Of a stretch of DNA of 45,750 bases, positions 1 to 45,750 are shown one piece after another. The stretch comes from Candidatus Hodarchaeaceae archaeon (lineage in GTDB: Archaea; Hadarchaeota; Hadarchaeia; Hadarchaeales; Hadarchaeaceae). Below the pieces are notes generated by a model that was not told the DNA's origin, did not search any database, and saw nothing but the letters and a program-made list of their open reading frames with translations. How positions within the stretch are numbered: position 1 is the stretch's first letter; every line of letters begins with the position of its first letter. The translations under genes and the position numbers were made by a program. Where the stretch lies: contig JASEGJ010000008.1 in NCBI GenBank assembly GCA_030018135.1, positions 1 through 45,750 of the forward strand, written 5' to 3'.

Positions 1-869
1 CGCCATTGCTCGATATGAAACTCCAAGTCCATGTTTTGCCCAAATGATCCTTCCACTCGAAATCCCTTGAAATAAATGTTTCTTCTTCAGCACTCTCACC
101 CCATCAGAGGTTTTCCCCATAATCTGGCCAGCAATTTCAAACTCGGTTGTGGCACCAGAATAGTTGCCCGCCTCAGCGTATTCGCAACCTTTTATGAAGT
201 GCGTAAGGGCTTCTTTCATAGTCTTTGCCATCGAGTAAAATTTGATTGCAGAAGAGGAAATTTCAGCCGTTTTGCAGTTTCTAAGATCACCGAACTTGGT
301 TTTTGCTTCACTTATTTTTGAAGAGGAATCCTCAAAAGCAATTTTAGCAGCATGCCCGATTTAAGCTCTGGAGGCAAAGCTTCCAAATCTATTGAATCGA
401 GAGCTTCTTTAGCAGAAAGAAAATACGGTTGGGCTCGATCAATGTCTTCTTTAGCATCTAAAAATTTAGTCACAGCTCCATCCCAATCTTCATAATCAAA
501 ACGTAATATCGCCTGTTCGTAATCTTCTCCAGCATCGGATAAGCAGATCGCACATTTAACAAGATTTGAACAAGCATCACACAGGCATAAAGCAGCTTGC
601 TTCACCGCTGGTTCAACATCTGCTGTCTCTAAATATTTTCTAGCTTCCCCCACATCTGATTGGGCACCCGCAAGTTTTACCCTCGCACCTACATAGTCAT
701 TTTCATCCCAGCATTTCATTGCTTGGGAGTATTTTTCAAGCGAGGAATTAAAGAGAGTATCTGCTTGACTAAAAGCGGTTTGGGTCTCTTTCTCCGTGTA
801 GTATACAAAAACGGATACAATAAAGATAAAAACAACGGTGGTAATTATCCCAAAATAAATCTTTTTCAT
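1..869 (-). pseudogene. Membrane-anchored helical (TPR-like) hypothetical protein, frameshifted near 360 and continuing off the window edge
   Basis: ORF 312..869 has an N-terminal TM segment and amphipathic helical repeats. A second stop-free minus frame starts at 360 (HAAKIAFEDSSSKISEAK...) and runs to base 1 with similar composition. The region is AT-richer than the core genes. Confidence 0.55.
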
Positions 870-1063
870 AGAAAATCCTCAACTGGTTTGTAGCTTTCTT
901 TTCACCCCTCAAATACTGCGCCAGCTTTACCGGATCCTCCCTGATTGCAGTTCTTATCGTTGAATACTTGCCGAACTTCTTGATCCTCTGGTGTTCAATT
1001 CGTTTGTCGAATAGCTCATTAATGCCTTTATCATCTTGTAGCTTCTTTCCGCTTTAGATAACT
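866..1063 (-). pseudogene. cas1: Decayed 3' fragment of a Cas1-family (Cas1-solo/casposase-like) gene
   Basis: Manual translation across about 3 single-base frameshifts gives YLKRKEAT-MIKA-INELFDKRIEHQRIKKFGKYSTIRTAIREDPVKLAQYLRGE-KESYKPVEDFL*, which resembles the Cas1 C-terminal 'LA.YLRGE..Y.P' helix. Its stop overlaps the next ATG (ATGA, 866-869). Confidence 0.6.
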
Positions 1064-1130
1064 TCATGCATCGAGAGGGTGCCCCAGCTATAAATCAGAA
1101 GCGAGCACCTGTAAAAATGGGCGATGAAAA

Positions 1131-2924
1131 ATGGTCGGAGGAAAGGTTCGCCAGCCGATAATCTCGGTGCTCGGGCATGTGGACCACGGAAAGACCATGC
1201 TCCTCGACACCATCAGGGGAACCGCGGTTGCCGCGAGGGAGCCGGGCCAGATAACCCAGTGGATAGGGGCATCCGAGGTCCCGATCTCTGCGATCCAGAA
1301 GGTCTGCGGCGAGCTCGTTCGATCGCTCGGAATCAAGCTTGCGATTCCAGGCCTGCTCTTCATCGACACCCCTGGCCACGAGGCCTTCACAAACCTTCGC
1401 CGTCGCGGGGGGGCGCTCGCGGATCTGGCAGCCCTAGTCGTCGACGTGAACGAGGGCTTCATGCCCCAGACGCTCGAGTCGCTGACCATCTTGAAGTCCT
1501 ATAGGACGCCCTTCATGCTCGTCGCGAACAAGATCGATCTCTTGCCCGGCTGGCGCCCCACGCCCAATGCATGCTTCCTCGACTCGTTCGCAAAGCAGCG
1601 CGCGGAGGTGCGGCACGCACTCGACGACAGGGTTTATGGGCTGGTCGGTAAACTTCATGAACTCGGCTTCGAGGCGGAGCGCTTCGACCGCGTGAGCGAC
1701 TTTCGAAGGCAGGTATGCATCGTGCCGACGAGCGCCAAGACGGGCGAGGGCATCCCGGAGGTGCTGGCGGTGCTCGCGGGCGTTGCCCAGCGATTTTTGG
1801 AGAGGGAGCTGACCATCGAGGTAAGCGGGCCCGCGCGCGGAACGGTGCTCGAGGTCAAGGAAGAGGTGGGCTTGGGCACGACCATCGATGTCATAATGTA
1901 TGACGGCACCCTAGCCAAGGGCGATACATTTGTGGCTGGCGGGCTCGATAAGGTCATCACCTCGAAGGTGCGGGGATTGCTCCAGCCGAAGCCGCTCGAT
2001 GAAATTAGGGATCCACAGGACAGGTTCAGGCCGGTCGAGCGAGTGTTCGCCGCCGCGGGGGTCAGGGTAATCGCACCGAACCTGGATGGCGTCGTCGCCG
2101 GGGCACCACTTTGGGCGATAAGGGATTGGTCGGAGATCGAGAAATTCAGGCAGGAGCTGCAGCAGGAGATGGAGCGAGTAAGAATTCGCGCCGACATCAA
2201 CGGCGTGGTGCTGAAAGCCGATGCGCTGGGCTCGCTCGAGGCACTTGAAGGGCAGCTCAGGGAACGCGGGGTGGCGATACGTAAGGCGGACATAGGTGAC
2301 GTTTCAAGGCGAGATGTAATCGAAGCCTCAACCGTCGCAAAAAGCGACCCGTTGCTCGCGGCAGTGTTGGCATTCAACGTAAAGGTCCTGCCGGACGCTC
2401 AACAAGAAGCCGAGCTTCAAGGGGTGCCGATCATCCAGGATAACATCATATACAAACTCATGGAGACCTATGAAAATTGGAGCAAGCAAAAGCGAGAGGA
2501 AGTAAGGGCAAAGCGGCTCGAGGGGTTCATCAGGCCGGGCAAGTTCGCGCTTAAGATTGGATTCGTGTTCAGGCGCAGCCACCCAGCAATAGTCGGCGTC
2601 GATGTCCTCGGGGGCATCATAAAGCCGAAGTATCCGATCATGCGCAAGGACGGCCGCCGCGTGGGCATCATCCACGAACTCCAGCGCGAGAAGAAGACCG
2701 TGCCAGAAGCTAAGCTCGGCGATGAGCTGGCGGTTTCGATCGATGGGGCAATCGTGGATCGCCACATCAGGGAGGGCGATGTTTTATATGTGGATATCCC
2801 CAGAGACCATGTGATGGCCCTGAAAACCGAGCTCAGGGACCTGCTGTCCGGAGATGAGCTCGCGGTGATGGACGAGATAATAGCGATCAAGCAGAAGGAG
2901 GACCCAACGTACGGGGTGATGTGA
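1131..2924 (+). CDS. infB: Translation initiation factor aIF5B/IF-2
   Basis: [25 protein letters not shown] and NKID GTPase motifs; KADALGSLEAL; 597 aa, the archaeal size. Confidence 0.98.
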   Translation: MVGGKVRQPIISVLGHVDHGKTMLLDTIRGTAVAAREPGQITQWIGASEVPISAIQKVCGELVRSLGIKLAIPGLLFIDTPGHEAFTNLRRRGGALADLAALVVDVNEGFMPQTLESLTILKSYRTPFMLVANKIDLLPGWRPTPNACFLDSFAKQRAEVRHALDDRVYGLVGKLHELGFEAERFDRVSDFRRQVCIVPTSAKTGEGIPEVLAVLAGVAQRFLERELTIEVSGPARGTVLEVKEEVGLGTTIDVIMYDGTLAKGDTFVAGGLDKVITSKVRGLLQPKPLDEIRDPQDRFRPVERVFAAAGVRVIAPNLDGVVAGAPLWAIRDWSEIEKFRQELQQEMERVRIRADINGVVLKADALGSLEALEGQLRERGVAIRKADIGDVSRRDVIEASTVAKSDPLLAAVLAFNVKVLPDAQQEAELQGVPIIQDNIIYKLMETYENWSKQKREEVRAKRLEGFIRPGKFALKIGFVFRRSHPAIVGVDVLGGIIKPKYPIMRKDGRRVGIIHELQREKKTVPEAKLGDELAVSIDGAIVDRHIREGDVLYVDIPRDHVMALKTELRDLLSGDELAVMDEIIAIKQKEDPTYGVM

Positions 2925-3316
2925 TGGTATTCAAAGTCGTGGTCGCCGACCCTACCACGGGCAAGAGTTATCAGCTCGAGGCCAGGGAGCCGGCCGCGAG
3001 AAGGTTGGTCGGCCTACGCATCGGGGACAAGTTCGATGGCGAGATAGTCGGCTTGCCCGGCTATGAACTTCAGATCACCGGCGGCACCGATGTTGACGGC
3101 TTTCCCATGCGCGCGGACATCGCTGGACCCGGTCGAGCCAGCGTGCTGCTCGCAGGTGGCTCAGGTTTTAAACCTCGAAGGCGTGGCGAGCGGAGGCGCA
3201 AGCGAGTGCGCGGTCGAGTGATCTCCGACACCATCGTACAGATTAACGCGAAAATCGTGAAGAGGGGCGAAAAGCCAATCGAGGAACTCGTCCCAACGAG
3301 GGAGAAGAAAGCATAG
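2921..3316 (+). CDS. rps6e: 30S ribosomal protein S6e
   Basis: FKVVVADP...ITGGTDVDGFPMR...GERRRKRVRG...QINAKI; lies between infB and eIF2-gamma. Confidence 0.97.
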   Translation: MMVFKVVVADPTTGKSYQLEAREPAARRLVGLRIGDKFDGEIVGLPGYELQITGGTDVDGFPMRADIAGPGRASVLLAGGSGFKPRRRGERRRKRVRGRVISDTIVQINAKIVKRGEKPIEELVPTREKKA

Positions 3317-3400
3317 CTTTCTGCAAGGACTTTTGACCTCGTGGACCCTTTATCACGTTACACCGAGTCCTCTAGACGATTTTATAAAATAGGAGGACTG

Positions 3401-4648
3401 TTGATAAAAGTAAGGGTGCCCGTTTTGCCGCAAGCTGTAGTAAACATAGGTTTGGTCGGTCATGTGGACCATGGCAAGACGACGCTTACGGATGCGCTAT
3501 CCGGCATTTGGACGGACACGCATAGCGAGGAGCTCCGCCGGGGCATCTCGATCCGCCTGGGCTACGCGGATACATCTTTTAGGAGGTGTCCGGTTTGCGA
3601 GCCTCCGGCCAGCTATACCACGAAGGAAGTTTGTCCGAGGTGCGGCTCCAAGACGGATTTCCTGCGTCGCGTTTCGTTCGTGGACGCCCCCGGGCACGAG
3701 ACCCTGATGGCCACCATGCTCTCCGGCGCGGCGATCATGGATGGCGCGGTGCTCGTCATAGCCGCAAACGAACCTTGCCCGCAACCCCAGACGAAGGAAC
3801 ACCTCATGGCAATAGAGATCATCGGCGTGCGCAATATAGTGGCGGCGCAGAATAAGATCGAACTCGTATCGCGCGAGAAAGCAATCGAAAACCAAGGGCA
3901 AATTAGGGAATTCTTAAAAAGCACCTGCGCACGAGATGCCCCCATAATCCCGATATCCGCGATTCACAGGGCAAATATCGATTTGCTGATTCAGGCGATC
4001 GAGGAGCGCATACCCACGCCCGAACATGATCTATCGAAGCCAGCGCTGATGTACGTTGCGCGATCGTTCGATGTCAACCGCCCCGGCACCAGACCCGAAA
4101 ATCTGGTGGGTGGTGTTATAGGGGGCTCGCTCCTCCAGGGCAGACTCCGCGTTGGTGATGAGATAGAGGTCCGCCCGGGGATACAGGTCACCAAAGAGGG
4201 TAAAACGAGGTGGCAACCGCTGAGATCTGAAATAGCGAGCTTGCAGGCTGGGGGCGAATTCCTGGACGAGGCAGTCCCAGGCGGCTTGGTGGGTATCGGG
4301 ACGAAGCTCGACCCATCCCTCACCAAGGCTGATTACTTGGCGGGAGCGGTTGTGGGTGAACCAGACACCCTGCCTCCCGTGCTGGAAACGCTTCAGCTCG
4401 AGGTTAAGTTGATGGAGCGCATCGTCGGCATGGCGGAGGAGCTTGAGGTAAAGCCGCTCACCACCGGGGAACCACTCATGTTGAATGTCGGCACTGCCAC
4501 CACGGTCGGCACGATCACGAGCGCGCGCGACGGCAGGGCCGATGTTAAGCTTAAACTGCCCGTCTGTGCCAGAGAGGGGGCGAGGGCCGCGATAAGCAGG
4601 CGTGTCGCTGGCAGATGGCGCCTCATAGGCTACGGAATAATCGGTTAA
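3401..4648 (+). CDS. eif2g: Translation initiation factor 2 subunit gamma
   Basis: [23 protein letters not shown], a Zn knuckle, [17 protein letters not shown] and WRLIGYG. Start placed at the in-frame TTG 3401 after GGAGG (ORF track gives 3341). Confidence 0.97.
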
Positions 4649-4673
4649 AGCATTTACTGCAAGGGGAGGGATA

Positions 4674-5066
4674 TTGGCCGAACTTCGGGTGATCGCGGAT
4701 ACGAGCTTCCTGATGGTCCCCGGCCTATTCGGCGTAGATGTCGTGGGAGAACTGGATAGGCTGTTGAACCGACGCTATAAGCTGGTGACCCCCCAGCCGG
4801 TAGTTGGAGAGTTAGAACGGCTCGCCGCGAAAGGCAAGCCGAACGAGCGGTCCGCCGCACGTTTGGGGTTGGCCCTGCTTTCGCGCGGGGAGGTCATAAA
4901 ATCTGATGGACCAGCCGACGCAGAGATCGTCAGGCTAGCTGGCGGGGGCGATTGCGCGGTGGGCACCACGGATGCCGCCCTGCGCAGGGAACTCCGAAGG
5001 CGCGGCGTGCCCGTAATTTATTTACGACAGGGGTCGCACTTGGCAATAGATGGCAAAATCGGGTGA
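4674..5066 (+). CDS. PIN-domain protein (Fcf1/Utp24-like)
   Basis: VIADTSFL, ADAEI and VGTTDAALRRELRRRGVPVIYLR; conserved position after eIF2-gamma. Confidence 0.9.
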   Translation: MAELRVIADTSFLMVPGLFGVDVVGELDRLLNRRYKLVTPQPVVGELERLAAKGKPNERSAARLGLALLSRGEVIKSDGPADAEIVRLAGGGDCAVGTTDAALRRELRRRGVPVIYLRQGSHLAIDGKIG

Positions 5067-5072
5067 GGAAAA

Positions 5073-7073
5073 GTGGAATTAACAATAGTTTTAATGACCG
5101 GACTGGCGGCATTGGCGGTGTCAGGAGTTTCGGCGCACTTGGTGCTGAGGGAAAGTCCAGGGTCTCCTAGGGTGAGGGAGATATCCGGCGCGATTTATGA
5201 GGGGGCAACCGCCTACCTGAGGCGACAATATGTGACCATCTGGCTATTCGTGCTGATCATCGCCACCCTACTGTTTTTCGTTCCGGGTTGGAAATGGCGG
5301 GCATCGCTCGCGTTTATCGGCGGCGCACTTTCCTCGACGGTCGCTGGCTTCTTGGGCATGCACATCGCGATAAGGGCGAACTCGAGGACGGCGAATGCCG
5401 CCCTGTCTGGGGTGAACAAGGCATTGAAGGTGGCATTTCGCGGCGGGCTCGTGATGGGAATGTCAGTCGTCGGGATAGGCCTTTTGGGAGTCCTCTTGTT
5501 CTACAACTGGTTCCAGGACCCCACGTTCATACTCCCGTACAGCTTCGGGGCCAGCTCTGTCGCGCTTTTCGCCAGGGTCGGAGGGGGGATATACACCAAG
5601 ACCGCTGATGTGGGGGCCGACCTCGTCGGAAAGCTTGAGGCAGGCATACCGGAGGACGACCCGAGAAATCCCGCCGTCATAGCCGACAACGTCGGCGATA
5701 ACGTCGGCGATGTCGCAGGCATGGGGGCCGACCTATTCGAGTCCTACGTGGCGAGCATGATAGCGGCGATGATAGTCGGCTTTTTGATCCACCAAGGCGA
5801 CCTGTTGTCCAAGCTACCCCTGCGCGACTACGGCATGTGGCCCGTCACCCTTCCGTTGCTGATCTCGGCGATCGGCATCATAGCTTCCATAATCGGCATA
5901 TTTTTCGTCCGCACGAGAAGGGGCAAAGATCCGAGCTACGCCCTCAACGGCGCGAGCATAGGTACGATAGTCTTAACAGCGGTTGGTACCTTTTTCGCGA
6001 CCCAAAGGATCTTTGGCTGGGAGGTTGGATTGAAGTTGTTCATCGCGGTATTCTCGGGTCTGGCCGCTGGCCTGGTCGTCGGGATAACCTCCGATTATTT
6101 CACGAATAGAATTCACCGCCCGGCACAATTCATCGCGACATCTGCCCAGTCCGGTGCGGCGATAAATCTCCTCACCGGCTTCTCGATCGGGATGCTGAGC
6201 TCGGTCCTCCCAATCCTAGCTATTTCCATCGCTGTAATTTCCGCTTACCTCGCCGCCGAGGTATATGGAATATGTTTGGCGGGCGTGGGTATGCTCGCGG
6301 TTACGGGGATAATTGTTTCAACCGACGCATATGGGCCGGTCGCGGATAACGCTGGCGGCATTGTCGAACAATCCGGTATGCCCAAAAGAGTTCGCAACGT
6401 CACCGACGCCTTGGACTCGGTCGGGAATACCACGAAGGCGATATGCAAGGGCTTCGCGATCGGCTCGGCAGCCCTGACGGCAATAGCGCTCTTCGTGACC
6501 TACTCACAATTGACGAAGGTTTCGTTGAACCTACTCGATCCAAACGTCGTCGCGGGGGCGTTCATAGGTGGTGGCACGGTGGCGCTCTTCTGCTCCTTAA
6601 CGATATTGGCCGTGGGGAGAAATGCCTTCAGAATGGTCGGGGAGGTCAGGAGACAATTTAGGGAGATGCCGGGACTACTCGAGGGCAAGGCTAAACCTGA
6701 CTACGCGCGGTGCATAGACATCGCGACGCGTGGCGCCCTGAAGGAATTGCTCGCACCGGGGCTGGCAGCTTTGGTGATCCCAATTTTAATCGGTCTCCTG
6801 CTCGGCAAGGCCGCACTTGGTGGCTTTATCGCCGGAAGCATAGTGGCTGGGCTGATTTTCGCCTTGCTCATGGCCAATGCCGGGGGCGCGTGGGACAACG
6901 CGAAAAAATATATCGAACTCGGAAAATTTGGTGGAAAAGGTTCAAAAGCTCATGCGGCGGCGGTGGTGGGCGACACCGTTGGTGACCCATTCAAGGATAC
7001 GGCCGGGCCATCGCTTAATATATTAATAAAGCTCATGTCCATTGTGGCGTTGATTCTTGCGCAAGTATTGTGA
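5073..7073 (+). CDS. hppA: Membrane-bound pyrophosphate-energised ion pump, K+-independent H+-PPase type
   Basis: GGGIYTKTADVGADLVGK, EDDPRNPAVIADNVGDNVGD, GGAWDNAKK and GDTVGDPFKDTAGPS motifs; GNTTKA carries Lys at the K+-dependence determinant. Confidence 0.96.
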   Translation: MELTIVLMTGLAALAVSGVSAHLVLRESPGSPRVREISGAIYEGATAYLRRQYVTIWLFVLIIATLLFFVPGWKWRASLAFIGGALSSTVAGFLGMHIAIRANSRTANAALSGVNKALKVAFRGGLVMGMSVVGIGLLGVLLFYNWFQDPTFILPYSFGASSVALFARVGGGIYTKTADVGADLVGKLEAGIPEDDPRNPAVIADNVGDNVGDVAGMGADLFESYVASMIAAMIVGFLIHQGDLLSKLPLRDYGMWPVTLPLLISAIGIIASIIGIFFVRTRRGKDPSYALNGASIGTIVLTAVGTFFATQRIFGWEVGLKLFIAVFSGLAAGLVVGITSDYFTNRIHRPAQFIATSAQSGAAINLLTGFSIGMLSSVLPILAISIAVISAYLAAEVYGICLAGVGMLAVTGIIVSTDAYGPVADNAGGIVEQSGMPKRVRNVTDALDSVGNTTKAICKGFAIGSAALTAIALFVTYSQLTKVSLNLLDPNVVAGAFIGGGTVALFCSLTILAVGRNAFRMVGEVRRQFREMPGLLEGKAKPDYARCIDIATRGALKELLAPGLAALVIPILIGLLLGKAALGGFIAGSIVAGLIFALLMANAGGAWDNAKKYIELGKFGGKGSKAHAAAVVGDTVGDPFKDTAGPSLNILIKLMSIVALILAQVL

Positions 7074-7118
7074 GGCGGTTTTTATATTTGGGAGTATCAA
7101 GGTGCTGGGGGTGGTCGA

Positions 7119-7673
7119 ATGAACAAAATCGTGACCGTAAGCGATACCGTCCGAGTGCCGCCGAGTAGATTCGATGAGCCACTTGATGAGGTGGTGCTCG
7201 ACATCCTGCGCAAGAGCTACGAGGGTTTGACCGATAAGGACTTAGGGGTAATCCTCGCGATCACGGAGGTCAAGGAAATTGGGGTGGGCAGGATAATCAT
7301 GGGCGACGGGGCAAGCTATCACGATGTCGTGTTTGACGCGTTGGTTTACAAGCCAGAGCTGAATGAGGTCGTGCTCGGCGAGGTGGTCGAAATAGTTGAG
7401 TTCGGCGGCTTCGTGCGGCTGGGCCCCATCGATGGCCTCGTACACGTTTCACAGGTGATGGACGACTTCGTCGGCTACGACAAAAAGAAGGGCGTGCTCT
7501 ATGGCAAGGAGAGTAAACGCGCGCTGAGGGAAGGCGACAGGGTCAGAGCTCGAATCGTGACGGTGAGCATGAGAAGGGGGGCGCGCGCCGGTAAAATAGG
7601 CCTGACGATGCGCCAACCCGGGTTGGGCAAGCTGGAGTGGATAGAGGAGGAGCGCAAGGGGGCGAGCGATTGA
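7119..7673 (+). CDS. rpoE1: RNA polymerase subunit E' (Rpo7)
   Basis: DTVRVPPSRF, S1 domain (GPIDGLVHVSQVMDD), IGLTMRQPGLGKLEWI. Confidence 0.97.
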   Translation: MNKIVTVSDTVRVPPSRFDEPLDEVVLDILRKSYEGLTDKDLGVILAITEVKEIGVGRIIMGDGASYHDVVFDALVYKPELNEVVLGEVVEIVEFGGFVRLGPIDGLVHVSQVMDDFVGYDKKKGVLYGKESKRALREGDRVRARIVTVSMRRGARAGKIGLTMRQPGLGKLEWIEEERKGASD

Positions 7674-7855
7674 GCGAGAAGGTATGTCGCAGTTGCCACA
7701 TAGTTGTCGAGGGCAATGTTTGCCCCCTCTGCGAATCACCTTCCTTATCCGACGATTGGTCGGGCTATGCCATAGTGCTCGACCCTGAGGATTCCAAGAT
7801 AGCAAAAAGATTGAATATTCACCATGCGGGCAAGTATGCGCTGAGGGTTAGATAG
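7670..7855 (+). CDS. spt4: Transcription elongation factor Spt4 (RpoE2)
   Basis: CRSC...CPLC...SDDWSG...GKYALRVR; the TTG start overlaps the rpoE1 stop. Confidence 0.95.
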   Translation: MSEKVCRSCHIVVEGNVCPLCESPSLSDDWSGYAIVLDPEDSKIAKRLNIHHAGKYALRVR

Positions 7856-7856
7856 A

Positions 7857-8375
7857 TTGAGGTTACCGCCGGAGGTGCGTCCGCTCCTGAAGCGCCCGCT
7901 AGGCAAACTTTTTGCCGAGACTGGCGCGGCGATCGAGCATTTGCGAAGGTTGCGCCCGACGAGGCTGATTGCCGTCGGCGATATCGCGACCGCTGAGCTT
8001 CTCGCTGCCGGGCTAAGGCCAGATATCGCGGTAGTCGACTTCAGGGTCATGAGGGCGCCGGCGAGCGACGACATAAGGAGGGCGATAGATGCCCACCGAG
8101 CCCGCATTTTGTGGGTGAGAAATCCCGCAGGCACAATAACGCCAGAGTTGCGCGATGCGCTTGAAACGGCCTCACCGCCGGCAAAGATAATCGTCGATGG
8201 AGAGGAGGACCTCGCGGTCTTGCCGGCTGTCCTGGCGGCGCCAGTGGGCTCCGTAGTCGCTTACGGGCAGCCGAATGAGGGATTGGTTTTGGTGATGGTT
8301 ACGGAACAAAAGAAGCGCGAATTTAGGGGGTTGTTGAAGCTGTTCAAAAGGGATAGCGCCTGTAAAAGAACTTAA
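7857..8375 (+). CDS. GTP-dependent dephospho-CoA kinase (DUF359)
   Basis: LKRPLG, VGDIAT, NPAGTIT, VDGEEDL and YGQP motifs; canonical position after spt4. Confidence 0.93.
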   Translation: MRLPPEVRPLLKRPLGKLFAETGAAIEHLRRLRPTRLIAVGDIATAELLAAGLRPDIAVVDFRVMRAPASDDIRRAIDAHRARILWVRNPAGTITPELRDALETASPPAKIIVDGEEDLAVLPAVLAAPVGSVVAYGQPNEGLVLVMVTEQKKREFRGLLKLFKRDSACKRT

Positions 8376-8376
8376 G

Positions 8377-8640
8377 CGTATTGCCTAAGACGTTGCCCCT
8401 AGCTTGCCATACGGAATATGCCAATGAAAGGGTTTAGTTGGGTGTCTTAGTTAAGACATCGATTCAAGCGGCCGCGTCTTAGGTAAAACACCTATTCACG
8501 AACTCGCCAATCGTGAGGACATCGAAAGGTGGGCTTGTCTGAGGTAAGACAAGATGTCTTAGTTAAGACATCAGCTCTAACAGTCGCGGCTTAGGTAGGA
8601 CATGTACGGGGCCATTTTTACCGATGTCTTAGGTAAGACA
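8377..8640. repeat. Cluster of 16-bp palindromes, consensus TGTCTTA-(GG/GT)-TAAGACA
   Basis: Copies at 8443-8458, 8475-8490, 8536-8551, 8555-8570, 8587-8602 and 8625-8640, plus a degenerate reversed copy at 8377-8392. Confidence 0.9.
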
Positions 8641-8715
8641 CCCCAGCGGTCTAAGCCAGTCGATCTGGCCAACGTAAGCTTAATTAATCATGGGCTTAAA
8701 ATTGAGGGGGTTGCG

Positions 8716-9072
8716 ATGAAAGTTGAAATAACAGAAAAGGTCGAGAATCCGCTGCTCCAGCGAACGGAAATCAAATTTAAGGTGAATCACGCAGGCGAAC
8801 CCACGCCCAAGCGCTCAGATGTCCGCGCCCAGCTGGCCGCCCATCTCAGCGTACCGGAGGAGCTCGTAGTGATCGAAAAATTGGCGGGTATGTATGGCCG
8901 CCGGGTGGCATCGGGCATCGCGCGCGCCTACAGCTCCCGCGAGCGACTTGAGAAGATCGAGCCAGAGTACCTGATCAAGCGCGGCTTGCCAGCTGAAACA
9001 AAGGCTGAGGCCAAGCCCGAAGAGAAACCTAAGGAAGTAGGTAAGAAGGGTGGCCGGGGTCAAGACAACTAA
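8716..9072 (+). CDS. rps24e: 30S ribosomal protein S24e
   Basis: MKVEI...[10 protein letters not shown]...[12 protein letters not shown] 8716 follows GAGGGGG; the 8602 extension runs through the repeats and is rejected. Confidence 0.95.
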
Positions 9073-9232
9073 GGCGAGGCTTTACAAGCAGGAGGGTGGA
9101 AAGCTCATACGGCTTAGGCCATCCTGCCCGAGATGTGGCCATGGGGTCTTCATGGCCGACCATGGCAATCGATTGGCATGCGGGAGATGCGGCTATACGG
9201 ATTTCAAAGGCAGCCCACAAGGTAACCCCTAA
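9050..9232 (+). CDS. rps27ae: 30S ribosomal protein S27ae
   Basis: [25 protein letters not shown] zinc finger. Confidence 0.96.
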
Positions 9233-10530
9233 TCAACCAGTTTCACTTGCGCATCGAGCACGGCCGTTGAAGATTTTTCAAGCTCTGCCCTATTTTCTTC
9301 TATTTTATGTCTTATTTCGCCTAACTTTGTTTGCGTCGCGCCGATGTTAGCGCGAACTCGCTCGAGTTCCAACTTTTGCTGCTCAATCGATTTCTCCAGC
9401 TCAGCCTTTCTCCTCAACAGCGGGGACTGCTTATACGCGCTGCTTTTTGATTCCCTTTCGGCCAATAACTGCCGGTACTCCTTTTGGATGCCGAGCAAAG
9501 TTGTTGTTTTGAGGAGCTCGTGGATCCGCTCGAGCTTTTTCCGACGCTCTCGCGCGCTCAGTTCTACCTCGCCGCTTTGAATTAAGTTTTGAATATCAAG
9601 CAGAAGAGCGTTTAACATGGGCAGCCCATCGACTTCGGAAAGGGCCGCTTCAAATGGGTCATCGATATATAGATCTAGCGCCTTAGCGAGATCCCTGTCT
9701 AGAGGATGTTTCCCAATTGATACCAGATTTCTCATCTTTCGAAAGGGGCGAGAGATGCCTGAGGTGATCGAAATAAATGCGTTTCGTAGATGGTTCATCC
9801 CCTCTTCGAGCTCCAAGAGTTCTCGTTGCAGGCTTTCCAGTTGCTTGAAGTCATCGCATTTCATCAGGCGTTCTAGCTCCGTAGATCCCTCCATCAGGGT
9901 TTGGCTGAGCACACCCTCCCTCCTCTCAAGTAGCTCCTCCTCTACACGCAGCCTCTCGACCTCTTTAGCGAACTCCCTTTGTCGCGCTATTAGTGAGGCG
10001 ATACGGTCTAGCTCCCGGAGTTGTGCACCCTTCTCATTTAAGAGCTCGCCGAGCCTGATCGTTAGCCCGTGCAACTTGTGGATCGATTGGAAGAGGTTCT
10101 GCATTTGTTTTTCAAAAAGTATCGCCACATGGCGACCGTGGGCGGCGCTGGTTTCTGCCACAAGACTTACCGCCCGGGCCGCAGAATCATTAAAATCCAA
10201 CAAGCTTTGCCAAGTTAAATCTCGCGGTCTATTGACCCCATCCATCGCACGAATTATCTTCTCGGTCAGAAGACGTCGGGCTTCATTCCCCATCTTGTAT
10301 AATTTTGGATGTACATCCTCGGTTAGCTCGGCCTCGGAGATGATTTGAGTTGCTATTTTAACGCCTTCACATGCGATGATGATCTCGTCCACTTTCGGTT
10401 TTAAGATTTCTACTGCTTCAGCAGACCGGTCCTCCTTTAGGTGTTTTATTTGTTCATCAAGCAAATCGAGCGTAAGTTCCTTAATTTGAGGCGCTGCGGG
10501 CTTTTTGCCGAATATTTTGCGGAAAAACAT
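9229..10530 (-). CDS. Long coiled-coil hypothetical protein
   Basis: Heptad-rich E/L/K/R sequence with no Walker A motif seen; likely start [10 protein letters not shown] at 10530. Confidence 0.75.
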
Positions 10531-10754
10531 CAAACTCGCCAAACGATACCTAGCTGAACCACTGTTTAAAAAGTTCGGCATCGAACGTTCGCCAGCAACT
10601 GGTGGTTATACTTAAAGGATAATCCAAATTCAAGATCCTTATCCTTGTCATTTCCGCCTCTAACTACGCCGGACAAAACGCTTCTAAATTTGAGCGAGTG
10701 AACCTTTAATAGCACTTGCGGCGATGTTATCACATCAAGAAAGGAGTTGAAGGA

Positions 10755-10988
10755 GTGTATAGACCAAGAGGATTCAGACCGAGAGGTGAACGAGGGCCGC
10801 CTGCTCCGGTTAAAGTGGGCGACACACCCACCGTGAAGATAGAGGGACGAGGAAAGGGTGGCGACGGGATCGCCCGCGTGGAGGGGTTCGTGGTCTTCGT
10901 GCCCGGCACAAACGTCGGGGATGAGGTAAGGGTCCGGATAACCGCCGTACAGCGAAGATTTGCCACAGCTGAAGTTGTCAAAGAGTGA
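10755..10988 (+). CDS. Single TRAM-domain RNA-binding protein
   Basis: PPAPVKVGD...[28 protein letters not shown]...FATAEV; GTG start after GGAG. Confidence 0.9.
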
Positions 10989-11091
10989 GCCCTCTTTTAC
11001 TTTGAGCTCTGGCCTTCTCGCTTGAAATAGCGACAGCTTCAGATTTTCACCGCGGATGCCAAACACCTACGCTCGTAGATTTGTGCATTAA

Positions 11092-12114
<1,023 letters not shown>

Positions 12115-12132
12115 ATTGGTCAAACGAACGCC

Positions 12133-12822
12133 ATGAACAAGGTGACGGGGCCCATGTCGCTGATCAAAAAAGGGGCTGAGGCCAATCTCTACCTCGAGGA
12201 CTTCTCAAGGGCGCTCCACCCCGCCGGCGCCGGCCGAGTCATCATCAAACATCGCATAAGCAAGCGCTACCGAGTACCACAACTCGACCTGCAGCTTCGG
12301 GAGAGCCGCACAGCCCTCGAGGCGAAATTATTCGCGGATGCCAAGGCCGCGGGGGTGCCGACGCCGGCTGTGTACGAGATCGACCGCGCCGCCACGCGAC
12401 TCATCATGGAATACATCGAAGGGAAGCAAGTAAAACTCATATTGGATGGGCTCGAGCCGGGCGAGAGGCGCAAGCTTTGCAGACTCATCGGTAGGCAGGT
12501 CGCCCGTCTGCACGCGGCGGGAATTGTGCACGGCGACCTGACGACATCCAACATGATCCTGACTAGTGAGGGAAAGGTCTTCTTCGTCGATTTTGGGCTC
12601 GGCGAGTACGACTCCTCGCTCGAAGCTCGGGGCGTGGACCTCCACCTGCTCGGGCGCGCCCTCCAGAGCGTTCACTTCCGCATCGCCGATGGGGCCTACC
12701 GCGCCGTTCTCTCCGGTTATAGGCGTGAATTCGGAAAGGGGGCCGACGAAGTCGTAGAACGCGCCAAGGAGATCGAGCTTCGCGGGAGGTATGTGGCTAA
12801 GGAGGAAAGAGTATGGCATTGA
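12133..12822 (+). CDS. bud32: KEOPS kinase Bud32
   Basis: GAEA, HGDLTTSN, DFGL, EARGVDL, RGRY. Confidence 0.96.
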   Translation: MNKVTGPMSLIKKGAEANLYLEDFSRALHPAGAGRVIIKHRISKRYRVPQLDLQLRESRTALEAKLFADAKAAGVPTPAVYEIDRAATRLIMEYIEGKQVKLILDGLEPGERRKLCRLIGRQVARLHAAGIVHGDLTTSNMILTSEGKVFFVDFGLGEYDSSLEARGVDLHLLGRALQSVHFRIADGAYRAVLSGYRREFGKGADEVVERAKEIELRGRYVAKEERVWH

Positions 12823-13391
12823 TCTTCGCCACCGGCAATCGCCACAAGTTCAAGGAAGCGAGCGAACTGGCATCGAAGTACGGCTTGGAGCTGGAGATGC
12901 GCGATGTGAATTACGAGGAGATCCAAGCGGATGAGTTGGAGGAAATCGCGCGCCACGGCGCCGAGAAAGCCTGCGCCCTGCTCGGCAGGCCTTGCTTCGT
13001 CGAAGACGCTGGGCTATTCGTCAGGGCGCTCAGCGACTTTCCTGGGCCCTACTCCTCGTATGTGTTCAGGACCATAGGCAACGAGGGCTTGCTGAAGTTG
13101 ATGGTGGGCGTGAGCGATAGGCGGGCTGAGTTCAGGTCGGTGGTGGCCTACTGCGAGCCAAGTTCGGGGCCCATGAGCTTCGAGGGGAAGGTCCAAGGGA
13201 GCGTAGCACTCGAGGCTCGGGGGTCGCGCGGCTTTGGGTTTGACCCCATCTTCACCCCGCGAGGGGCCAGCGGCCGAACCTTCGCGGAGATGGCGATAGA
13301 TGAAAAAAACAAATTTTCCCATCGAGCCAAGTCAATCGAGGGTCTTCTTAAATGGTACCTGAGGAAATCTGGAGGTCGTCTTGAAAAATAG
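12813..13391 (+). CDS. rdgB: XTP/dITP diphosphatase (RdgB/HAM1)
   Basis: FATGNRHK, EDAGL, FPGPYS, GFGFDPIF, KNKFSHR. Confidence 0.96.
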   Translation: MALIFATGNRHKFKEASELASKYGLELEMRDVNYEEIQADELEEIARHGAEKACALLGRPCFVEDAGLFVRALSDFPGPYSSYVFRTIGNEGLLKLMVGVSDRRAEFRSVVAYCEPSSGPMSFEGKVQGSVALEARGSRGFGFDPIFTPRGASGRTFAEMAIDEKNKFSHRAKSIEGLLKWYLRKSGGRLEK

Positions 13392-13517
13392 CCCACACCC
13401 ACCGCAACCATATCAACATGACTAACAATATCACTATCACAACTATCATCCGACGTGGTGCAACCGTAAGGTTTCTTAAGTGGTACGCCAAAATGAAAAA
13501 GGCTTGATGGTGGGAAA

Positions 13518-13934
13518 ATGGAAAAAATCAAAAATGTAAAACGTGGAGCATCCGGCGGTATGCTGACGGGAGAGGTCGAGGAGCTGGTGGTGAAGCTCGC
13601 CAAGAAGGGCCACCCAGCGAGCAAGATTGGCATCATCCTGCGCGACCAATACGGCGTGCCGAGCGTCAAACGGACGACGGGTAAAAGTATGATACAAATC
13701 CTAAGGAAGCACGGCTTAAAGCCAGAACTGCCCGAGGACTTGATGAACGTGATAAAAAAAGCAGTTGAGCTGCACAGACATCTCGCACAAAATCGGAAGG
13801 ATACTGCCTCCAAACACGCCCTCGAGTTGATTGAGGGAAGGATCAATAAACTCGCTAAATACTATATCCGTACTGGCGTGTTGCCTGTGGATTGGCGTTA
13901 CGATCCCGAGAAAGCGGCCCTCTTGGTTCGCTGA
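13518..13934 (+). CDS. rps15: 30S ribosomal protein S15 (S13e family)
   Basis: [38 protein letters not shown]. Confidence 0.95.
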
Positions 13935-13946
13935 GCGGGTGCTAGT

Positions 13947-15356
13947 TTGGGGTCCGCTGAGATAAGAAGATTTCAACGCAGGGCCGATGATGTCGCGGAA
14001 TTCCTTAAAGCCCACCTTGTCGGCGAGAGCCGCGTCAGGATAATCGCTCACATCGATGCCGACGGGATAGCGGCGGCGGGCATTTTGGCAAGGTGTCTGT
14101 ATGCCTACAATACTCCGTTCCACATCATGTTTACGCGTCCGCTCAAGCCAGCGGAAATAATGGAACTCAGCAAGGAGGACTACGATCTTTTTATATTCGT
14201 CGATCAAGGCAGCGGTCAAATTGCCGCCATCCATAAGTTTTTGCTCAGCAAGGAATGCGATGTACTGATTTTGGACCATCATCCGAGCGATTTTCCGGAA
14301 CACAAAAATCTCGCGTATCTCAATCCGCACGCCTGCGGGCTAAACGGTGCCAAAGACGTGAGCGCGGCGGGCGCTGCCTATTCGGTCGTTGAACATGTTG
14401 ATAAAAACTTTAAACCGCTTGTTGGGCTGGCGATCGTGGGTGCCGTCGGCGATCGTCAAGAGTTCTTTTCTGGCTTTACCGGCGTGAACGAGGTACTCGT
14501 CAAGCGAGCTATAGATCTTGGCCTTATCCGCGTCAGCACTGGTCTAAAGCTGATAGGTCGCAGCTTCTCCCAGATCGCTGAATGCCTGAGGCTGTCCATC
14601 AGGCCATATTTGCCAAGCATCTCGAGCGATCCAACCGCATGCTACGCCTTGGTCGAGTCACTTGATATCTCACCAAAAAGTACTATTGATGAACTTGGTC
14701 AGGAGATGGAAGGGAAGCTCGGAGACGCACTTCTAGCCAGAGTTGGCCAAGTTGCGGCAGATGAAAACTTCCGGTATACCCTTTTGGGAACCGTGTATAC
14801 CTTGACGAAAGGGGCGACCGGTCCGCGCGATGTGCGAGATCAGGTAGCAATGCTCGATGCATGTGGCAAATTTAACAAAGCAGAACTCGGATTTGCAGTA
14901 ACCGTGGGCGATCAAGTTGTGCTGACGGAGGCGCTCGCATTACTTCGCATCTATCAGGAGCACATGGTCGGGGTGCTAAGATGGCTCACAGCAAATATAG
15001 ATACATTTAGGATCACACCCCACATGCGCTGCATTTACGCGGAGGATGCGATCGAGCCCACTATGATAGGGGAAGCACTTTCCCTAGCGATGGAATCTGG
15101 AATAATCGCGACGGATCGCCCTGTGATCGGACTTGTAGATGCTGGCGCTGAGGAACTCAAGGTTTCCGCCAGGGCGACGCCCGGCTTGGCGATGAGAGGC
15201 GCGAATGTGGGGCTGGCACTCGCGAGGGCAGCCGAGGCGGTTGGCGGCGAGGGAGGAGGACATGATGTCTCAGCGGCGGCGCGAATACCGCGAAGGCGGA
15301 TGGATGAATTCACGGTGGTGCTTGACCGGGCCCTCGCAGGAAATCATGGAGCATGA
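13947..15356 (+). CDS. RecJ/Cdc45-like DHH phosphoesterase (GAN-like)
   Basis: HIDADG, DQGSG, DHH and C-terminal GGGH DHHA1 motifs; conserved position after rps15. Confidence 0.9.
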   Translation: MGSAEIRRFQRRADDVAEFLKAHLVGESRVRIIAHIDADGIAAAGILARCLYAYNTPFHIMFTRPLKPAEIMELSKEDYDLFIFVDQGSGQIAAIHKFLLSKECDVLILDHHPSDFPEHKNLAYLNPHACGLNGAKDVSAAGAAYSVVEHVDKNFKPLVGLAIVGAVGDRQEFFSGFTGVNEVLVKRAIDLGLIRVSTGLKLIGRSFSQIAECLRLSIRPYLPSISSDPTACYALVESLDISPKSTIDELGQEMEGKLGDALLARVGQVAADENFRYTLLGTVYTLTKGATGPRDVRDQVAMLDACGKFNKAELGFAVTVGDQVVLTEALALLRIYQEHMVGVLRWLTANIDTFRITPHMRCIYAEDAIEPTMIGEALSLAMESGIIATDRPVIGLVDAGAEELKVSARATPGLAMRGANVGLALARAAEAVGGEGGGHDVSAAARIPRRRMDEFTVVLDRALAGNHGA

Positions 15357-15468
15357 CCGATGGACGAAACAAAAATTCAGGTTAGTTTAAGGCTTCGCGC
15401 GCAATCGGGCTCCTCGGCCCTAGCCACGTTTATTAGATAGCTTTTGATAAAATTGTTTAAGGGATACC

Positions 15469-15891
15469 GTGACATTTGAACAGAGTGACCTCCAGAGGTT
15501 GATTGAGGAGATAATTGAACTTTACCAACGTTACTGTAGCGACCCAAGCGCGATTGACGTTATTTGCTCGGAGCTAAGGACACTTTACCAGAAAATACCA
15601 ATTTATCCGGGAATCATTGTAGATTGTTTACCAAAAATTGTGCAGCCCCTCAGACCTGAGGAACTAAAGGAAGGGAACGAAATTTCAGTTCTACTGAAGA
15701 ACAATCAGATATTTGTTGGAAAGGTCGCGGCAGTTGCCTCAGACAAAATAACGTTAGTCGACTGCAAACAGTTTGAGCGACCGAGGTCATTAGGGGAAGT
15801 TAGCCTCCCCATGCGCGATGTACATGGGATCAAGCTACTCATGCGCGGTATACTTCAAAAGGAGTGGCCAAGTCTGGACTTTGGAGAATGA
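15469..15891 (+). CDS. Hypothetical protein with a possible C-terminal Sm/LSm-like beta-barrel
   Basis: Helical N-terminus, then GNEISVLLKNNQIFVGKV...DKITLVDC, which resembles an Sm1 motif; stop overlaps the Clp1 start. Confidence 0.6.
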   Translation: MTFEQSDLQRLIEEIIELYQRYCSDPSAIDVICSELRTLYQKIPIYPGIIVDCLPKIVQPLRPEELKEGNEISVLLKNNQIFVGKVAAVASDKITLVDCKQFERPRSLGEVSLPMRDVHGIKLLMRGILQKEWPSLDFGE

Positions 15892-17165
15892 TGTGCCGAG
15901 GTGCCGAAGTGCCGGAGCTAAAACTTAAGCGAGGCGATGTGGTCAGGCTTGAAGGGATGCTGAGCCTCCGAGTCAAGGAGGGCAATGTATCCATAAGCGG
16001 GGGCCTGCACGGAAAGGATAGCAAAATCGTGGTACCCCGAGCCAAATCATTGCCGTTGGAGGCAGAGACCGATGCGGTGGTGGAATACGCACTCGGGGCC
16101 GGTGGGAGCCTTGAGCAGCTACCAGAACGGACGATCCCCCATGAATGGGATGTTTTTATCGAGGATGTTATTCAAGCGAAACCCCTCATCATAATGGTGA
16201 TGGGGGATGTCGATGTCGGCAAGACTTTCTTCACAACTTACGTGGCAAATAAGTTGCTGAGGCAAGGCATAAGGGTCGCGGCCGTTGATAGCGATATCGG
16301 CCAAGCCGACATTGGTCCGCCGAGCACGATGGGTTTGGGGATTTTCGAGCGGCCCGTTGGTCTGCTGTACGAGATACCCGCGCGGGCGATTTACTTCATC
16401 GGTTCGATGTCCCCCTCCGGACATATGTTGGAGTTCATCGTTGGAATGAAGAAAATGGCCGAGCGCGGCTTAAAGGAGGCCGACATGACGATCGTAAACA
16501 CGCCGGGCTGGATTTCCGGCGGGCCAGCCCGTGCACTTCAACTCCACGCGATGGAGTCGCTCGACCCTGATATCGTGGTAGCTCTTCAGCAGGATAAAGA
16601 ATTAGAGCACTTGTTAGTTTGTGCTCCGCCGGCGAAGGTTAGAAGGGTACCTGCATCGAAAAAAGTGCGGCCGAGATCTCGTGAGGAACGGGCATTCTTA
16701 CGCGAGCTGCTCTTGGCGAGGTACTTCGAGGGCGCTGGCAGGGTCAAGCTAGATTTGCGCAGGGTCAGGCTGGAGCGCTGCTACTATCGCACGGGTCAGT
16801 TGCTAGATCCAAGGACATTGGGTGTGCATGCATCAATCGTCCATGCCGAAAAGCTACCCGAAGCGCTACTCGTGGTAGTTGAAGGCGCGTTAGATAGGGA
16901 GGCGATGCACAGGCTCGAAGCGAACTTTGGGCAGGTGAAGACAATCTCGAGGGGTAGCGAGAAGAATCTTCTGGTCGGCTTAGTGGATGGCTCAAATGAA
17001 CTGCTCGGCATAGGGATAATCGAAGAGATAAACTACGCGCGAGAGAAGATGATCGTGATCACGCCCGTGAAGGACGGAGATAAAATCGCGGCGGTCCAAT
17101 TTGGATCGATGAAGATAAAGCCAAGTGGCAAAGAGGTGGGGGCGGTGAGGCCCGGGACCTTCTAG
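15888..17165 (+). CDS. Clp1/Grc3-family polynucleotide 5'-hydroxyl kinase
   Basis: GDVDVGKT P-loop, DSDIGQ, NTPGW, R..R.ERA..RE lid and an N-terminal beta-sandwich. Confidence 0.9.
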   Translation: MMCRGAEVPELKLKRGDVVRLEGMLSLRVKEGNVSISGGLHGKDSKIVVPRAKSLPLEAETDAVVEYALGAGGSLEQLPERTIPHEWDVFIEDVIQAKPLIIMVMGDVDVGKTFFTTYVANKLLRQGIRVAAVDSDIGQADIGPPSTMGLGIFERPVGLLYEIPARAIYFIGSMSPSGHMLEFIVGMKKMAERGLKEADMTIVNTPGWISGGPARALQLHAMESLDPDIVVALQQDKELEHLLVCAPPAKVRRVPASKKVRPRSREERAFLRELLLARYFEGAGRVKLDLRRVRLERCYYRTGQLLDPRTLGVHASIVHAEKLPEALLVVVEGALDREAMHRLEANFGQVKTISRGSEKNLLVGLVDGSNELLGIGIIEEINYAREKMIVITPVKDGDKIAAVQFGSMKIKPSGKEVGAVRPGTF

Positions 17166-17173
17166 GTGTTTTC

Positions 17174-17407
17174 ATGGAGATGCGAGCTAAGGTCGTCTGC
17201 GAGTACGAAAACAATCCCATATCCCGCGCAATCGCTGAAGCGCTGAAGCCGGACAACATTCAAGCCCCGAAGGGCATAAAAACAGCGACTGCGGCGCGCG
17301 GCGGACGGGTCGTTACAACCCTTGAGATGGATGGCAAAATTGAAACACTCCTAGCAACGCTCGATGATTTACTTTCCTGCACCTCCACCGCCGAGAGCGT
17401 CCTTTGA
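17174..17407 (+). CDS. KEOPS Pcc1-family subunit (possibly the Pcc2 paralogue)
   Basis: 77 aa, ALKPDN...IETLLATLDDLL; rps15-DHH-pcc-serS-rps3ae context. Confidence 0.8.
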   Translation: MEMRAKVVCEYENNPISRAIAEALKPDNIQAPKGIKTATAARGGRVVTTLEMDGKIETLLATLDDLLSCTSTAESVL

Positions 17408-18688
17408 TCATTTTGGACCTATTTTTTCGATGCCCATATAGGGCGCCAATACTTCCGGAACTGAGATCGAGCCGTCCTTCTGCTGGTAGTTCTCGAGAAT
17501 TGCTATTAATACCCTCTCCGTCGCCACCAGCGTGCTATTTAATGTGTGAACAAATTTCGCCGGTTCTCCTGGTCTATCCCTGTACCTTATGTTTGATCTC
17601 ACAGCCTGATAGGAAGTGCAATTACTACACGATGCCACTTCGCGATACTTCCCTTGTCCCGGTAGCCATACCTCCAAATCGTATTTTTTGGCCGCCACCG
17701 TCCCCAAGTCACCACTGCAGACATTCACCACCCTATAAGGCAACTCCATCTTTTGAAAAATTTCCTCCGCATTTGCAATCAATCCCTCATGCTCGTCCCA
17801 AGAATTCTCCGGCTTACAGAAGGTAAATTGTTCAATTTTCTCAAACTGGTGGACTCTGAAAATCCCTTTGGTGTCCCTGCCGTGCGTCCCGGCCTCCTTT
17901 CTAAAACATGGGCTCACGCCGCTGTACCTTAGGGGTAGATCTTTTCCATCTAATGTTTCATCCATATGTAGCGCCAACAGCGCATGTTCTGATGTGGCAA
18001 GTAGGTACAAATCCTCGTTCTCAACCTTGTATATGGTATCCTCGAAATCGGATAGTGCGACTGCGCCTTCAAGGGGTTTCCTCTTCAGCATGTAGGGCGG
18101 CTGAAACAGGGCAAATCCCTTCCCCGCAATAAAATCCAGCGCAAATTTTACGATGGCATAGTTCAGTTGGACCAATTCACCCTTCAGGTAGTAAAACCTC
18201 GCGCCGGCCACTTTGGCGGCTCGCTCAAGGTCGATCAGGCCAAGGTTCAACGCGAGATCGATGTGATCCTTTGGCACGAAATCAAATTCTGGTATTTTCC
18301 CCCACCTTCTTACCTCGACGTTATCGTTTTCATCTTTACCCGCGGGCACTGACTCATGCATGAGGTTTGGCAGGCGGAGGAGTATGTAGTCTACCTTTTC
18401 TTTGAACTCCAGCGCTGCCCGTTCCGTCTGCTTTATTTTCGACGGGATCGCCTTCGCTTCTTTAAGCTTCTCGGTTGCATCTCTGCCCTCTTTTTTAAGT
18501 CTCGCTATCTCTTCGGTGATCCTGTTTTGCCTCTCCCTCAGCTTATTTGCTTCGAGGGTAAATTTTCTCCAATTCCTATCGTATTCCAACAAATCGTCGA
18601 CCCATTTTACCTTTGCCAAATCCCCGCGCTTGACCAAGTCATCTTTCACCGCGAGTGGATTTTTGCGCACAAATTTTATATCGAGCAT
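17408..18688 (-). CDS. serS: Serine--tRNA ligase (standard/bacterial-type)
   Basis: MLDIKFVR, ATSE, FRKEAG...GIFRVHQFEK, EVASCSNCT, HTLNST. Confidence 0.97.
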   Translation of the reverse strand: MLDIKFVRKNPLAVKDDLVKRGDLAKVKWVDDLLEYDRNWRKFTLEANKLRERQNRITEEIARLKKEGRDATEKLKEAKAIPSKIKQTERAALEFKEKVDYILLRLPNLMHESVPAGKDENDNVEVRRWGKIPEFDFVPKDHIDLALNLGLIDLERAAKVAGARFYYLKGELVQLNYAIVKFALDFIAGKGFALFQPPYMLKRKPLEGAVALSDFEDTIYKVENEDLYLLATSEHALLALHMDETLDGKDLPLRYSGVSPCFRKEAGTHGRDTKGIFRVHQFEKIEQFTFCKPENSWDEHEGLIANAEEIFQKMELPYRVVNVCSGDLGTVAAKKYDLEVWLPGQGKYREVASCSNCTSYQAVRSNIRYRDRPGEPAKFVHTLNSTLVATERVLIAILENYQQKDGSISVPEVLAPYMGIEKIGPK

Positions 18689-18860
18689 AATTGAACCCTC
18701 AGTGTAAGGAGTATATTTATGGCAATCTAAAAATCTTTATGAACTTATCCTTTCGTCCGACCCTCTTTTAACCTAGGTCGAGCAACGAAAATCGCTGGAA
18801 TGATCGCTGGAAGGTATTTAAGTTCGTCAGCGGAGAGAACACTGAAAGCAATCTTGGGGG

Positions 18861-19472
18861 ATACTCACGGAAGAAGAAAAGAAGCCGGCGCGGCGCGCAG
18901 CTAAGGACATGTGGCGCGAGAAGGGATGGTATGACGTAGTTGCACCACCCATGTTCGGTGGGGCGAAAATAGGCGAAACGCCGGCTTTGGATGCTCGTCA
19001 GTTGCCGGGGCGAGTGCTTGAGACCACCCTCGGCGATTTGATAGACGACTTCTCCAAGTCACACATCAAGCTTTACTTTCAGGTTGAGGGCATCGAGGGA
19101 AACCGCGCCCTGACGAGGTTCATTGGCCACGATATGGCGCGCGACTACGTGCGAAGTCAGGTCAGGCGGCGCACAACAAAGGTCGAAGGTATTTTCACGG
19201 TGACGACGCAGGATGGCCATAAGCTGCGAGTTGGCTCCATGGTGACATCCCTTCGTCGAATTCAAAGCTCTCAGATCGATGCAATTCGCGCTGGGATGCG
19301 CAAAATTATCGAGAATAGAGCCGCGGAACGCAAATTGGATCAATTTGTACAGGAGGTCGTGCTCGGCAAACTGGCGGCGGACATCTACAAGACAATTAAA
19401 AAGATATGTCCTGTTAAAAGGGTGGAAGTTCGAAAGACAAAAGTACTCAGTGCCCCCATATCCCAACAATAG
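18861..19472 (+). CDS. rps3ae: 30S ribosomal protein S3ae
   Basis: KDMWREKGWYDVVAP, GRVLETTLGDL, RDYVRSQVRR, KICPVKRVEVRK. The start is uncertain: first ATG is 18909, but the frame is open and plausible from 18861. Confidence 0.93.
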   Translation: MLTEEEKKPARRAAKDMWREKGWYDVVAPPMFGGAKIGETPALDARQLPGRVLETTLGDLIDDFSKSHIKLYFQVEGIEGNRALTRFIGHDMARDYVRSQVRRRTTKVEGIFTVTTQDGHKLRVGSMVTSLRRIQSSQIDAIRAGMRKIIENRAAERKLDQFVQEVVLGKLAADIYKTIKKICPVKRVEVRKTKVLSAPISQQ

Positions 19473-19483
19473 GCTGGTTTTTT

Positions 19484-20836
19484 ATGGGCAAGCTTTTTGG
19501 CACATCCGGCATTCGGGGCATGGTAAACAGGGACCTCACCCCGGAACTCGCGCTTGACGTGGGATTGGCCCTCGCAACCTGCCTCAAAAACCGCGGCGCC
19601 GTCGTTGTGGGTAAGGACCCTCGCACCTCAAGCGATATGTTCGAAAGTTGCTTGGCATCCGGCCTGTTGTCCGGTGGCTGTGATGTTAAAAAGCTCGGCA
19701 TCGTGCCAACGCCAGTTGCCGGCTTTGCGGCGCGTCGCTTGGGCGCGAGGGCTGGTGCGATGATCACGGCTTCGCACAACCCGCCCGAGTACAACGGCAT
19801 AAAATTTTGGGGCAACGATGGCATGGCATATACGCCCGAGCAGGAGGCGAGGGTCGAAGCGATCTATTTCAAAAAAAAGTTGAAGCCAGTTGCGTGGGAC
19901 AGGATAGGCGGGGTCGAAGAGGTCGACGTCCTAGCCGAATACATGGATGAGATAGCGGGCTCGATTTCACTGAGCCGCAACTATAAGGTTGTACTCGACT
20001 GCGGAAACGGCGCGGGCGCTTTAGTAACTCCCCATGTGCTCCGCAGGTTGGGCTGCAAGGTCATAACGCTCAACTCCCAGCTGGACGGGTTCTTCCCCGG
20101 CAGGCGGCTGGAGCCGACGCCCGAAAACCTGCGGGAGCTATCCAGCGTTGTGAAATCACTTGACGCTGATATCGGCTTTGCGCACGACGGCGACGCGGAC
20201 CGAATAGCCGCTGTCGATGAAAACGGCAGGGTGGCGCAACCCGATAAGCTTTTGGCACTGATCTCGGCGCATCAGTTGAGGAGGAGAGGCGATATCGTCG
20301 TGACCACGGTGGACGCCTCGAGCGTTGTCGATGAATGCGTCGGCGCGAAGGGGGGCAAGGTGGTGAGGACGAGGGTCGGCGACGTGAGCGTGGCGGCGGG
20401 GATCAAGGAGCGGGGCGCGATATTCGGCGGGGAGCCCAGCGGCGCTTGGATATTCCCAAGCGTCCATCTCGCGCCGGACGGGCCGCTCGCCGCGGTCAAA
20501 ATCTTAGAATTCCTCGATGTAGCTGGCAGAAGGCTCTCCGAACTACTTGACGAGGTGCCTGAATACCCGACGGTGAGGAAGAAAATGGCTTGCCCCAATG
20601 AAAAGAAAGCCGCGGTCATGAAAAAATTGAGGGCGAGGCTGAAAAGAGATTTCACGGGCGTCACCCGCGTACTGACCATCGACGGCGTCCGGCTTTCTTT
20701 CGAGGATGGCAGCTGGATCCTGATCAGGCCCTCCGGAACCGAGCCGTACATTCGCGTGACGGCCGAAGGCAAAAATAAGGAGGACGCCGGGGAAAAGGCC
20801 AAAAAAGCCGTCGGACTCCTGAAATCTTTAGGTTAA
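19484..20836 (+). CDS. glmM: Phosphoglucosamine mutase / phosphohexomutase
   Basis: LFGTSGIRG, TASHNP, DGDADR, GGEPSG, IRPSGTEP. Confidence 0.93.
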   Translation: MGKLFGTSGIRGMVNRDLTPELALDVGLALATCLKNRGAVVVGKDPRTSSDMFESCLASGLLSGGCDVKKLGIVPTPVAGFAARRLGARAGAMITASHNPPEYNGIKFWGNDGMAYTPEQEARVEAIYFKKKLKPVAWDRIGGVEEVDVLAEYMDEIAGSISLSRNYKVVLDCGNGAGALVTPHVLRRLGCKVITLNSQLDGFFPGRRLEPTPENLRELSSVVKSLDADIGFAHDGDADRIAAVDENGRVAQPDKLLALISAHQLRRRGDIVVTTVDASSVVDECVGAKGGKVVRTRVGDVSVAAGIKERGAIFGGEPSGAWIFPSVHLAPDGPLAAVKILEFLDVAGRRLSELLDEVPEYPTVRKKMACPNEKKAAVMKKLRARLKRDFTGVTRVLTIDGVRLSFEDGSWILIRPSGTEPYIRVTAEGKNKEDAGEKAKKAVGLLKSLG

Positions 20837-21021
20837 CGCGCGACGATACTTTGAACTTATGGGCCCCCAGCGCCCTCAAATGCTCGAGAAAATACAACTA
20901 TACAACTAACTAGTTGATTTGTTTAACTTTAAAACAGGCCTCGATGTTGAATTTTGGCTTACCCGATGCATGAGGTACTATATATTATTAGACTAGCCGC
21001 CAAAATTTATTTGGGGGACTA

Positions 21022-22329
21022 ATGAAAGCAGTCGTCTTGGCCGCAGGTTTGGGCACCAGGATGCGGCCGCTAACGTTCACGAAGCCAAAGTTCTTGCTGC
21101 CCGTGGCTGGGAAGCCAGCCATGGATCACGTAATTTCGCTCTTAAAAGATATGGGGATAAACGAAGTCGGCATGGTCGTCGGCTATGGGAAGGAGCAGAT
21201 AATGGAGCGCTATGGCGACGGCTCAAATTTTGGGATAAAACTCACCTATCTCCACCAGCAGGAGTTGCTCGGGACCGCAAATGCCCTTGCGCTTGCCGAA
21301 GATTTTATCGCTGGCGAACACTTCGTCGTGATGAATGGCGATACGCTCGTGGATCGGGAGTCCCTCGGCCTCCTTCTAAAGCGCCACGAGGAGGTAGGAT
21401 CCAACCCAGCTTTTGGGGGCATCGTCTCAACGATAGAGGTCGAAGAACCCGAGCAATTTGGGATCATCTTCCTTGACGGAGATAGGGTCAGCGAAATTGT
21501 CGAGAAACCGAAGGAGGTCAAAAGCAGGCTGGCAAATGCTGGCGTGTACATCCTCGATTCAGCTATCTTTGATGCGATAAGGAAAACAAAAAAATCCGAA
21601 CGCGGTGAGTACGAGCTAACCGCGTCAATTCAAATTCTGATAGGCTGGGGCAAGGATACTTATGTTTCCCCCCTAAACCTCTGGGCTGACATCGGCAGGC
21701 CTTGGGACCTTTTGGTGGCAAATGAATATTTCATGAAGGGCCAGAGAGGCGAGATCCTCGGCAGGGTCGAGGTCGGCGCTTATATCGAGGATACCGTCCG
21801 AGTTGGCGAGGGCTCAAGGATACGCTCGGGTTCGTATATCGAGGGGCCGACCTACATCGGTAGAAACTGCGACATCGGTCCGAACTGTTTTATAAGGCCC
21901 TGTACGAGCATTGGCGACAACGTCAGGATAGGTAATGGAGTGGAGATCAAAAACAGCATCATAATGGACAATACGCACATCGCGCATCTCTCGTACGTTG
22001 GCGATAGCGTCATAGGCAGCAACTGCAACTTGGGCGCCGGCACGACCGTCGCAAACTTACGCTTGGATGAGGGAGAGATCAAGATGGAAATCAGTGGTAG
22101 CATGATCGGCACTGGAAGGAGAAAGTTGGGAACGATAATTGCGGATAATGTCAAAACTGGCGTTAATTGTATGATCAATCCGGGCGTAAAGATCGGTCCG
22201 AATGCAGCCATAGGGCCTGGAGCTGTGGTTTACGAGGATGTTCCGCCAAACATGCTTGTGCTCGCAAAGCCGCAAATGGAAAAGAGGAAGTGGCTGGGGG
22301 AAAGAGGGGAAGGCGAAGGTAGCGAGTGA
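21022..22329 (+). CDS. glmU: Bifunctional sugar-1-phosphate nucleotidylyltransferase/acetyltransferase (GlmU-like)
   Basis: LAAGLGTRMRPLT, hexapeptide repeats, HLSYVGDS, NLGAGT. Confidence 0.88.
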   Translation: MKAVVLAAGLGTRMRPLTFTKPKFLLPVAGKPAMDHVISLLKDMGINEVGMVVGYGKEQIMERYGDGSNFGIKLTYLHQQELLGTANALALAEDFIAGEHFVVMNGDTLVDRESLGLLLKRHEEVGSNPAFGGIVSTIEVEEPEQFGIIFLDGDRVSEIVEKPKEVKSRLANAGVYILDSAIFDAIRKTKKSERGEYELTASIQILIGWGKDTYVSPLNLWADIGRPWDLLVANEYFMKGQRGEILGRVEVGAYIEDTVRVGEGSRIRSGSYIEGPTYIGRNCDIGPNCFIRPCTSIGDNVRIGNGVEIKNSIIMDNTHIAHLSYVGDSVIGSNCNLGAGTTVANLRLDEGEIKMEISGSMIGTGRRKLGTIIADNVKTGVNCMINPGVKIGPNAAIGPGAVVYEDVPPNMLVLAKPQMEKRKWLGERGEGEGSE

Positions 22330-22342
22330 AGGAAGAGTTGAC

Positions 22343-22675
22343 ATGAGTGAATATACGCGCGAGGAATTCCGCAGAAAATTCCCGAATATAGCCAAAGAGA
22401 TGGGCGGAGCCGGCACCATTCAAATCAATGCGGTGCGAACTAGCGCCAAAGAGGCGGAAAAGGTGGCCCACAGCGTCCAGGGCTACGAGCCGACGGCGAT
22501 AGATTACATCAGGCGTTGTGAGAATGACCAGCAGGCGATTGAAATAATCAACTTCCTTGAGGCACGGGGCGAGATCGAACCGGCCTACGCGAAAAGATTG
22601 CGCAGCCAGCTAACCCGAGAGGGCGTGCGCAGCTTCGGCTCAAAGAAGAACCCGGGATATTACGAGCAGGGTTAG
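22343..22675 (+). CDS. DUF2095 family protein
   Basis: EEFRRKFPNIAKE, GYEPTAIDYIRRC, GVRSFGSKK.PGYY. Confidence 0.85.
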   Translation: MSEYTREEFRRKFPNIAKEMGGAGTIQINAVRTSAKEAEKVAHSVQGYEPTAIDYIRRCENDQQAIEIINFLEARGEIEPAYAKRLRSQLTREGVRSFGSKKNPGYYEQG

Positions 22676-22677
22676 GC

Positions 22678-23880
22678 ATGCTTGAACTCGGCTTGGTGGG
22701 CAAACCAAACACCGGCAAGACTACCTTCTTCAACGCCGCGACACTCGCGCACGCACCGGTGGCGGGCTATCCGTTCACGACCATAGATGCCAACGTTGGC
22801 GTCACCTATGTGCGGAGCGAGTGCCCGTGTCGTGAGTTTCACTTGACGTGCAACGCACAGAACTCGAAGTGCGTCGATGGCATCAGGTATGTTCCCGTCC
22901 GAATAATCGATGTCGCCGGCCTGGTCGAGGGGGCGCACATGGGCAGGGGCTTGGGCAACAGATTTCTCGACAACCTCAGGATGGCGGCGGCCTTGATCCA
23001 CGTTATAGATGCTGCCGGTTCCACCGATGCCGAGGGCAAGCCCTGCCCGCCCGGTACCCATGATCCCCTGCAGGATATCTGGTTCCCCGAAGTTGAGGTG
23101 GCACTCTGGCTGCGTGGACTGCTCGCGAAGGATTGGCCGAAGTTCGCGCGAAGGGCGAAGTACGAGGAGCTCGACTTGGTCAAGGTGATCGCCGAGCGCC
23201 TGAGTGGGCTGGGCATCAAGGAAAAACATGTCGCCTCGGCTCTGCGAGATGCTGGGGTCGATCGTTCCAATCCGGATAAATGGTCAGCTGATGACCTGCT
23301 GCGCTTTGTGTCGGAACTCAGAAAGGTGAGCAAGCCGATTATGGTTGCGGCGAATAAGGCGGATTTGCCGGAGGCCGAGCCCAACATCGAGCGCCTGCGC
23401 GAGCGCGGTTACCTCGTCGTCCCCACCTGTTCTGACGCCGAGTTGGTGCTTCGCCGGGCGGCCGAGAAAGGCCTCATAAGCTATAAGCCCGGCGACGGTG
23501 ATTTCGAGGTCCTTAAACCAGATGCCCTAACCGAGCAGCAACTTGGCGCGCTCGAGTTCATCCAAAAGCTATTAGGGAAATGGGGCTCCACGGGGGTACA
23601 GCAAGTAATAGACAAGGCTGTTTATGAGTTGCTTGAATTAATAGTCGTTTACCCAGTCGAGGACGAGAACAAACTCATCGATAAAAAGGGCAACGTGCTG
23701 CCGGATGCCTTTCTGGTGCCGCGGGGCACCACGGCACGTGAATTTGCATACATAATACACACAGAACTCGGCGAGTCATTTATCCACGCAATTGACGCTC
23801 GAACCAAGAGGCGCGTGGGCGAGGATTACGCGCTCAAGGACAGGGATGTCATTCGAATAGTCGCGGCTAAGGGTAGGTAA
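22678..23880 (+). CDS. ychF: Obg-family ATPase/GTPase YchF (archaeal type)
   Basis: GKPNTGKTT, YPFTTI, DVAGLV, GLGN.FL, NKAD, C-terminal TGS domain. Confidence 0.95.
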   Translation: MLELGLVGKPNTGKTTFFNAATLAHAPVAGYPFTTIDANVGVTYVRSECPCREFHLTCNAQNSKCVDGIRYVPVRIIDVAGLVEGAHMGRGLGNRFLDNLRMAAALIHVIDAAGSTDAEGKPCPPGTHDPLQDIWFPEVEVALWLRGLLAKDWPKFARRAKYEELDLVKVIAERLSGLGIKEKHVASALRDAGVDRSNPDKWSADDLLRFVSELRKVSKPIMVAANKADLPEAEPNIERLRERGYLVVPTCSDAELVLRRAAEKGLISYKPGDGDFEVLKPDALTEQQLGALEFIQKLLGKWGSTGVQQVIDKAVYELLELIVVYPVEDENKLIDKKGNVLPDAFLVPRGTTAREFAYIIHTELGESFIHAIDARTKRRVGEDYALKDRDVIRIVAAKGR

Positions 23881-23976
23881 ACCATTTTTACGGCGCCTGA
23901 GCTTGGGGTCGCGGGCTATGGGTGCAAAAGTTATAAGATGTTCTTTACCTTAGTTTCTCGTAAAAACCGAGGGGAA

Positions 23977-24921
23977 GTGAGATCCTTGACCAGAATTTTG
24001 ATCACAGATCCAATACATGAAGATGGCATCAGATTGCTGAAGGAAGTTGGCCGCGTGAATGTTAAAACAGGGATGACCAACAAACAGTTGCTGCGGGAGA
24101 TAGGGAGCTATGATGTCCTAGTGGTTAGAAGTGCAACGAAGGTCTCAAAGGAAGTTATTGAGGCAGGCAAAAAATTAAGGATGATTGCTAGGGCAGGAGT
24201 TGGACTAGACAACATCGATGTCGAAGCCGCCGAGCGCCGAAATATCAAGGTCGTCAACTCGCCGGAAGCATTGACGATAGCGGTGGCCGAGCTGACGCTC
24301 GGGCTGATGCTCTCCTTGGCTAGGCAGATACCAAGCGCCGATTTCAGCACAAAACGGGGGCGGTGGGAGAAGGCAAAGTTTATGGGCATGGAACTGCGGG
24401 ACAAGACGCTGGGCATCGTCGGCACGGGACGCATAGGCAGGGCGGTGGGTTATAAGGCCAAGGCGTTTCTCATGAATTTGTTGGCTTACGATGTCGCTCC
24501 AAACAAAGAATTCAAAGAAAAAACTGGCTGCAAATATGTCGACCTACAAACCCTCCTGAGGGGGTCCGACTTTGTGACGCTGCACGTTGCGCTCACTTCT
24601 CAAACGAGGCATATGATAAGCAAGCGCGAGCTGGGCTTGATGAAACCAACCGCATTCTTGATCAACACCTCGCGCGGGGAGGTCGTCGACGAAGCGGCGT
24701 TGGTTGAAGCGCTTAGGGGGAAGCGAATAGCCGGGGCAGCCCTCGATGTCTACGAGAAGGAGCCCCCGCTCAGCAGTCCTCTCCTCAAGCTCGACAACGT
24801 CATTCTGACCCCGCACATCGGCGCCTCCACCATCGAGGCGCAGCGCGAGGCCAGCGTCATTGTGGCGAGGAAGATCAAGGAAAGCTTTGGACTAATGATT
24901 TATAGCTTGCCCCGAGAGTAG
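23977..24921 (+). CDS. D-isomer 2-hydroxyacid dehydrogenase (SerA-like, no ACT domain)
   Basis: RAGVGLDNID, GTGRIG, INTSRG, LDVYEKEP, TPHIGAST; start approximate. Confidence 0.9.
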   Translation: MRSLTRILITDPIHEDGIRLLKEVGRVNVKTGMTNKQLLREIGSYDVLVVRSATKVSKEVIEAGKKLRMIARAGVGLDNIDVEAAERRNIKVVNSPEALTIAVAELTLGLMLSLARQIPSADFSTKRGRWEKAKFMGMELRDKTLGIVGTGRIGRAVGYKAKAFLMNLLAYDVAPNKEFKEKTGCKYVDLQTLLRGSDFVTLHVALTSQTRHMISKRELGLMKPTAFLINTSRGEVVDEAALVEALRGKRIAGAALDVYEKEPPLSSPLLKLDNVILTPHIGASTIEAQREASVIVARKIKESFGLMIYSLPRE

Positions 24922-24938
24922 GAATCCTGCTGGAGGCG

Positions 24939-25520
24939 ATGATGGTGTATAGGCAGATCAGGGAGGCGTGGGCATCGCAGGAGGGCTACATAAGCGAGCT
25001 GATGCGTCAGCGCATGCGAGAGTGGCGAAAAGGTCCGGCGATAGTGCGGGTTGAAAAGCCGACCAGACTGGACCGCGCTCGATCACTCGGTTATAAGGCG
25101 AAGCAGGGCGTAATCGTCGTCCGCGCGCGAATCCGCAAGGGCGGCAGGCGGAAGGAGCGGCCATCTCGCGGGCGCAGGCCGAAACGCATGGGCGTCAGAA
25201 AACTCGTGCCGAAGAAGAGCATCCAGCTGATGGCAGAGGAGCGGGCGGTGAGGAGGTATCCCAACCTTGAGGTGCTCAACTCGTACCCGCTCGGGGATGA
25301 TGGTCAGCATCACTATTTTGAGGTAATCCTGCTGGACCCCGATCACCCTGCCGTCCGCAGCGACCCGGAGCTAGGGCGGATAGCCGAAGCGGGCCAGAGG
25401 GGAAGGGTGCACCGTGGCCTCACCCGCGCCGGGAGGAAGTCGAGGGGGCTGTTGCGCGAGGGCAAGGGGGCCGAGAAGGTTCGGCCCAGCGTTCGGGCTA
25501 GCCGCGGCGAACGCGAGTGA
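24939..25520 (+). CDS. rpl15e: 50S ribosomal protein L15e
   Basis: PTRLDRARSLGYKAKQG, NLEVLNSY, RGLTRAGRKSRGL. Confidence 0.97.
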   Translation: MMVYRQIREAWASQEGYISELMRQRMREWRKGPAIVRVEKPTRLDRARSLGYKAKQGVIVVRARIRKGGRRKERPSRGRRPKRMGVRKLVPKKSIQLMAEERAVRRYPNLEVLNSYPLGDDGQHHYFEVILLDPDHPAVRSDPELGRIAEAGQRGRVHRGLTRAGRKSRGLLREGKGAEKVRPSVRASRGERE

Positions 25521-25981
25521 ACGTTATGGAACTTCCATTTCGAAGCGCCGCCGTTGACGCGTTTGTCCACGCGACGGAGGATGAACAAAGGGTCCTCGCC
25601 GCACTGCAAGCCCTGCTGCCGGAGGGGGTAGAGGTCCGGAGGACGAGGCTGAAGGGTCACTACGGCAACCCGATCGTCTCCCTGCATGCCTCGATCGGGC
25701 GAAGAAAGTTACTGCACGAGCTCTGGCGGTGCTTCTCGACCAAGTTGCGCGCCGGCGAGTTGGATAAACTCGGCAAGATCGCCTCGGGGAGGATTGACGG
25801 CACATGCCGCCTCCACCTGAGGCTCGATAAGCAGCTCGCGCATGCGGGCGAATTCGCGTTGAGCGACGGCGGGGATGTCATTCACCTCAAGTTGAAAATC
25901 GACGCCTATCCCGCCAAGCAAAGGGTGGCGGCTAAACTGGTGGAGGAATTCATCGCGGCGACGCGTCGCGGAAACTTTTGA
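25517..25981 (+). CDS. DUF54 RNA-binding protein of the exosome superoperon
   Basis: FVHATEDEQRV, GHYGNPI, LRLDKQ, AYPAK. Confidence 0.9.
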   Translation: MNVMELPFRSAAVDAFVHATEDEQRVLAALQALLPEGVEVRRTRLKGHYGNPIVSLHASIGRRKLLHELWRCFSTKLRAGELDKLGKIASGRIDGTCRLHLRLDKQLAHAGEFALSDGGDVIHLKLKIDAYPAKQRVAAKLVEEFIAATRRGNF

Positions 25982-25992
25982 AGTGACGGAAA

Positions 25993-26307
25993 ATGAGGCC
26001 GAAGCGCAGGTACATCGCCTTTCGGATCGTCGGTGAAAGGGTCGGCAAGAAAGAGGTCACGGGGGCGCTGAATTCGTTGATCCAGCGGCTTCCCTCGAGT
26101 CTAGGCGGGGCGGAGGTGAAGCCATATCTTGTCTTTTTCGAGGCGCCCTCGCAACGCGGGCTGTTGAGGTGCGGGCATAAACTGGTCGACGAGGTTAAGG
26201 CAGGGATGGGAGAAGCCGAGAGGATCGATGGCAAAAAGGCGAGATTTGCGATCCTCGGCGTGTCGGGTACCATAAGGGCTGCTAAGCGAAAGTTTCTCTC
26301 GGACTGA
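25993..26307 (+). CDS. rnp2: RNase P protein Pop5/Rpp14
   Basis: RPKRRYIAF...GLLRC.H...ILGVSGTIRAAKRKFL. Confidence 0.9.
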   Translation: MRPKRRYIAFRIVGERVGKKEVTGALNSLIQRLPSSLGGAEVKPYLVFFEAPSQRGLLRCGHKLVDEVKAGMGEAERIDGKKARFAILGVSGTIRAAKRKFLSD

Positions 26308-26322
26308 TGTACATAAAATCGG

Positions 26323-27336
26323 CTACGCGCCCCGAACTCCAATCAAGTGGCAGGCCACGTAATGGCCGTTCTCCACATCGGCAAATTCCGGCTCCTTCTC
26401 CCTGCATATCGGCTTCGCGTAGGGGCACCTCGGATGGAACCTGCAGCCCGGCGGGGGGTCTATCGCGCTCGGTATTTCACCCCTTAGCAAGGTGCCCTCG
26501 GGCTTGTACTTCGGGTCCGGAACTGGAACGGCCGCAAGCAGAGATTGCGTGTAAGGGTGCAGGGTGTTCTCGCGCAACTCCTCCTGGGGCGCCAGCTCCA
26601 CTATCTTCCCAACGTACATCACCGCGATCCTATCGCTCATGTGCTCGACGATGTTCAGGTCATGGGAGATGAGGAGGTAGGTGAAATCGAACTTTTTGCG
26701 GAGGTCGCTCAATAAATTGAGTATGTGGGCCTGAACTGACACATCTAGGGCCGAGGTTGGCTCGTCCAAGACGACGAAGTCGGGGTTTACAGCTAATATC
26801 CTAGCGATCGCTATCCTCTGTTGCTGTCCACCGCTGAACTCGTGCGGGAATCTGTCAAGATGCTCTGGACCCAAGCCCACCTCCTTGAGCACGTCCAACA
26901 CTATTTTTTCCTTTTCCTCCCCATGGGCTATGCCATGGATTTCAAGTGGCCTGCCGACCAACTCCGAGACCGTCATCCTGGGGTTCAGCGACGACTGAGG
27001 ATGCTGGTATACGACCCCCATCCTCCTCCTCAGCCTTCGCAACTCCTCGTCGCTCAACATCGCCAAGTTGCGGCCGTCGAAGTAAATCTTGCCAGCGGTG
27101 GGTCTAATTAGTCCCAAAATCAACTTTCCCACCGTCGTCTTCCCGCAGCCGCTTTCGCCCACCAAGCCGAAGACCTCGCCCTTTTCGATGTGGAAATCCA
27201 CGTCATCGACCGCTCGAACCCACCTAACCTTTCGCGCGAAAATTCCCTTCTTCGTCTCGAAATATTTCTTCAGGCCTTCGACCACAACCGGATTTTCCTT
27301 TGGATCCTCAGCTTCCACCGATTTCGCTTTTGTCAT
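26323..27336 (-). CDS. dppF: Peptide/nickel-family ABC transporter ATPase (DppF/OppF)
   Basis: [29 protein letters not shown] and C-terminal CRFHPRC. Confidence 0.93.
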   Translation of the reverse strand: MTKAKSVEAEDPKENPVVVEGLKKYFETKKGIFARKVRWVRAVDDVDFHIEKGEVFGLVGESGCGKTTVGKLILGLIRPTAGKIYFDGRNLAMLSDEELRRLRRRMGVVYQHPQSSLNPRMTVSELVGRPLEIHGIAHGEEKEKIVLDVLKEVGLGPEHLDRFPHEFSGGQQQRIAIARILAVNPDFVVLDEPTSALDVSVQAHILNLLSDLRKKFDFTYLLISHDLNIVEHMSDRIAVMYVGKIVELAPQEELRENTLHPYTQSLLAAVPVPDPKYKPEGTLLRGEIPSAIDPPPGCRFHPRCPYAKPICREKEPEFADVENGHYVACHLIGVRGA

Positions 27337-28331
27337 TTGCCCACACCCTCGCCGAATAGATGACATCGCACTAAATGTTCCTTTTCGACCTCAATCGTGT
27401 TTGGGTTTTCTTTTTTACAGATGTCCATGGCGTAGGGACATCTCGGATGAAACCTGCAGCCCGGCGGGGGGTTGACTAGGCTGGGGACCGTCCCCGGGAT
27501 GGTCACGAGTTCCCCTCGCTTGACATCCGCCTTCGGTATCGCCTTGAGCAGGGCTTGGGTATAGGGGTGCTTCGGGCTCTCGAATAGGGCGAGGAGATCG
27601 GCTTCCTCCACGATGTTGCCAGCGTACATCACGGCAACCCTATCGCACATCTGGGCTATCACTCCCAGATTATGGGTGATGATAAGGATGGACGTGTTGA
27701 GCCTCCGCCTCAGCTCCCTCATCAACTCGAGTATTTGCGCCTGAATGGTCACGTCCAGCGCGGTCGTGGGCTCATCGGCTATGAGCAGGGATGGGTTGCA
27801 CGAAAGCATCATGGCTATCATCGAGCGCTGCTTCATTCCCCCGCTGAACTGGTGCGGGTACTCGACTACCCTAACCTCCGGGTCCGGCATGCCGACCAGC
27901 TTTAGCATCTCCACCACCTTTTTTGGCACATCCTCGGGACTTATCAAGTGTTCCTCGATGACCTGATGCAGCTCTATGGGCTCCGCTATTTGGTCGCCTA
28001 CGGTAAAGACCGGATCCAGTGCGGTATGGGGGTCCTGAAATATCATCGAGATCTCGCTCCCCCTTAAGCGCCTCATCCCCTCCTCGCTTTTTTTGAGCAG
28101 ATCCTCTCCCCTGAAAATGATCCTGCCTGTGACGATCTTGCCCGGCGGGCTGGGGATCAACCTCAGTATCGATAGGGCGGTGACCGTCTTCCCGCAGCCG
28201 CTTTCGCCCACCAAGCCGAGGATCTCCCCCTTGCGCAAGTCGAAGCTCACCCCATCGACCGCCTTCACCACGCCCTCGTCCATGAAGAAGTACGTCTTCA
28301 ACCCTCGCACCTTGAGCAATGGCCTCGTCAC
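27333..28331 (-). CDS. dppD: Peptide/nickel-family ABC transporter ATPase (DppD/OppD)
   Basis: [33 protein letters not shown]. Confidence 0.93.
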
Positions 28332-28334
28332 AGG

Positions 28335-29240
28335 CTATCCCCTCAACCTCGGATCAAACGCGTCCCTCAACGCGTCTCCTAGGAAGTTGAAACCCAGAAC
28401 AGTTACTATAATAGCTATTCCCGGGAATATCGACATCCAAGGCATCTCCGCTAAAAACCTGCTATGCTCGCGGAGCATCGCCCCCCAGTCAGGCGTCGGG
28501 GGCATTATCCCCAACCCGAGAAAGCTCATGGCCGAGGACAAAAGGATCGCCGCGGGCAGCGTCATCGTCGCGAGTACTATGAGGGGAGATACTATATTTG
28601 GCAATACGTACCGAAGGATTATGCTTCTGTCCTTCTCCCCGATCGCTCGGGCGGCCTCGATGTATACTTCCTCCTTTACTGCCAAGGTCTGGCCGCGCGT
28701 CAGCCTAGCATATCCGGCCCAACCGGTTATCGACAGCGCGATTACCAAATTGTAAATACCGGGGCCAAAAAATCCGACAAATGCGACGGCCAGCACCAAG
28801 CCGGGGAACGCGATTACCGCATCCACTATCCTCATCATGACCCCGTCAACCTTACCGCCGCGATAGCCAGCTATCAACCCATAGGGTACGCCGATCACGG
28901 CCTCCACCGTGACGAGCAAGATCCCTATCGTCAGCGCGATCCTGGAAGCGTAAATGATCCTGCTAAAGATACATCTGCCGAGGTCATCCGTTCCCAAGGG
29001 ATATTTTCCGCCGGGGGGCAGAAGCTTGTCCTCCAAGCGCTGCACCTCTGGGTCATGTGGGGCTATGAAATCCGCAAATATCGCCACCGTGATGACCGCC
29101 AGCACGATTCCCAATCCAACCCACGCCCGCTTATCCCGCTTTAGGTACCTGAAGGTGGGCGACCTGCTCTTCCTTTTTAAATAACCGTAAATCCCACCGC
29201 CGACGTTTTTTGCCACGTTTGAAGACGCCACTGATCTCAC
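28335..29240 (-). CDS. dppC: Peptide ABC transporter permease (DppC)
   Basis: [16 protein letters not shown] (EAA loop), LSFLGLG-like, [11 protein letters not shown]. Confidence 0.93.
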
Positions 29241-29251
29241 CCTCTCTCCGC

Positions 29252-30184
29252 CTATCTTCTCTCCTCGTACCTTATGCGCGGGTTGAGGTACGCGTATGTG
29301 ATATCACAGAGGAGATTAGCTACGACCGCCAACACGACAAACATCAACATGACCCCGAGAACTGTGAGGAAGTCCGGCGCCGTGCCAAGTATCGAATCGA
29401 CCATAAGCCTTCCCATGCCCGGCCATGAGAATACTTTTTCTATCACGACCGTGCCGCCAAATAGGAACGGAAGTCGCAGAAACAATATGGTGACCACGGG
29501 GATGAATGCATTCCTCAACGCGTGTTTGTAAATGACCGCCCTTTCTCGAAGCCCCTTCGCCCTAGCTGTCCTTATGTAGTCCTGCCTGAGTACATCCAAC
29601 ATGCTCGACCTAGTTAATCTGGCCACTGAACCAGCCTGACTTGTCCCAAGAGTGATGGCTGGCAGTATCAAATATTCTATGCCGCCGTAGCCCGCGATTG
29701 GGAACCAGCCCAACCATATCCCAAATATCAATATTGCCATCAGCCCCTGCCAAAAGTTCGGTATGGAAACGCCGAAGAGCGCGATCCCCATACCCGTGTA
29801 GTCGACCCAAGTCTTTCGCCTAAGCGCCGCGATGATCCCGAGTGGAATGCCCATCGCCAGCGACACCATAAAGGCGGCGATGGTCAGCTCGAGCGTGCGC
29901 GGGAGCCTCTCAAGTATTAGTTGCGAAACGGGCGCACCCCACTTCCAAGACCTCCCGAGGTCTCCTCTGACGACCTTGCTCAGCCATATGAAATATTGCT
30001 CGTAAAGGGGCTTATCGAGTCCATAGGCGATTCGTATGCTCTCAATCTGCTCAGGACCTGCCATTGGGCCGGCTATCCTCGCCGCCGGATCGCCCGTACC
30101 AAACATTAATAAAAAAGTCGCAAGCGACACGCCTAACAATATGGGAATTATCGTTAGCAGCCTCTTCGCGATGAACTTGTACAT
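29252..30184 (-). CDS. dppB: Peptide ABC transporter permease (DppB)
   Basis: GLDKPLYEQY, GDLGRS, DYIRTARAKGL, HALRNA, LNPRIR. Confidence 0.94.
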   Translation of the reverse strand: MYKFIAKRLLTIIPILLGVSLATFLLMFGTGDPAARIAGPMAGPEQIESIRIAYGLDKPLYEQYFIWLSKVVRGDLGRSWKWGAPVSQLILERLPRTLELTIAAFMVSLAMGIPLGIIAALRRKTWVDYTGMGIALFGVSIPNFWQGLMAILIFGIWLGWFPIAGYGGIEYLILPAITLGTSQAGSVARLTRSSMLDVLRQDYIRTARAKGLRERAVIYKHALRNAFIPVVTILFLRLPFLFGGTVVIEKVFSWPGMGRLMVDSILGTAPDFLTVLGVMLMFVVLAVVANLLCDITYAYLNPRIRYEERR

Positions 30185-30239
30185 TTTTCTGCCCTAATTA
30201 TTTTTTGTAAGCCCCGTCGATATAAGGATGAACCGTGAT

Positions 30240-31869
30240 TTATTCCTCATGTTCCTCAATGTACGTGTCGAGAAACTTCCAGCACCAACCCAAAAGCGGA
30301 TGCGCCCTGTAGCCCTTGAGCTCGGCTCGATGGGCCATGAACATTGCGCGCTCCACTGTCGGTGTAATAACTGCATCGTCCATGATCAGCCTTTGGCTTT
30401 CGTAAAGGGCCGCGAGGGCCGTATCGCTGTCGAGCAAAAACGTGTTCTCGATGACGGCGTCCGAATAATCGCTGCCCCACCAGAATCTGTTCGGCCCGGG
30501 GGGCAACCGCACCCTGTGCCAGAGCCACCAAATCATGTCCGCATTGTGCCAAGTGTAACCCATGATGAACATGTCAAATTGAGCCTTGGTGATACAGTCG
30601 ATGAGCAGCCCGAACTCCAAAACTTGGATCGATAGGTCGACTCCGACCAGCTTCCACTGCTCCCTTAAGATCTCCGCCAGCCTCGGGTACGGCGGGGCCG
30701 AAGTGGTGAGTAACTCCAGATTCAGGCCGTCTGCGTACCCCGCCTCGGCCAACAACTGCCTCGCCTTATCCGGATTATATTGGTAATAATTTTCGACCCC
30801 AGGCCAGTAGCCCCATATGGAGGACACAAGCGGCCCATGAGCTGGAAGTCCCATGCCCTCGTAGGCGTACTCGACCAAGTTTTCCTGATAGGTGGCGTAG
30901 TTCAGCGCCTGCCTCACCCGGACATCGTTGCATGGCGAGGGCCTTTTGGTTTCTGGCCATGAGCGCACGGGGTAGTTCGCTGGCACCGGGAAGAGCGTGG
31001 GCGAACTGACGTTGAATCCGATGTAAACCATGGATGAGTAGGGCTTCTTGAGCATCACGATATCTGGGTTCCTCTCCCACCTCTCGAACAGCTCGGCGCG
31101 GGGGGCAGCTTGCTCCAACATGTGGACCCTTCCAGCCTCGAGCTCGGCCTCCTGCACCAGGGACTCCGGGATGACCCTGAATATGATCCCGTCCAGGTGC
31201 GCCGGGCCGCGGTTTTGATAGCGCGCGGGACCCCACTTGTAGTCCGGGTTTCGCTCAAGCACGATCCTGTCGTCCCGAATCCACTCCTTGACCCTGAACG
31301 GCCCCGTGCCGCAGAACTTGCTCACGCCGTAGTCCTCCCCGTATTCCTTAACACAGTGCGGGCAAACTATGACACTCGAAGTCGTGGCGAACCAATCGAC
31401 GAGGAATCTATCCTCTTTCTTCAGGTGAACCCTCACGGTGTACTCGTCCACCACCTCGACATCCAAAATGTTCTTCACAGAGTCCTTATGCTTGGAAGGG
31501 GGCCAATCCTTCGCCCTCTCGATGCTGAACTTCACCGCCTCGGCGTTGAACGGCTCGCCGCAGTGGAACTTCACGTCGTCCCTGAGGTGGAAGGTGATGC
31601 TGAGCCCGTCAGGGGCAACCTCCCAAGATTTCGCCAGCAGGGGCATGTCCCCAGTCGAAAGTCATGAGAGTGTCGCATATTAGACCTATCACACGGGTCG
31701 CGGGATCAAAAACCGTTCGATGTATGTCCAAGATGTCCGCGTCCTGGCTCTGGACGATTACCAACACCCCGCCCTTCGGCACGGGCGGGGCCCTGGGCAC
31801 GAGGATATACGCCACCGCGAGTATGATCAAAATCACTATTGCTGCCGTGCCCACCTTAACCCTGACCAC
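30240..31869 (-). pseudogene. dppA: Family-5 substrate-binding protein (DppA) split by a frameshift near 31650
   Basis: 31609..31869 encodes the TM anchor and ...ICDTLMTFDW; 30240..31646 continues in another frame with PLLAKSWEV...TFHLR.DVKFH.G.PFNAEAVKFS and GTGPF. The break is at CCCC 31649-31652. Confidence 0.8.
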
Positions 31870-31902
31870 ATGCCAACCTCGTGTTGCTTTTCGATGATAT
31901 CA

Positions 31903-31941
31903 AAGAAAAAGTAAGGGATTCGTCGGCGTTTTCCCTTACTT
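31903..31941 (-). terminator. Hairpin plus U-tract between the surface-protein gene and dppA
   Basis: On the minus strand: AAGTAAGGGA-N13-TCCCTTACTT followed by TTTCTTT. Confidence 0.6.
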
Positions 31942-32022
31942 CAGTTAGGGATTACGATCGTGGCCGACATCGGTACGATCACAGAGGAGCTAGCATCGAT
32001 GTCGCGATACCCTCGTACCGAG

Positions 32023-34476
32023 TTATTCCTTCTTCCTTCGCTTCAACGTCAAGTATGCCGCTATCGCTATTATCACTATTACGACGATCGCTGCGATCAC
32101 TGCCCACGGTATCTCGGCTATCTCGGCGGGCGGAGCCTCTTCCGCGGTCAACCTGAACTCCAATTCATCTGATGCCCCAGTCCCAGTTACTTTTGCCTTT
32201 AGGTCGTCCCTCGTGATGGCATCCACCTTGGGCGTCGTTATCGTTATTTTGACCTCGGCGCTCTGCCCGGGTGATATTGTTACCTCCCCGCGCTCAAGCT
32301 CGACCGGCCAACCCTTTGTGCTTGTGACGGCGATCCTATACGTATTTGTCTCGGTGCCCTCGTTCGTGATCGTCAGGGTGAAGACCCCTTTCTCCCCGCC
32401 TTTCACCGTCGGTCCCTTTCCTGGATCCCATGATCCCTTTACCGAAACCGCATACGGCGAGTACCAAACCTCGTGATCCACGAGGTAAACGCGGGGGTCC
32501 CATGGCCAGCGGTTATACTTTTCGTTGTCGGTCACTTGGTCGTCCTGCACCCTGATGCCTGCCCCCAACGCCTCGAGAATCGGGTTAGTGTTGAAGGGTC
32601 TGGTGTAGCCACCATAATCGGCCTGCTCGCCGAGGAACAGGCCCCCGCCCGCGAGTACCCAGTCGCGGATGGCCGTGATCTCGGCACTTGTAAGGGATCG
32701 CTCCGGGGTGACGAACATGAGCACGCTGTACGGCGCGAGGCGCTCCGAGGTTATCCCATCGGTGTAGGTGTGGACCGTGTAGCCCTGACCTTCCAAGAAA
32801 TTGAGCCACAACTCCATGCGATCCTTGTTGTGGAAGGCCGTGGAGGGGGTCCAGTAGAAGAGCACGCTGTGCTGCGCCGCGTTCTCGTACCGCACCAACC
32901 AGCCCACCATGCGCGAGCCAATCTCCCTGAGCCTCAACGCCTCGACGCTGAAGTGGTCCGTCGGCGCGCTCCGGAAGCTGGCTCCGCCGCCGTGGACTAT
33001 GACCCTGCCTCCTCCAACCTCTGCAGCCGCGGCTATGATCGGGAACTCGCCCCTGCCGAACGGCACCGGGTAGGGCTCGCGGTAGGATTCATCGAGGGTG
33101 CAAGCGGTTTCCGTCCCGATGATGATCGGCTGCGCGGGGGATTCGACGGTGAGCGAGGGCGTGCTGAAGACATAGTAGTATTCGTCCTTTCTGTATATCG
33201 GGTATGGGGGTTCTGCCGTCGGGAAGTACGGTGCCGTCGATAGGAAGACCGAGTCCTCGACGCCTGTGCCACTTGCCGTGATCTTGACCACGTTTCTGAC
33301 CTTCTTCGTTATGGCCGGGTCGACGGTGATCCTGACCGCTACCCTGTACACCTCGCCCGCTGCGAGCGAGAGCGTGGATGGCGAGACCTCTATCCCCCAC
33401 CCCAAGTTATCGGTCGCGGTTACGGTGTAGTTGTCGTCGAGGGTGCCCGTATTGGCGACGGCAACGATCGTTACGATGTCCTTCCCGGGTTCTTGAGTGA
33501 CCAACGTGGGTCTGAAGTTGTTGTCCACCCGAGGGGATTGCTTCGGCTCGGTTTCGAGAAACGTTACCGCTACCGTCCTCAACGCGGGCGGGGCGAGCGT
33601 GCAAATGCTGTACAACCCGATCTCCGTCTTTCCGATGGCAGCCTGGTAGGCAGCCCCTATCTCGGTCGTGGTGTCGACATCGAGGACTGGCTGGTATGCG
33701 CCGTACCAATAATTGGTCGTATCGCTCATCTGGTCCATCTGGAACCAGAGCCCGAAGCCGAGGGCGGAGAGTATCTTGTTCTGCACCTTGTAGTAGTTGT
33801 GTCCGCCGTAGTCGGAGGCATCCATGACGAGCAGGCCCTTGCCCTTCTCCTCGACGAAGGCCTTGATGGCGTCAACACTTGCTTCAGGCAGGAAGTCCGG
33901 ATCTCCTCCCGTCGCGGCAGTGCCGAGCTGGAACTGAGGTACGACAAGGATGTCGTACGGCGCGAGAAGGCTCGCGGTGATGGGCTCGGTGCTGTCGCCC
34001 GTAATCGTATATCCCAAAGCTTCGAGCGCGGCTACGAGCTGCGCGCATCGCTCGGTGTTGTTGTAGACCCCGTAGCCCTCGTACCAGAGCACCTTGGCCG
34101 CGCCGGGTTTCATCCACCGGAATGCCTTGTCGAGCAGGATATCGAGGTGGGGTAGTGGGTTCGCTCGGCCCGCCCTCGCATCGTTCCACCTGCCGTCCCG
34201 AGCGGTGGCTGCGAGGCCCGCGGCGACGACCGCCCCGGCGCCGATCCTCTGGGCCGCCATTATGGGCGGGCGATCGCCGGCTACGTAGAATTTCCACGGT
34301 TTATCTCCAGTTTGGTTTATGTTAAAGGCGGTTTCCTTTCCGCGGACGATGACGATGACCTCCGGATTTTCTGCGACTGTAAAGCTCGAAGTTATGAATG
34401 TCAACGTCGCTGTGATCATTAGGATAGATATCAAAATGCCGCTCCTTGTGATCGCTTTACGATTTTTCGTTTTCAT
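32023..34476 (-). CDS. Secreted, C-terminally anchored surface protein with two DUF4350/GATase-like domains and two Ig-like domains
   Basis: Signal peptide; duplicated ITxxxLAPYxxL...DYGG modules; NTGTLDDNYTVT and NEGTETNTYRI Ig-like units; C-terminal TM plus KRRKKE. Confidence 0.8.
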   Translation of the reverse strand: MKTKNRKAITRSGILISILMITATLTFITSSFTVAENPEVIVIVRGKETAFNINQTGDKPWKFYVAGDRPPIMAAQRIGAGAVVAAGLAATARDGRWNDARAGRANPLPHLDILLDKAFRWMKPGAAKVLWYEGYGVYNNTERCAQLVAALEALGYTITGDSTEPITASLLAPYDILVVPQFQLGTAATGGDPDFLPEASVDAIKAFVEEKGKGLLVMDASDYGGHNYYKVQNKILSALGFGLWFQMDQMSDTTNYWYGAYQPVLDVDTTTEIGAAYQAAIGKTEIGLYSICTLAPPALRTVAVTFLETEPKQSPRVDNNFRPTLVTQEPGKDIVTIVAVANTGTLDDNYTVTATDNLGWGIEVSPSTLSLAAGEVYRVAVRITVDPAITKKVRNVVKITASGTGVEDSVFLSTAPYFPTAEPPYPIYRKDEYYYVFSTPSLTVESPAQPIIIGTETACTLDESYREPYPVPFGRGEFPIIAAAAEVGGGRVIVHGGGASFRSAPTDHFSVEALRLREIGSRMVGWLVRYENAAQHSVLFYWTPSTAFHNKDRMELWLNFLEGQGYTVHTYTDGITSERLAPYSVLMFVTPERSLTSAEITAIRDWVLAGGGLFLGEQADYGGYTRPFNTNPILEALGAGIRVQDDQVTDNEKYNRWPWDPRVYLVDHEVWYSPYAVSVKGSWDPGKGPTVKGGEKGVFTLTITNEGTETNTYRIAVTSTKGWPVELERGEVTISPGQSAEVKITITTPKVDAITRDDLKAKVTGTGASDELEFRLTAEEAPPAEIAEIPWAVIAAIVVIVIIAIAAYLTLKRRKKE

Positions 34477-35446
34477 AATCTACCTCCCAAAGAAGATGAG
34501 GGCCGACTTTTATAAATGTTTTGGAGGGAAAAAAATATTTTTTGCCCGCCAAAGACCACGAGAAAATCAAAAGCATTGCGGCGAGCATTGGTGCCGCTGT
34601 TAAAGGATTTAGGCCCATGCTGGCTGCGCGGGTTTTCGAGGTTTCGAATGTAAGTTTGTAATGGGGCTCCTCCAGCCAGACGCCCTCGAGGTGGTTTCTC
34701 GCCCTTATCTCCACCTCGACCTCGCCACCCTTGGGCTTTACGAAGAGGAAGATCGATTCGTACTGTTTGTTCCAATCTATGGAATTGACCCCGAACGACA
34801 TGAACCCGTAGGGGGTGTTTTCAACCAACACCCACCGATGAAGATGCCCGTGGAACCACACATCGACGACGACATCGCCCTCGAACGCCGTCTGCAACTT
34901 GGGCCAGACGTTCCATTGATAGTAGGGCTGGTGGGAGAAGATGAAGATCGGCTTGTCCCTGTTGGTATGGAGCTCCGCCCACAGCCAGTCGAACTGCTCG
35001 TCGCCCATGACCCCGCCGCCGTAGTGGACGTAATTCTCCCAGCCCTTTTCGTCCGATATCAGCACGAACCTAATTCCAGCCACATCGATGCCCCTATATG
35101 ACAATGGAAGCACGGCCTCCCCCGTGTCGCGGTCAAAGTCGTGGTTGCCCAAAACGTAGTACCATCCCCTGACCTTCAGGTTTTCCATCATCCCTGCGAT
35201 CGGTGGAAAACTGCGGTGGCTGTCGTTCGCGAGGTCCCCCAGGCAGATGGCGTAGTCCGCTATTTGAAGTCTGTTCACGTCCTCGATGGCAGTGCGTAGG
35301 TACCTTTCGTCTCCCGGGAAAACGTGAGGGTCGGTAAACACCCACCAGACCTGCTCGCCGTCGCCCCGGGTGACGATGAAGCCCGTGGCCGCGAACGCGC
35401 ACGCCGCGACGACCGCAGCCGCAACCATGATAATTTTCGAACCCAT
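34457..35446 (-). CDS. Secreted calcineurin-like metallophosphoesterase
   Basis: DPH, GD, GNHD, SH and GHLH motifs; N-terminal signal/TM and a hydrophobic C-terminus. Confidence 0.88.
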   Translation of the reverse strand: MGSKIIMVAAAVVAACAFAATGFIVTRGDGEQVWWVFTDPHVFPGDERYLRTAIEDVNRLQIADYAICLGDLANDSHRSFPPIAGMMENLKVRGWYYVLGNHDFDRDTGEAVLPLSYRGIDVAGIRFVLISDEKGWENYVHYGGGVMGDEQFDWLWAELHTNRDKPIFIFSHQPYYQWNVWPKLQTAFEGDVVVDVWFHGHLHRWVLVENTPYGFMSFGVNSIDWNKQYESIFLFVKPKGGEVEVEIRARNHLEGVWLEEPHYKLTFETSKTRAASMGLNPLTAAPMLAAMLLIFSWSLAGKKYFFPSKTFIKVGPHLLWEVDYENEKS

Positions 35447-35469
35447 GTTTTCACCTCACGAACTCACGA

Positions 35470-36558
35470 TCACTCAAGCCAGCTCGAGTAGACGCTCCCC
35501 CAGTCCCTTTGGAATATCTTCATCAAATCCCCGACCACCTCGGGGGATCTGACCATCACGCCGACATCCCTGCCCCCGTCGGTTATGTACCGGATGTCGA
35601 TGTTGGCGCTCCCGACGTAGGCCCACTCGTTGTCGACCACGATGACCTTGGGGTGGGCCGAGTATGGATGTCTGATGACCGTCACGCCCACCCCCTCACG
35701 TCCCGCGAGCTCCTTGAGGGCGTACTCCCATTTGAGGGACTCCTTGTCCACCATCACCTCCACCCTGACGCCTCGGTCGAGCGCGCTCACCAAGGCCTCC
35801 CTGAGCTTGGGGGGCATGCCGTTGTATATGTACATGTAGATGTAGACATTTTTTTCCGCGCGATCTATCAGCGCGGCGAACGCGTCGAGGGTGCGGGTGA
35901 CCTCCACGGGCACCTCCGGACCGTTGGCCACCGGGATCACCCAATCCGCCCCCCAATATTCACTGCCCCTCGGCTCCCCGCCCGCCGCGACCCAGCCGCT
36001 CTCGAAGATATATGTGTAGGTCCCAGCCATCTCCTCGCCGTAAAGCGTAAGATTCACCTCGCGGTTGAAGGTCAAGGCGTAGTAGCTCCAGTTGGTGCTC
36101 CCGACGCTCACCACCTTCCCATCCACTATCATGTACTTCGCGTGCGTCTGTCTGGGGAATGGCAGCGCGGTTATCCCCTCGTGCTGGTCGAGTTCCTTCA
36201 CTATGTCTCGAGCGTAGTTTCGCCCGTCCACGAGGATCCTGATCTCAACGCCCCGATCGGCGGCATCCTTGAGGGCACTGTAGACATCGCCCAGGGGGCC
36301 TTGGGGAGGATTGAGGTAGTAGGCTTCGATATCTATGGTATATTTTGCCTCTCGAATTAGCTTGAGCCAAGTATCTGCGATGTCGTCTATCTTGGGATCG
36401 TTCAGCTCCGGGGGCGCGGTCTCGGTCACCTCGATGCTCGGCGCGGCCGGCGGCGTCGAGCTGAGCGAGCGGTAGCCGGCGTAGCCGACGGTTATCGCGA
36501 CGGCAACGAGCGCCGCGATGACCGGAACAACCCTTGCAGATTTGCCCTTCAAGTCCAC
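35470..36558 (-). CDS. Membrane-anchored phospholipase D-superfamily enzyme (two HKD motifs)
   Basis: HAKYMIVDGK...GSTN and HPKVIVVDNE...GSAN; N-terminal TM. Confidence 0.92.
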   Translation of the reverse strand: MDLKGKSARVVPVIAALVAVAITVGYAGYRSLSSTPPAAPSIEVTETAPPELNDPKIDDIADTWLKLIREAKYTIDIEAYYLNPPQGPLGDVYSALKDAADRGVEIRILVDGRNYARDIVKELDQHEGITALPFPRQTHAKYMIVDGKVVSVGSTNWSYYALTFNREVNLTLYGEEMAGTYTYIFESGWVAAGGEPRGSEYWGADWVIPVANGPEVPVEVTRTLDAFAALIDRAEKNVYIYMYIYNGMPPKLREALVSALDRGVRVEVMVDKESLKWEYALKELAGREGVGVTVIRHPYSAHPKVIVVDNEWAYVGSANIDIRYITDGGRDVGVMVRSPEVVGDLMKIFQRDWGSVYSSWLE

Positions 36559-37493
36559 CCCTCGGCCGCCTGTTTCATGCTATCCTCTGCCATCACAGGG
36601 GGTCTGCGCGTCGCCTTATTAATTTTTGGGCTGGTGGCTGGTTGGGCTCGCTTCCTCAAGACGTATGTAATTACGACCAAGGCGAAGGCCATCGCCGCGA
36701 TGGCTACGGCAGCCCAAGCGGTTCTCGGTCCCTCCTCGGTCGATACCCCGGCCTTCACCAATCCGGCATCTATCAACGCCGTATACCAGATGTCGGCCGT
36801 CAACCTTACGGCGACGTTGAGCCTGTTCTCGGTTATCCCCCTTAAAACATCGTTCCAAAGTACCCCCTGCACCAGCCAATAGCTCACCTTATCGCTTTCA
36901 TAGCCCGCGTATCCAAAGCTATCTAGGGCGACCTCGACCGTCGCCTGAAAGACGTTCTCGAGTAACCTAGGTTCGTAATCGTAAATCGTTATCTCGTGTA
37001 GCATCCCATCCACCCCGTCCTCGAATGCAACGTGCCTCCCCCCAGGGTTGTAGTCCGAGGTCGCATGGAGCGGCATCGTGATGTCCGTGGCGTAATGGGT
37101 TATCGCTCCCGCGAGCAGAGCGGCGCGCTCCCAGTCCCTAGCCCTCAGGCTCTCGACGAACATGAGGTAGTTATCGGCCAATGCCCAGGGGAGCATACCC
37201 AGTTCCGGATTCACCCCATCGGGGGATAGGTCTACATCGTAGAAGTGCCTGTATCGCTCGCTCGGGTCCTCGCCCCGCCATTTTATGTCGGGATAGATGG
37301 AGTACTCGACGACGAGGTCGCCGAACGCGTTGAAGAAGGGCTCTTCGGGGAGCAGCCCCATCGCCCGCTCGGCGACGAATTTGTGGGCCCTCAGGCCCCA
37401 ACCCCGCACCTCCGCGACTGAGGCGGAACTCAAAATGAGAACCACGAGGACGACGAAGGAAGCTCGGAAGATTAAACGACCGTGAGCCATCAT
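36549..37493 (-). CDS. Secreted S1/P1 nuclease / Zn-dependent phospholipase C family protein
   Basis: Signal peptide then WGLRAH; PD, HFYD, HYATDITMPLH and HVAFE zinc ligands; C-terminal TM plus RKR. Confidence 0.88.
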   Translation of the reverse strand: MMAHGRLIFRASFVVLVVLILSSASVAEVRGWGLRAHKFVAERAMGLLPEEPFFNAFGDLVVEYSIYPDIKWRGEDPSERYRHFYDVDLSPDGVNPELGMLPWALADNYLMFVESLRARDWERAALLAGAITHYATDITMPLHATSDYNPGGRHVAFEDGVDGMLHEITIYDYEPRLLENVFQATVEVALDSFGYAGYESDKVSYWLVQGVLWNDVLRGITENRLNVAVRLTADIWYTALIDAGLVKAGVSTEEGPRTAWAAVAIAAMAFALVVITYVLRKRAQPATSPKINKATRRPPVMAEDSMKQAAEGWT

Positions 37494-37612
37494 TTGCCCC
37501 CTAAATTAATTGCGGACGTGCTTTTAAAGCTGCGCTGCATTAACTATTCAGCCGTTTGGTGGAGGCTAGTTCGGGGCGTGGCCTAGGCCGCCTATGTGGT
37601 GGGCGCCTTCGC

Positions 37613-37946
37613 TGTCACAGCTGTGACGTCGGGGCAGCGCCGCGGATGTCACACCTGTGACACGAGGCGCGCGATTTTGCCCGCTTATAAACGACCTCCA
37701 CCCAAAGCCCTCGCGGGCTATGCCGAACTCGTATCTGATCGTCTACGACATAAGGGAGCTCGACTGCGGGACGAGACAGCGGGTGAGCCGGCGCCTCAGA
37801 AAAATCCGCGCGGTGAGGCTTCAGCAATCGGTGTGGGAGTCGAGCAGACTGGCGGAGCTGAAGAACCTAGCCGACTCGATCGGTCTGGCCGGCGGGAAGG
37901 CGTTGGTGTTGGAGAAGCGAACAGTCCACTTGTCACACCTGTGACA
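37613..37946. repeat. Three 16-bp palindromes TGTCACA-NN-TGTGACA
   Basis: TGTCACAGCTGTGACG at 37613-37628; TGTCACACCTGTGACA at 37647-37662 and 37931-37946 (identical). Confidence 0.88.
37720..37944 (+). CDS. Orphan Cas2-like (ferredoxin-fold Cas2/VapD/PaaX-type) small protein, 74 aa
   Basis: YLIVYDI...RQRVSRRLRKIRAVRLQQSVWE matches the Cas2 pattern; TATA-like CTTATAAA at 37684-37691. Confidence 0.72.
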   Translation: MPNSYLIVYDIRELDCGTRQRVSRRLRKIRAVRLQQSVWESSRLAELKNLADSIGLAGGKALVLEKRTVHLSHL

Positions 37947-38030
37947 AACATGTGCTCGCACCGGAGAAATTTTCAGCGCGCTCCTAAGCCCCAGGCGGGG
38001 GACTGCGGAATTTCGGACTTAATGCGCGAG

Positions 38031-39422
38031 TTATTTCCTCTTGAAGTAGAGGATCGCCGCTAAAGCCGCAATGGCGACGACCACCCCGGCGGTCGCTATT
38101 GGGATCCCCGCCGGCTCGCTGGGTGTAGCCTTTTGGATGACCAGCTCATCGAAGACATCTCCATTTGCGTCGATCGCCCTCATGTGGAGCGTCCCGTTCT
38201 CGTAGATGTCCAGCAGGACGAAGTGATACCTGGGCTCGGGACCGAATGCGGTGAACCACTTGGGGCGGTAGCCGGTGTACAGCGGCGCTCCCCAGCCGCC
38301 GCTCACCACGTAGGTGACGCCATTCTCGAGCGACACGACCTCGCCGGGCGCCCTGGTCCAGTCGAGCGGGTGGGAGCGCTCGTAGGTGTGGAAGTGACTC
38401 ATCAACACCAGGTCGACGCGGTACCTGTCGAACAGAAAAGCCAAATTGTCTATCATGTACTTGACCTCCGACCTGGCGGAGACCATGTCCCTGTGGAAGA
38501 CCACTATCTTCCAGAGGTAGTCCTTGGACGCCTCCAGCTCGCCCCCCAGCCAGTCGACCTGCTCCTTCCAAGCTTCTGAGTTGGGGTCCAAAATCTCGCT
38601 GTCCAGCACTATTATCCGCAGGTCGGGCCCCCAGCTCAGCGCGTACCAGCGCTCGTTGCCCGGCAGGTCGAACAGCGCGTAGTAGTTCATGGCGTGGGCG
38701 CTCGGGTCGTAGTCCGTGGGCTGCGGATAGATTATCTCGTGGTTCCCTATCGCCGGGACGATCGGGATCATCAGGCCCTCGGGGGTGACCCAGTATTGGT
38801 ACATCGCCGAAAACCAGCCGTCCCAGGTGTCCGGCGCCACTTGGTCGTCACCGTTCCAGAGGAAATCCCCGCTGAAGACGGCAAACGATGGGCTGCGCTG
38901 CGCCATGAGCTCCGAGGTATTGTTCCTAGACACCGGCCAATCGGGGTGGGGATGGGTGGGCCTCGTGTCCGACCTCGAGTCGCCCCCGACGACGAGGCTG
39001 AAGCTCGTCCTGCTCGCCGGGGCGGTGCGGAAGGCCCGCTCCTCGCTCCATCCGTAGCTGGAATGCCCGGCGATGAAGTAGTAGACGGTGTCCGGCTTCA
39101 AGCCCGTGAGCTCGACGTGGTGGATGTAGCCCTCGAACTTCGCGGTGGTTATCCCCTCGCTGCCCGAGGCGCGATAGCGGTACGCCTCCGGGTCTCCGCC
39201 CCTCGACTGCGTGTCGTAGCGCACCTCGCCCGCATAGTTGCCGGTCGTGCGCCAGCTGACGTTGATGCTGTGGGCGGTGTCGTCGCTTGCCCAGGTGAGG
39301 TAGACGTAGGCCGGCGGGTCCTGAGCCAAGGCGAATGCCGGGGAAACCGCGGCGCTCGATAGCATCAGCGCGATCGCCGCCAGCGGGATGATCGCCGCGA
39401 TTTTTCCCCCTATATCACCCAT
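38031..39422 (-). CDS. Secreted purple acid phosphatase-like metallophosphoesterase with FN3 domain
   Basis: Signal peptide; HHVELTGLKPDTVYYF; GDSR, SGD, GNHE, VFH and SHFHTYERS motifs; C-terminal TM plus KRK. Confidence 0.92.
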   Translation of the reverse strand: MGDIGGKIAAIIPLAAIALMLSSAAVSPAFALAQDPPAYVYLTWASDDTAHSINVSWRTTGNYAGEVRYDTQSRGGDPEAYRYRASGSEGITTAKFEGYIHHVELTGLKPDTVYYFIAGHSSYGWSEERAFRTAPASRTSFSLVVGGDSRSDTRPTHPHPDWPVSRNNTSELMAQRSPSFAVFSGDFLWNGDDQVAPDTWDGWFSAMYQYWVTPEGLMIPIVPAIGNHEIIYPQPTDYDPSAHAMNYYALFDLPGNERWYALSWGPDLRIIVLDSEILDPNSEAWKEQVDWLGGELEASKDYLWKIVVFHRDMVSARSEVKYMIDNLAFLFDRYRVDLVLMSHFHTYERSHPLDWTRAPGEVVSLENGVTYVVSGGWGAPLYTGYRPKWFTAFGPEPRYHFVLLDIYENGTLHMRAIDANGDVFDELVIQKATPSEPAGIPIATAGVVVAIAALAAILYFKRK

Positions 39423-39503
39423 GACATCAACCTGCCACCGAATTTAGGGTCCTCCTATTTAAATGAATTCCTCTCGCCTCTCGCCAGATTCCTATGGGTC
39501 TTT

Positions 39504-39911
39504 CTACTGTGGCAAATTCTCCCTCACCCAGTTCAGAAATCGCCCTGCGGCCTTCACCGATTCTTCCGCTTCCCCCCTAAATATCTCTCTGCTCGTACTC
39601 CGCTAGGGTCTTGCTTCCAACGACCCTCCTGAACTGACTCGCCGCTCTTTCCCGCCCTCCGGCTCCGCTATCCCTTTTTCTTTAAGAAGGTGTGCCGCGT
39701 CCCCGTGCTTTTCGCCTGCATGCTTCCGCCGCAGGTAAAATGCGGTTAGTGCATCGAGAGCACCTATCGCGGCGTGAGCCGCGCATCCGGCGGCCGCGTT
39801 CACATTGCCCTTGAAAAGCGAGTACTTCGCGGCGTCTAGGAACTCCTCCGATTTCTTGAGGAAAACCTTGTAGGAACCCTTCAGAACGGGTTTGGTCCTT
39901 ATCGTCATCAC
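39504..39911 (-). pseudogene. HEPN-domain toxin with two frameshifts
   Basis: KSEEFLDAA...AAHAAIGALDAL...H; continues in shifted frames as FRRVVGSKTLAEYE and EAEESVKAAGRFLNWVRENLPQ* (stop 39504-39506). Confidence 0.78.
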
Positions 39912-40496
39912 CTTTTCCCCAACCTTCCGACGATGAATTCCCCACGAGCTACAATTTCCTTCACCGCTGGAGTTTCCCGCCTCTCCTCGAACTCTTTAGG
40001 CGTTAAGATATATTCAGAAATCACGTTGCCAAATCTCCCCATCACCTCCTTCTCCAGTCTCTTTTTCGCGCCTTCTTTGTCCCTGGTGAGGATGAAAACA
40101 TCGATGTCAGAGGTGGGCTCCTCCTCCCCCTTCGCGATGCTCCCGAAGATAGCTAGCGAGATTACTCCCCCGTCCGATCGGAAAGCTTCCTTCAGCAGGC
40201 GTTTCAACTCCAGCTTGGCCCCTTCTTCGGCTTGGAAGAGCGATCCGAGTTGCTCCACGATGTAATGCCCGGAATTTAGGGTGTGGATATTGGCCTTTCC
40301 CACCGTCCTCACATTGACCACGCCGTAATTGACATATTTCGGCATCGCCCTATTGACTGTTTTCTGTCCGACTTCGGATACCATCGCCAGTTCGTTCTCG
40401 TTGAACTCCTTGGTTGGATACTTAAGCAGGGTACGCAGGATTTTAATGTCAGATTTTTTGCCCCATGACTTCCTCGAGGTAATTAGTAAAACGCAT
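39908..40496 (-). pseudogene. wHTH plus minimal nucleotidyltransferase (MNT) antitoxin, frameshifted near its 5' end
   Basis: IFGSIAKGEEEPTSDIDVFI motif. ATG 40496 after a GGTGA SD gives MRFTNYLEEVMG, which must shift frame near 40460 to join KKSDIKILR. Confidence 0.78.
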
Positions 40497-40505
40497 TTTC
40501 TCACC

Positions 40506-40519
40506 AGTCATTTTTGACT
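40506..40519. promoter_or_regulatory. Palindrome upstream of MNT-HEPN (possible autoregulatory operator)
   Basis: AGTCA-TTTT-TGACT directly upstream of the SD. Confidence 0.4.
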
Positions 40520-40554
40520 AATAAGCTTTGCTGTGAACTATGAAAATATTTTTG

Positions 40555-40602
40555 GAAAAGAAAACAAATAAAAAGCAAGGGGAAATATTGCGTTTTTCCC
40601 CT
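40555..40602 (-). terminator. Terminator of the large surface-protein gene
   Basis: AGGGGAAA-N9-TTTCCCCT hairpin at the stop codon, followed by long T-tracts on the minus strand. Confidence 0.7.
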
Positions 40603-43433
40603 CACTTCTTTCGGAAGATTGCGATCGCAGCCAAGATCAGCGCAACTATCACGAGGATAATTGCGTAGGTGCCCCACGCCGTCACGGTGCGAGTTACCTC
40701 GATGCTCTTCGGCGCCGAGACGTTGCCGACATCGTCCTCGGCGGTCACTATGATGGTGTTGGTGCCCTCCACCAAGGCTATTGAGAGGCTGAAGTTGCCA
40801 TCCGCATCCGTCTTGCCGGTCCAACTTCCGGCCGGCGCTACGACCGTCCACTTCGCCTCCTCGCTGACCTTGCATACTATGGCTATCGATGCCTGGTCCG
40901 TGATGGTCTTGTCAGCTGGCGAGATGATGCTGATCGTCGGCACCGTGCTGTCGACCGTCACCGTGCCGTAGAGCCGCTTTGGACCCTCGTTGCCGGCCCT
41001 GTCCGTCGCTGACACCTCGATCCTGCTCGTGCCCTCGGGGAGCGTTACCTTGAGGCTGAAGTTCCCCAGCTCGTCGGCAGTTGTCTCCTCCGTCCTCACG
41101 ACCGTGGTGTTCTGCATCACGTAGATCTTTATCTTGGCCCTCGCCTCAGCGGTGCCCGCGACTGTCACGCTCGCCACCTTCGTCCGCTCGGGTATAGCCA
41201 CCGCTGGCGCGCTCGGCAGGGCTGGTGGTGTGGTGTCTACCTCGAACCTGAAGTTCTCCACCGTCAGCGCGTTGAGGTTGTCGCCAGCTGAAACGTTGAT
41301 CCTGTACCAGTTGTCCGCCAGCGCGGCGGGGGTGTTCTCGAATATGCCGGTGGCGACATCCCAGACGTTGGAGTTCTCGAGCGGCGCTACGACGCTGCCG
41401 TTGTCGTACAGGATTTTTATGGTCACGTTGTCGGGGAAATTGACGCCCAGTCCCTTGTTCTCGGCGTAGCCTGGGTCGAGCATCTTGACGACGATCTTCG
41501 GCTTGTTGTCGTTGACCGCCATGTTCTCCACGAACGCCTTGCCTGCTATGGAGACCACCTCCACGGTCGGGGACTTGGTGTCGAGGAAAATCCTGTTCTC
41601 GACCGCCTCGCCCACCCAGCCGACGAAGTCCTCCACCCAGACCTTGACCGTGTTGTTGCCCTCGCTCAGCGTTATGGGTATGCTGAAGGTGTAGTAGGGC
41701 GAAACGCCCTTTCCGACGGTCTTCCTGACGGGGATACCGTTGACCTCGACGACGGCCGTGAGCGTGTCAGGGGTGTATGCGTTGTCGTTGTCCTCGCACC
41801 TCCCGGTGACGAGCCAGGATGCTTGGTTATCCTTCTCGGGCAGGTTGGCGAGCCCAGAGAACAACAGGTCCTGCGGCTTCAACGGCGGCGTGTTGTCGAC
41901 GTAGAATCTGCTGCCGGAGCCAGCGGTGGTCCACCTGGTCAAAGGACCTGTGTTGCCAGCCCTGTCCACGAGCGTGTTCTCCACCACCACGATGTTCGTC
42001 ACCTTGCGCTCCCATTCCGGCTTGACGACGAAGCTTCCGAGCCAGTCCAGGTTGTCCGTCGTCGTCATCGTGAGGTACTCGACTATGTTGTCGGTGCTGA
42101 CGACTGTTATGGCGACGCTGTTCTCCGACATTCCGCTAACTACCTCATACCAGCTCGTCGAGACCTTGACGCGTACCGTGGTGCCCGCCTTGAGCTTTGG
42201 ATAATAATACACATCGTTGGAGTAAATGCGAAAGATCGTCGGCCACTTGTAGTCTACTATGGTGTCGTAGCTCTTGTCCGCTCTGGCGCCCGTGGTATCC
42301 CAAGTGCTGACCGCCCATGTGACGGTCACGTAGTCGTCGGGCTTTACTGGACCGCCAGGCGTTCCGAAGTGCCCCACGTCCACCGCGTAGGGGAAGATCA
42401 GGCTGGCGCCCGAAGCTATCATCCGCGCGGTGTTGTCGGTCGACCAGGTGTCGGTGCCATCGAACGTCCACCCGACCGGCTGGTCCTCCGCCGCGGCGGG
42501 CGTCACCAGCTCCATCCGCTTGCCGCTCGCCCTCTTCACGTCGGTGTTCTCGGGCAGCGTCACGGACGCAACAGTTAGGAGCTTAACCTTCGTCCCGCTC
42601 GGGATTATCACGAGGTTGTCATTTTCGGTCCCTGGATCGACGGTGCTGATCAACTGCACGGTCACGCCCGCCCCGAGGGTAGCCTCGACTGCCCCTCCCC
42701 TGAGCACTGGCACACTTGCGACCGTCCTCACCACGTTGTCCGCCAGCTTCACCCTCCTGTCGTTCTTCAGCGTGATGTTGTCGCCCGCTGCTAGGTCGTT
42801 CTCGGTGATGCGGTCGCTGGTGACTTCCAGCAGGGTGTCCTCGGGCAGCTTCACCACGTTGCCACCCACCCGGACGACTAGGGTATCCTGGAGCAGCCTC
42901 AAGGTGTTCTCAGCGGTCAAAGTCACCGTAGTGTCCTTGGCCGGCGCAACGTTGTCGCCGACCGGGATGCCGTCCCTGGTGTTAACGGGCGCCGTCACCT
43001 CCACCAGAGCGTTGTCCCTCAACAGCGCGTTCTCGCCGAGCGCCGGGACCCAAACCCAGGTGTTGTTCTCCCTGATGACATCGGTGTTCTCGTAAAGCGT
43101 CACGTTCTCCGCGGTCGCGAGCTTCACAATGGTGCCCGCAGGCAGGATGACATCGTTGTCGTCGACGCAATTCAAGAGGTTGTCCTTGGGCACCTTCGCC
43201 ACCGACGCCAGCCCGCTGAAGCCGCTCGGCAAGGTTATCTTGACCTTGTTTATTGAGTCGCCCGAGGTGTTCGTCACCTTGAGCGTGTAGACCTTCGAGA
43301 TGTCCTGCTTGACGAACTTAGGCGTGATTTCGACGCTGGGTACATGAGTAGCGACAGCGGTCGTCGATATCGAAAGTATGGTAGTGATCATCAACATAGC
43401 TACGATCGCTGGTAGCAATTTCCTACTTTCCAT
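40602..43433 (-). CDS. Large secreted Ig-like-domain surface (S-layer-like) glycoprotein
   Basis: Signal peptide; V/T/D/N-rich; VDNTPP, DTKSP, VDTTPP and EGTNTI Ig-like (Big-type) units; many N-x-S/T sequons; C-terminal TM plus RKK. Confidence 0.85.
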   Translation of the reverse strand: MESRKLLPAIVAMLMITTILSISTTAVATHVPSVEITPKFVKQDISKVYTLKVTNTSGDSINKVKITLPSGFSGLASVAKVPKDNLLNCVDDNDVILPAGTIVKLATAENVTLYENTDVIRENNTWVWVPALGENALLRDNALVEVTAPVNTRDGIPVGDNVAPAKDTTVTLTAENTLRLLQDTLVVRVGGNVVKLPEDTLLEVTSDRITENDLAAGDNITLKNDRRVKLADNVVRTVASVPVLRGGAVEATLGAGVTVQLISTVDPGTENDNLVIIPSGTKVKLLTVASVTLPENTDVKRASGKRMELVTPAAAEDQPVGWTFDGTDTWSTDNTARMIASGASLIFPYAVDVGHFGTPGGPVKPDDYVTVTWAVSTWDTTGARADKSYDTIVDYKWPTIFRIYSNDVYYYPKLKAGTTVRVKVSTSWYEVVSGMSENSVAITVVSTDNIVEYLTMTTTDNLDWLGSFVVKPEWERKVTNIVVVENTLVDRAGNTGPLTRWTTAGSGSRFYVDNTPPLKPQDLLFSGLANLPEKDNQASWLVTGRCEDNDNAYTPDTLTAVVEVNGIPVRKTVGKGVSPYYTFSIPITLSEGNNTVKVWVEDFVGWVGEAVENRIFLDTKSPTVEVVSIAGKAFVENMAVNDNKPKIVVKMLDPGYAENKGLGVNFPDNVTIKILYDNGSVVAPLENSNVWDVATGIFENTPAALADNWYRINVSAGDNLNALTVENFRFEVDTTPPALPSAPAVAIPERTKVASVTVAGTAEARAKIKIYVMQNTTVVRTEETTADELGNFSLKVTLPEGTSRIEVSATDRAGNEGPKRLYGTVTVDSTVPTISIISPADKTITDQASIAIVCKVSEEAKWTVVAPAGSWTGKTDADGNFSLSIALVEGTNTIIVTAEDDVGNVSAPKSIEVTRTVTAWGTYAIILVIVALILAAIAIFRKK

Positions 43434-43554
43434 TTATTCACCTCATTCATTGCAGGGTAAAATAGGACCCCCGCCCTATTTAAGCGTTGCGACCTTAAAA
43501 AGGGGCGATGTCCAAAAAAGGGCTTTAAAAGCTGAATTTTGCGAAAAAAGACCG

Positions 43555-43790
43555 TTAAACGCTGATAATGCCATCGACAAAGCCGTGCAAGTGTCGAACG
43601 AATCGACAGGTTCGAGCATGCACATGGAGCGCGCTCTGGGGGTTTAGTTGATCGCGTCGTCGAAGTCCGTGCCCCTTTCCTTCCGCCAGCCTCGCCGCCC
43701 CCTCGATCGGCCCTCCGTCGGTCAGCGGGAGGCAGGTGACGTTCGGGGCCCGTACGCCCAAAATTGCCCTCATTAGCCGGGCCTTCGATA
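43555..43790 (-). pseudogene. Degenerate PIN/VapC toxin remnant
   Basis: Across frame shifts it reads IEGAARLAE..TDFDDAIN ... DSFD ... FVDGIISV*, like the C-terminal half of a PIN domain. Confidence 0.45.
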
Positions 43791-43982
43791 GGTTCTCCCT
43801 TTTTTTTCGAGGATAAAACAGAAGGCGTCGGCGTCAGCACCGTGGCGATGGCCCTTAACGATAGTGCCCTAATCCTTTCCGTGAGCTTTTTGAAGTTTCT
43901 AAATTTTCTTATGCATTAGGTAAGATTTTTGCACAAAGTTCCATTTTTACTGCCCTGGGCCGAGCACTCGCCTCGGCCGAAG

Positions 43983-44717
43983 CTATAGAGCGAAGGCGAA
44001 GGTTCTCCTCAGCGTGGCCTTGAGCTCCTCCCCATCGATTTTGATCTCGGAGGGAATTAGGTAGCCTATCCGATCCACGTCCGTCCCCTCCAACCACCCC
44101 CGAAGCCTGCCCCCCTCGAACTTCACGCCCAGGTTCCTCAGCTTCTTGAAGAAGAGTCCCCTTACGTTCGCTAGGTGAAAGTTTCTAGCCAGCTGATAGA
44201 GGTCGAAAAAGTCCCTGGGGTCCCCCCTCATGTACGCAGCCCTGAGCTTCTCCGCCACTATTTCCTTCACGTGCATGGTCGGGAAGCCGAACCGCGATAT
44301 GTCCGGGTACGGGTGGATTACCGGCATGACTTTTCTGGGCAGGAGCAGGCGTTCGCGGGAGCTTATCTCCACGAGGACGGAACTCGGGTGGTTCAACGGC
44401 CCCCTGTACTGAACGCTCGCCGAGAAGCTTTTTTTCCCTTTTACCACGCTTTTTAACTCGAACCCGATCCCCTCGCCCGCCCTTCGCAGGAGCTTCTCAA
44501 AATCCTGCTTCCTCATAGCCGTGAAATCCAAATCTTCGGAAAACCTCGAGGTCGCCAAGTAAACCTTCTTTATCGCCGTCCCTCCCTTGAACGTCAGGTT
44601 TTTCGTCAGGGATGAAAGGTTGTGCAAAAATGAGGTCAACATGTAATCTTTCTCGACCACCCCCATGGGGATGCCGAACCTCATCGCGAGCTTGTGCAAT
44701 TCCTCAGCCGTTAGCAT
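43983..44717 (-). CDS. abiEii: AbiEii/AbiGii nucleotidyltransferase toxin (type IV TA)
   Basis: VEKDY, FKGGTAI, RFSEDLDF, EIVAEKLRA, RDFFDL. Confidence 0.93.
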   Translation of the reverse strand: MLTAEELHKLAMRFGIPMGVVEKDYMLTSFLHNLSSLTKNLTFKGGTAIKKVYLATSRFSEDLDFTAMRKQDFEKLLRRAGEGIGFELKSVVKGKKSFSASVQYRGPLNHPSSVLVEISSRERLLLPRKVMPVIHPYPDISRFGFPTMHVKEIVAEKLRAAYMRGDPRDFFDLYQLARNFHLANVRGLFFKKLRNLGVKFEGGRLRGWLEGTDVDRIGYLIPSEIKIDGEELKATLRRTFAFAL

Positions 44718-44721
44718 GCGC

Positions 44722-45474
44722 CTACCCGTTCAAAATTATCCTCCACTTGGCCACGGTATCCCCGATTTTTTTCCCCGTCGGGTCAAAGGGGGTGAAATAG
44801 CTGACCTCGCGACTCCTATCTAACATCCGACGCTCCAACCCCTTCGGGATCTTTATTTTCGAAAGGTCCAAAAGCACGCCCACCCTTCGGATCAGCACCC
44901 TGGAGCCCATCCTTAGCGCGTAGCTTACGAGCTTTTCAACGTCGATCGCACCGCGCGCCTTTTGGAAGTAACCCCTTGCATTTCTCATCCCCAAACTATA
45001 CTGCGGTTTATCAACCGCATCCAAGAGGGTTTTCTCGAGGTCCGATATCATCACCTTCCTGCCAAATAGCTCGTGCCGGGCGATCCCAAAGAACTTTCGC
45101 TCGGTTATGTGCACGAACTGAAAGGAGTGCCCCATAACGGAAAAATTTCTTGTCTTAAACGGCGTGACCACGAAAACCGCCGTGGGAACCTGATCCGTCA
45201 GCCCGTGAAAGTTTAGGGCTGTGAGGTAACCGACATAATAACTGTCGATGAGTTCCGGCAGTATTAGGAAGGGGTGCTCAGGGGGAAGCATGTAGGTGCC
45301 CTTCCTGATCCTCGTCAGCCACCCCTTCTTGACAAGCCTATGTAACATCACGTGAGCCTGCTCGATCCTGCACCCGAGCTCAAACACCACATCCTCCGGC
45401 CGCACCAGCACCCGCTTGGAGCCCTTCCAGCTCGAGATCAGCCTCATTTCTTGATCGCTTAACCCCCTTTGCAT
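44722..45474 (-). CDS. abiEi: AbiEi antitoxin (wHTH plus C-terminal domain)
   Basis: LHRLVKKGWLTRIRKGTY, YVGYLTALNFHGLTDQVP, SDLEKTLLD; ATG 45474 after GGAGA. Confidence 0.92.
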   Translation of the reverse strand: MQRGLSDQEMRLISSWKGSKRVLVRPEDVVFELGCRIEQAHVMLHRLVKKGWLTRIRKGTYMLPPEHPFLILPELIDSYYVGYLTALNFHGLTDQVPTAVFVVTPFKTRNFSVMGHSFQFVHITERKFFGIARHELFGRKVMISDLEKTLLDAVDKPQYSLGMRNARGYFQKARGAIDVEKLVSYALRMGSRVLIRRVGVLLDLSKIKIPKGLERRMLDRSREVSYFTPFDPTGKKIGDTVAKWRIILNG

Positions 45475-45488
45475 ATTTATGTCTCCAT

Positions 45489-45509
45489 ATCTTAACAATT
45501 TGTTTAGAT
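45489..45509. promoter_or_regulatory. Inverted repeat upstream of abiEi (probable autoregulatory operator)
   Basis: ATCTTAACAA-T-TTGTTTAGAT imperfect palindrome just upstream of the SD; AbiEi proteins are known to bind promoter inverted repeats. Confidence 0.55.
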
Positions 45510-45750
45510 TTTTATCCTAGAATATTTAAGGGTTCGCATTCCCTTTTTGCAAACTATGGGGAGATTGAAGGTCCCGAGTAAAGCCCTCATGGAGGTGGCA
45601 ATTGGGGGGTTTGGCCCGTTAGAAAAATAAATGCGTTCGCGATCTGTGGAGGGGATTGGGAGGCATTTATTGGAGTTAAAAAAAATACGCTCTTCTGCAG
45701 TTGGTAGTTGATACATTTTAAATAGCCTTATAATTCCTTATAATTGCTTC

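Follow-up and report, generated by a model that had tools for sequence, protein, structure and literature searches.

The question raised by this locus is what occupies the AT-rich kilobase ahead of the aIF5B (infB) gene at the left end of the window, as we call the whole stretch of 45,750 nt analysed here. The GC content in 200-nt bins is 0.38-0.48 across positions 1-1200 and 0.49-0.65, mostly about 0.6, past 1200, in line with the earlier note, which had described bases 1-1090 as AT-richer. The same note had read on the minus strand a Cas1-like peptide running across single-base slips, in a stretch over which no ORF is called, with a stop overlapping the ATG of the next gene. All of these readings were borne out. 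The segment 866-1072 (minus strand) is the C-terminus of a Cas1-family integrase (casposase) gene, here a pseudogene comprising ~70 last codons and the stop, or about the last fifth of the gene, as determined by translation, protein matches, tblastn, blastn and a DNA alignment (A2). Three-frame translation of the minus strand gives four frame segments, YLKRKE (1060-1043), SYKMIKA (1043-1023), INELFDKRIEHQRIKKFGKYSTIRTAIREDPVKLAQYLRGE (1023-901) and KESYKPVEDFL followed by the stop (901-866), and neighbouring segments overlap by one base at every frame switch. Alignment A2, with four homologous cas1 DNAs, shows one base missing from the window at each switch (about 1043, 1023 and 901), and in it the homology can be traced by eye as far as about 1066-1072. 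The stop codon, TGA at 868-866, shares bases with the start codon of the following minus-strand ORF (ATG, 869-867), and the ORF list contains no start-to-stop ORF across 866-1072.

For the protein search, a 52-aa single-frame piece (window 898-1053, minus strand) was compared with 5.8 billion sequences. It matched 26 proteins among 35 candidates, with 65-91% identity and E values from 8.8e-17 to 7.1e-9, and the Pfam Cas1 family (PF01867) is present in 22 of the 26. The Cas1 assignment proposed in the earlier note is therefore upheld by the protein search, while direct profile scans with Pfam and NCBIfam yielded no Cas1 match for the piece, which is too short for profiles; their top match, DUF6164 (E 0.015), falls short of its cut-off. 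Residues 274-319 of the Cas1 relative P0003 align to window 1029-892 with 85% identity (tblastn), and the cas1 genes of two Hadesarchaea loci, L002 and L003, align to 1054-880 (blastn), so that the tail corresponds to Cas1 residues of about 260-321. Mismatches to the L002 gene at codon positions 1, 2 and 3 number 2, 1 and 19; the tail therefore gathered its differences while the gene was functional and was broken late. For neutral decay, three indels set against only three first- and second-position substitutions make an odd ratio.

The tail is followed on the same strand by a cargo gene. Its N-terminal part, ~171 codons long, spans 357-869 (ORF list and alignment to a homologue on G037:C16), and its C-terminal part, located by the same alignment, lies in another frame at 1-356 and runs without a stop up to the contig end. 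The called ORF of 185 aa (312-869) has its final ~14 codons out of frame. The homologue on G037:C16 is an intact gene of 305 aa with 82% nucleotide identity to the window cargo, and their global DNA alignment places an out-of-frame deletion of ~142 nt at about 357, where environmental contigs from public runs X1 and X5 have some 140 additional nt. A reading in which the 185-aa ORF is an undamaged cargo gene maintained by selection was set aside because of this deletion. The product is predicted to be a helical protein with a membrane anchor and belongs to no known family: the cargo has no match in Pfam or NCBIfam, and the best score in the protein atlas was 0.87, with every match below 0.9 and no family assigned.

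Casposons are self-synthesizing DNA transposons that encode a protein-primed family B polymerase (PolB) and insert by means of a Cas1-family integrase, the casposase. The casposon reading of the earlier note is supported by the nearest full-length relatives of the tail, P0003 and the Cas1 of L003. Both L002 and L003, which come from Hadesarchaea MAGs, encode a protein-primed PolB (PF03175, E 1.1e-18 and 5.2e-25, respectively) and are bounded by terminal inverted repeats (TIRs) of 151 nt (94% complementary) and 210 nt (99%). L003 is flanked at both ends by the 14-nt direct repeat GTTAAGGTTTATAT and L002 by a 13-nt repeat, and the target site duplication (TSD) of the Hadesarchaea relatives accordingly has 13-14 nt and the form GTTAA..TTTAAC. 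At real termini, ...GAAAATGGGAAAATAGTAAAAAAA leads into GTTAARRTTTAAC. Neither a tandem array nor a Cas family among the neighbours scanned was found in the two loci; Cas1 unlinked to cas2 or an array, PolB, TIRs and TSD thus occur together in the close relatives of the tail. Full-length relatives have 324-354 aa, and their Cas1 profile match reaches position 326 of 327. Among 48 metagenome loci of the same clade, PolB is present in 10 of the 13 full-length cas1 loci that have 1.9 kb or more of DNA upstream. Database matches point to further members of the lineage in Bathyarchaeota and MSBL1; no relative of P0003 was detected in a viral contig collection. No second copy of the tail was found within full casposons. 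As a control probe we tried the gene upstream of cas1 in L003, which turned out not to be conserved even between the two reference casposons. The window copy itself retains ~70 cas1 codons and one terminus, placed by inference on contig C21, and is a relic, not an element able to move.

On the aIF5B side, cas1 homology stops at or before 1072 and a host motif, CAGCTATAAATC, begins at 1085, which places the junction between relic and host DNA within 1073-1084. The motif (1085-1096, plus strand) is TATA-box-like, stands 35 nt ahead of the aIF5B ATG at 1131, and is identical over its 12 nt in the sister genome G003 at the same place upstream of aIF5B (L021, 8271-8282); from its position and from what is known of archaeal TATA boxes, we take it to be a promoter element of aIF5B. 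The aIF5B gene (1131-2924, plus strand, 597 aa) is intact and was found in 19 of the 20 relatives searched, with 56-84% identity (20 of 21 genomes when the source genome is included). Neither a left TIR nor a copy of the target GTTAARNTTTAAC was found at the window junction, and one target-like match, at 4544, has a mismatch and is at chance level. What lies at 1073-1084 is a breakpoint left by an internal deletion within cas1, and not an element end. GGGGCACCC (1077-1085), which the earlier note had offered as a weak candidate terminus, is not one: it falls in the junction zone just before the TATA box, and in G003 its position is held by GC-rich host spacer. A discrete left boundary shared by the tails was suggested by the tail of the window and that on contig C33, both of which start near the MFLK codons, yet starts vary. 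We rejected a common boundary because, over 20 loci, the points at which tail DNA starts are spread continuously from cas1 nt 643 to 905 (blastn). Furthermore, no tRNA gene was found at the loci scanned (C21, C28, the C40 island and window 1-4421).

The other side of the insertion was traced by synteny. In six of six sister genomes examined, in a comparison that covered genera other than that of the source genome, ndk lies directly upstream of aIF5B in the order gltX-L7Ae-...-ndk. The comparison of infB upstream regions, proposed earlier, thus shows that this order is broken in the source genome, where the gltX-L7Ae-...-ndk genes are located on contig C21, with ndk at 495-106. Positions 1-70 of C21 are a casposon terminus, after which comes the target GTTAAAGTTTAAC, next to ndk. 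This target occurs perfectly in only two places of the 1.1-Mb genome, and both adjoin termini. The window starts at a contig end, and no contig-end overlap with the start of its contig, C44, was found; by synteny, C21 and C44 would be neighbours, with neither a read nor a contig spanning the gap between them. The contig break beside the window is caused by the repeated casposon end. Since ndk stands beside a casposon terminus on C21 and synteny is broken, the window holds the inner end of a right arm. The proposal that the element continues left of the window thus held for the outer terminus and target on C21, and the zone at 1073-1084 dropped out as an element end.

The history that we consider probable is that window 1-1072 is the inner part of a casposon right arm, left by insertion into the ndk-aIF5B spacer, later deletion and decay. 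A casposon would have entered the 13-14-nt near-palindromic target AGTTAAACTTTAAC in this spacer of a Hadesarchaeon, with its cas1 oriented towards ndk. In a deletion, which we place after the insertion, the left inverted repeat would have been lost along with polB, the central genes, about 255 cas1 codons, the second copy of the target and part of the host spacer. On the host side it would have stopped some 12 nt before the TATA box of aIF5B, an essential gene, selection on which presumably set this limit. Decay would account for the three -1 frameshifts in the cas1 tail and the out-of-frame deletion of ~142 nt in the cargo, and the remaining relic has no evident function.

The source genome holds two further cas1 tails, and no intact casposon copy, polB or whole cas1 was found in it. 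Around one of them, on C40, the right-arm layout is complete on a single contig, with the tail, two cargo genes, the right TIR and the target, and the other, on C33, is without cargo. Tails lie 2.1-2.7 kb ahead of a terminus on the same strand in G010:C11 and G038:C20. In G005:C11 there are three tail-plus-cargo units, with a methyltransferase, a PD-(D/E)XK-like nuclease and a transglutaminase-like fragment. Some genomes that lack any Cas1 match contain solo termini. At locus L079, a full element with TIRs of at least 104 nt (100%) and a right-arm relic share one target. Across the class and the metagenomes, 5'-truncated cas1 tails are common, with hardly any polB fragments or 3'-truncated copies, so the family is strongly biased towards survival of the integrase tail with cargo. 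Random deletion does not account for tails outlasting the other parts of casposons.

This bias bears on how the window copy came to be truncated. It may have arrived in that state, without a large deletion on site, either as a right-end-only product of partial replication or gap repair or as an internally deleted non-autonomous casposon moved in trans. In 65 genomes of the class, 23 of the 24 partial Cas1 rows of the tail's clade begin at residue 215 or later, next to three full-length genes, and a PolB probe of class genomes gave two full genes and one fragment. The metagenomes contain 14 loci (13 distinct) with cas1 pieces that start at residues 72-187 and reach the 3' end, all with a stop at most 38 codons upstream, and no 3'-truncated piece was found in them away from a contig edge. 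Start points become denser towards the 3' end of cas1 and form a continuum, as in 5'-truncated retroelements; a polB fragment joined to cas1 residue 148 in L094 is an internal-deletion derivative, and a family 1 casposase integrates TIR-less ends in vitro (PMC8464041). However, the truncated end has neither a target copy nor a left TIR in the window and in G037:C16, and casposase integration should leave such a copy. With two TIRs that hardly differ, there is no obvious basis for an end-specific mechanism, and inverted repeats framing truncated metagenome copies were sought in L104, L090, L108 and L094 with zero pairs in each. The three tails of the source genome are merely 75-80% alike in DNA and therefore not descended from one truncated mobile copy. 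Weighing these points, we regard arrival in truncated form as rather unlikely. Far less probable still is that the tail was retained as useful, supplying the cargo with a promoter or ribosome-binding site or encoding a small Cas1 C-terminal protein that hinders incoming casposases. A Shine-Dalgarno-like motif, GAGGA (876-880, minus strand), putatively functional and read from the sequence, stands 6 nt ahead of the cargo ATG within the final cas1 codons; the overlap of cas1 stop and cargo start is present in the window, C40 and G037:C16; the C40 tail is an intact ORF of 111 aa; and at ~8 loci a GC-rich host flank meets the tail, with an ORF in AT-rich DNA 6-140 nt on. Against this, the window tail is frameshifted three times and its cargo is broken as well, the C33 tail has no cargo, and stops are present in many of the tails of other genomes. 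From tail to tail, third codon positions change freely, therefore coding constraint is the only constraint seen in tail DNA.

Two further explanations concern the nature of the tail and of the junction, and we give both hardly any credence. The tail could derive not from a transposon but from a CRISPR-Cas adaptation module, as a cas1 that decayed beside a lost array. Every Cas1 model scores the full-length relatives highly (208 bits for P0003 on TIGR00287), the top solved relative is the CRISPR Cas1 4n06 (94.8 bits, with 72.9 bits for the Methanosarcina mazei casposase 6opm), and the CRISPR-linked Cas1 of the class is 33-35% identical to P0003. This identity is low, though, beside that of the 80-91% identical relatives, which sit in elements with PolB, TIRs and TSD, and the true modules of the class run cas2-csa1-cas1-cas4. 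None of the three tails has a cas gene as a neighbour in the source genome, which has no Cas2 above the cut-off (best 21.7 bits against 23.8, on another contig) and, by TRF, no array-like repeat except a 66-nt repeat of 2.6 copies on C41. Likewise, the junction at about 1073-1084 might be an assembly chimera, in which a repeat was joined to the aIF5B contig. The contig indeed breaks 1 kb away, within the element, and the tail is multi-copy in related communities, with a depth of about 150-160 against 20-80 in the flanks and loose ends on either side of it in run X3. The public runs X1, X3, X4 and X5 represent relatives at 85-95% likeness and not the source sample, and the best of 16 runs holds 0.12 of the sampled words. 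Arguing for a genuine junction, it lies 1.07 kb inside a 45.7-kb contig, the ndk contig ends in the matching casposon terminus, and the layout of host DNA, tail and cargo recurs in C40 and in other genomes. Insertion followed by deletion on site thus remains our preferred account.

The AT-rich kilobase ahead of aIF5B is, in consequence, transposon debris, and neither a CRISPR relic nor a hidden gene. It is an ordinary genomic fossil, although from a casposon lineage that seems to be undescribed, and it documents in Hadesarchaea a lineage with a defined target and long repeats. In the literature searched, casposons are mentioned together with Hadesarchaea or Hadarchaeota in two papers, and judged by title and abstract neither deals with such elements. 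CRISPR adaptation is held to descend from casposons, and an integrase resembling CRISPR Cas1, together with regular decay products, makes the family worth specialist attention. A bolder proposal, which we rate as improbable, is that casposon right arms (cas1 tail, cargo and right repeat) survive or arise far more often than the other parts, pile up at the regenerated target of 13-14 nt as arrays of tail-plus-cargo units and deliver genes one-way to small sediment archaea. In addition, the integrase scores closer to CRISPR Cas1 than to a family 2 casposase, so its lineage may sit near the transition from casposase to Cas1, or represent a PolB transposon with a cas1 acquired from CRISPR. If the polar reading were true, truncation could stem from one-ended integration or abortive gap repair, and such a polar, lineage-wide process would be previously undescribed.

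Among known systems, family 1 casposons, whose PolB belongs to the His1/His2-like branch, have a compact gene set with a protein-primed PolB, as have the relatives described here. The family 1 casposase (NitAR1-C1 of Ca. Nitrosopumilus koreensis; AFS80663.1, 347 aa) is without a C-terminal HTH, and the same holds for the relatives here with their 324-354 aa. The likeness is one of features. Family 1 integration is sequence-specific with a 13-nt duplication (PMC8464041 and PMC9939771), compared with 13-14 nt in the Hadesarchaea lineage. Differences include the host, Nitrosopumilus/Thaumarchaeota in family 1 and Hadesarchaea MAGs here; the target, which is ATTGATAAAGAGT in family 1 and an intergenic near-palindrome, GTTAA(N2-3)TTTAAC, here; and the TIRs, which are 150-340 nt long in the Hadesarchaea lineage. 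The window copy, unlike family 1 casposons, is a broken tail only.

Family 2 casposons (Aciduliprofundum boonei, M. mazei) likewise have a Cas1 integrase, PolB, TIRs and a TSD of ~14 nt. PMC4779613 describes target reuse with tandem insertions, inactivated copies and remnants that outnumber full copies, and elements split across contig ends; target reuse is also seen in the lineage studied here, at L079. The remnants described there are solo TIRs and not cas1 tails, and the word 'truncated' does not appear in that text. Family 2 casposases have a C-terminal HTH and about 405 aa and are accompanied by an HNH gene, whereas neither HTH nor HNH is seen in our lineage, and P0003 scores the M. mazei enzyme under the CRISPR Cas1, as given above. 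The CRISPR Cas1 proteins of the same class (G008 and G013) belong to the same fold family, their identity to P0003 being calculated over the full length. In the source genome the neighbours of the window tail are the cargo and aIF5B; the CRISPR Cas1 of the class sits among cas2, csa1 and cas4, whereas the relatives of the tail sit with PolB between TIRs.

On the minus strand of the window, the 3' tail of a cas1 (casposase) gene (866-1072) is read in the three-frame translation as four peptides in successive frames: YLKRKE (1060-1043), SYKMIKA (1043-1023), INELFDKRIEHQRIKKFGKYSTIRTAIREDPVKLAQYLRGE (1023-901), and KESYKPVEDFL with a stop (901-866). This is the frame-slip reading proposed in the earlier note, and its other observations on this stretch hold as well. 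No start-bearing ORF spans the tail, its TGA stop (868-866) shares bases with the ATG (869-867) of the ORF that follows, and the left end is AT-rich (GC 0.38-0.48 up to base 1200, mostly ~0.6 further on). Alignment of the DNA with four homologous cas1 genes shows that each frame switch corresponds to one missing base. The 52-aa single-frame piece matched 26 proteins among 35 candidates with 65-91% identity (E 8.8e-17 to 7.1e-9), and the Pfam Cas1 domain carried by 22 of them bears out the Cas1 origin suggested for the stitched peptide. Direct Pfam and NCBIfam scans of the same piece gave no Cas1 match, which we attribute to its length. Between the tail and the cas1 of the reference element L002, 2, 1, and 19 sites differ at codon positions 1, 2, and 3, respectively, indicating that in this lineage the gene was still working until not long before the three frameshifts arose. 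It is unlikely that the tail is still functional in its frameshifted state; the feature belongs to a known kind of element and, as a fossil, is an ordinary one.

The nearest full-length relatives are ~325-354 aa long and cover the Cas1 equivalog model from end to end (208 bits). Surroundings were retrieved for two of them, L002 and L003, both in Hadesarchaea MAGs. A protein-primed family B polymerase (PF03175; E 1.1e-18 and 5.2e-25, respectively) is located 1.5-3 kb from cas1, long TIRs (151 nt with 94% and 210 nt with 99% complementarity) lie ~9.6-9.9 kb apart, and direct repeats of the target, GTTAAAATTTAAC in L002 and GTTAAGGTTTATAT in L003, are found outside the TIRs. No repeat array or cas neighbour is present in either locus. 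These two elements are casposons. The lineage of the tail has the defining casposon features tested, and its element works like one. When metagenome contigs were searched using 18 aligned family members, 48 loci emerged; 13 of them hold a full-length cas1 with 1.9 kb or more of DNA upstream, and in 10 of these 13 the same polymerase is present. The Cas1 protein family is large, with 159 database clusters at E <=1e-10 and identities as low as 35%; a few clusters bear the label Bathyarchaeota or MSBL1. By contrast, those Cas1 genes of the class sharing only 33-35% identity with P0003, the full-length relative used as a probe, reside in cas2-csa1-cas1-cas4 modules. The tail is unlikely to be a CRISPR remnant: neither Cas2 above the cut-off nor a CRISPR-like array (TRF) was detected in this genome.

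The left arm of L002 (3973-5383) encodes a TIR-domain protein (PF13676, E 1.1e-10; ThsB-like) and a weak GIY-YIG match, possibly defence-type cargo. The two reference casposons do not share a conserved version of the gene upstream of L003 cas1. This gene matches, at 42-44% identity, the first ~138 residues of two ORFs (280 and 312 aa) at C29:2758-3192 and G001:C16:7200-7634.

In all six sister genomes examined, gltX, L7Ae, small ribosomal protein genes, and ndk precede aIF5B on the same strand. This is the comparison of infB upstream regions called for in the earlier note. In the genome of the window, another contig, C21, carries gltX, L7Ae, and ndk, and ndk ends ~35 nt before AGTTAAACTTTAAC. 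The first 70 nt of C21 represent a casposon terminus, 96% identical to that on contig C40, and the perfect target motif occurs in only two copies in the genome, each touching a terminus. The cas1 in the window is directed away from aIF5B, which makes the C21 terminus the right end. The genome assembly (1.1 Mb, 45 contigs) holds no DNA left of base 1, as the window is the entire contig C44. The window holds the inner part of the right arm, separated from the C21 terminus by an unassembled gap. The assembly was probably broken there by the TIR, which has three or more copies (C40, C28, and C21); no contig end overlapping the start of C44 was found. The suggestion that the element continues to the left agrees with the right terminus and target on C21, near ndk. 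The proposed search for PolB, TIRs, and a duplication led to the terminus and target on C21; there is no polB in the genome and no target copy at the junction.

On the host side, cas1 homology ends at ~1072 or before, and the 12-mer CAGCTATAAATC (1085-1096) is identical to one preceding aIF5B in the sister genome G003, which places the breakpoint within 1073-1084. It falls within cas1 codon ~255 on one side and ~12 nt ahead of the aIF5B TATA-like box on the other. An assembly chimera at this point is unlikely. Neither a target copy nor a TIR was found at 1073-1084, and GGGGCACCC (1077-1085), named in the earlier note as a weak candidate terminus, falls in this junction zone and does not resemble the real termini. 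Where this genome has the casposon, the ndk-aIF5B spacer of G003 (L021 8115-8250) holds three copies of a palindromic motif, GTCCTATTT(T/G)AGGACA, which may be a regulator site.

The genome has two further tails. An intact 111-aa tail ORF starting from Cas1 residue 215 (C40:15831-16166) is followed by a 381-aa gene, a matrixin-like gene, the right TIR, and the target, while a frameshifted tail without cargo lies between two host genes (C33:74867-75046). The DNA likeness among the three tails is 75-80%, so each derives from a separate insertion; whole cas1, like polB, is absent from the genome. The exact TIR 11-mer TCAGATGGCAT occurs four times, three of them inside TIRs. The fourth, at C40:15809 (L004 2810), is in right-end orientation 10 nt before the C40 tail, which fits a tandem element pair with a deletion across the joint. 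A third terminus (C28:4045-4605), with 92% identity to the C40 terminus across 342 nt, is next to TTTAAAATTTAA; contig C28 ends ~560 nt inside the casposon, and similarity to stretches of C10 and C11 is seen in its final 190 nt. Contig C31 (1021 bp), whose ends overlap the ends of more than 10 other contigs by 51-55 nt, is an assembly-breaking repeat. The sole long-period repeat listed by TRF is a 66-nt tandem repeat in 2.6 copies (C41:32482-32651).

The cargo gene behind the window tail has a single homologue among 65 class genomes, a 305-aa ORF on G037:C16 with 82% nucleotide identity. Its comparison revealed ~142 nt missing from the window and a shifted frame, so the called 185-aa ORF was rejected as an intact gene; it and the partial ORF at 1-231 are halves of a single broken gene. 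At the deletion point, ~140 extra nt are also present in contigs of two unrelated environmental runs. The protein has an N-terminal hydrophobic helix and belongs to no known family (Pfam, NCBIfam, protein atlas). For function in 1-1072, the most that can be pointed to is a GAGGA motif ahead of the cargo ATG. In the G037 locus (L073, G037:C16:6699-10223), the intact gene follows a 55-nt cas1 tail with an ATGA overlap; GC-rich host DNA lies directly upstream of this tail, and no recognisable terminus was detected downstream of the cargo.

Truncation of cas1 is polar. Probing 65 class genomes with P0003 gave 47 rows, 20 of which (23-39% identity) were left out as other Cas1 lineages, the two checked being CRISPR-linked. 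The remainder are three full-length genes (67-100% identity) and 24 partial rows (47-89%) in 12 genomes; all partial rows but one (residues 165-225) start at residue 215 or later. A 650-aa polymerase probe detected two full genes and one fragment in the 65 genomes, and the terminal repeat occurs in 21 of them, several without a Cas1 match. The metagenome search patterns sit mid-Cas1 and so favour neither half. Pieces running from residues 72-187 through to 310-329 were found at 16 metagenome loci; in 14 (13 distinct sequences) a stop lies no more than 38 codons upstream and no N-terminal piece was found, and the other two reach the contig edge. Three mid pieces occur (L117, L119, L120), and away from contig edges the scan showed no piece retaining the N-terminus without the C-terminus. 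In DNA, tail start points form a continuum from cas1 nt 643 to 905, so the tails have no fixed boundary.

Some loci combine several pieces. In G005 (L046, G005:C11:977-4156, minus), three tails in a row (161, 72, and 61 nt) each directly precede a different gene: a SAM-methyltransferase-like ORF (191 aa), a PD-(D/E)XK-like ORF, and a C-terminal fragment homologous to the 381-aa C40 cargo, with no repeat between the units. A 188 kb metagenome contig (L079; 8939-9037, 10628-10783) bears a full casposon with 100% complementary TIRs (1-104 and 8772-8875); the target at its end, GTTAAATTTAAC, is common to an oppositely oriented terminus, and ~1.6 kb beyond it a tail (residues 271-322) points back at the target, so that a full element and a right-arm relic stand end to end. 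At metagenome locus L094 (753-1429), a polB fragment (residues 238-265, minus) is ~80 nt from a cas1 piece that begins with residue 148; parts of both arms are kept in this internal-deletion derivative.

In the history we favour, a full casposon would have inserted first and then been deleted in place, the essential aIF5B promoter setting the host-side limit, and the remaining right-arm DNA would have decayed afterwards. Its main rival is that copies are made truncated, whether by one-ended integration, by abortive gap repair, or as internal-deletion derivatives. The polarity of truncation favours such an origin; the lack of a target copy or left TIR at the truncated ends argues against it. 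Following deletion in place, polar survival may reflect selection against the replication module together with transient selection for right-arm cargo; in the window itself this cargo is dead.

A literature search, judged by its listing, returned no published description of casposons in Hadesarchaea or Hadarchaeota. For Methanosarcina casposons, tandem use of one target and solo-TIR remnants are on record, with no mention of polar survival of integrase tails in that account (PMC4779613). In structure matching, P0003 scored 94.8 bits with a CRISPR Cas1 versus 72.9 bits with the M. mazei casposase, which leaves room for a position near CRISPR Cas1. Compared by features, the lineage differs from family 1 casposons in host, target sequence, and repeat length. 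It resembles them in an integrase without a C-terminal HTH and in a 13-14-nt duplication (PMC8464041, PMC9939771).

Follow-up and report, generated by a model that had tools for sequence, protein, structure and literature searches.

As the abstracts of the papers on them describe it, bacterial REP/RAYT systems consist of dispersed short palindromes and a low-copy gene that is flanked by them. The repeat family that we report here from an archaeal phylum resembles REP/REPIN-RAYT systems in several respects: its palindromes are short, lie mostly outside genes and often form composite clusters, a gene of low copy number, whose neighbours are conserved, has its own repeats on either side, a genome can contain several such pairs of protein and repeat, and the repeat content varies between close strains. 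However, the flanked genes are Cas2-like and do not encode a HUH/Y1 (IS200-like) transposase, the copies number tens and not hundreds, the host phylum is archaeal, and many sites lie at fixed distances from promoters or keep their position within genes.

Cas2 has a known structural role as the partner of Cas1, and it is related to the VapD toxins. The proteins described below share with CRISPR Cas2 and VapD the profile, the predicted fold, and the Asp and Q-x-S-V-W motifs, but they have no cas1, CRISPR array or VapX-like partner, they carry an extra C-terminal helix, and they are tightly linked to a family of 16-bp palindromes. Another point of comparison is provided by small DNA-binding dimers with autoregulated arrays of operators or iterons, such as ParR/parC, omega and the Lrp-type systems. 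As in these, multiple symmetric sites lie next to the gene of the putative binder, further sites occur at promoters, and the spacings are phased near two, three and four helical turns; in contrast to them, there is no RHH or HTH domain and no linked partition ATPase, a site regularly lies over the stop codon of the putative binder, and arrays are gained and lost between strains. The bacterial parS/ParB system and the archaeal SegAB and AspA systems are similar in that 16-bp palindromes with TGT...ACA ends are clustered, whereas in our case no ParB was found, the array is not at an origin, its position is not conserved, and sites occur within genes and between convergent genes.

The array from which this analysis starts lies upstream of the ribosomal protein gene rps24e. 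It is one copy, particular to this strain, of a repeat family that is dispersed through the genome and also brackets small stand-alone Cas2-like genes in the phylum; this linkage points to an undescribed pairing of protein and repeat.

The palindrome array upstream of rps24e

The window, that is, the whole 45,750-nucleotide stretch of DNA analysed here, is a contig (C44) of a 1.108-Mb genome (G000; 45 contigs, 55.5% G+C, 92.9% complete), which the names given to homologous proteins assign to Hadarchaeota. Promoters throughout this work were predicted from A/T-rich boxes, and genes were called by inspecting the open reading frames by eye. The features of the locus are as follows.

7857..8375, plus strand: DUF359 gene, upstream of the array (Pfam PF04019, E 1.5e-35)
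8377..8392, no strand: degenerate copy, right half-site good (TAAGACG), left arm poor, unmatched at up to 3 mismatches
8443..8458, no strand: exact palindrome TGTCTTAGTTAAGACA, matching the pattern
8475..8490, no strand: weak copy CGTCTTAGGTAAAACA, 2 mismatches, starting 32 bp past the 8443 start
8536..8551, no strand: hybrid copy TGTCTGAGGTAAGACA, variant left half-site, first element of the 105-bp composite
8536..8640, plus strand: composite unit of four palindromes, 104/105 identical to G000:C41:13824-13927
8555..8570, no strand: exact palindrome TGTCTTAGTTAAGACA, matching the pattern
8587..8602, no strand: weak copy CGGCTTAGGTAGGACA, 3 mismatches
8625..8640, no strand: exact palindrome TGTCTTAGGTAAGACA, the final copy and the only one retained in the X1 strain contig
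8680..8687, plus strand: putative TATA-like box, A/T-rich (TTAATTAA), roughly 29 bp ahead of the rps24e start
8716..9072, plus strand: rps24e gene, downstream of the array (Pfam PF01282, E 9.9e-27)

Three copies (8443, 8555 and 8625) are exact instances of the pattern TGTCTTANNTAAGACA; the copy at 8536 differs from it at one position and the copy at 8475 at two. When up to two mismatches are allowed, these are five matches in the window against 0.04 expected, and none of 100 shuffles contained five or more. The copy at 8587 (CGGCTTAGGTAGGACA) departs from the pattern at three positions, and its duplicate on contig C41 is the same letter for letter. Thus, the six clear copies that a preliminary description of this DNA had listed are real, five of them at up to two mismatches and the one at 8587 at three. 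That description was also right about the 340-bp gap, which runs from the DUF359 stop at 8375 to the rps24e start at 8716, about the 32-bp start spacing shared by the pairs 8443/8475 and 8555/8587, and about the duplicated unit. The "reversed degenerate copy" that it placed at 8377 holds up in part: the right half-site is good, but the left arm is so poor that only a half-site is left.

Starts of copies within the array are spaced by 19, 32, 38 and 61 bp, and 3-45 bp separate one copy from the next. The array spans the region from 240 to 39 bp upstream of the TATA-like box at 8680-8687. An Rfam scan of positions 7500-9500 gave no match at E values up to 10. The RNA folding z-score of the array is -6.06, a value that does not discriminate between readings because any palindrome array folds. 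In a scan for bacterial-type promoters, which is not applicable to archaea, both "terminator" matches were the palindromes themselves.

A dispersed family of palindromes

The TGTCTTA-NN-TAAGACA motif is present at 22 sites across G000 when up to one mismatch is allowed, whereas a control pattern has none; at up to three mismatches there are 42 matches, 28 of which fall into seven loci.

C44:8443-8640: 6 sites, the rps24e array
C11:21091-21648: 8 sites, around a Cas2-like gene
C11:31525-31589: 3 sites, convergent intergenic region
C11:97709-97778: 2 sites
C11:128090: 1 site, within a gene
C41:13693-13927: 7 sites, spacer of divergent genes
C41:17188: 1 site, upstream of a TATA-like box

Perfect 7-2-7 palindromes of any sequence were also counted across this genome in an unbiased census (n = 109). 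The TGTCTTA arm accounts for 14 of them and the TGTCACA arm for 11; the only other recurring arms are TGATACA (7) and CCGCACT (4), and each remaining arm occurs once. The outer TGTC/GACA and the bases A7/T10 of the palindrome are invariant, and the central two bases vary. Hybrid sites made of unlike half-sites are also found, namely TGTCTGA+TAAGACA in G000, TGTCCTA+TGAGACA in several genera, and TGTCGTA+TAAGACA in G005 and others. Although the stem of such a hybrid is mismatched on either strand, the hybrids are conserved, and several genomes have them as their commonest form. Two further genes have a two-site module of the TGTCACA type upstream of their TATA boxes. From their open reading frames, we labelled these as a putative RHH-PIN operon and an OB-fold gene.

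Composite units are shared between loci. The segment 8536-8640 is identical to C41:13824-13927 at 104 of 105 positions, and C11:21481-21546 is identical to C11:31525-31590 at all 66; in both cases the similarity ends at the outer palindromes. The double palindrome at 8536-8572 was also found on several other contigs of the metagenome runs that supplied the strain comparisons below.

The array varies between strains and is absent from the corresponding spacer in relatives. Hot-spring metagenome contigs whose flanking genes are about 90-94% identical to the window run from DUF359 to rps24e with other sequence in place of the array: in the X1 contig, 276 bp (8350-8625) are exchanged for 123 other letters and the last palindrome alone is kept, and in the X3 and X4/X5 contigs, 296 bp are exchanged for 70 letters, the X4 and X5 figures being identical and possibly from one data set. 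No TGTC-type palindrome was found in the spacer upstream of rps24e in any of 24 relatives. In the 18 relatives with the end of a DUF359-like preceding frame, the gap to rps24e ranges from -2 to 262 bp, against 340 bp here. Copy number also changes between orthologous loci of two species of one genus: five abutting 17-bp copies in G013 correspond to two in the other species, and before the aIF5B gene one species has six sites and the other about three.

Other sites keep their place. For instance, the lipS1-family lipoyl synthase gene contains a site at the same internal position in G000, G040, G012 and G005 (the G040 gene matches NF053742, E 5.6e-79), and this site follows the palindrome variant of each genome, with the encoded residues shifting accordingly. 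In G007, G002 and G005, the radical-SAM gene adjoining lipS1 carries sites at a single shared position, and G005 and G026 both have a site that overlaps the 3′ end of an orthologous gene. The conservation of such positions across families suggests that some sites are under selection, and it argues against purely selfish repeats. Sites also precede the genes for aIF2-gamma in G005, EF-1-alpha in G026 and aIF5B in G003 and G013, as well as rps24e in the present genome. An in-frame palindrome is present within rpoE′ of G003, G013 and G026 and is not present in that of G000.

Stand-alone Cas2-like genes and their palindromes

A small gene (G000:C11:21111/21117-21401) lies within the eight-site locus on C11, and its product is predicted to have a Cas2 fold. 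The protein (C11:21117-21401) matches Pfam Cas2 (PF09827) with an E value of 1.6e-4 and 22.2 bits, against a cut-off of 23.8, and scores 18.3 with TIGR01573, against a cut-off of 24.5; its G005 orthologue, at 24.4 bits, is above the 23.8 cut-off. Each of the 15 members of the family alignment has a Pfam Cas2 match with an E value of at most 0.1 (best 3.3e-5), and in a PDB profile search the six best matches were all Cas2 (7kft_B, E 5.6e-4). An AF2 model (pLDDT 78.8) has a ferredoxin-like b1-a1-b2-b3-a2-b4 fold plus an extra C-terminal helix. The best Foldseek matches of this model are Cas2 (4es2, 4qr0, 5h1o, 8d3l_E) and VapD, the Cas2 E values lying between 3.9e-3 and 1.1e-2, and no match reaches 1e-3. 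Strand 1 ends in a near-invariant Asp (D8, 14 of the 15 members), and a Q-x-S-V-W motif is also conserved. This Asp suggests that the family may retain a nuclease centre and may not be a pure binder.

A search of a protein collection returned 146 family matches at E values up to 1e-3; the named ones are called Cas2 or hypothetical, and those with an organism label are from Hadarchaeota. The search for an intact cas1 in G000 yielded just a C-terminal Cas1 fragment (C40:15831-16019), and neither cas1 nor a CRISPR array was seen beside the Cas2-like loci that we read. Among the Pfam domains of the 15 members, we found Cas2 and Cas2-like domains only, and no HTH or RHH. One of the 15 gave a weak match to RovC_DNA-bd, a family described as an HTH variant in PMC10359603; this match was taken as chance and set aside.

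We distinguish three subfamilies: A, of about 81 aa and usually encoded after a conserved 107-aa gene; B, of about 70-74 aa; and C, of about 85 aa. The Cas2-like gene is single- or low-copy, and its neighbours (the 107-aa gene, beta-CASP and Ldh_2) are common to several genomes. The 107-aa neighbour matches no Pfam family, its best ESM Atlas score is 0.78 with no lead, and its model has a generic ferredoxin-like fold with no Foldseek match at E 1e-3 or better. This fold does not mark it as an evident DNA binder. It is present in a single copy in G000, and none was seen in the ORF lists beside subfamily-B and -C genes; therefore, the Cas2-like protein is the common denominator of these loci.

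We surveyed the palindromes around 19 subfamily-A loci from 19 genomes. A palindrome of the TGTC-N8-GACA type overlaps or abuts the stop codon (-14 to +7) in 17 of them, and one lies at -20 to -34 from the start in 14; the loci of G006 and G001 have no palindrome. By comparison, a density of 33 sites per 1.1 Mb would place one in a given 22-nt window by chance about 7 times in 10,000. At many subfamily-A loci the upstream site fills a 25-nt gap between the co-oriented 107-aa and Cas2-like genes. In G000 it starts 35 bp after the start of a putative TATA-like box.

A second Cas2-like gene of this genome lies within the window and belongs to subfamily B, whose palindrome is TGTCACA-NN-TGTGACA.

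37613..37628, no strand: subfamily-B cognate palindrome TGTCACAGCTGTGACG, -107 from the gene start
37647..37662, no strand: subfamily-B cognate palindrome TGTCACACCTGTGACA, -73, ending 21 bp before a TATA-like box CTTATAAA (37684-37691)
37720..37944, plus strand: stand-alone Cas2-like gene, subfamily B, 74 aa (Pfam Cas2, E 1.4e-4)
37931..37946, no strand: subfamily-B cognate palindrome TGTCACACCTGTGACA, overlapping the subfamily-B stop codon

A near-identical second subfamily-B copy is on C10, and a G011 orthologue has the same layout. Sites at about -107, at about -73 and at the stop codon occur in all three loci of the TGTCACA clade, and more distant members have other 7-2-7 palindromes nearby. 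The upstream subfamily-B sites lie upstream of the TATA box, in the spacer between divergent genes, and in the subfamily-C genes of G011 and G019, TGTCTTACGTAAGACA lies just upstream of a TATA-like box and ends about 8 bp before it. Two Cas2-like paralogues within G000 each have their own palindrome type, and the inner bases track lineage: TTA, CTA, TCA, AAA or GTA in subfamily A and ACA in subfamily B. By genome, the arms are TGTCTTA in G000, TGTCGTA or TGTCTTA in G005, TGTCCTA and TGTCTCA in several genera, and TGTCAAA in G012 and G052.

The association extends across the phylum. We searched 66 genomes with a profile of the Cas2-like protein and with the pattern TGTCNNANNTNNGACA (TGTC-N8-GACA), which occurs at most 33 times per genome, while a control pattern occurs at most twice. 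A Cas2-like match was obtained in 22 of the 29 genomes with at least five sites and in 6 of the 37 with fewer than five; two of these six site-poor matches contain stop codons and one is partial. Completeness of the seven site-rich genomes without a profile match is 65-87%; among these seven is G019, whose subfamily-C gene escaped the profile. The genomes are related and the counts are not independent of each other, so these figures describe an association and are not a statistical test. A related-locus search from a single orthologue found no relative, and the phylum-wide genome search was used for the counts.

Possible roles of the repeat family

The sequence comparisons show the repeat family, its linkage to Cas2-like genes, its lineage variants and its variability between strains. 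We give about an even chance to the proposal that the palindromes are double-stranded DNA sites of dimeric Cas2-like proteins, serving as autoregulatory operators that also spread, and that the rps24e array would be a recent expansion of them. From the sequence patterns we infer the Cas2-like protein as the binder, double-stranded DNA as the target, and any regulatory effect. The protein encoded at G000:C11:21117-21401 would bind the 16-bp palindrome on duplex DNA as a symmetric dimer, with a half-site, TGTC-NN-A, for each monomer to read. Autoregulation could then be mediated by the sites around the gene of this protein, which lie before the start, at the stop codon and downstream, while those elsewhere (upstream of TATA boxes, at gene ends and in a few gene interiors) might form a small and fast-changing set of targets. 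Arrays may grow and move through duplication, slippage or gene conversion of composite units, and the six copies upstream of the rps24e-rps27ae promoter may be a cooperative landing platform, perhaps modulating that promoter. Recognition of the duplex by a symmetric dimer is favoured because the hybrids break a hairpin on both strands, the subfamily-B sites lie upstream of the TATA box, and their two-site module also precedes the TATA boxes of two further genes. The earlier suggestion of a platform for a dimeric HTH protein, or of a large operator array, survives in the idea of many sites for a symmetric dimer, but the best candidate partner has a Cas2 fold and not an HTH. Against this reading, two orthologue loci (G006 and G001) lack a palindrome and 7 of the 29 site-rich genomes lack a Cas2-like match; also, to our knowledge, the Cas2 fold has not been described as a sequence-specific reader of DNA.

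Sites between convergent genes and in coding regions, identical composites at different loci and the abutting copies of G013 are unusual for simple operators and resemble selfish repeats. The palindromes could instead be non-autonomous mobile repeats recognised and spread by the Cas2-like protein acting as a nuclease, much as in REP/RAYT systems, with the rps24e array a neutral or mildly useful insertion, an explanation that we consider unlikely. It would fit a low-copy Cas2-like gene that has shared neighbours, is flanked by its own repeats and keeps a catalytic-type Asp; composites of 105 bp (104/105) and 66 bp (66/66) that are common to loci and end sharply at palindromes; an array absent in 24 relatives and replaced in near strains; orthologous loci that differ in copies (five and two in tandem, about three and six before aIF5B); and a cluster between convergent genes together with sites in frame within genes. 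However, the copy numbers are low (at most 33 per genome), some sites keep their place (lipS1 in G000, G040, G012 and G005; a gene 3′ end in G005 and G026), many lie at fixed distances from TATA boxes, and we know of no transposase chemistry in Cas2. The Y1 transposase of G000 is just a fragment, a single 54-aa open frame with a Y1_Tnp match (C10:13220-13369), and is not flanked by these palindromes, no TGTC-type site having been found there. Mobile repeats of this kind and binding of duplex DNA by Cas2-like dimers are not mutually exclusive. We hold it to be rather improbable that the palindromes act as RNA hairpins which the Cas2-like protein, with its RRM-like fold and its relation to the VapD RNases, binds or cuts, controlling its own translation (through a hairpin 9 nt before the start) and mRNA 3′ ends. 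The upstream site that fills the 25-nt gap at many subfamily-A loci leaves no room for a promoter, stop codons, 3′ regions and coding sequences harbour other sites, and the array folds well, as would any palindrome array. But a 2-nt centre is unable to form a loop, and therefore the invariant A7/T10 would be unpaired; hybrid or asymmetric sites, the commonest form in several genomes, carry their stem mismatch on both strands; the upstream subfamily-B sites precede the TATA box, in a spacer between divergent genes; and Rfam gave no match.

Binding of the palindromes by a conventional but unlinked transcription factor, of which the Cas2-like genes would be the most constant targets, appears decidedly improbable to us. 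The sites do resemble ordinary dimer operators, several of them beside TATA boxes, but across the 66 genomes the abundance of sites goes with the presence of the Cas2-like gene, no candidate factor is linked to the loci, and, with two paralogues in one genome that each have their own palindrome type, two factors would have to track them. The headline of the preliminary description, a parS-like centromere, SMC-loading site or origin-associated element, had been drawn from clustered 16-bp TGT...ACA palindromes in a conserved gene cluster and did not withstand a wider search, judged by the grounds for rejection that the description had itself named. The motif is not confined to the array, since the 22 sites at up to one mismatch and the seven dispersed loci include single promoter sites and gene interiors, and its position is not conserved, as the spacer lacks it in 24 of 24 relatives and the array is replaced in near strains. 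ParB_N (PF02195) had no match in G000 (92.9% complete) at E values up to 0.01, while a control matched in 11 of 14 genomes; the Orc1/Cdc6 genes, at C22:17983 and C11:139082, are not on the contig of the window; and there is no switch of GC skew near 8.4 kb. With no ParB found and Orc1 not nearby, a parS-like centromere is therefore very unlikely. We attach next to no probability to a CRISPR-like reading, in which the Cas2-like protein would serve a degenerate or minimal array. The linkage of a Cas2 homologue to short palindromic repeats might call this reading to mind, and here we agree with the preliminary description that the array is not CRISPR: its units are perfect 16-bp palindromes and not direct repeats of 23-50 bp, the gaps of 3-45 bp are irregular, the "spacers" are common to different loci, and there is no adjacent cas1, the lone C-terminal Cas1 fragment being on another contig.

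A literature search on stand-alone Cas2-like proteins tied to palindromes found nothing, and papers beyond that search may exist. A broader proposal, which we regard as doubtful, is that stand-alone Cas2-fold proteins may read, and perhaps nick, short palindromes and thereby maintain and spread their own repeat families, with several specificities per genome. A clade of such proteins with lineage-specific palindromes would give the fold a new role in sequence-specific repeat recognition, and would be a first candidate for a REP/RAYT-type partnership of protein and repeat in archaea. For Hadarchaeota, "Cas2" annotations are not evidence of CRISPR. If the proposal is true, recognition of repeats by Cas2 relatives exists outside CRISPR, and this would bear on how the CRISPR adaptation module became tied to palindromic repeats.

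The subfamily-B gene and the neighbour of subfamily-A genes

Besides the repeat family of the rps24e array, the window holds a second complete protein-repeat pair (37613-37946), in which a stand-alone Cas2-like gene of subfamily B is accompanied by its own palindromes:

37720-37944, Cas2-like gene, 74 aa
-107, -73 and over the stop codon of this gene, TGTCACA-NN-TGTGACA palindromes

There are about 20 such sites in the source genome (G000), and pairs 34 bp apart are frequent. What looks like a decayed copy of the subfamily-B cassette lies at G000:C23:2658; here, a single upstream palindrome runs straight into sequence that resembles the mid-gene part of the subfamily-B gene.

Most subfamily-A genes are preceded by a gene for a conserved 107-aa protein (L069; L024, L025, L027-L030 and L020), which matches no Pfam family and is modelled with confidence (pLDDT 88.8) as a ferredoxin-like fold. 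In the source genome, a beta-CASP gene lies between the gene for this protein and the Cas2-like gene:

G000:C11:23259-23573 (L069), 107-aa protein gene

Cas1 and the Y1 transposase are each present in this genome only as a fragment, covering profile positions 217-282 (L007, G000:C40:15831-16019) and 72-121 (L073, G000:C10:13220-13369), respectively.

Other recurrent palindromes in the source genome

A third palindrome, TGATACA-NN-TGTATCA, is over-represented, with 7 perfect copies and 10 at two or fewer mismatches; it has T-rich and A-rich flanks and looks like an operator family of its own. A G+C-rich hairpin is found at contig ends and, on C39, comes after an apparent C-terminal end of a TnpB-type protein; thus, an IS200/IS605-like element is probably breaking the assembly.

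TGATACA-NN-TGTATCA: G000:C11:31449, C9:2981, C9:14881, C16:879, C16:4000, C24:2503, C43:49287 and others
Hairpin core CCGCACT-NN-AGTGCGG: G000:C22:30, C26:64, C39:471, C40:63991

Palindromes within genes, in tandem and upstream of translation genes

Two lipoyl-synthase-type radical-SAM genes carry in-frame palindromes at fixed positions in six genomes, and these match the local variant of each genome, with the encoded residues altered to fit:

lipS1: G000:C11:128090; L018, L016, L080
Radical-SAM gene adjoining lipS1: L009, L017, L079

Two metallophosphoesterase-like paralogues (G000:C1:11355 and C27:293) share an in-frame TGTCACA palindrome at one position, and the third (window 38031-39422), which adjoins the Cas2-like gene of the window, is without one.

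In the congeners G013 and G003, the hybrid site TGTCCTATTTGTGACA, which joins two different half-sites, forms head-to-tail tandem repeats (period 17 bp) in the orthologous divergent spacer:

G013:C38:8557-8640 (L124), five copies
G003:C19:11787-11819 (L125), two copies

The sites of the array lie upstream of rps24e/rps27ae, and elsewhere in the phylum, palindromes are found upstream of the translation GTPase genes for aIF2-gamma, EF-1-alpha and aIF5B (L076 in G005; L084 in G026; L127 and L123 in G003 and G013). Together, these placements may hint at a translation-related set of targets, or they may be a coincidence.

Follow-up and report, generated by a model that had tools for sequence, protein, structure and literature searches.

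Palindrome families in the window and the genome

The window analysed here, a stretch of 45,750 bp, lies on contig C44 of a hot-spring archaeon (Hadarchaeota), the 1.1 Mb source genome of which (G000) is represented by an assembly that is 93% complete. It contains two families of 16 bp palindromes (Table 1). Family A, TGTCTTAGGTAAGACA, forms an array 5' of rpS24e, and family B, TGTCACACCTGTGACA, is found at a small cassette carrying the gene for the protein P0001. Family A copies with up to three mismatches start at six places (8443, 8475, 8536, 8555, 8587, and 8625), where 0.09 would be expected, and family B copies start at three (37613, 37647, and 37931), again with 0.09 expected. The distances from 8443 to 8475 and from 8555 to 8587 are 32 bp each, and that from 37613 to 37647 is 34 bp. 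Seven matches to the general pattern TGTC-N8-GACA are present in the window against 0.54 expected, with none of 100 shuffled sequences reaching seven. The seventh of these, at 16408 (TGTCCCCCTCCGGACA), is outside both families and looks like a chance occurrence.

Table 1. Features of the family A array and the family B cassette (positions in the window)
Feature	Position	Strand	Basis or context
296 bp stretch with the entire family A array	8373..8668	.	between DUF359 gene (7857-8375) and rpS24e (8716-9072)
Family A palindrome TGTCTTAGTTAAGACA	8443..8458	+	pattern search
Family A copy CGTCTTAGGTAAAACA, 2 mismatches	8475..8490	+	pattern search
Family A copy TGTCTGAGGTAAGACA, opens ~105 bp composite module	8536..8551	+	pattern search
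Family A palindrome TGTCTTAGTTAAGACA	8555..8570	+	pattern search
Family A copy CGGCTTAGGTAGGACA, 3 mismatches	8587..8602	+	pattern search
Family A consensus copy TGTCTTAGGTAAGACA	8625..8640	+	pattern search
Whole family B cassette, 334 bp	37613..37946	+	matches G000:C10:15873-16206
Family B copy TGTCACAGCTGTGACG, cassette left end	37613..37628	+	pattern search, alignment
Family B palindrome TGTCACACCTGTGACA, ends 23 bp upstream of TATA box	37647..37662	+	pattern search
TATA-like box TTATAAA, then leader (CCTCCACCCAAAGCC...)	37685..37691	+	read from sequence; putative promoter
Gene of 74 aa Cas2-fold protein P0001, candidate family B cognate	37720..37944	+	profiles, fold
Family B palindrome TGTCACACCTGTGACA, over last codons and stop, cassette right end	37931..37946	+	pattern search

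The original prediction had recognised two palindromes of one architecture with similar spacing, 32 versus 34 bp, and had proposed a genome-wide system. Both palindromes are far above chance in the window and in the genome, and enumeration across the genome bears out the wider proposal, with 37 matches to TGTC-N8-GACA compared with 3 for the reversed pattern and 8–15 in ten first-order Markov genomes. Manual sorting places 21 of the 37 in family A and 11 in family B, leaving 5 others. The genome has 109 perfect 7+2+7 palindromes, in which the commonest half-sites are TGTCTTA (14), then TGTCACA (11); one simulated genome had 84 such palindromes, none of them repeated. The symmetric site has the form TGTC...GACA or TGAC...GTCA, with CGTC as a minority variant only. 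A third family, TGATACA-NN-TGTATCA, has seven copies in the genome, all outside the window. This family had been overlooked, as had the bracketing of a small gene by family B.

No cognate protein had been seen in the window originally, however a candidate gene for family B lies between palindromes 37647 and 37931, its TGA stop codon within the latter. The cassette carrying it is identical to the one on contig C10 in 331 of 334 bases, palindrome to palindrome, whereas the flanks agree in only 9–14 of 50. Both gene copies are bracketed by family B sites. A third copy of the cassette, on contig C23 (C23:2658), has decayed. The leader that follows the TATA-like box is common to other cassettes of the family.

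The Cas2-fold proteins and their loci

P0001 belongs to a family of small, basic, solo Cas2-fold proteins of 69–96 aa. The best Foldseek matches in the PDB to its AF2 model (pLDDT 91.8) are Cas2 proteins and the Cas2-like domain of PaaX, and the modelled fold and strand order agree with those of Cas2 and solo Cas2/VapD-like proteins (Sso1404, 2ivy; SSO8090, 3exc; T. onnurineus, 5g4d). An N-terminal Y-D motif and a Q-x-S-V-[WF] motif are shared with these. Sequence similarity is weak but specific, the best PDB match being 3exc (E 1.2e-4). The Cas2 profile PF09827 gives 22.4 and 22.2 bits, under the cut-off of 23.8, and TIGR01573 gives 18.3 bits, under the cut-off of 24.5. Cas2-type matches alone were obtained from Pfam and NCBIfam, with no match to an HUH/Y1 IS200/IS605-type transposase profile. 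All 18 aligned members have a pI of 8.9–11.5, and in these D10, the acidic residue with which strand 1 ends, and the motif Q-x-S-V-W are invariant. Homodimer prediction with two copies of P0001 scored 0.32, against a mark of 0.42.

A paralogue encoded on contig C11 (21111-21401), outside the window, is 40% identical to P0001 and is bracketed by family A sites at 21091 and at 21328/21390. As judged from sequence, the two palindrome families are candidate matched sites of two Cas2-like proteins, the gene of each lying between copies of its own palindrome.

The genes adjoin neither cas1 nor a CRISPR array. Cas1 is matched in the genome only by a C-terminal fragment, located on a different contig (C40:15831-16019), and no Cas1 or ParA-like neighbour was found among 64 flanking ORFs of 32 loci, where the neighbours are unrelated housekeeping genes. 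Genes of type II have a conserved place behind a gene of ~105 aa in 13 of 17 loci, which speaks for a stable host gene over a roving element. The ~105 aa gene was rejected as an obligatory partner because it is also present in genomes in which no Cas2-fold gene was found (43/66 versus 30/66).

The original prediction drew an analogy with ParB/Noc-type marking of the chromosome, and the sites do resemble such marks in form, being dyad-symmetric over 16 bp, clustered, and spread genome-wide. This explanation is scarcely credible given that ParB_N (PF02195) has no match at E≤0.01 in the source genome at its 93% completeness, while the control matches 11 of 14 reference genomes. ParA-like neighbours are likewise missing from the loci described above, and the protein that co-varies with the sites has the Cas2 fold and is not ParB. 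The centromere-binding proteins of type Ib and type II partition systems (ParG, ParR, and omega) are small basic dimers with arrays of sites beside their genes. By analogy, the Hadarchaeota system also has a small basic protein beside a candidate array of sites, with autoregulation likely, but there is no partner ATPase, the fold is that of Cas2 rather than ribbon-helix-helix, and arrays are present at many chromosomal places.

Family-type palindromes are present at 31 of 37 homologue loci in Hadarchaeota relatives, the background being 1.3 per kb for any 7+2+7 palindrome with up to one mismatch. The genomes compared are related, and the loci do not count as independent. Manual sorting gives 22 loci with such palindromes at each end of the gene, 9 with them at a single end, and 6 with none (L011, L013, L081, the degenerate L024, and the fragments L078 and L083). 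Relative to the gene itself, a site may precede TATA, cover the ATG, or fall in the interval from TATA to ATG. The palindrome of several type I loci contains the ATG (TGACACACGT-ATG-TCA), and its first TGA is the stop codon. Several homologues contain stops or are present only as fragments. Palindrome type follows the protein tree, with 15 palindrome classes requiring 16 changes (minimum 14) compared with a mean of 22 in label shuffles, of which 0 of 200 were as low. With the pairing of gene and palindrome at 31 of the 37 loci, this supports the idea, put forward originally, of one protein family with variable specificity.

A distant homologue of the L089 type in genome G056 adjoins TGTCTTACGTAAGACA. 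No L089-type paralogue was found in the source genome by tblastn, and the CG-core sites are therefore assigned to family A. A perfect family B site is also found in two purple-acid-phosphatase-like paralogues (contigs C1 and C27), where it encodes the peptide VTPVT. The orthologue in genome G013 differs by only two synonymous changes, therefore this site is not strong evidence and may in part be a coding coincidence.

Dispersal, polymorphism and conservation of the sites

The family A array before rpS24e is present in one of 22 orthologous gaps and missing from those of 21 relatives. In related hot-spring populations 70 other letters replace the 296 bp stretch, and in contigs from three runs only these letters separate 8372 from 8669. 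Among sequencing runs containing 8300-9100, no RNA run was found. Array size also varies between populations that are ~90% identical. The family B doublet before an OB-fold gene is found only in the source genome among 22 orthologous upstream regions, and B-type sites of genome G011 are without counterpart in the source genome. The composite module at 8536-8640 (~105 bp) is found again at C41:13824-13927, with partial copies at C11:21481-21545 and C11:31525-31589. Overall, the sites have the behaviour of repeats that are dispersed and specific to lineages. Rfam, at gathering thresholds, and ARAGORN gave no match over the window, so the arrays correspond to no known RNA family. Replication-origin (ORB) boxes were dropped as an explanation of the family A array, since six or more such clusters exist and relatives lack the array at their orthologous sites. 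A CRISPR-like array was rejected because the 'spacers' recur between loci and the spacing is irregular (19–91 bp).

The proteins could instead be an ordinary family of host transcription factors, with the palindromes as operators of a stable regulon, the arrays as cooperative operators, and nothing mobile. Sites that cover the ATG of the protein's own gene, or fall between it and TATA, would be placed as expected for this, as would single sites in promoter regions (e.g. C41:17188 and C41:29701), and the conserved place of the type II genes is also in its favour. Further support comes from the LipS1 lipoyl synthase gene, in which a site keeps its position from genus to genus and co-varies with the paralogue resident in the genome. 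This palindrome is in-frame and occupies the same codons in 9 of 26 orthologues, with the encoded residues varying to fit it (LRE, LFT, LFR, LYR, and LRK). The type of the LipS1 site is that of the resident paralogue's palindrome in genomes G005, G002, and G011, and comes close to it in G000. It does not match the paralogue found in G012, G021, and G040, however these MAGs are 82–86% complete and another paralogue may be unassembled. From the pattern of sequences, the LipS1 site is counted as one that is probably under selection, and as such it also speaks for the explanation preferred below.

Set against the transcription factor explanation, orthologous promoters do not conserve the sites, as in the rpS24e and OB-fold cases, the B-type sites of G011 are unmatched, and array size changes between closely related populations. 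The duplication of the cassette is bounded by palindromes, and pseudogenes and fragments are common. A site at the stop codon is needless for a regulator, yet 22 of the 37 loci have sites at both ends. An ordinary regulator family is therefore considered unlikely.

The palindromes may alternatively be RNA hairpins, by which a Cas2-fold ribonuclease or RNA binder recognises its own mRNA, at the 5' and 3' ends, as well as the transcribed arrays, in a CRISPR-like or toxin-like form of processing. Some Cas2 and VapD proteins are ribonucleases, and the invariant D10 is at the catalytic position. Start and stop codons are located within palindromes. Where the core is non-palindromic, the copies within an array keep a single orientation (GG or GT in family A, never CC). 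The family B doublet has a predicted fold of -35.9 kcal/mol (z -5.3), however this stability follows trivially from two like palindromes, and a palindrome taken singly has a weak predicted fold (-4.5 and -7.1 kcal/mol; z -1.3 and -1.2). Nearly all departures from symmetry affect one arm alone (58 versus 2 compensated in family A, 49 versus 5 in family B), in counts that include some chance matches at three mismatches. The asymmetric form TGTCTTATTTACGACA is kept in four genomes. At the promoter, the family B sites precede the TATA box and probably fall outside the transcript. A role as RNA hairpins is distinctly improbable.

A proposed repeat-and-protein system in Hadarchaeota

The palindromes and proteins would make up an undescribed repeat-and-protein system; a literature search found no publication on it. 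The explanation preferred here, with rather better than even confidence, is that the proteins are sequence-specific binders of the palindromes, probably autoregulating, that are carried on a REP/RAYT-like duplicative cassette, with family B paired with P0001 and family A with the paralogue on contig C11. A symmetric protein dimer would bind double-stranded DNA, one monomer to each 7 bp half-site. The half-site would be made up of TGTC or TGAC and a variable triplet, probably read by the arginine-rich first helix. In the proposed arrangement the gene is flanked by two cognate sites, the first at the start codon or promoter, or slightly ahead of it, and the second on the stop codon. Binding at the first site would repress the gene's own transcription, although the family B sites precede the TATA box and leave the start uncovered, a position that suits simple autorepression less well. 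Gene and sites form a small cassette, and sites alone form modules of 2–4 palindromes. Cassettes and modules have been copied to other intergenic positions, grow or contract from one strain to the next, and degenerate; the copies may be moved by the protein itself or by host recombination. Protein and site diversify together, which would make several non-cross-reacting pairs possible in one genome.

As a counterpoint, a fold of ~70 residues in which no DNA-reading motif is known would be unusual among sequence-specific binders. The Cas2-like domain of the PaaX repressor is similar in structure (8a39, TMq 0.69, rmsd 2.6 Å) and in profile (PaaX_M, E 0.008), but the Hadarchaeota proteins are without the winged helix, and DNA would therefore have to be read by the Cas2 fold itself. 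Unlike Cas2, these proteins score under the Pfam and TIGRFAM cut-offs, are encoded apart from cas1 and CRISPR arrays, and are each paired with a specific 16 bp palindrome that brackets the gene.

The bacterial REP/BIME repeats with their RAYT genes (REPtrons), as presented in PMC2817692, PMC3116915, and PMC3733652, have several features in common with this system. In those accounts, short palindromes are dispersed in intergenic clusters, the abundance of which varies between strains and lineages, a single associated gene is flanked by its own repeats, and each paralogue within a genome has a repeat family of its own. The elements are inherited for the most part vertically, with occasional intragenic copies at a fixed position (PMC2817692, PMC3116915, PMC3733652). 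REP is tagged by a GTAG (or CGTC) tetranucleotide at one end of an imperfect hairpin, according to PMC3733652. Compared with REP as portrayed there, the Hadarchaeota repeats are perfect 16 bp dyads without the GTAG tag, copy numbers are in the tens rather than hundreds, and the host is archaeal. The protein is a Cas2 fold of ~70–96 aa and not, as in RAYT, an HUH/Y1 IS200-type transposase.

It is doubtful, though conceivable, that the Cas2-fold protein is an enzyme that cuts at and copies its own palindromes, which would make the 334 bp cassette the smallest autonomous mobile element known. If true, this would be a living Cas2-type protein natively tied to short palindromic repeat arrays, and a possible model for the union of Cas2 and repeats before CRISPR.

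The Hadarchaeota repeats break metagenome assemblies, and many of the homologues are on contigs of less than 2.5 kb. The repeats could also be mistaken for CRISPR parts, several of the family proteins being called Cas2 in the JGI annotation. Cas2 is known for its structural role within the CRISPR integrase and for weak nuclease activity. If a solo Cas2 fold does read one particular 16 bp palindrome, it would be a new DNA-recognition module, and ~15 natural protein-site pairs differing in the inner triplet would be a ready series for decoding how the fold reads DNA. Most descriptions of REP/RAYT-type partnerships concern bacteria, where the protein is an HUH transposase. An analogue in archaea that uses a different fold would suggest that this lifestyle evolved more than once.

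Palindrome families in the window and genome

The window contains seven TGTC-N8-GACA matches, against 0.54 expected in shuffles of its 45.75 kb. As the original prediction had it, two palindrome families are present, with copies 32 bp apart at two places in family A and 34 bp apart in family B. Across the source genome, G000 (1.108 Mb in 45 contigs, 55% G+C, the window being contig C44), the pattern occurs 37 times and its reversed form 3 times, whereas ten Markov-1 simulated genomes contain 8–15 matches; the two palindrome families are confirmed. In public databases, close homologues of the proteins of G000 carry the source names Hadesarchaea or Candidatus Hadarchaeum. Hand sorting assigned 21 of the 37 to family A, 11 to family B and 5 to others. 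The window match TGTCCCCCTCCGGACA, which has neither inner dyad symmetry nor relatives, was set aside as due to chance.

A census of perfect 7+2+7 palindromes, unbiased by motif, found 109 in G000. The most frequent half-sites are TGTCTTA (14 copies), TGTCACA (11), TGATACA (7) and CCGCACT (4, every one at contig ends), and 73 half-sites occur once. The palindrome CCGCACTTCAGTGCGG lies within a longer common stretch at four contig ends and is probably part of a multi-copy repeat at which the assembly broke. The seven TGATACA-NN-TGTATCA sites form a third family, perfect copies that stand singly in AT-rich gaps resembling promoters, each with a T-run and an A-run at its sides. One more is found in relative G010 and none in the 39 other relatives. 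In G058, G002 and G016, type I genes carry a palindrome class of this very sequence; in the G000 assembly no cognate gene for it was found.

Coordinates of palindromes, genes and associated features
Feature	Location	Details
Family A, TGTCTTAGGTAAGACA	window 8443 to 8640	6 copies, up to 3 mismatches; 0.09 expected
Family B, TGTCACACCTGTGACA	window 37613, 37647, 37931	3 copies, up to 3 mismatches; 0.09 expected
Chance match, TGTCCCCCTCCGGACA	window 16408-16423	fits TGTC-N8-GACA
TATA-like box	window 37685-37691	two family-B copies upstream
TATA box and leader, TTTATAAAGAACCTCCACCCAAAGCCTCGGCGGG	window 37685-37719; L010:1440-1497; L008:120-161
P0001 gene	ATG at window 37720; TGA stop 37942-37944	stop within third family-B copy
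B cassette	window 37613-37946; C10:15873-16206	331/334 identical
Third B-cassette copy	C23:2658	5'-deleted
Purple-acid-phosphatase-like metallophosphatase gene	window 38031-39422 (-)	directly adjoins B cassette
Purple-acid-phosphatase-like gene, G040	L015:1267-1947	adjoins Cas2-fold gene
Purple-acid-phosphatase-like gene, contig C1	L100 = G000:C1:11095-12480
~105-aa gene, example	L031:1712-2041 (-)
~105-aa gene, G000	C11:23265-23567	2 kb from type II gene
Cas1 match	C40:15831-16019	last 66 of 283 profile positions, C-terminal
CCGCACTTCAGTGCGG sites	C22:30-45, C26:64-79, C39:471-486, C40:63991-64006	contig ends
TGATACA-NN-TGTATCA sites	C11:31449-31464 (= L006:950-965), C9:2981, C9:14881, C16:879, C16:4000, C24:2503, C43:49287
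Cas2-like/DUF2117 fusion genes	L018:322-1725 (-); L020, L022, L023, L025	about 390-480 aa

Cas2-fold genes between the palindromes

Family B copies bracket a small gene encoding P0001, of 74 aa, where the original prediction had seen no cognate protein in the window. P0002, a paralogue of 96 aa on contig C11, is 40% identical. Its gene has a TATA box followed by a family-A palindrome 4 bp upstream of the ATG, its 3' end coincides in part with further family-A copies, and downstream there are another five. By tblastn, the only paralogues in G000 are two near-identical B genes (C44 and C10) and one A gene. Since the TATA box and leader TTTATAAAGAACCTCCACCCAAAGCCTCGGCGGG are common to type I cassettes, some type II genes and an upstream gene of ~105 aa, the cassettes appear to carry a copy of the promoter of the ~105-aa gene. 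Two purple-acid-phosphatase-like paralogues in G000 (C1 and C27) each contain a perfect in-frame family-B 16-mer, encoding the peptide (D/N)VTPVT.

P0001 and P0002 score 22.4 and 22.2 bits with PF09827 (Cas2), just below the cut-off of 23.8, and the TIGR01573 (Cas2) score of 18.3 bits is below that of 24.5. An AlphaFold2 model based on an 18-member alignment has a pLDDT of 91.8 and the strand order of Cas2; among PDB structures, Foldseek places Cas2 proteins (2ivy, 5g4d, 3exc, 1zpw and others) and PaaX, in its Cas2-like domain, closest to it, and a profile search of PDB sequences finds 3exc at E 1.2e-4. All 18 aligned members are basic (pI 8.9–11.5), and D10, L26, A31, Q35, S37, V38, W39 and G59 are invariant. 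These proteins have their fold in common with Cas2, but fall short of its score cut-offs and lack its genomic context. There are no cas neighbours at any locus examined, and the genes are without CRISPR linkage. The only Cas1 match in G000, in a 116-aa open frame on a contig other than those of the Cas2-fold genes, looks like a remnant. ParB/Noc, the family originally named, is rejected: the paired genes encode a Cas2 fold and G000 (93% complete) has no ParB_N match.

In sister-family genomes, the weak P0001 matches are to proteins in which a Cas2-like domain at the N-terminus is joined to DUF2117 (PF09890, E 3e-98). No palindromes were seen around these fusion genes.

Pairing of palindromes and proteins

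Homologues are present in 19 of 41 relatives by single-protein query and in 30 of the 66 genomes of the phylum by profile, mostly in one family (26/45). A profile search returned just 121 proteins at E<=0.001 among 1.84 billion representatives, so the family is small. Many database homologues are on contigs shorter than 2.5 kb, and several have stop codons or are fragmentary.

Family-type palindromes are found at both gene ends in 22 of 37 distinct homologue loci (20 by a one-mismatch rule and 2 with a two-mismatch upstream copy), and at one end in 9, of which 3 are gene fragments or at contig ends. The remaining six (L011, L013, L081, the degenerate L024, and fragments L078 and L083) have none. 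Palindromes of this geometry, whatever their sequence, have a background frequency of 1.3 per kb. One type I clade has its ATG within the palindrome and uses a TGA belonging to the palindrome as stop codon.

The palindrome sequence varies between orthologue groups. Classes with TGTC outer bases include TGTCACA..TGTGACA, TGTCCCA..TGGGACA, TGTCTTA..TAAGACA, TGTCTCA..TGAGACA, TGTCAAA..TTTGACA, TGTCCTA..TAGGACA and TGTCCAA..TTGGACA, among others; those with TGAC or TGAY are TGACATA..TATGTCA, TGAYACA..TGTRTCA and TGACAAA..TTTGTCA. Mapped onto a maximum-likelihood tree with 32 proteins, the 15 classes require 16 changes (minimum 14), against an average of 22 in label shuffles, none of 200 being as low as 16; because related rows share labels, this is congruence rather than a set of independent events. 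The idea that a single protein family varies in its specificity holds in this form, and the Cas2-fold paralogues very probably have the palindromes as their cognate sites.

In the integrase complex, Cas2 dimers can sit on duplex DNA. The Cas2-fold protein would likewise bind duplex DNA as a symmetric dimer, which fits this placing as well as the perfect dyad, the spacing of the 7-bp half-sites by about one helical turn and the basic character of the first helix. Where a site falls between TATA box and ATG, or covers a leaderless start, binding would cause autorepression, as is usual in archaea. The palindromes might instead act as RNA hairpins, a weaker explanation: the folding energy of a single palindrome is just -4.5 or -7.1 kcal/mol, deviations from symmetry are nearly all uncompensated, and family B has its promoter sites upstream of the TATA box. 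Besides duplex binding, a nuclease role is possible, since Asp is invariant at the position that is catalytic in Cas2.

Dispersed repeats and signs of a role in the host

The flanks of the two near-identical B cassettes are unrelated (9–14/50), so the outer palindromes are the exact limits of the duplicated unit. A gene-less B module of ~130 bp, with a left arm containing GGAACATCGTT, two palindromes 34 bp apart and the right arm CACGCGAGCC, is repeated upstream of unrelated genes on C6 and C22. Family-A composites of 3–4 palindromes with their 'spacers' are repeated at C44, at C41 and twice on C11.

The order DUF359 to rpS24e, the genes enclosing the family-A array, is conserved in 20 of 22 loci, with two cut by contig ends left out. 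Among the loci compared, only G000 has family palindromes in this gap, which is 340 bp in G000 and mostly tens of bases in relatives. Likewise, only G000 has the B doublet upstream of an OB-fold gene among 22 orthologous regions, one of which (L135) is mis-registered and uninformative; several B-type sites in G011 have no counterpart in G000. Metagenome contigs from three hot-spring runs (three study codes, two possibly one data set; flanks about 90% identical) join 8372 to 8669 through a different stretch of 70 letters instead of the 296. In a fourth run, a loose end still has palindrome-like sequence, so the array is shorter rather than missing.

A gene assigned to LipS1-family lipoyl synthase (251.7 bits, cut-off 230) has a palindrome in frame in 9 of 26 orthologues, always at the codons for P-D-V-L-x-x-T-C, and lacks it in 17. 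The sites in G005 (TGTCTTATTTACGACA) and G002 (TGTCCTATTTAGGACA) are identical to the palindrome of the resident paralogue, that in G011 (TGTCCTATATAGGACA) is of the same family, and that in G000 (TGTCTTACGTGAGACA) is close to family A. In G012, G021 and G040 the type differs from that of the paralogue found, and in G019 and G004 no resident paralogue was found. The middle codons vary (LRE, LFT, LFR, LYR, LRK), as if the DNA palindrome rather than the peptide were maintained.

The ~105-aa gene is found in 43 of the 66 genomes and matches no Pfam family; its motifs are ...LIHYQTLE...RIKLWRKSDIL...GGKPVA*. In G000 a metallo-beta-lactamase-fold gene separates it from the type II gene. Type II genes lie directly behind it in 13 of 17 loci, and a 26-bp gap between the two is occupied by the palindrome. 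The retained position and the wide presence of the ~105-aa gene make the type II lineage, at least, an old resident passed on vertically, as is likewise reported for RAYTs.

Full-text searches, in literature largely outside the subscription journals, turned up no account of stand-alone Cas2-fold genes paired with cognate palindromes. The Hadarchaeota system resembles REP/BIME-RAYT in its behaviour, but the HUH/Y1 transposase and GTAG tag, given as defining features in PMC3733652, are missing here. We favour with moderate confidence the fuller reading, in which the Cas2-fold protein would be a duplex-binding autoregulator carried on a REP-like duplicative cassette.

What the first reader, a model, noticed from the sequence alone, without database searches (positions are those of the whole stretch)
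26323..39422. Cell-surface phosphoester-scavenging system: four unrelated anchored hydrolases, a scaffold protein and an ABC importer
Seen: co-oriented genes for a purple acid phosphatase, an S1/P1-PLC enzyme, a PLD, a calcineurin-like phosphoesterase, a large DUF4350/Ig protein and dppABCDF. S1/P1 to the scaffold gene are overlapping or nearly abutting, and every enzyme has a signal peptide or TM anchor. Knowledge: S1/P1 and PLD families cleave nucleic acids or phospholipids, metallophosphoesterases release phosphate, and family-5 binding proteins also carry non-peptide ligands. Inference: an archaeal utilisation locus that degrades extracellular DNA/RNA or phospholipid at the cell surface and imports the products, so the 'peptide' transporter may carry nucleotides or phosphoesters.
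Basis: partly seen in the sequence, partly recalled or inferred. Interest (0 to 1): 0.75.

Follow-up and report, generated by a model that had tools for sequence, protein, structure and literature searches.

The report
Archaeal cell-surface phosphoester-scavenging gene cluster
An archaeon of the deep-subsurface Hadesarchaea group encodes, side by side, four membrane-anchored enzymes that cut phosphate esters, an uncharacterised surface protein and an ABC importer. The same combination recurs in distant relatives, so it looks like a kit for harvesting nucleic acids or other organic phosphates from the surroundings.

Summary
Ten co-oriented minus-strand genes (26323-39422) encode:
- a PAP-like metallophosphoesterase;
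- a PLC/P1-superfamily zinc enzyme;
- a two-HKD PLD-family enzyme;
- a second metallophosphoesterase;
- an 817-aa DUF4350/GIFT+Ig surface protein ("SCAF");
- dppABCDF, with dppA frameshifted in a G-run.

All five non-transporter proteins have an N-terminal hydrophobic segment, and four also have a C-terminal anchor. The closest relatives are Hadarchaeales MAGs.

I found 13 archaeal loci through SCAF. Nine also hold phosphoesterases and six hold Dpp genes. They occur in two arrangements, across SCAF lineages only about 40% identical. Relatives add thermonuclease-like, NPP-type and cytoplasmic DHH/DHHA1 genes.

In six bacterial loci the PAP-like enzyme is fused to a SCAF-like domain. One of these sits inside a nucleotidase / nucleoside-phosphorylase / BMP-transporter operon.

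The genes are therefore functionally linked, and nucleic acid is the best-supported substrate. Three things stay open:
- phospholipid remains possible;
- the SCAF domain is a promiscuous surface module, mostly found with CBM96;
- the transporter's cargo is untested.

Verdict: a new variant of a known kind (extracellular DNA / organophosphate foraging), of moderate interest.

The parts
38031..39422 (-). PAP-like metallophosphoesterase (463 aa). It has an N-terminal hydrophobic segment and a C-terminal TM anchor.
   Evidence: - Pfam: Pur_ac_phosph_N plus Metallophos.
- A family profile hits plant PAPs and lupin PPD1 (3zk4) at E about 1e-25.
- Conserved metal-ligand residues: D148, D186, N227, H228 and H310 are invariant; H343 and H345 are nearly invariant. 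The Tyr of GDxxY is W189, a non-conserved position.
- Hydropathy.
- Homologues lie beside SCAF in 7 of 13 archaeal loci, and the enzyme is fused to a SCAF-like domain in 6 of 6 bacterial loci.
36549..37493 (-). Trinuclear-zinc enzyme of the PLC / S1-P1 nuclease superfamily (314 aa). It has a signal-like N-terminus and a C-terminal TM followed by a 35-aa tail.
   Evidence: - PF00882 scores 45.5 bits (cut-off 26.8).
- PF02265 scores only 14.8 bits (cut-off 29.5).
- 15 of 42 homologues carry both families.
- W32, H37, D69, H83, H133, D137, H143, H154 and E158 are invariant or nearly so in 28 sequences.
- The only PDB sequence hits are B. cereus-type PLC, at E 1e-4 to 5e-3.
35470..36558 (-). Two-HKD PLD-superfamily phosphodiesterase (362 aa) with an N-terminal TM anchor.
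   Evidence: - Pfam: PLDc_2 twice and the PLDc motif twice.
- Both HxK...D...GSxN motifs are readable in the translation.
- Best PDB hit: 7e0m, Serratia PLD (E 2.7e-22). Next come poxvirus F13/K4, the PLD3/PLD4 5'-3' exonucleases and Nuc.
- NCBIfam gives sub-threshold DrmC, NucT and cardiolipin synthase hits.
34457..35446 (-). Calcineurin-like metallophosphoesterase (329 aa) with N- and C-terminal hydrophobic segments.
   Evidence: - Pfam Metallophos, 43.6 bits.
- DxH, GD, GNH and GHxH motifs are readable in the translation.
- Weak similarity to the 2',3'-cNMP phosphodiesterase SpdA (E 1.3e-8, far below cut-off) and to a 'phosphohydrolase' (2zo9/2dxl, which I recall as GpdQ; E 0.14).
- Homologues lie beside SCAF in L001, L002, L008, L016 and L019.
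32023..34476 (-). SCAF, an 817-aa type-I surface protein. It has two DUF4350/GIFT-like alpha/beta domains, each followed by an Ig-like domain, and a C-terminal TM anchor.
   Evidence: - Pfam.
- An internal duplication shows up in tblastn.
- AF2 models have pLDDT 86.7 for the whole protein and 93.3 for the N-domain.
- The fold neighbours of the N-domain are the IMPa N-domain and IFT52 GIFT, with TM 0.4-0.5.
- No PDB relative is detectable by sequence.
- The N-domain family has 134 representative clusters among 1.84 billion.
30240..31869 (-). dppA-like family-5 substrate-binding protein with an N-terminal TM anchor. The gene is interrupted by a +1 frameshift near 31640-31650.
   Evidence: - Pfam SBP_bac_5.
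- Reading of the sequence.
- Alignment with the intact L001 gene, which is 84% identical over the C-terminal part, shows one extra G plus a 9-nt deletion.
29252..30184 (-). dppB-like permease.
   Evidence: - Pfam BPD_transp_1 plus BPD_transp_1_N.
- 90.6% identical to the L001 protein.
28335..29240 (-). dppC-like permease.
   Evidence: - Pfam BPD_transp_1 plus OppC_N.
- 83.7% identical to the L001 protein.
27333..28331 (-). dppD-like ATPase.
   Evidence: Pfam ABC_tran plus oligo_HPY.
26323..27366 (-). dppF-like ATPase. This is the end of the cluster, convergent with the Pop5 gene at 25993-26307 (+).
   Evidence: - Pfam ABC_tran plus oligo_HPY.
- Flanking genes.

Best explanation
This is a conserved Hadarchaeia/Bathyarchaeia locus for breaking down organic phosphate esters at the cell surface. 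The most likely substrate is nucleic-acid debris.

**Proposed mechanism.**
1. Membrane-anchored phosphodiesterases cut polymers or diesters outside the cell. In this window they are the PLC/P1-type zinc enzyme and the HKD/PLD-type enzyme. In relatives they also include thermonuclease-like and NPP-type enzymes.
2. The PAP-like and second metallophosphoesterases trim the products and release phosphate.
3. SCAF works as an extracytoplasmic accessory of the adjacent Dpp/Opp-family ABC importer. It may hold the enzymes or the substrate close to the binding protein.
4. The importer takes up a product that is probably not a peptide: a nucleoside, nucleotide, short oligonucleotide or other small phosphoester.

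**Shown:**
- domain identities;
- intact catalytic motifs;
- extracytoplasmic topology;
- conserved linkage of the genes;
- the PAP::SCAF-domain fusion in bacteria.

**Inferred:**
- the substrate;
- the order of steps;
- the role of SCAF;
- the cargo.
For: 1. **Extracytoplasmic enzymes with intact active sites.** Four different phosphoesterase families, all with hydrophobic N-termini and mostly C-terminal anchors, have conserved active-site residues.
2. **Tight packing.** ZnPLC, PLD, MPE and SCAF overlap or abut (-10, +23 and -20 nt).
3. **Conserved linkage.**
   - 9 of 13 archaeal SCAF loci carry phosphoesterases, 7 of 13 carry the PAP-like gene and 6 of 13 carry Dpp genes.
   - In all 5 loci with at least 1 kb visible beyond the SCAF 3' end, a Dpp operon is present.
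   - In L008 and L016 the SCAF stop overlaps the dppA start by 8 nt.
   - In L007, L008, L010, L016 and L019 the enzymes are divergent from SCAF across a short shared spacer, whereas in the window, L001 and L002 they are co-directional.
   - These arrangements span SCAF lineages about 40% identical.
4. **Extra genes in relatives.**
   - Surface-anchored thermonuclease-like proteins (L007, and two in L008) with DGDT / GIDAPE / GRLL-type motifs.
   - A type-I phosphodiesterase/NPP and another metallophosphoesterase in L010.
   - Cytoplasmic DHH/DHHA1 phosphoesterases at the edge of L007 and L008.
5. **Bacterial fusions.** In 6 of 6 bacterial loci the PAP-like enzyme and a SCAF-N-like domain are one protein. 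In L011 this fusion lies between a multifunctional nucleotidase-like gene plus a uridine-phosphorylase-like gene and a BMP/PnrA-type ABC importer.
6. **Nuclease-like affinities of the PLD.** Its PDB relatives include the PLD3/4 exonucleases and Nuc. The authors of its closest structure note nuclease-like loops (PMC8004604, passages).
7. **DppA hints.**
   - The SCAF-linked DppAs share an invariant Trp/Arg-rich block.
   - Pro (L001; His in the window protein) aligns with E. coli DppA D408, and Pro aligns with R355. The roles of those two E. coli residues are recalled, not tested.
8. **Literature.** An extracellular micrococcal nuclease in a Hadesarchaea MAG is already listed in print (PMC8289736, one main-text passage and a supplementary table row).
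Against: - The window itself has no unambiguous nuclease. The ZnPLC matches only phospholipase C among solved structures, and its S1-P1 score is below threshold.
- The closest solved relative of the PLD is deposited as a phospholipase D.
- The SCAF-N domain is not specific to phosphoesterases. Of 40 representatives scanned, 19 carry CBM96, 3 NosD/beta-helix, 1 a subtilase and only 1 the PAP module.
- Only 1 of the 6 bacterial fusions sits in a nucleoside context.
- The nearest solved relatives of DppA are peptide, heme, glutathione and nickel binders.
- In the window, dppA is frameshifted. A 153-nt spacer with a T-run separates it from SCAF, so co-transcription here is doubtful.
- L001/L002, L003/L005, L010/L019 and L007/L008 are pairs of related loci, so there are fewer independent observations than loci.
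- There are no expression or biochemical data.
Confidence: 0.55

Rival explanations
1. Phospholipid head-group scavenging. The PLC-type and PLD-type enzymes strip head groups from bacterial or archaeal membrane lipids in necromass. The two metallophosphoesterases release phosphate from the phospho-head groups. The importer takes up head-group products or glycerophosphodiesters.
For: - The only Pfam hit of the ZnPLC above threshold is zinc-dependent phospholipase C, and its only PDB sequence matches are B. cereus-type PLC.
- The best PDB match of the PLD is the Serratia phospholipase D 7e0m.
- The weak match of the MPE to 2zo9/2dxl (which I recall as the glycerophosphodiesterase GpdQ) fits diester head groups.
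Against: - Thermonuclease-like, NPP-type and DHH/DHHA1 genes in related loci fit nucleic acids better, as does the nucleoside operon around the L011 fusion.
- 15 of 42 ZnPLC homologues also match the S1-P1 nuclease family.
- The PLD also matches the PLD3/4 exonucleases and Nuc.
Confidence: 0.15
2. Adjacent but separate functions. The enzymes release inorganic phosphate only, which is taken up elsewhere. SCAF is a general cell-surface or envelope protein. dppABCDF is an ordinary peptide importer that happens to lie next to it.
For: - The SCAF-N domain occurs mainly in large surface proteins with CBM96, beta-helix and Ig domains.
- Each genome has several SCAF paralogues. Some (L003, L005, L009) have no phosphoesterase in view.
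- DppA is closest to peptide-type binding proteins.
- In the window a 153-nt spacer separates SCAF from dppA.
Against: - The SCAF stop and dppA start overlap by 8 nt in L008 and L016.
- Dpp is present in all 5 loci where the SCAF 3' side is visible, and linkage survives inversion of the operon in L007.
- The PAP-SCAF domain fusion in bacteria argues for joint action of at least those two.
Confidence: 0.22
3. Remodelling of the cell's own envelope. The enzymes would turn over the cell's own lipid head groups or phosphate-containing surface glycans rather than acquire nutrients.
For: - All the proteins are tethered to the cell's own membrane.
- SCAF-like domains co-occur with carbohydrate-binding modules.
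Against: - A dedicated importer is linked to the enzymes.
- Nuclease-type genes occur in relatives.
- No glycosyltransferase or lipid-synthesis gene was seen in the loci that were scanned.
Confidence: 0.05

Closest known systems
Bacterial extracellular-DNA foraging gene sets (secreted nuclease, surface or periplasmic nucleotidases and nucleoside/phosphate transporters; Wasmund et al. 2021, PMC8289736, passages and one supplementary row seen)
   Same: - The logic is the same: cut the polymer outside the cell, dephosphorylate, import.
- That paper also lists a predicted extracellular micrococcal nuclease in a Hadesarchaea MAG. Homologous types occur in L007 and L008.
   Different: - Here the enzymes belong to other families (PAP-like, PLC/P1-type, HKD/PLD-type and a CpdA-like metallophosphoesterase).
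- They are anchored by C-terminal TM helices.
- They are clustered with a DUF4350/GIFT surface protein.
- They are linked to a Dpp/Opp-family importer rather than a nucleoside or Pst transporter.
Thermotogaceae operon in locus L011
   Same: It contains a PAP-like enzyme joined to a SCAF-N-like domain, next to an ABC importer and other nucleotide-cleaving enzymes.
   Different: - PAP and the SCAF-like domain are one secreted protein without a TM anchor.
- The importer is of the BMP/PnrA (nucleoside) type.
- A cytoplasmic nucleoside phosphorylase is co-encoded.
- The other 5 bacterial fusion loci lack this context.
Plant-type high-molecular-weight purple acid phosphatases and lupin diphosphonucleotide phosphatase/phosphodiesterase PPD1 (PDB 3zk4)
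   Same: - The two-domain architecture is the same.
- Six metal-ligand positions are shared.
- The family profile matches them at E about 1e-25.
   Different: - The Tyr of the GDxxY motif is absent, and the position is not conserved in the family.
- The protein is prokaryotic and membrane-anchored.
Zinc-dependent phospholipase C (B. cereus PLC) / S1-P1 nuclease superfamily
   Same: All nine positions that I recall as the trinuclear-zinc ligands are conserved, including a Trp placed right after the predicted signal segment.
   Different: - The window protein scores above threshold only for the PLC family.
- 15 of 42 homologues score for both families.
- The substrate cannot be assigned.
HKD/PLD superfamily: Serratia PLD 7e0m, PLD3/PLD4 exonucleases, Nuc
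   Same: It has two intact HKD motifs in one chain. Its best sequence matches are to these proteins.
   Different: - It is an archaeal protein with an N-terminal membrane anchor.
- Whether it is a lipase or a nuclease is unknown. The reference structure's own authors raise the same question for their enzyme (PMC8004604, passages).
GldG / ABC_transp_aux, DUF4350 and the IFT52 GIFT domain (accessory domains of ABC systems and of intraflagellar transport)
   Same: - Sequence: DUF4350 scores above threshold, and ABC_transp_aux, GIFT and ThuA score below threshold.
- Fold: IFT52 GIFT matches with TM 0.44-0.52.
- Genomic coupling to an ABC transporter.
   Different: - The partner here is a family-5 binding-protein-dependent importer, not an ABC-2 exporter (the GldG partner type is from my own knowledge).
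- The architecture is two such domains plus two Ig domains plus one C-terminal TM.
- No function is known for any of these domains.
Family-5 binding proteins with non-peptide ligands (the agrocinopine-binding AccA, nickel/opine/heme binders and chitin-oligosaccharide binders appear among the PDB hits)
   Same: It is the same protein family. There is precedent, recalled, that AccA binds a sugar phosphodiester. The molecule names appear.
   Different: - The window-type DppA is much closer to DppA, HbpA and GsiB-like proteins (E 1e-36 to 1e-53) than to AccA (E 1e-13 to 1e-17).
- Its ligand is unknown.

Membership tests
Purple acid phosphatase | An N-terminal fibronectin-like PAP domain followed by a metallophosphoesterase domain. 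| tested here: met
   - Pfam PF16656 (62 bits, cut-off 30) and PF00149 (40.5 bits, cut-off 21.5).
- The family profile matches plant PAPs at E about 1e-25.
Purple acid phosphatase | Seven metal ligands in five motifs (GDxG, GDxxY, GNH[DE], VxxH, GHxH; motif list recalled), including the Tyr that gives the purple Fe(III) charge-transfer band. | tested here: not met
   - Six positions are conserved: D148, D186, N227 and H310 are invariant, and H343 and H345 are at least 90% conserved in 37 sequences.
- The Tyr position is W189 in the alignment with 3zk4, and that column is not conserved.
- I therefore file it as a PAP-like metallophosphoesterase, not a true purple acid phosphatase.
Purple acid phosphatase | Acid pH optimum, tartrate resistance and colour. 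| not testable with these tools
   This needs purified protein.
Zinc-dependent PLC / S1-P1 nuclease superfamily | A score above the curated threshold for a member family. | tested here: met
   PF00882 scores 45.5 bits against a cut-off of 26.8.
Zinc-dependent PLC / S1-P1 nuclease superfamily | Nine ligands of the trinuclear zinc site, including the N-terminal Trp of the mature protein (ligand list recalled). | tested here: met
   - W32, H37, D69, H83, H133, D137, H143, H154 and E158 are invariant or at least 90% conserved in 28 homologues.
- The H133/D137/H143 and H154/E158 blocks align with B. cereus PLC.
S1-P1 nuclease family proper (PF02265) | A score above the family's gathering threshold. 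| tested here: not met
   - The window protein scores 14.8 bits against a cut-off of 29.5.
- 15 of 42 homologues do carry PF02265 in the precomputed annotation.
- The profile of 28 homologues found no S1/P1 structure up to E = 1.
PLD / HKD superfamily | Two HxK(x)4D(x)6GSxN motifs in one chain. | tested here: met
   - PLDc active-site motif matched twice and PLDc_2 matched twice.
- Both motifs are readable in the translation.
PLD / HKD superfamily | Phospholipid substrate as opposed to nucleic-acid substrate. | not testable with these tools
   PDB neighbours include both kinds: 7e0m PLD, PLD3/4 exonucleases, Nuc and NucT.
Calcineurin-like metallophosphoesterase | Pfam threshold and the DxH / GD / GNH / GHxH motifs. 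| tested here: met
   - PF00149 scores 43.6 bits against a cut-off of 21.5.
- The motifs are readable in the translation.
- The subfamily is unresolved: SpdA-like at E 1.3e-8 (34.9 bits, cut-off 400).
Dpp/Opp-type (family 5) binding-protein-dependent ABC importer | A binding protein, two permeases and two ATPases with the oligo_HPY C-terminal region. | tested here: met
   Pfam. NCBIfam hits are all below the equivalog cut-offs.
Dpp/Opp-type (family 5) binding-protein-dependent ABC importer | An intact binding-protein gene. | tested here: not met
   - A +1 frameshift in a G-run splits the gene.
- A sequencing or assembly error cannot be excluded.
- Orthologues in L001, L006, L007, L008, L016 and L017 are intact.
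Dpp/Opp-type (family 5) binding-protein-dependent ABC importer | Peptide specificity (the residues binding the peptide's amino and carboxyl ends in E. coli DppA; their roles are recalled). | tested here: inconclusive
   - The HMMER alignment puts Pro opposite both D408 and R355 of 1dpp.
- The equivalent of D408 is His in the window protein.
- These are loop regions in a single pairwise alignment.
Nucleic-acid / nucleoside scavenging locus | A secreted enzyme of an established nuclease family. | tested here: inconclusive
   - None in the window.
- SNase-like proteins occur in L007 and L008 at or just above the Pfam cut-off (22.2 and 23.0 bits against 21). A third scores below it (18.3 bits).
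Nucleic-acid / nucleoside scavenging locus | A nucleoside-type transporter (BMP/PnrA or similar). | tested here: not met
   It is absent from the window and from all archaeal loci. It is present only in bacterial L011.
DUF4350 / GIFT (class-I glutamine-amidotransferase-like) domains | Pfam threshold and fold. | tested here: met
   - PF14258 scores 49.6 bits against a cut-off of 30.4 for the C-terminal copy.
- The N-terminal copy's model matches IFT52 GIFT and the IMPa N-domain with TM 0.4-0.5.
- No conserved Cys or His is among the invariant columns of the N-terminal domain.

The most novel reading that the evidence does not exclude
SCAF together with the Dpp/Opp-family transporter is an archaeal uptake system for nucleic-acid fragments (nucleotides or short oligonucleotides) rather than peptides. 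The surface enzymes cut DNA or RNA only down to small phosphoesters. SCAF hands these to a Trp/Arg-rich family-5 binding protein. Cytoplasmic DHH/DHHA1 (NrnA-like) enzymes, co-encoded in L007 and L008, then finish the job. If so, this would be the first nutritional ABC importer of oligonucleotides. It would also give a function to a DUF4350/GIFT-type domain.
Probability: 0.15. Interest if true: 0.8.

Novelty: new variant of a known kind. Interest (0 to 1): 0.52.

Why it matters
**Ecology.** Hadesarchaea and Bathyarchaeia are abundant, uncultured inhabitants of the deep subsurface. There, nucleic acids and lipids of dead cells are major pools of phosphorus, nitrogen and carbon. A conserved, surface-tethered enzyme set linked to an importer would give a concrete genetic basis for necromass recycling by these archaea.

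**Testable leads.**
- A family-5 'peptide' binding protein may carry a phosphoester or nucleoside.
- An uncharacterised DUF4350/GIFT-type surface protein is coupled to an ABC importer and fused to a phosphatase in bacteria.
- A PLC/P1-type and a PLD-type enzyme have substrates (lipid or nucleic acid) that annotation pipelines cannot assign.

If only the ordinary reading holds, the locus is still a useful marker for organophosphate scavenging in archaeal MAGs.

Tried and rejected
- **Whole-chain Foldseek of the SCAF model against PDB.** The hits were dominated by Ig-repeat proteins with TM about 0.1, which is uninformative. I replaced it with a domain-only model.
- **Complex prediction of the PAP ectodomain (residues 33-436) with the SCAF N-domain (residues 38-312).** It was accepted after repeated queue-full answers. 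The result was 'no answer' with score 0.00. It counts neither for nor against binding.
- **ESM Atlas look-alikes of the SCAF N-domain.** It gave only low-count leads (DUF4092, TCAF_N, GIFT/ThuA, DUF4350) and no structure search.
- **Sigma-70 promoter and intrinsic-terminator scan.** Counts were no higher than in shuffles, and the models are bacterial, so I drew no conclusion. The TATA-like and T-run elements I read by eye in the spacers are impressions only.
- **Rfam scan of 26000-40000.** No hit.
- **NCBIfam on the enzymes and on the extra genes of relatives.** Nothing reached an equivalog cut-off. The names are therefore only family-level.
- **Literature.**
  - 'DUF4350' with 'phosphatase' gave 0 papers.
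  - 'Hadarchaeota' with 'purple acid phosphatase' gave 0 papers.
  - 'Hadesarchaea' with 'extracellular' and 'nuclease' gave 6 papers. I opened one of them and saw passages of another (PMC8630151) through a different search. Neither described this cluster.
  - A search on Hadarchae, phospholipase, nuclease and necromass listed no paper that holds the Hadarchae term.
- **Defence-system reading of the PLD.** I rejected it, despite the DrmC-like NCBIfam hit at 86 bits against a cut-off of 133, because the protein has a membrane anchor and phosphoesterase neighbours.
- **TrkA_N-DHH-DHHA1 gene of L001/L002.** I did not count it as part of the system. It is divergent, two genes away, absent from the window, and only marginally similar to the L007/L008 DHH proteins.

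Full report
**What is there**

Between 26323 and 39422 the minus strand carries ten genes in one direction. Pfam assigns them as follows.

| Gene | Coordinates | Pfam assignment |
|---|---|---|
| PAP | 38031-39422 | Pur_ac_phosph_N + Metallophos |
| ZnPLC | 36549-37493 | Zn_dep_PLPC |
| PLD | 35470-36558 | two PLDc_2 / HKD units |
| MPE | 34457-35446 | Metallophos |
| SCAF | 32023-34476 | DUF4350 plus Ig-like domains, 817 aa |
| dppA | 30240-31646 | SBP_bac_5 |
| dppB, dppC | 29252-30184, 28335-29240 | BPD_transp_1 permeases |
| dppD, dppF | 27333-28331, 26323-27366 | ABC_tran + oligo_HPY ATPases |

- ZnPLC/PLD overlap by 10 nt, PLD/MPE are 23 nt apart and MPE/SCAF overlap by 20 nt.
- PAP lies 537 nt upstream of ZnPLC, and dppA lies 153 nt downstream of SCAF.
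- A hydropathy scan finds an N-terminal and a C-terminal hydrophobic segment in PAP, ZnPLC, MPE and SCAF. It finds an N-terminal segment only in PLD and in the N-terminal piece of DppA. All should therefore face outward. No dedicated signal-peptide predictor was available.
- dppA is broken. Its first 86 codons (31609-31869) are in another frame. Against the intact L001 orthologue, the window has one extra G in a G-run and a 9-nt deletion. The remaining 468 codons are 84% identical to L001. This is either a recent lesion or a sequencing error.

**Organism and boundaries**

- The flanks encode archaeal ribosomal proteins, Pop5 and aIF2.
- The closest loci found through SCAF are MAGs labelled Hadarchaeales or Hadesarchaea.
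- L001 is syntenic from PAP through dppF into Pop5, L15e and the GTPase, at 66-91% protein identity over the cluster genes.
- Upstream of PAP the synteny ends.
  - The window has a weak HEPN-like ORF plus a nucleotidyltransferase, a 943-aa Ig-bearing surface protein and an AbiEi/AbiEii pair.
  - L001 and L002 have a thiamine-binding-protein gene and a TrkA_N-DHH-DHHA1 gene there.
- GC content is even across the cluster.

**The enzymes**

*PAP.*
- It is homologous to plant-type purple acid phosphatases and to lupin PPD1. The single sequence gives E 1.4e-9 and the family profile about 1e-25.
- Six metal-ligand positions are conserved in 37 sequences. The Tyr of GDxxY is W189, in a non-conserved column.
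- It is therefore a PAP-like metallophosphoesterase, not a true purple enzyme.

*ZnPLC.*
- All nine positions that I recall as the trinuclear-zinc ligands of the PLC/P1 superfamily are conserved. They include a Trp directly after the signal-like segment.
- Only the PLC family scores above threshold for the window protein. The S1-P1 family scores 14.8 bits against a cut-off of 29.5.
- 15 of 42 homologues carry both families.
- Solved structures match only as phospholipase C, at E 1e-4 to 5e-3.

*PLD.*
- It has two intact HKD motifs.
- Its best solved relative is the Serratia plymuthica PLD 7e0m (E 2.7e-22). Then come poxvirus F13/K4, the PLD3/PLD4 5'-3' exonucleases and Nuc.
- The passages I read of the 7e0m paper say that the enzyme has nuclease-like loops and ask whether it cuts nucleic acid (PMC8004604).

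*MPE.*
- It is a generic calcineurin-like phosphoesterase.
- It shows only weak SpdA-like similarity and a marginal match to a 'phosphohydrolase', which I recall as GpdQ.

All four are credible, active, extracytoplasmic phosphoesterases. For ZnPLC and PLD, sequence alone cannot separate lipid from nucleic-acid substrates.

**SCAF**

- AlphaFold2 with 31 homologues gives a confident model with pLDDT 86.7. Its parts are an alpha/beta domain (about 40-300), an Ig domain, a second alpha/beta domain (about 480-670), a second Ig domain and a C-terminal helix.
- The N-domain alone models at pLDDT 93.3.
  - Its best fold neighbours are the N-terminal domain of the P. aeruginosa peptidase IMPa and the GIFT domain of IFT52, with TM 0.4-0.5.
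  - Peptidase E and a ThuA-like protein follow.
  - The fold is thus flavodoxin-like / glutamine-amidotransferase-like, with no close solved relative.
- By sequence no PDB chain is detectable.
- No Cys or His is among the invariant columns of the N-domain alignment. Several Asp, Asn, Lys and Gln residues are invariant.
- The domain family is small: 134 representative clusters at E <= 1e-3 among 1.84 billion.
- It is modular. Among the 40 representatives I scanned out of those 134:
  - 19 also carry CBM96;
  - 3 carry NosD/beta-helix;
  - 1 carries a subtilase;
  - 1 carries the PAP module;
  - the rest carry only Ig domains or nothing.
- Two homologues carry a PHP domain.

The domain is therefore a general building block of archaeal surface proteins, and 'scaffold' is a hypothesis, not a finding.

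**Comparative loci**

An alignment of 31 SCAF homologues retrieved 19 loci from the species-representative genome collection. Thirteen are archaeal (L001-L010, L016, L017, L019) and six are bacterial. I compared them with tblastn of the window proteins, ORF maps and Pfam. The archaeal loci with cluster genes are arranged as follows.

| Locus | Gene order |
|---|---|
| L001 | full cluster |
| L002 | PAP-ZnPLC-PLD-MPE-SCAF, then contig end |
| L006 | PAP(-), dppA, SCAF |
| L007 | PAP fragment, dppFDCBA(-), a small Ig protein, SNase-like, PAP(-), SCAF(+), DHH/DHHA1(-) |
| L008 | DHH/DHHA1(+), then PLD, SNase-like, PAP, SNase-like and MPE (all -), then SCAF-dppABCDF-PAP (+) |
| L010 | ZnPLC, PAP, NPP-type phosphodiesterase, MPE and ZnPLC (all -), SCAF(+) |
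| L016 (Bathyarchaeia) | MPE(-), SCAF-dppABCDF |
| L017 | SCAF-dppABCDF, PAP(-) |
| L019 | ZnPLC and MPE (-), SCAF(+) |

- 9 of 13 loci carry phosphoesterases, 7 of 13 carry PAP and 6 of 13 carry Dpp genes.
- The four loci with neither (L003, L004, L005, L009) all have SCAF at a contig end. L004 is only 1.6 kb. L003, L005 and L009 instead show other surface-protein genes upstream: CBM96 proteins in L003 and L005, and an Ig protein plus a beta-propeller protein in L009.
- In all 5 loci where at least 1 kb beyond the SCAF 3' end is visible, a Dpp operon is present.
- In L008 and L016 the SCAF stop overlaps the dppA start by 8 nt.
- There are two arrangements. The enzymes are co-directional with SCAF in the window, L001 and L002. 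They are divergent from it across a short spacer in L007, L008, L010, L016 and L019.
- SCAF identities show that these arrangements belong to lineages only about 40% identical.
- L001/L002, L003/L005 and L010/L019 are near-duplicates, and L007/L008 are related. The independent observations number perhaps six or seven, not thirteen.
- The SNase-like proteins have an N-terminal anchor and thermonuclease-type motifs. The DHH/DHHA1 proteins have no hydrophobic segment and carry DHH and GGGH motifs.

**Bacterial fusions**

- In all six bacterial loci (Thermotogae, Atribacteria/Caldatribacteriota, Bipolaricaulota and one unclassified) a single ORF of 792-849 aa joins the PAP-like enzyme to a SCAF-N-like domain. 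That domain is 42-49% identical to the window's.
- In L011 the fusion lies in an operon-like row:
  1. a uridine-phosphorylase-like gene;
  2. a multifunctional 2',3'-cyclic-nucleotide phosphodiesterase / nucleotidase-like gene;
  3. the fusion;
  4. a BMP/PnrA binding protein;
  5. an ABC ATPase;
  6. two permeases.
- The other five fusion loci show no such context.
- The fusion argues that PAP and the SCAF-type domain act together. The L011 context points to nucleotides.

**The transporter**

- The DppA orthologues are closest to peptide, heme and glutathione-type binding proteins among solved structures. The hits are 5u4o, 6ofq and DppA, at E 1e-53 to 1e-36. They reach no NCBIfam equivalog cut-off.
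- The seven SCAF-linked DppAs share an invariant Trp/Arg-rich block.
- In the HMMER alignment with E. coli DppA, Pro lies opposite D408 and R355. I recall those residues as the peptide-end binders.
- This is a lead towards a non-peptide ligand, not a test.

**Most likely mechanism**

Surface-tethered phosphodiesterases and phosphomonoesterases degrade external organophosphates, most plausibly nucleic-acid debris. The SCAF-Dpp pair imports a product.

The cytoplasmic enzyme co-encoded with the locus differs with the transporter:
- a nucleoside phosphorylase goes with the BMP system in L011;
- DHH/DHHA1 phosphoesterases go with the Dpp system in L007 and L008.

This fits import of a phosphorylated product in the archaea, but it rests on two related loci. 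I put the overall reading at 0.55. The rivals are phospholipid head-group scavenging (0.15), separate functions that merely adjoin (0.22) and envelope remodelling (0.05).

**Relation to what is known**

- Extracellular-DNA foraging gene sets are described for bacteria. The same paper mentions archaeal MAGs with extracellular nucleases, and one supplementary row lists a micrococcal nuclease in a Hadesarchaea MAG (PMC8289736, passages and one supplement row).
- A study of gas-hydrate sediments lists Bathyarchaeia among potential DNA degraders (bioRxiv 10.1101/2022.05.19.492412, passages).
- I found no description of this cluster, of the SCAF family, or of a PAP-DUF4350 link. The searches were made, and I mostly saw only listings and passages.
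- I therefore rate it a new variant of a known kind.

**Limits**

- No biochemical or expression data exist.
- The complex prediction gave no answer.
- Residue roles in reference enzymes are recalled, not tested.

Noticed in passing
window 37613-37946 (+), inside the 537-nt PAP-ZnPLC spacer: - A 74-codon plus-strand ORF (37720-37944) has a sub-threshold Cas2-like match: PF09827 at 22.4 bits against a cut-off of 23.8. It also matches the PaaX Cas2-like domain.
- Three copies of the 16-nt palindrome TGTCACAnnTGTGACA bracket it, two upstream and one at its stop codon. None of 100 shuffles reaches three copies.
- In L001 the PAP and ZnPLC ORFs are only 24 nt apart, so this looks like an insertion or a small autoregulated gene.
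   Followed up: partly
window 31640-31650 (-): dppA carries a +1 frameshift in a run of four G (three in L001), next to a 9-nt in-frame deletion. The rest of the gene is intact and 84% identical to L001. It is either a sequencing error or a very recent lesion.
   Followed up: yes
window 39603-40504 (-) and 43983-45498 (-): Two toxin-antitoxin-like pairs lie upstream of the cluster, in the stretch that is not syntenic with L001. One is a weak HEPN-like ORF plus a nucleotidyltransferase (MNT type). The other is AbiEi plus AbiEii.
   Followed up: no
window 40602-43433 (-): A 943-aa protein has an N-terminal hydrophobic segment, a C-terminal TM anchor and Ig-like domains only in its last 200 residues. 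The first 750 residues match no Pfam family. It has no counterpart in any related locus. A 124-codon ORF (40501-40875) overlaps its 3' end.
   Followed up: no
L003:1-8077 and L005:4521-7811: Very large surface proteins (more than 1000-1650 aa) combine a SCAF-N-like domain with CBM96 and many Ig-like domains. They lie directly upstream of a SCAF paralogue. Each Hadesarchaeal MAG sampled by two or more loci seems to hold two to four SCAF paralogues.
   Followed up: partly
L007:4153-6144 (-) and L017:1618-3762 (+): Two SCAF-linked DppA orthologues carry extra modules. The L007 protein has a C-terminal Ig-like domain of the same kind as in SCAF. The L017 protein has an insertion of about 170 residues after the N-terminal anchor.
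   Followed up: no
L005:2551-3342 (-): A free-standing LAGLIDADG homing-endonuclease-like ORF lies next to an HD-domain gene.
   Followed up: no
window 9229-11066 (-): Two adjacent ORFs (450 aa and 166 aa) have no Pfam match. They sit among translation and tRNA-modification genes.
   Followed up: no
L012 and L013 (Atribacteria/Caldatribacteriota): These bacteria carry the secreted PAP::SCAF-domain fusion. A sediment study (passages of bioRxiv 10.1101/2022.05.19.492412) reports Caldatribacteriota as lacking known extracellular nucleases while having nucleoside transporters. The fusion may be an overlooked extracellular nucleotide-processing enzyme.
   Followed up: no

Follow-up and report, generated by a model that had tools for sequence, protein, structure and literature searches.

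The window, by which we mean the whole stretch of 45,750 nucleotides analysed here, comes from the genome of a hot-spring archaeon of the Hadarchaeota (G000; 1.1 Mb in 45 contigs, 93% complete) and harbours a 74-aa Cas2-like open reading frame (P0001, 37720..37944 on the plus strand, stop codon included) accompanied by three TGTCACA-NN-TGTGACA palindromes starting at 37613, 37647 and 37931. The first of these, pal1 (TGTCACAGCTGTGACG, 37613..37628), is a variant lying 34 bp upstream of pal2 (TGTCACACCTGTGACA, 37647..37662). Pal2 and pal3 (TGTCACACCTGTGACA, 37931..37946) are the same exact 16-mer in one orientation, 284 bp apart from start to start. An earlier, sequence-only reading of this DNA had recognised both the variant and the identical pair; it had placed the whole between 37613 and 37947, of which the start holds and the end is one base too high, the last palindrome closing at 37946. 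The interval between pal2 and the ORF is occupied by a promoter and a short leader (37663..37719, plus strand), with a TATA box (TTATAAA, 37685-37691) located 22 bp downstream of pal2 and 28 bp before the ATG. Pal3 overlaps the last codons of P0001, whose TGA stop (37942-37944) is part of the palindrome. The TATA and leader stretch corresponds to a consensus found also before unrelated genes in relatives (in G002 the homologous stretch gave 22 short matches), and with this lineage-wide consensus upstream of the ORF its promoter is credible.

Between 32023 and 43433 every neighbouring gene is on the minus strand, leaving P0001 as the sole plus-strand gene there, and those adjoining it are hydrolases (Metallophos, PLD, a Zn-dependent phospholipase C and a purple-acid-phosphatase-like protein). 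No repeat array was found in the window by TRF (0 rows), Rfam gave 0 matches in the window, and the single Cas1 match of the host genome is a fragment on contig C40, not on the window contig. The separate TATA box, the stop codon supplied by the downstream site, the lone orientation of the gene and the missing array had all been claimed from the letters alone, and all are borne out. The palindromes are also well beyond chance expectation: with up to 3 mismatches their motif occurs at 3 places in the window (6 strand matches) against 0.09 expected, 6 strand matches were reached in 0 of 100 shuffles of the window sequence at the same stringency, and the pattern TGTCACNNNNGTGACA has 3 matches in the window against 0.05 expected.

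The Cas2 pattern that had been noted in the 74-aa ORF is recovered by Pfam, by TIGR01573 and by nine PADLOC Cas2 models. P0001 matches the Pfam family CRISPR_Cas2 (PF09827) with E=1.4e-4 and 22.4 bits, short of the cut-off of 23.8, and TIGR01573 with E=2.1e-3 and 18.3 bits, short of the cut-off of 24.5; the Cas2 matches cover residues 5-53 only, the N-terminal half of the protein. Among 30 family members, 25 match PF09827 at E<=0.01, and a profile built from 30 relatives has Cas2 chains at the top of its PDB matches (E=6e-4 to 3e-3). The best four and 10 of the 13 PDB matches listed are entries that we take to be Cas2, and the three weaker ones of the 13 are unrelated proteins. Further, D10 is invariant in 30/30 aligned members and lines up with the Asp of YDV with which strand 1 ends in the Cas2 chains; G59 is invariant too, and R19, R24, Q35, S37, V38 and W39 are nearly so. 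Weak Pfam matches to PaaX_M (4/30 members) and ChrB_N (3/30) also occur in the family. P0001 has no Y1_Tnp match in Pfam, and by eye the family alignment contains no conserved HUH motif or Tyr. P0001 thus appears to be a minimal, divergent member of the Cas2 superfamily that retains the Cas2 Asp and has a predicted Cas2 fold. The predicted fold, dimer and DNA contacts derive from weak Cas2 sequence similarity, with P0001 under the Pfam cut-off and matched over residues 5-53 only. The gene is under purifying selection, with a dN/dS of 0.09-0.20 against its orthologues.

The family is small. A search of 1.84 billion representative proteins returned 97 clusters at E<=1e-3, nearly all of 37-109 aa, and two source names assign the family to Hadesarchaea/Hadarchaeum. 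Relatives of P0001 were found neither in viral contigs or plasmids nor in PHROGs. Within the phylum Hadarchaeota, a Cas2-like gene is matched in 31/66 genomes; in five of the 31 the Cas2-like region forms the N-terminal domain of a 388-479-aa protein that has no palindromes, and the genes that occur with palindromes encode 69-96 aa.

The palindromes accompany these small genes across the phylum. At least two cognate 7-2-7 palindromes of the same family are present between -300 and +400 of the gene in 22/34 homologue loci, as had been proposed for checking in the sequence-only reading, and 15/34 loci have them on both sides, compared with 33 of 2000 random 900-bp windows that contain two or more. 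The other 12/34 loci stay below two palindromes at the chosen stringency. About ten palindrome types can be distinguished (TGTCACA, TGACATA, TGA(C/T)ACA, TGTCAAA, TGACAAA, TGTCTCA, TGTCTTA, TGTCGTA, TGTCCTA and TGTCCAA), and they recur at set places. Counted from the start codon, a palindrome may begin at -25, or a doublet may stand at about -73 and -107 and thereby precede the TATA box; a 3' palindrome ends 2-4 bp past the stop codon, which it supplies itself in at least six clades. In some clades the TATA box and the start codon have a palindrome between them, and in one clade a palindrome covers the start codon. Such recurrence bears on the trivial explanation that the locus is a product of chance or of assembly. 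The genome is a 45-contig MAG, in which repeats are prone to mis-assembly, but the shuffle controls, the recurrence in 22/34 loci from independent genomes, 15 metagenome loci and related contigs in public runs all oppose this explanation, which is refuted for practical purposes. As for the public sequencing runs that match the window locus, no RNA run is listed, and the two DNA runs, both from one study, contain 7% of the window-locus words.

The type of palindrome changes with the type of protein. Protein distance and palindrome-arm distance are correlated, with a Mantel r of 0.65 that was reached in 0/10000 permutations; relatedness inflates such a test. All 9/9 protein pairs of at least 70% identity share the same palindrome arm, and in each of the five genomes that contain two paralogues (G000, G002, G003, G011 and G012) every gene has a palindrome type of its own. 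The window type, TGTCACAnnTGTGACA, occurs at 11 sites in G000 and 9 in G011, the only genomes with the P0001 type of protein, and at 0-2 sites in each of the other 59 genomes; two other types follow their gene likewise, with some exceptions, for example G038. The genome-wide scan, which had also been suggested beforehand, gave 11 exact sites in G000 and about 17 at up to 2 mismatches, and the reversed-pattern controls gave 0 sites genome-wide. Moreover, when the copies of the window clade are compared, pal2 is invariant at 16/16 positions, pal3 at 15/16 and pal1 (4 copies compared) at 14/16, whereas the spacers between them have diverged. The palindromes are hence under purifying selection, as is the protein. 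Recognition of the palindrome by the encoded protein would be the simplest interpretation; binding is predicted from the joint variation of the two. A simple recognition code, in which residue 20 is Q for TGTCA, L for TGA and R/K for TGTC[CT], turned out to be a tendency only, as G011 has R and G000 has Q at identical palindromes.

The host genome itself provides an example of two systems side by side. A paralogous Cas2-like gene, 40% identical to P0001, is located at C11:21111-21401 and is flanked by palindromes of its own type, TGTCT(T/G)A-NN-TAAGACA, in the same 7-2-7 build as the window type (TGTCACAnnTGTGACA for the window protein, TGTCTTAnnTAAGACA for the C11 paralogue). About 28 sites of this sister type are present in G000. 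Five of them (TGTCTTA-NN-TAAGACA) are clustered within the window at 8443..8640, where they enlarge the spacer between DUF359 and S24e relative to seven relatives, and the cluster contains a 105-bp unit that is 99% identical to C41:13824-13927. One site of the sister type precedes a housekeeping gene, 20 bp ahead of its TATA box.

The gene-palindrome module is mobile. A second copy is present in the host genome at C10:15871-16206 and is 99.1% identical to the window copy (on contig C44) over 336 bp; the identity ends exactly at pal1 and pal3, which form the left and right edges of this common unit, and the 80% identity with the G011 copy is confined to the same stretch. The genes flanking the window copy are 537 bp apart here versus about 40 bp in G003 and G013, at whose orthologous site the left (37494..37612) and right (37947..38030) parts of the extra intergenic DNA are both absent; 37947..38030 has no detectable similarity to the C10 copy. 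Likewise, the flanks of the C10 copy are 1080 bp apart versus 70-130 bp in at least four relatives, and the module of G012 is absent at the orthologous site of G035 (478 bp versus 67 bp). A related metagenome contig shares 37528-37628 with the window, and in a hot-spring metagenome contig 37628 is joined to 38023 via 73 other letters, with pal1 kept and the gene absent. Apart from this joint, window parts without cover in that comparison are uninformative; the source metagenome contains a relative that is about 90% identical. The empty-site alleles that the sequence-only reading had proposed looking for, or gene-less ones, thus exist both in relatives and in a metagenome contig.

A second subfamily illustrates gain and loss at one fixed place. 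Subfamily 2 occupies a conserved position between a lineage-specific gene, here called gene X, and Ldh_2, where some relatives have the full module, G019, G025, G027 and G062 have one or two palindromes without a gene, G004 has a gene remnant, and G015 and G017 have nothing. In one genus, a TGTCCTA-type module is present in G011 where G019 and G025 have solo sites of the TGTCTTA type. Gene X was considered as an antitoxin-like partner of subfamily 2; it has no Pfam or PADLOC match, and the role was rejected because gene X is near-universal in the family (39/45 genomes).

Gene-less units are dispersed through the genome as well. Composite units in intergenic DNA are 84-100% identical, spacers included, and have palindromes at both ends; non-coding units of 105 bp and 66 bp are palindrome-bounded with 99-100% identity. 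The 50-bp doublet formed by pal1, 18 bp and pal2 is found without a gene at C22 (98% identical) and C6 (90%). Decayed copies of the module are present at C23:2674-2724, in G010, at G011:C29, in G032 and in G068, and G002 and G012 each have one copy of the module. Some palindrome clusters are situated between convergent genes or within coding sequence, with intragenic copies on C1 and C27. CRISPR-like mini-arrays were considered for such clusters and dismissed, the spacers being 3-90 bp long, irregular and conserved between loci.

These edges raise the question of what moves the unit. The idea of an excisable cassette fits, because the homology of the second copy ends at the outer palindromes and gene-less derivatives are joined at a palindrome. 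It could be moved by a separate site-specific recombinase of integron or resolvase kind, with the palindromes as crossover sites and the Cas2-like gene as cargo; palindrome-bounded edges and the identical flanking sites with a CC core in one orientation, seen in both G000 and G011, would agree with this, and integrons have reportedly been found in archaea, according to a preprint (10.1101/2022.02.06.479319). Nevertheless, the 93%-complete G000 contains no gene of the Resolvase family (PF00239), none of the 34 loci has a linked recombinase gene, and a shared host recombinase does not predict that the palindrome type tracks the adjacent Cas2-like clade. Further, in several clades the sites around one gene do not share their central dinucleotide, which therefore behaves like spacer DNA rather than the core of a crossover site. 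We consider movement by such an enzyme highly improbable. The interpretation offered by the sequence-only reading accordingly survives for a non-CRISPR Cas2-like system and for a cassette, and fails for a serine-recombinase crossover site. That reading did not extend to the co-variation of palindromes and clades, the second paralogue with its palindrome system, or a mini-transposon with IS66-type terminal inverted repeats (TIRs) and target-site duplications (TSDs) in relatives.

The mini-transposon was identified by searching metagenome contigs with P0001, which returned 15 loci, all copies of one 497-bp element that are 95-99% identical, sit in unrelated flanks and are in some cases frameshifted. 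The element is laid out as TIR, arm, pal1, pal2, promoter, ORF, pal3, pal4 and TIR, has imperfect TIRs of 14 bp and contains no transposase gene of its own. Among eight full-length metagenome copies, an 8-bp TSD is exact in 5/8, agrees at 7 of 8 letters in 2/8 and is unclear in 1/8. The gene-less doublets at C22 and C6 correspond to this element minus everything between two palindromes, and a TSD of 7 of 8 was read by eye for the C22 doublet. The same TIRs bound the G011 copy (G011:C39) and 119-bp MITEs with exact 8-bp duplications in G000, which also contains IS66 DDE genes, and in G005 a DDE transposase gene of the IS66 family, interrupted by an IS110, lies within the TIR pair. A small ORF in the G005:C87 element was tried as a Cas2-like candidate and discarded (hhalign probability 3%, no Pfam match). 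PMC12898284 describes a single-ORF IS66 element of the ISBst12 group that has TIRs of 14 bp and a direct repeat of 8 bp. For the window copy no TIR was recognised at up to 3 mismatches, including in 37494..37612, and no TSD was seen; neither was recognised for the C10 copy. In total, IS66-type TIRs occur at 2/34 loci, exclusively in the window clade. Since the other 32 loci are without them, the gene-palindrome unit is the general feature and the IS66-type shell a vehicle of one clade.

This vehicle gives weight to the main rival of our preferred reading, which shares binding with it and denies catalysis. Here the protein would be only a passenger regulator, an autoregulated DNA-binding transcription factor or transposition modulator with the palindromes as operators, and movement would be due to an IS66-type transposase acting in trans together with host recombination or slippage between direct repeats. 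The sites do take fixed promoter positions (the doublet 22 bp upstream of the TATA box, and elsewhere between TATA and start or over the start), a sister-type site lies 20 bp upstream of a housekeeping TATA box, Cas2-like domains occur in the PaaX and ChrB regulators that are weakly matched by Pfam here, and a DDE transposase, for which G000 has IS66 genes, suffices for the TIR/TSD copies. However, the spacers between sites are 84-100% conserved between unrelated loci, which indicates copying rather than independent evolution of operators; the site clusters are insertions missing from the orthologous promoters of relatives, and some of them lie between convergent genes or in coding sequence. 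In addition, the window copy has palindrome edges and no TIR, and binding alone leaves the invariant Asp at the Cas2 catalytic position unexplained. A purely regulatory role is possible, if on the unlikely side.

A different role is suggested by the homology of Cas2 to the VapD toxin, which is described in PMC3150331. The protein could be an RNase toxin of the Cas2/VapD type, or a decoy against host CRISPR adaptation, carried on a selfish element, with the palindromes acting as RNA hairpins in its own transcript. Indeed, the 3' palindrome and the start-codon palindrome of one clade would fall in the mRNA, and the C-terminal part of Cas2 is missing, the matches being confined to the N-terminal half. 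Against this, the upstream doublet lies outside the transcript, the hairpin is weak (6-bp stem, -3.7 kcal/mol with DNA parameters), Cas1 of G000 is a fragment only, and the dispersed gene-less sites and the co-variation are left unexplained. No antitoxin partner is apparent either, gene X being present in 43/66 genomes versus 31/66 for the Cas2-like gene, whereas VapD has one according to PMC3150331. We regard a toxin or decoy as quite improbable.

A close parallel is found in the bacterial REP/RAYT (REPIN) systems. In both, cognate short palindromes flank the gene and are also scattered outside genes, singly, as doublets and in clusters; every clade of the gene is paired with a palindrome of its own; and the gene is frequently present once, at a conserved place, which for subfamily 2 lies between gene X and Ldh_2. 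Intragenic copies are a further likeness: such REPs are described in PMC3733652, and here they occur on C1 and C27. The partner is nonetheless different, as it is an HUH Y1 (IS200-like) transposase in REP/RAYT and a Cas2-superfamily protein of 69-96 aa without a Y1_Tnp match here; the single Y1_Tnp match of G000 is a 54-aa fragment at C10:13220-13369. Moreover, the palindromes are perfect 7-2-7 16-mers lacking a GTAG or CGTC tag, they number tens and not hundreds of copies per genome, and the host is archaeal.

To CRISPR Cas2 the family is similar in strand 1 with its terminal Asp, in helix 1, in strands 2/3 and in an SV(W/F)E motif, and both are associated with short palindromic repeats. Unlike CRISPR Cas2, the protein is shorter, lacks the C-terminal segment and scores below the Pfam and TIGRFAM cut-offs, and no cas1, array or effector is present at the loci examined here; unlike CRISPR repeats, the palindromes are 16 bp long, irregularly spaced and co-varying with the protein. 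The metagenome copies and G011:C39 resemble MITEs or mobile insertion cassettes of the IS66 family (ISBst12 group) in their shared TIRs, 8-bp TSDs and want of a transposase, but differ in carrying a passenger gene with palindromes resembling binding sites in both arms, and the TIRs are limited to this clade (2/34 loci, the window copy being without recognisable ones). The PaaX and ChrB regulators are linked to this superfamily through weak Pfam matches; they have separate winged-helix DNA-binding domains, whereas the protein here is a bare single domain. The DNA-binding domains of papillomavirus E2 and EBNA1 are ferredoxin-like dimers in which a helix of each subunit reads a palindrome. By analogy only, they offer a precedent for how a Cas2-fold dimer might sit on a 7-2-7 site.

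The protein probably binds the palindromes and may cut at them. Our preferred reading, to which we would give about an even chance, is that the locus represents one copy of a family of mobile modules of Hadarchaeota in which the Cas2-fold protein is the partner of the palindrome, an archaeal functional analogue of REP/RAYT. Each module would consist of a promoter and a gene for a 69-96 aa Cas2-fold protein between copies of a clade-specific 16-bp palindrome of 7-2-7 build. The protein would dimerise like Cas2, and the basic helix after strand 1, on which the near-invariant R19 and R24 are predicted to lie and where residue 20 tends to track the DNA type, may read both palindrome arms. Binding on both sides of the gene could result in autoregulation and mark the borders of the module; the bound sites, possibly after Asp10-dependent nicking, might then promote recombination, and recombination at the palindromes would lead to insertion, deletion and copying of palindrome-bounded segments.

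Several observations count against this archaeal analogue of REP/RAYT. With 74 aa and no obvious nucleophile, the protein is unlikely to be a recombinase, and we know of no Cas2 protein that binds DNA sequence-specifically. Direct repeats of 16 bp can delete or duplicate without a dedicated enzyme, and an IS66-type transposase accounts for the TIR/TSD copies without a role for the Cas2-like protein. The 10-30 sites per genome are far under typical REP counts. Finally, the loci with fewer than two palindromes (12/34), the single-copy modules of G002 and G012, the window copy without TIR/TSD, the imperfect residue-20 tendency and the weakness of the Cas2 matches are all unfavourable.

In a bolder version, which we consider doubtful, the Cas2-family protein itself would be a sequence-specific nuclease or recombination initiator that uses the invariant Asp, spreading and removing its palindromes without Cas1. 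If this is true, the modules would form a free-living selfish system of Cas2 plus palindromic repeat on transposon-like DNA, a plausible relative of the stock that gave CRISPR its Cas2 and palindromic repeats, in parallel to the casposons for Cas1.

The literature, supplementary files aside, yielded neither a Cas2 relative associated with dispersed palindromes of its own nor such palindromic repeats in Hadarchaeota. The parts, namely the Cas2 superfamily, MITE-like IS66 derivatives and REP-like repeats, are known; the combination is new. To our knowledge, Cas2 is the least understood of the core CRISPR proteins, and its origin has only been guessed at, with VapD-like toxins put forward. In this family a compact relative of Cas2 evolves in lockstep with a short palindromic repeat, away from any CRISPR locus and on mobile DNA. 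The questions of binding and cutting are accessible with a 74-residue protein and 16-bp oligonucleotides. If the protein binds its sites, it would stand for a new class of sequence-specific DNA-binding proteins, and the about ten natural pairs of protein and site may allow the recognition code to be read out. If it also cuts or recombines them, the modules would amount to mobile elements of a new kind, the first of REP/RAYT-like character in archaea, and would bear directly on how repeats and Cas2 came together.

Palindromes of the sister type (TGTCTTA-NN-TAAGACA), the kind that flanks a paralogous Cas2-like gene elsewhere in the host genome, also occur in the window itself, where five of them cluster at 8443-8640 in the intergenic spacer between the DUF359 and ribosomal protein S24e genes. 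This spacer exceeds that of seven relatives by about 100-320 bp, and a 105-bp unit of the cluster is 99% identical to C41:13824-13927. The window-type palindrome (TGTCACA-NN-TGTGACA) is found within coding sequence at C1:11355-11370 and C27:293-308 of the host genome, where it encodes VTPVT. The two genes that hold it are paralogues of the purple-acid-phosphatase-like gene (38031-39422) neighbouring the window's Cas2-like ORF, and the C27 paralogue is broken into two ORFs.

A third palindrome family of the host genome, TGATACA-NN-TGTATCA, was observed as single sites in AT-rich, promoter-like surroundings (C9:2981, C9:14881, C11:31449, C16:879, C16:4000, C22:54926, C24:2503, C33:22314 and C43:49287). 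No cognate Cas2-like gene for this family was found in the host genome; in the relatives G002, G016, G003 and G068, palindromes of this type adjoin Cas2-like genes. Another palindrome, CCGCACT-NN-AGTGCGG, lies with conserved flanks at four host contig ends (C22:30, C26:64, C39:471 and C40:63991) and belongs to a different repeat at which the assembly breaks, for example an IS end or a CRISPR repeat. A related metagenome contig has a similar loose end beside 37528.

The stretch ahead of the window's Cas2-like ORF (37667-37718) matches a lineage-wide promoter/leader consensus, in which a TATA box is followed by ACCTCCACCCAAAGCC...CGGG shortly 5' of the start codon. The consensus recurs at many loci in the relatives G002, G007, G015 and G021, with 22 short matches in G002 alone, and stands ahead of unrelated genes. 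On the minus strand of the window, an ORF of 102 aa without a Pfam match (39606-39911) and a gene with a nucleotidyltransferase domain (39911-40504, Pfam NTP_transf_2) overlap, and the two possibly form a toxin-antitoxin-like pair. Elsewhere in the host genome lie a Cas1 C-terminal fragment (C40:15831-16019, in a 116-aa frame) and a Y1_Tnp fragment (C10:13220-13369, in a 54-aa frame), and at C29:1290-2070 an IS66 DDE transposase is split in two.

In many relatives, the gene immediately upstream of the subfamily-2 Cas2-like gene is gene X (C11:23202-23582 in the host genome; alignment A2). Its conserved product, about 105 aa long, has neither a Pfam nor a PADLOC match, and the gene is found in 43 of the 66 genomes of the phylum. 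Loci L018, L021 and L028 (in G049, G041 and G037, all of one family of the phylum) encode proteins of 442-468 aa with an N-terminal Cas2-like domain (IFYDIKPE...), and these loci lack flanking palindromes.

Outside the window, the host genome carries two MITEs of 119 bp each (C22:31129-31247 and C43:30410-30528). Both have the terminal inverted repeats GTAYGTATTAAGCT, of the same family as those of the Cas2-like element, and their 8-bp target duplications, GAAAATTC and CAGTTTTC, are exact. The IS66-type terminal inverted repeats of the Cas2-like element also bound a 475-bp element in a relative (L135, G005:C87:6058-6532), in which one copy of the 14-bp palindrome GGCGAACGTTCGCC lies over the ORF start codon and another immediately past the stop. 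Its ORF (75-98 aa, YMIYDF...) differs from the Cas2-like ORF and is at most tentatively related to Cas2, but the two elements share one architecture.
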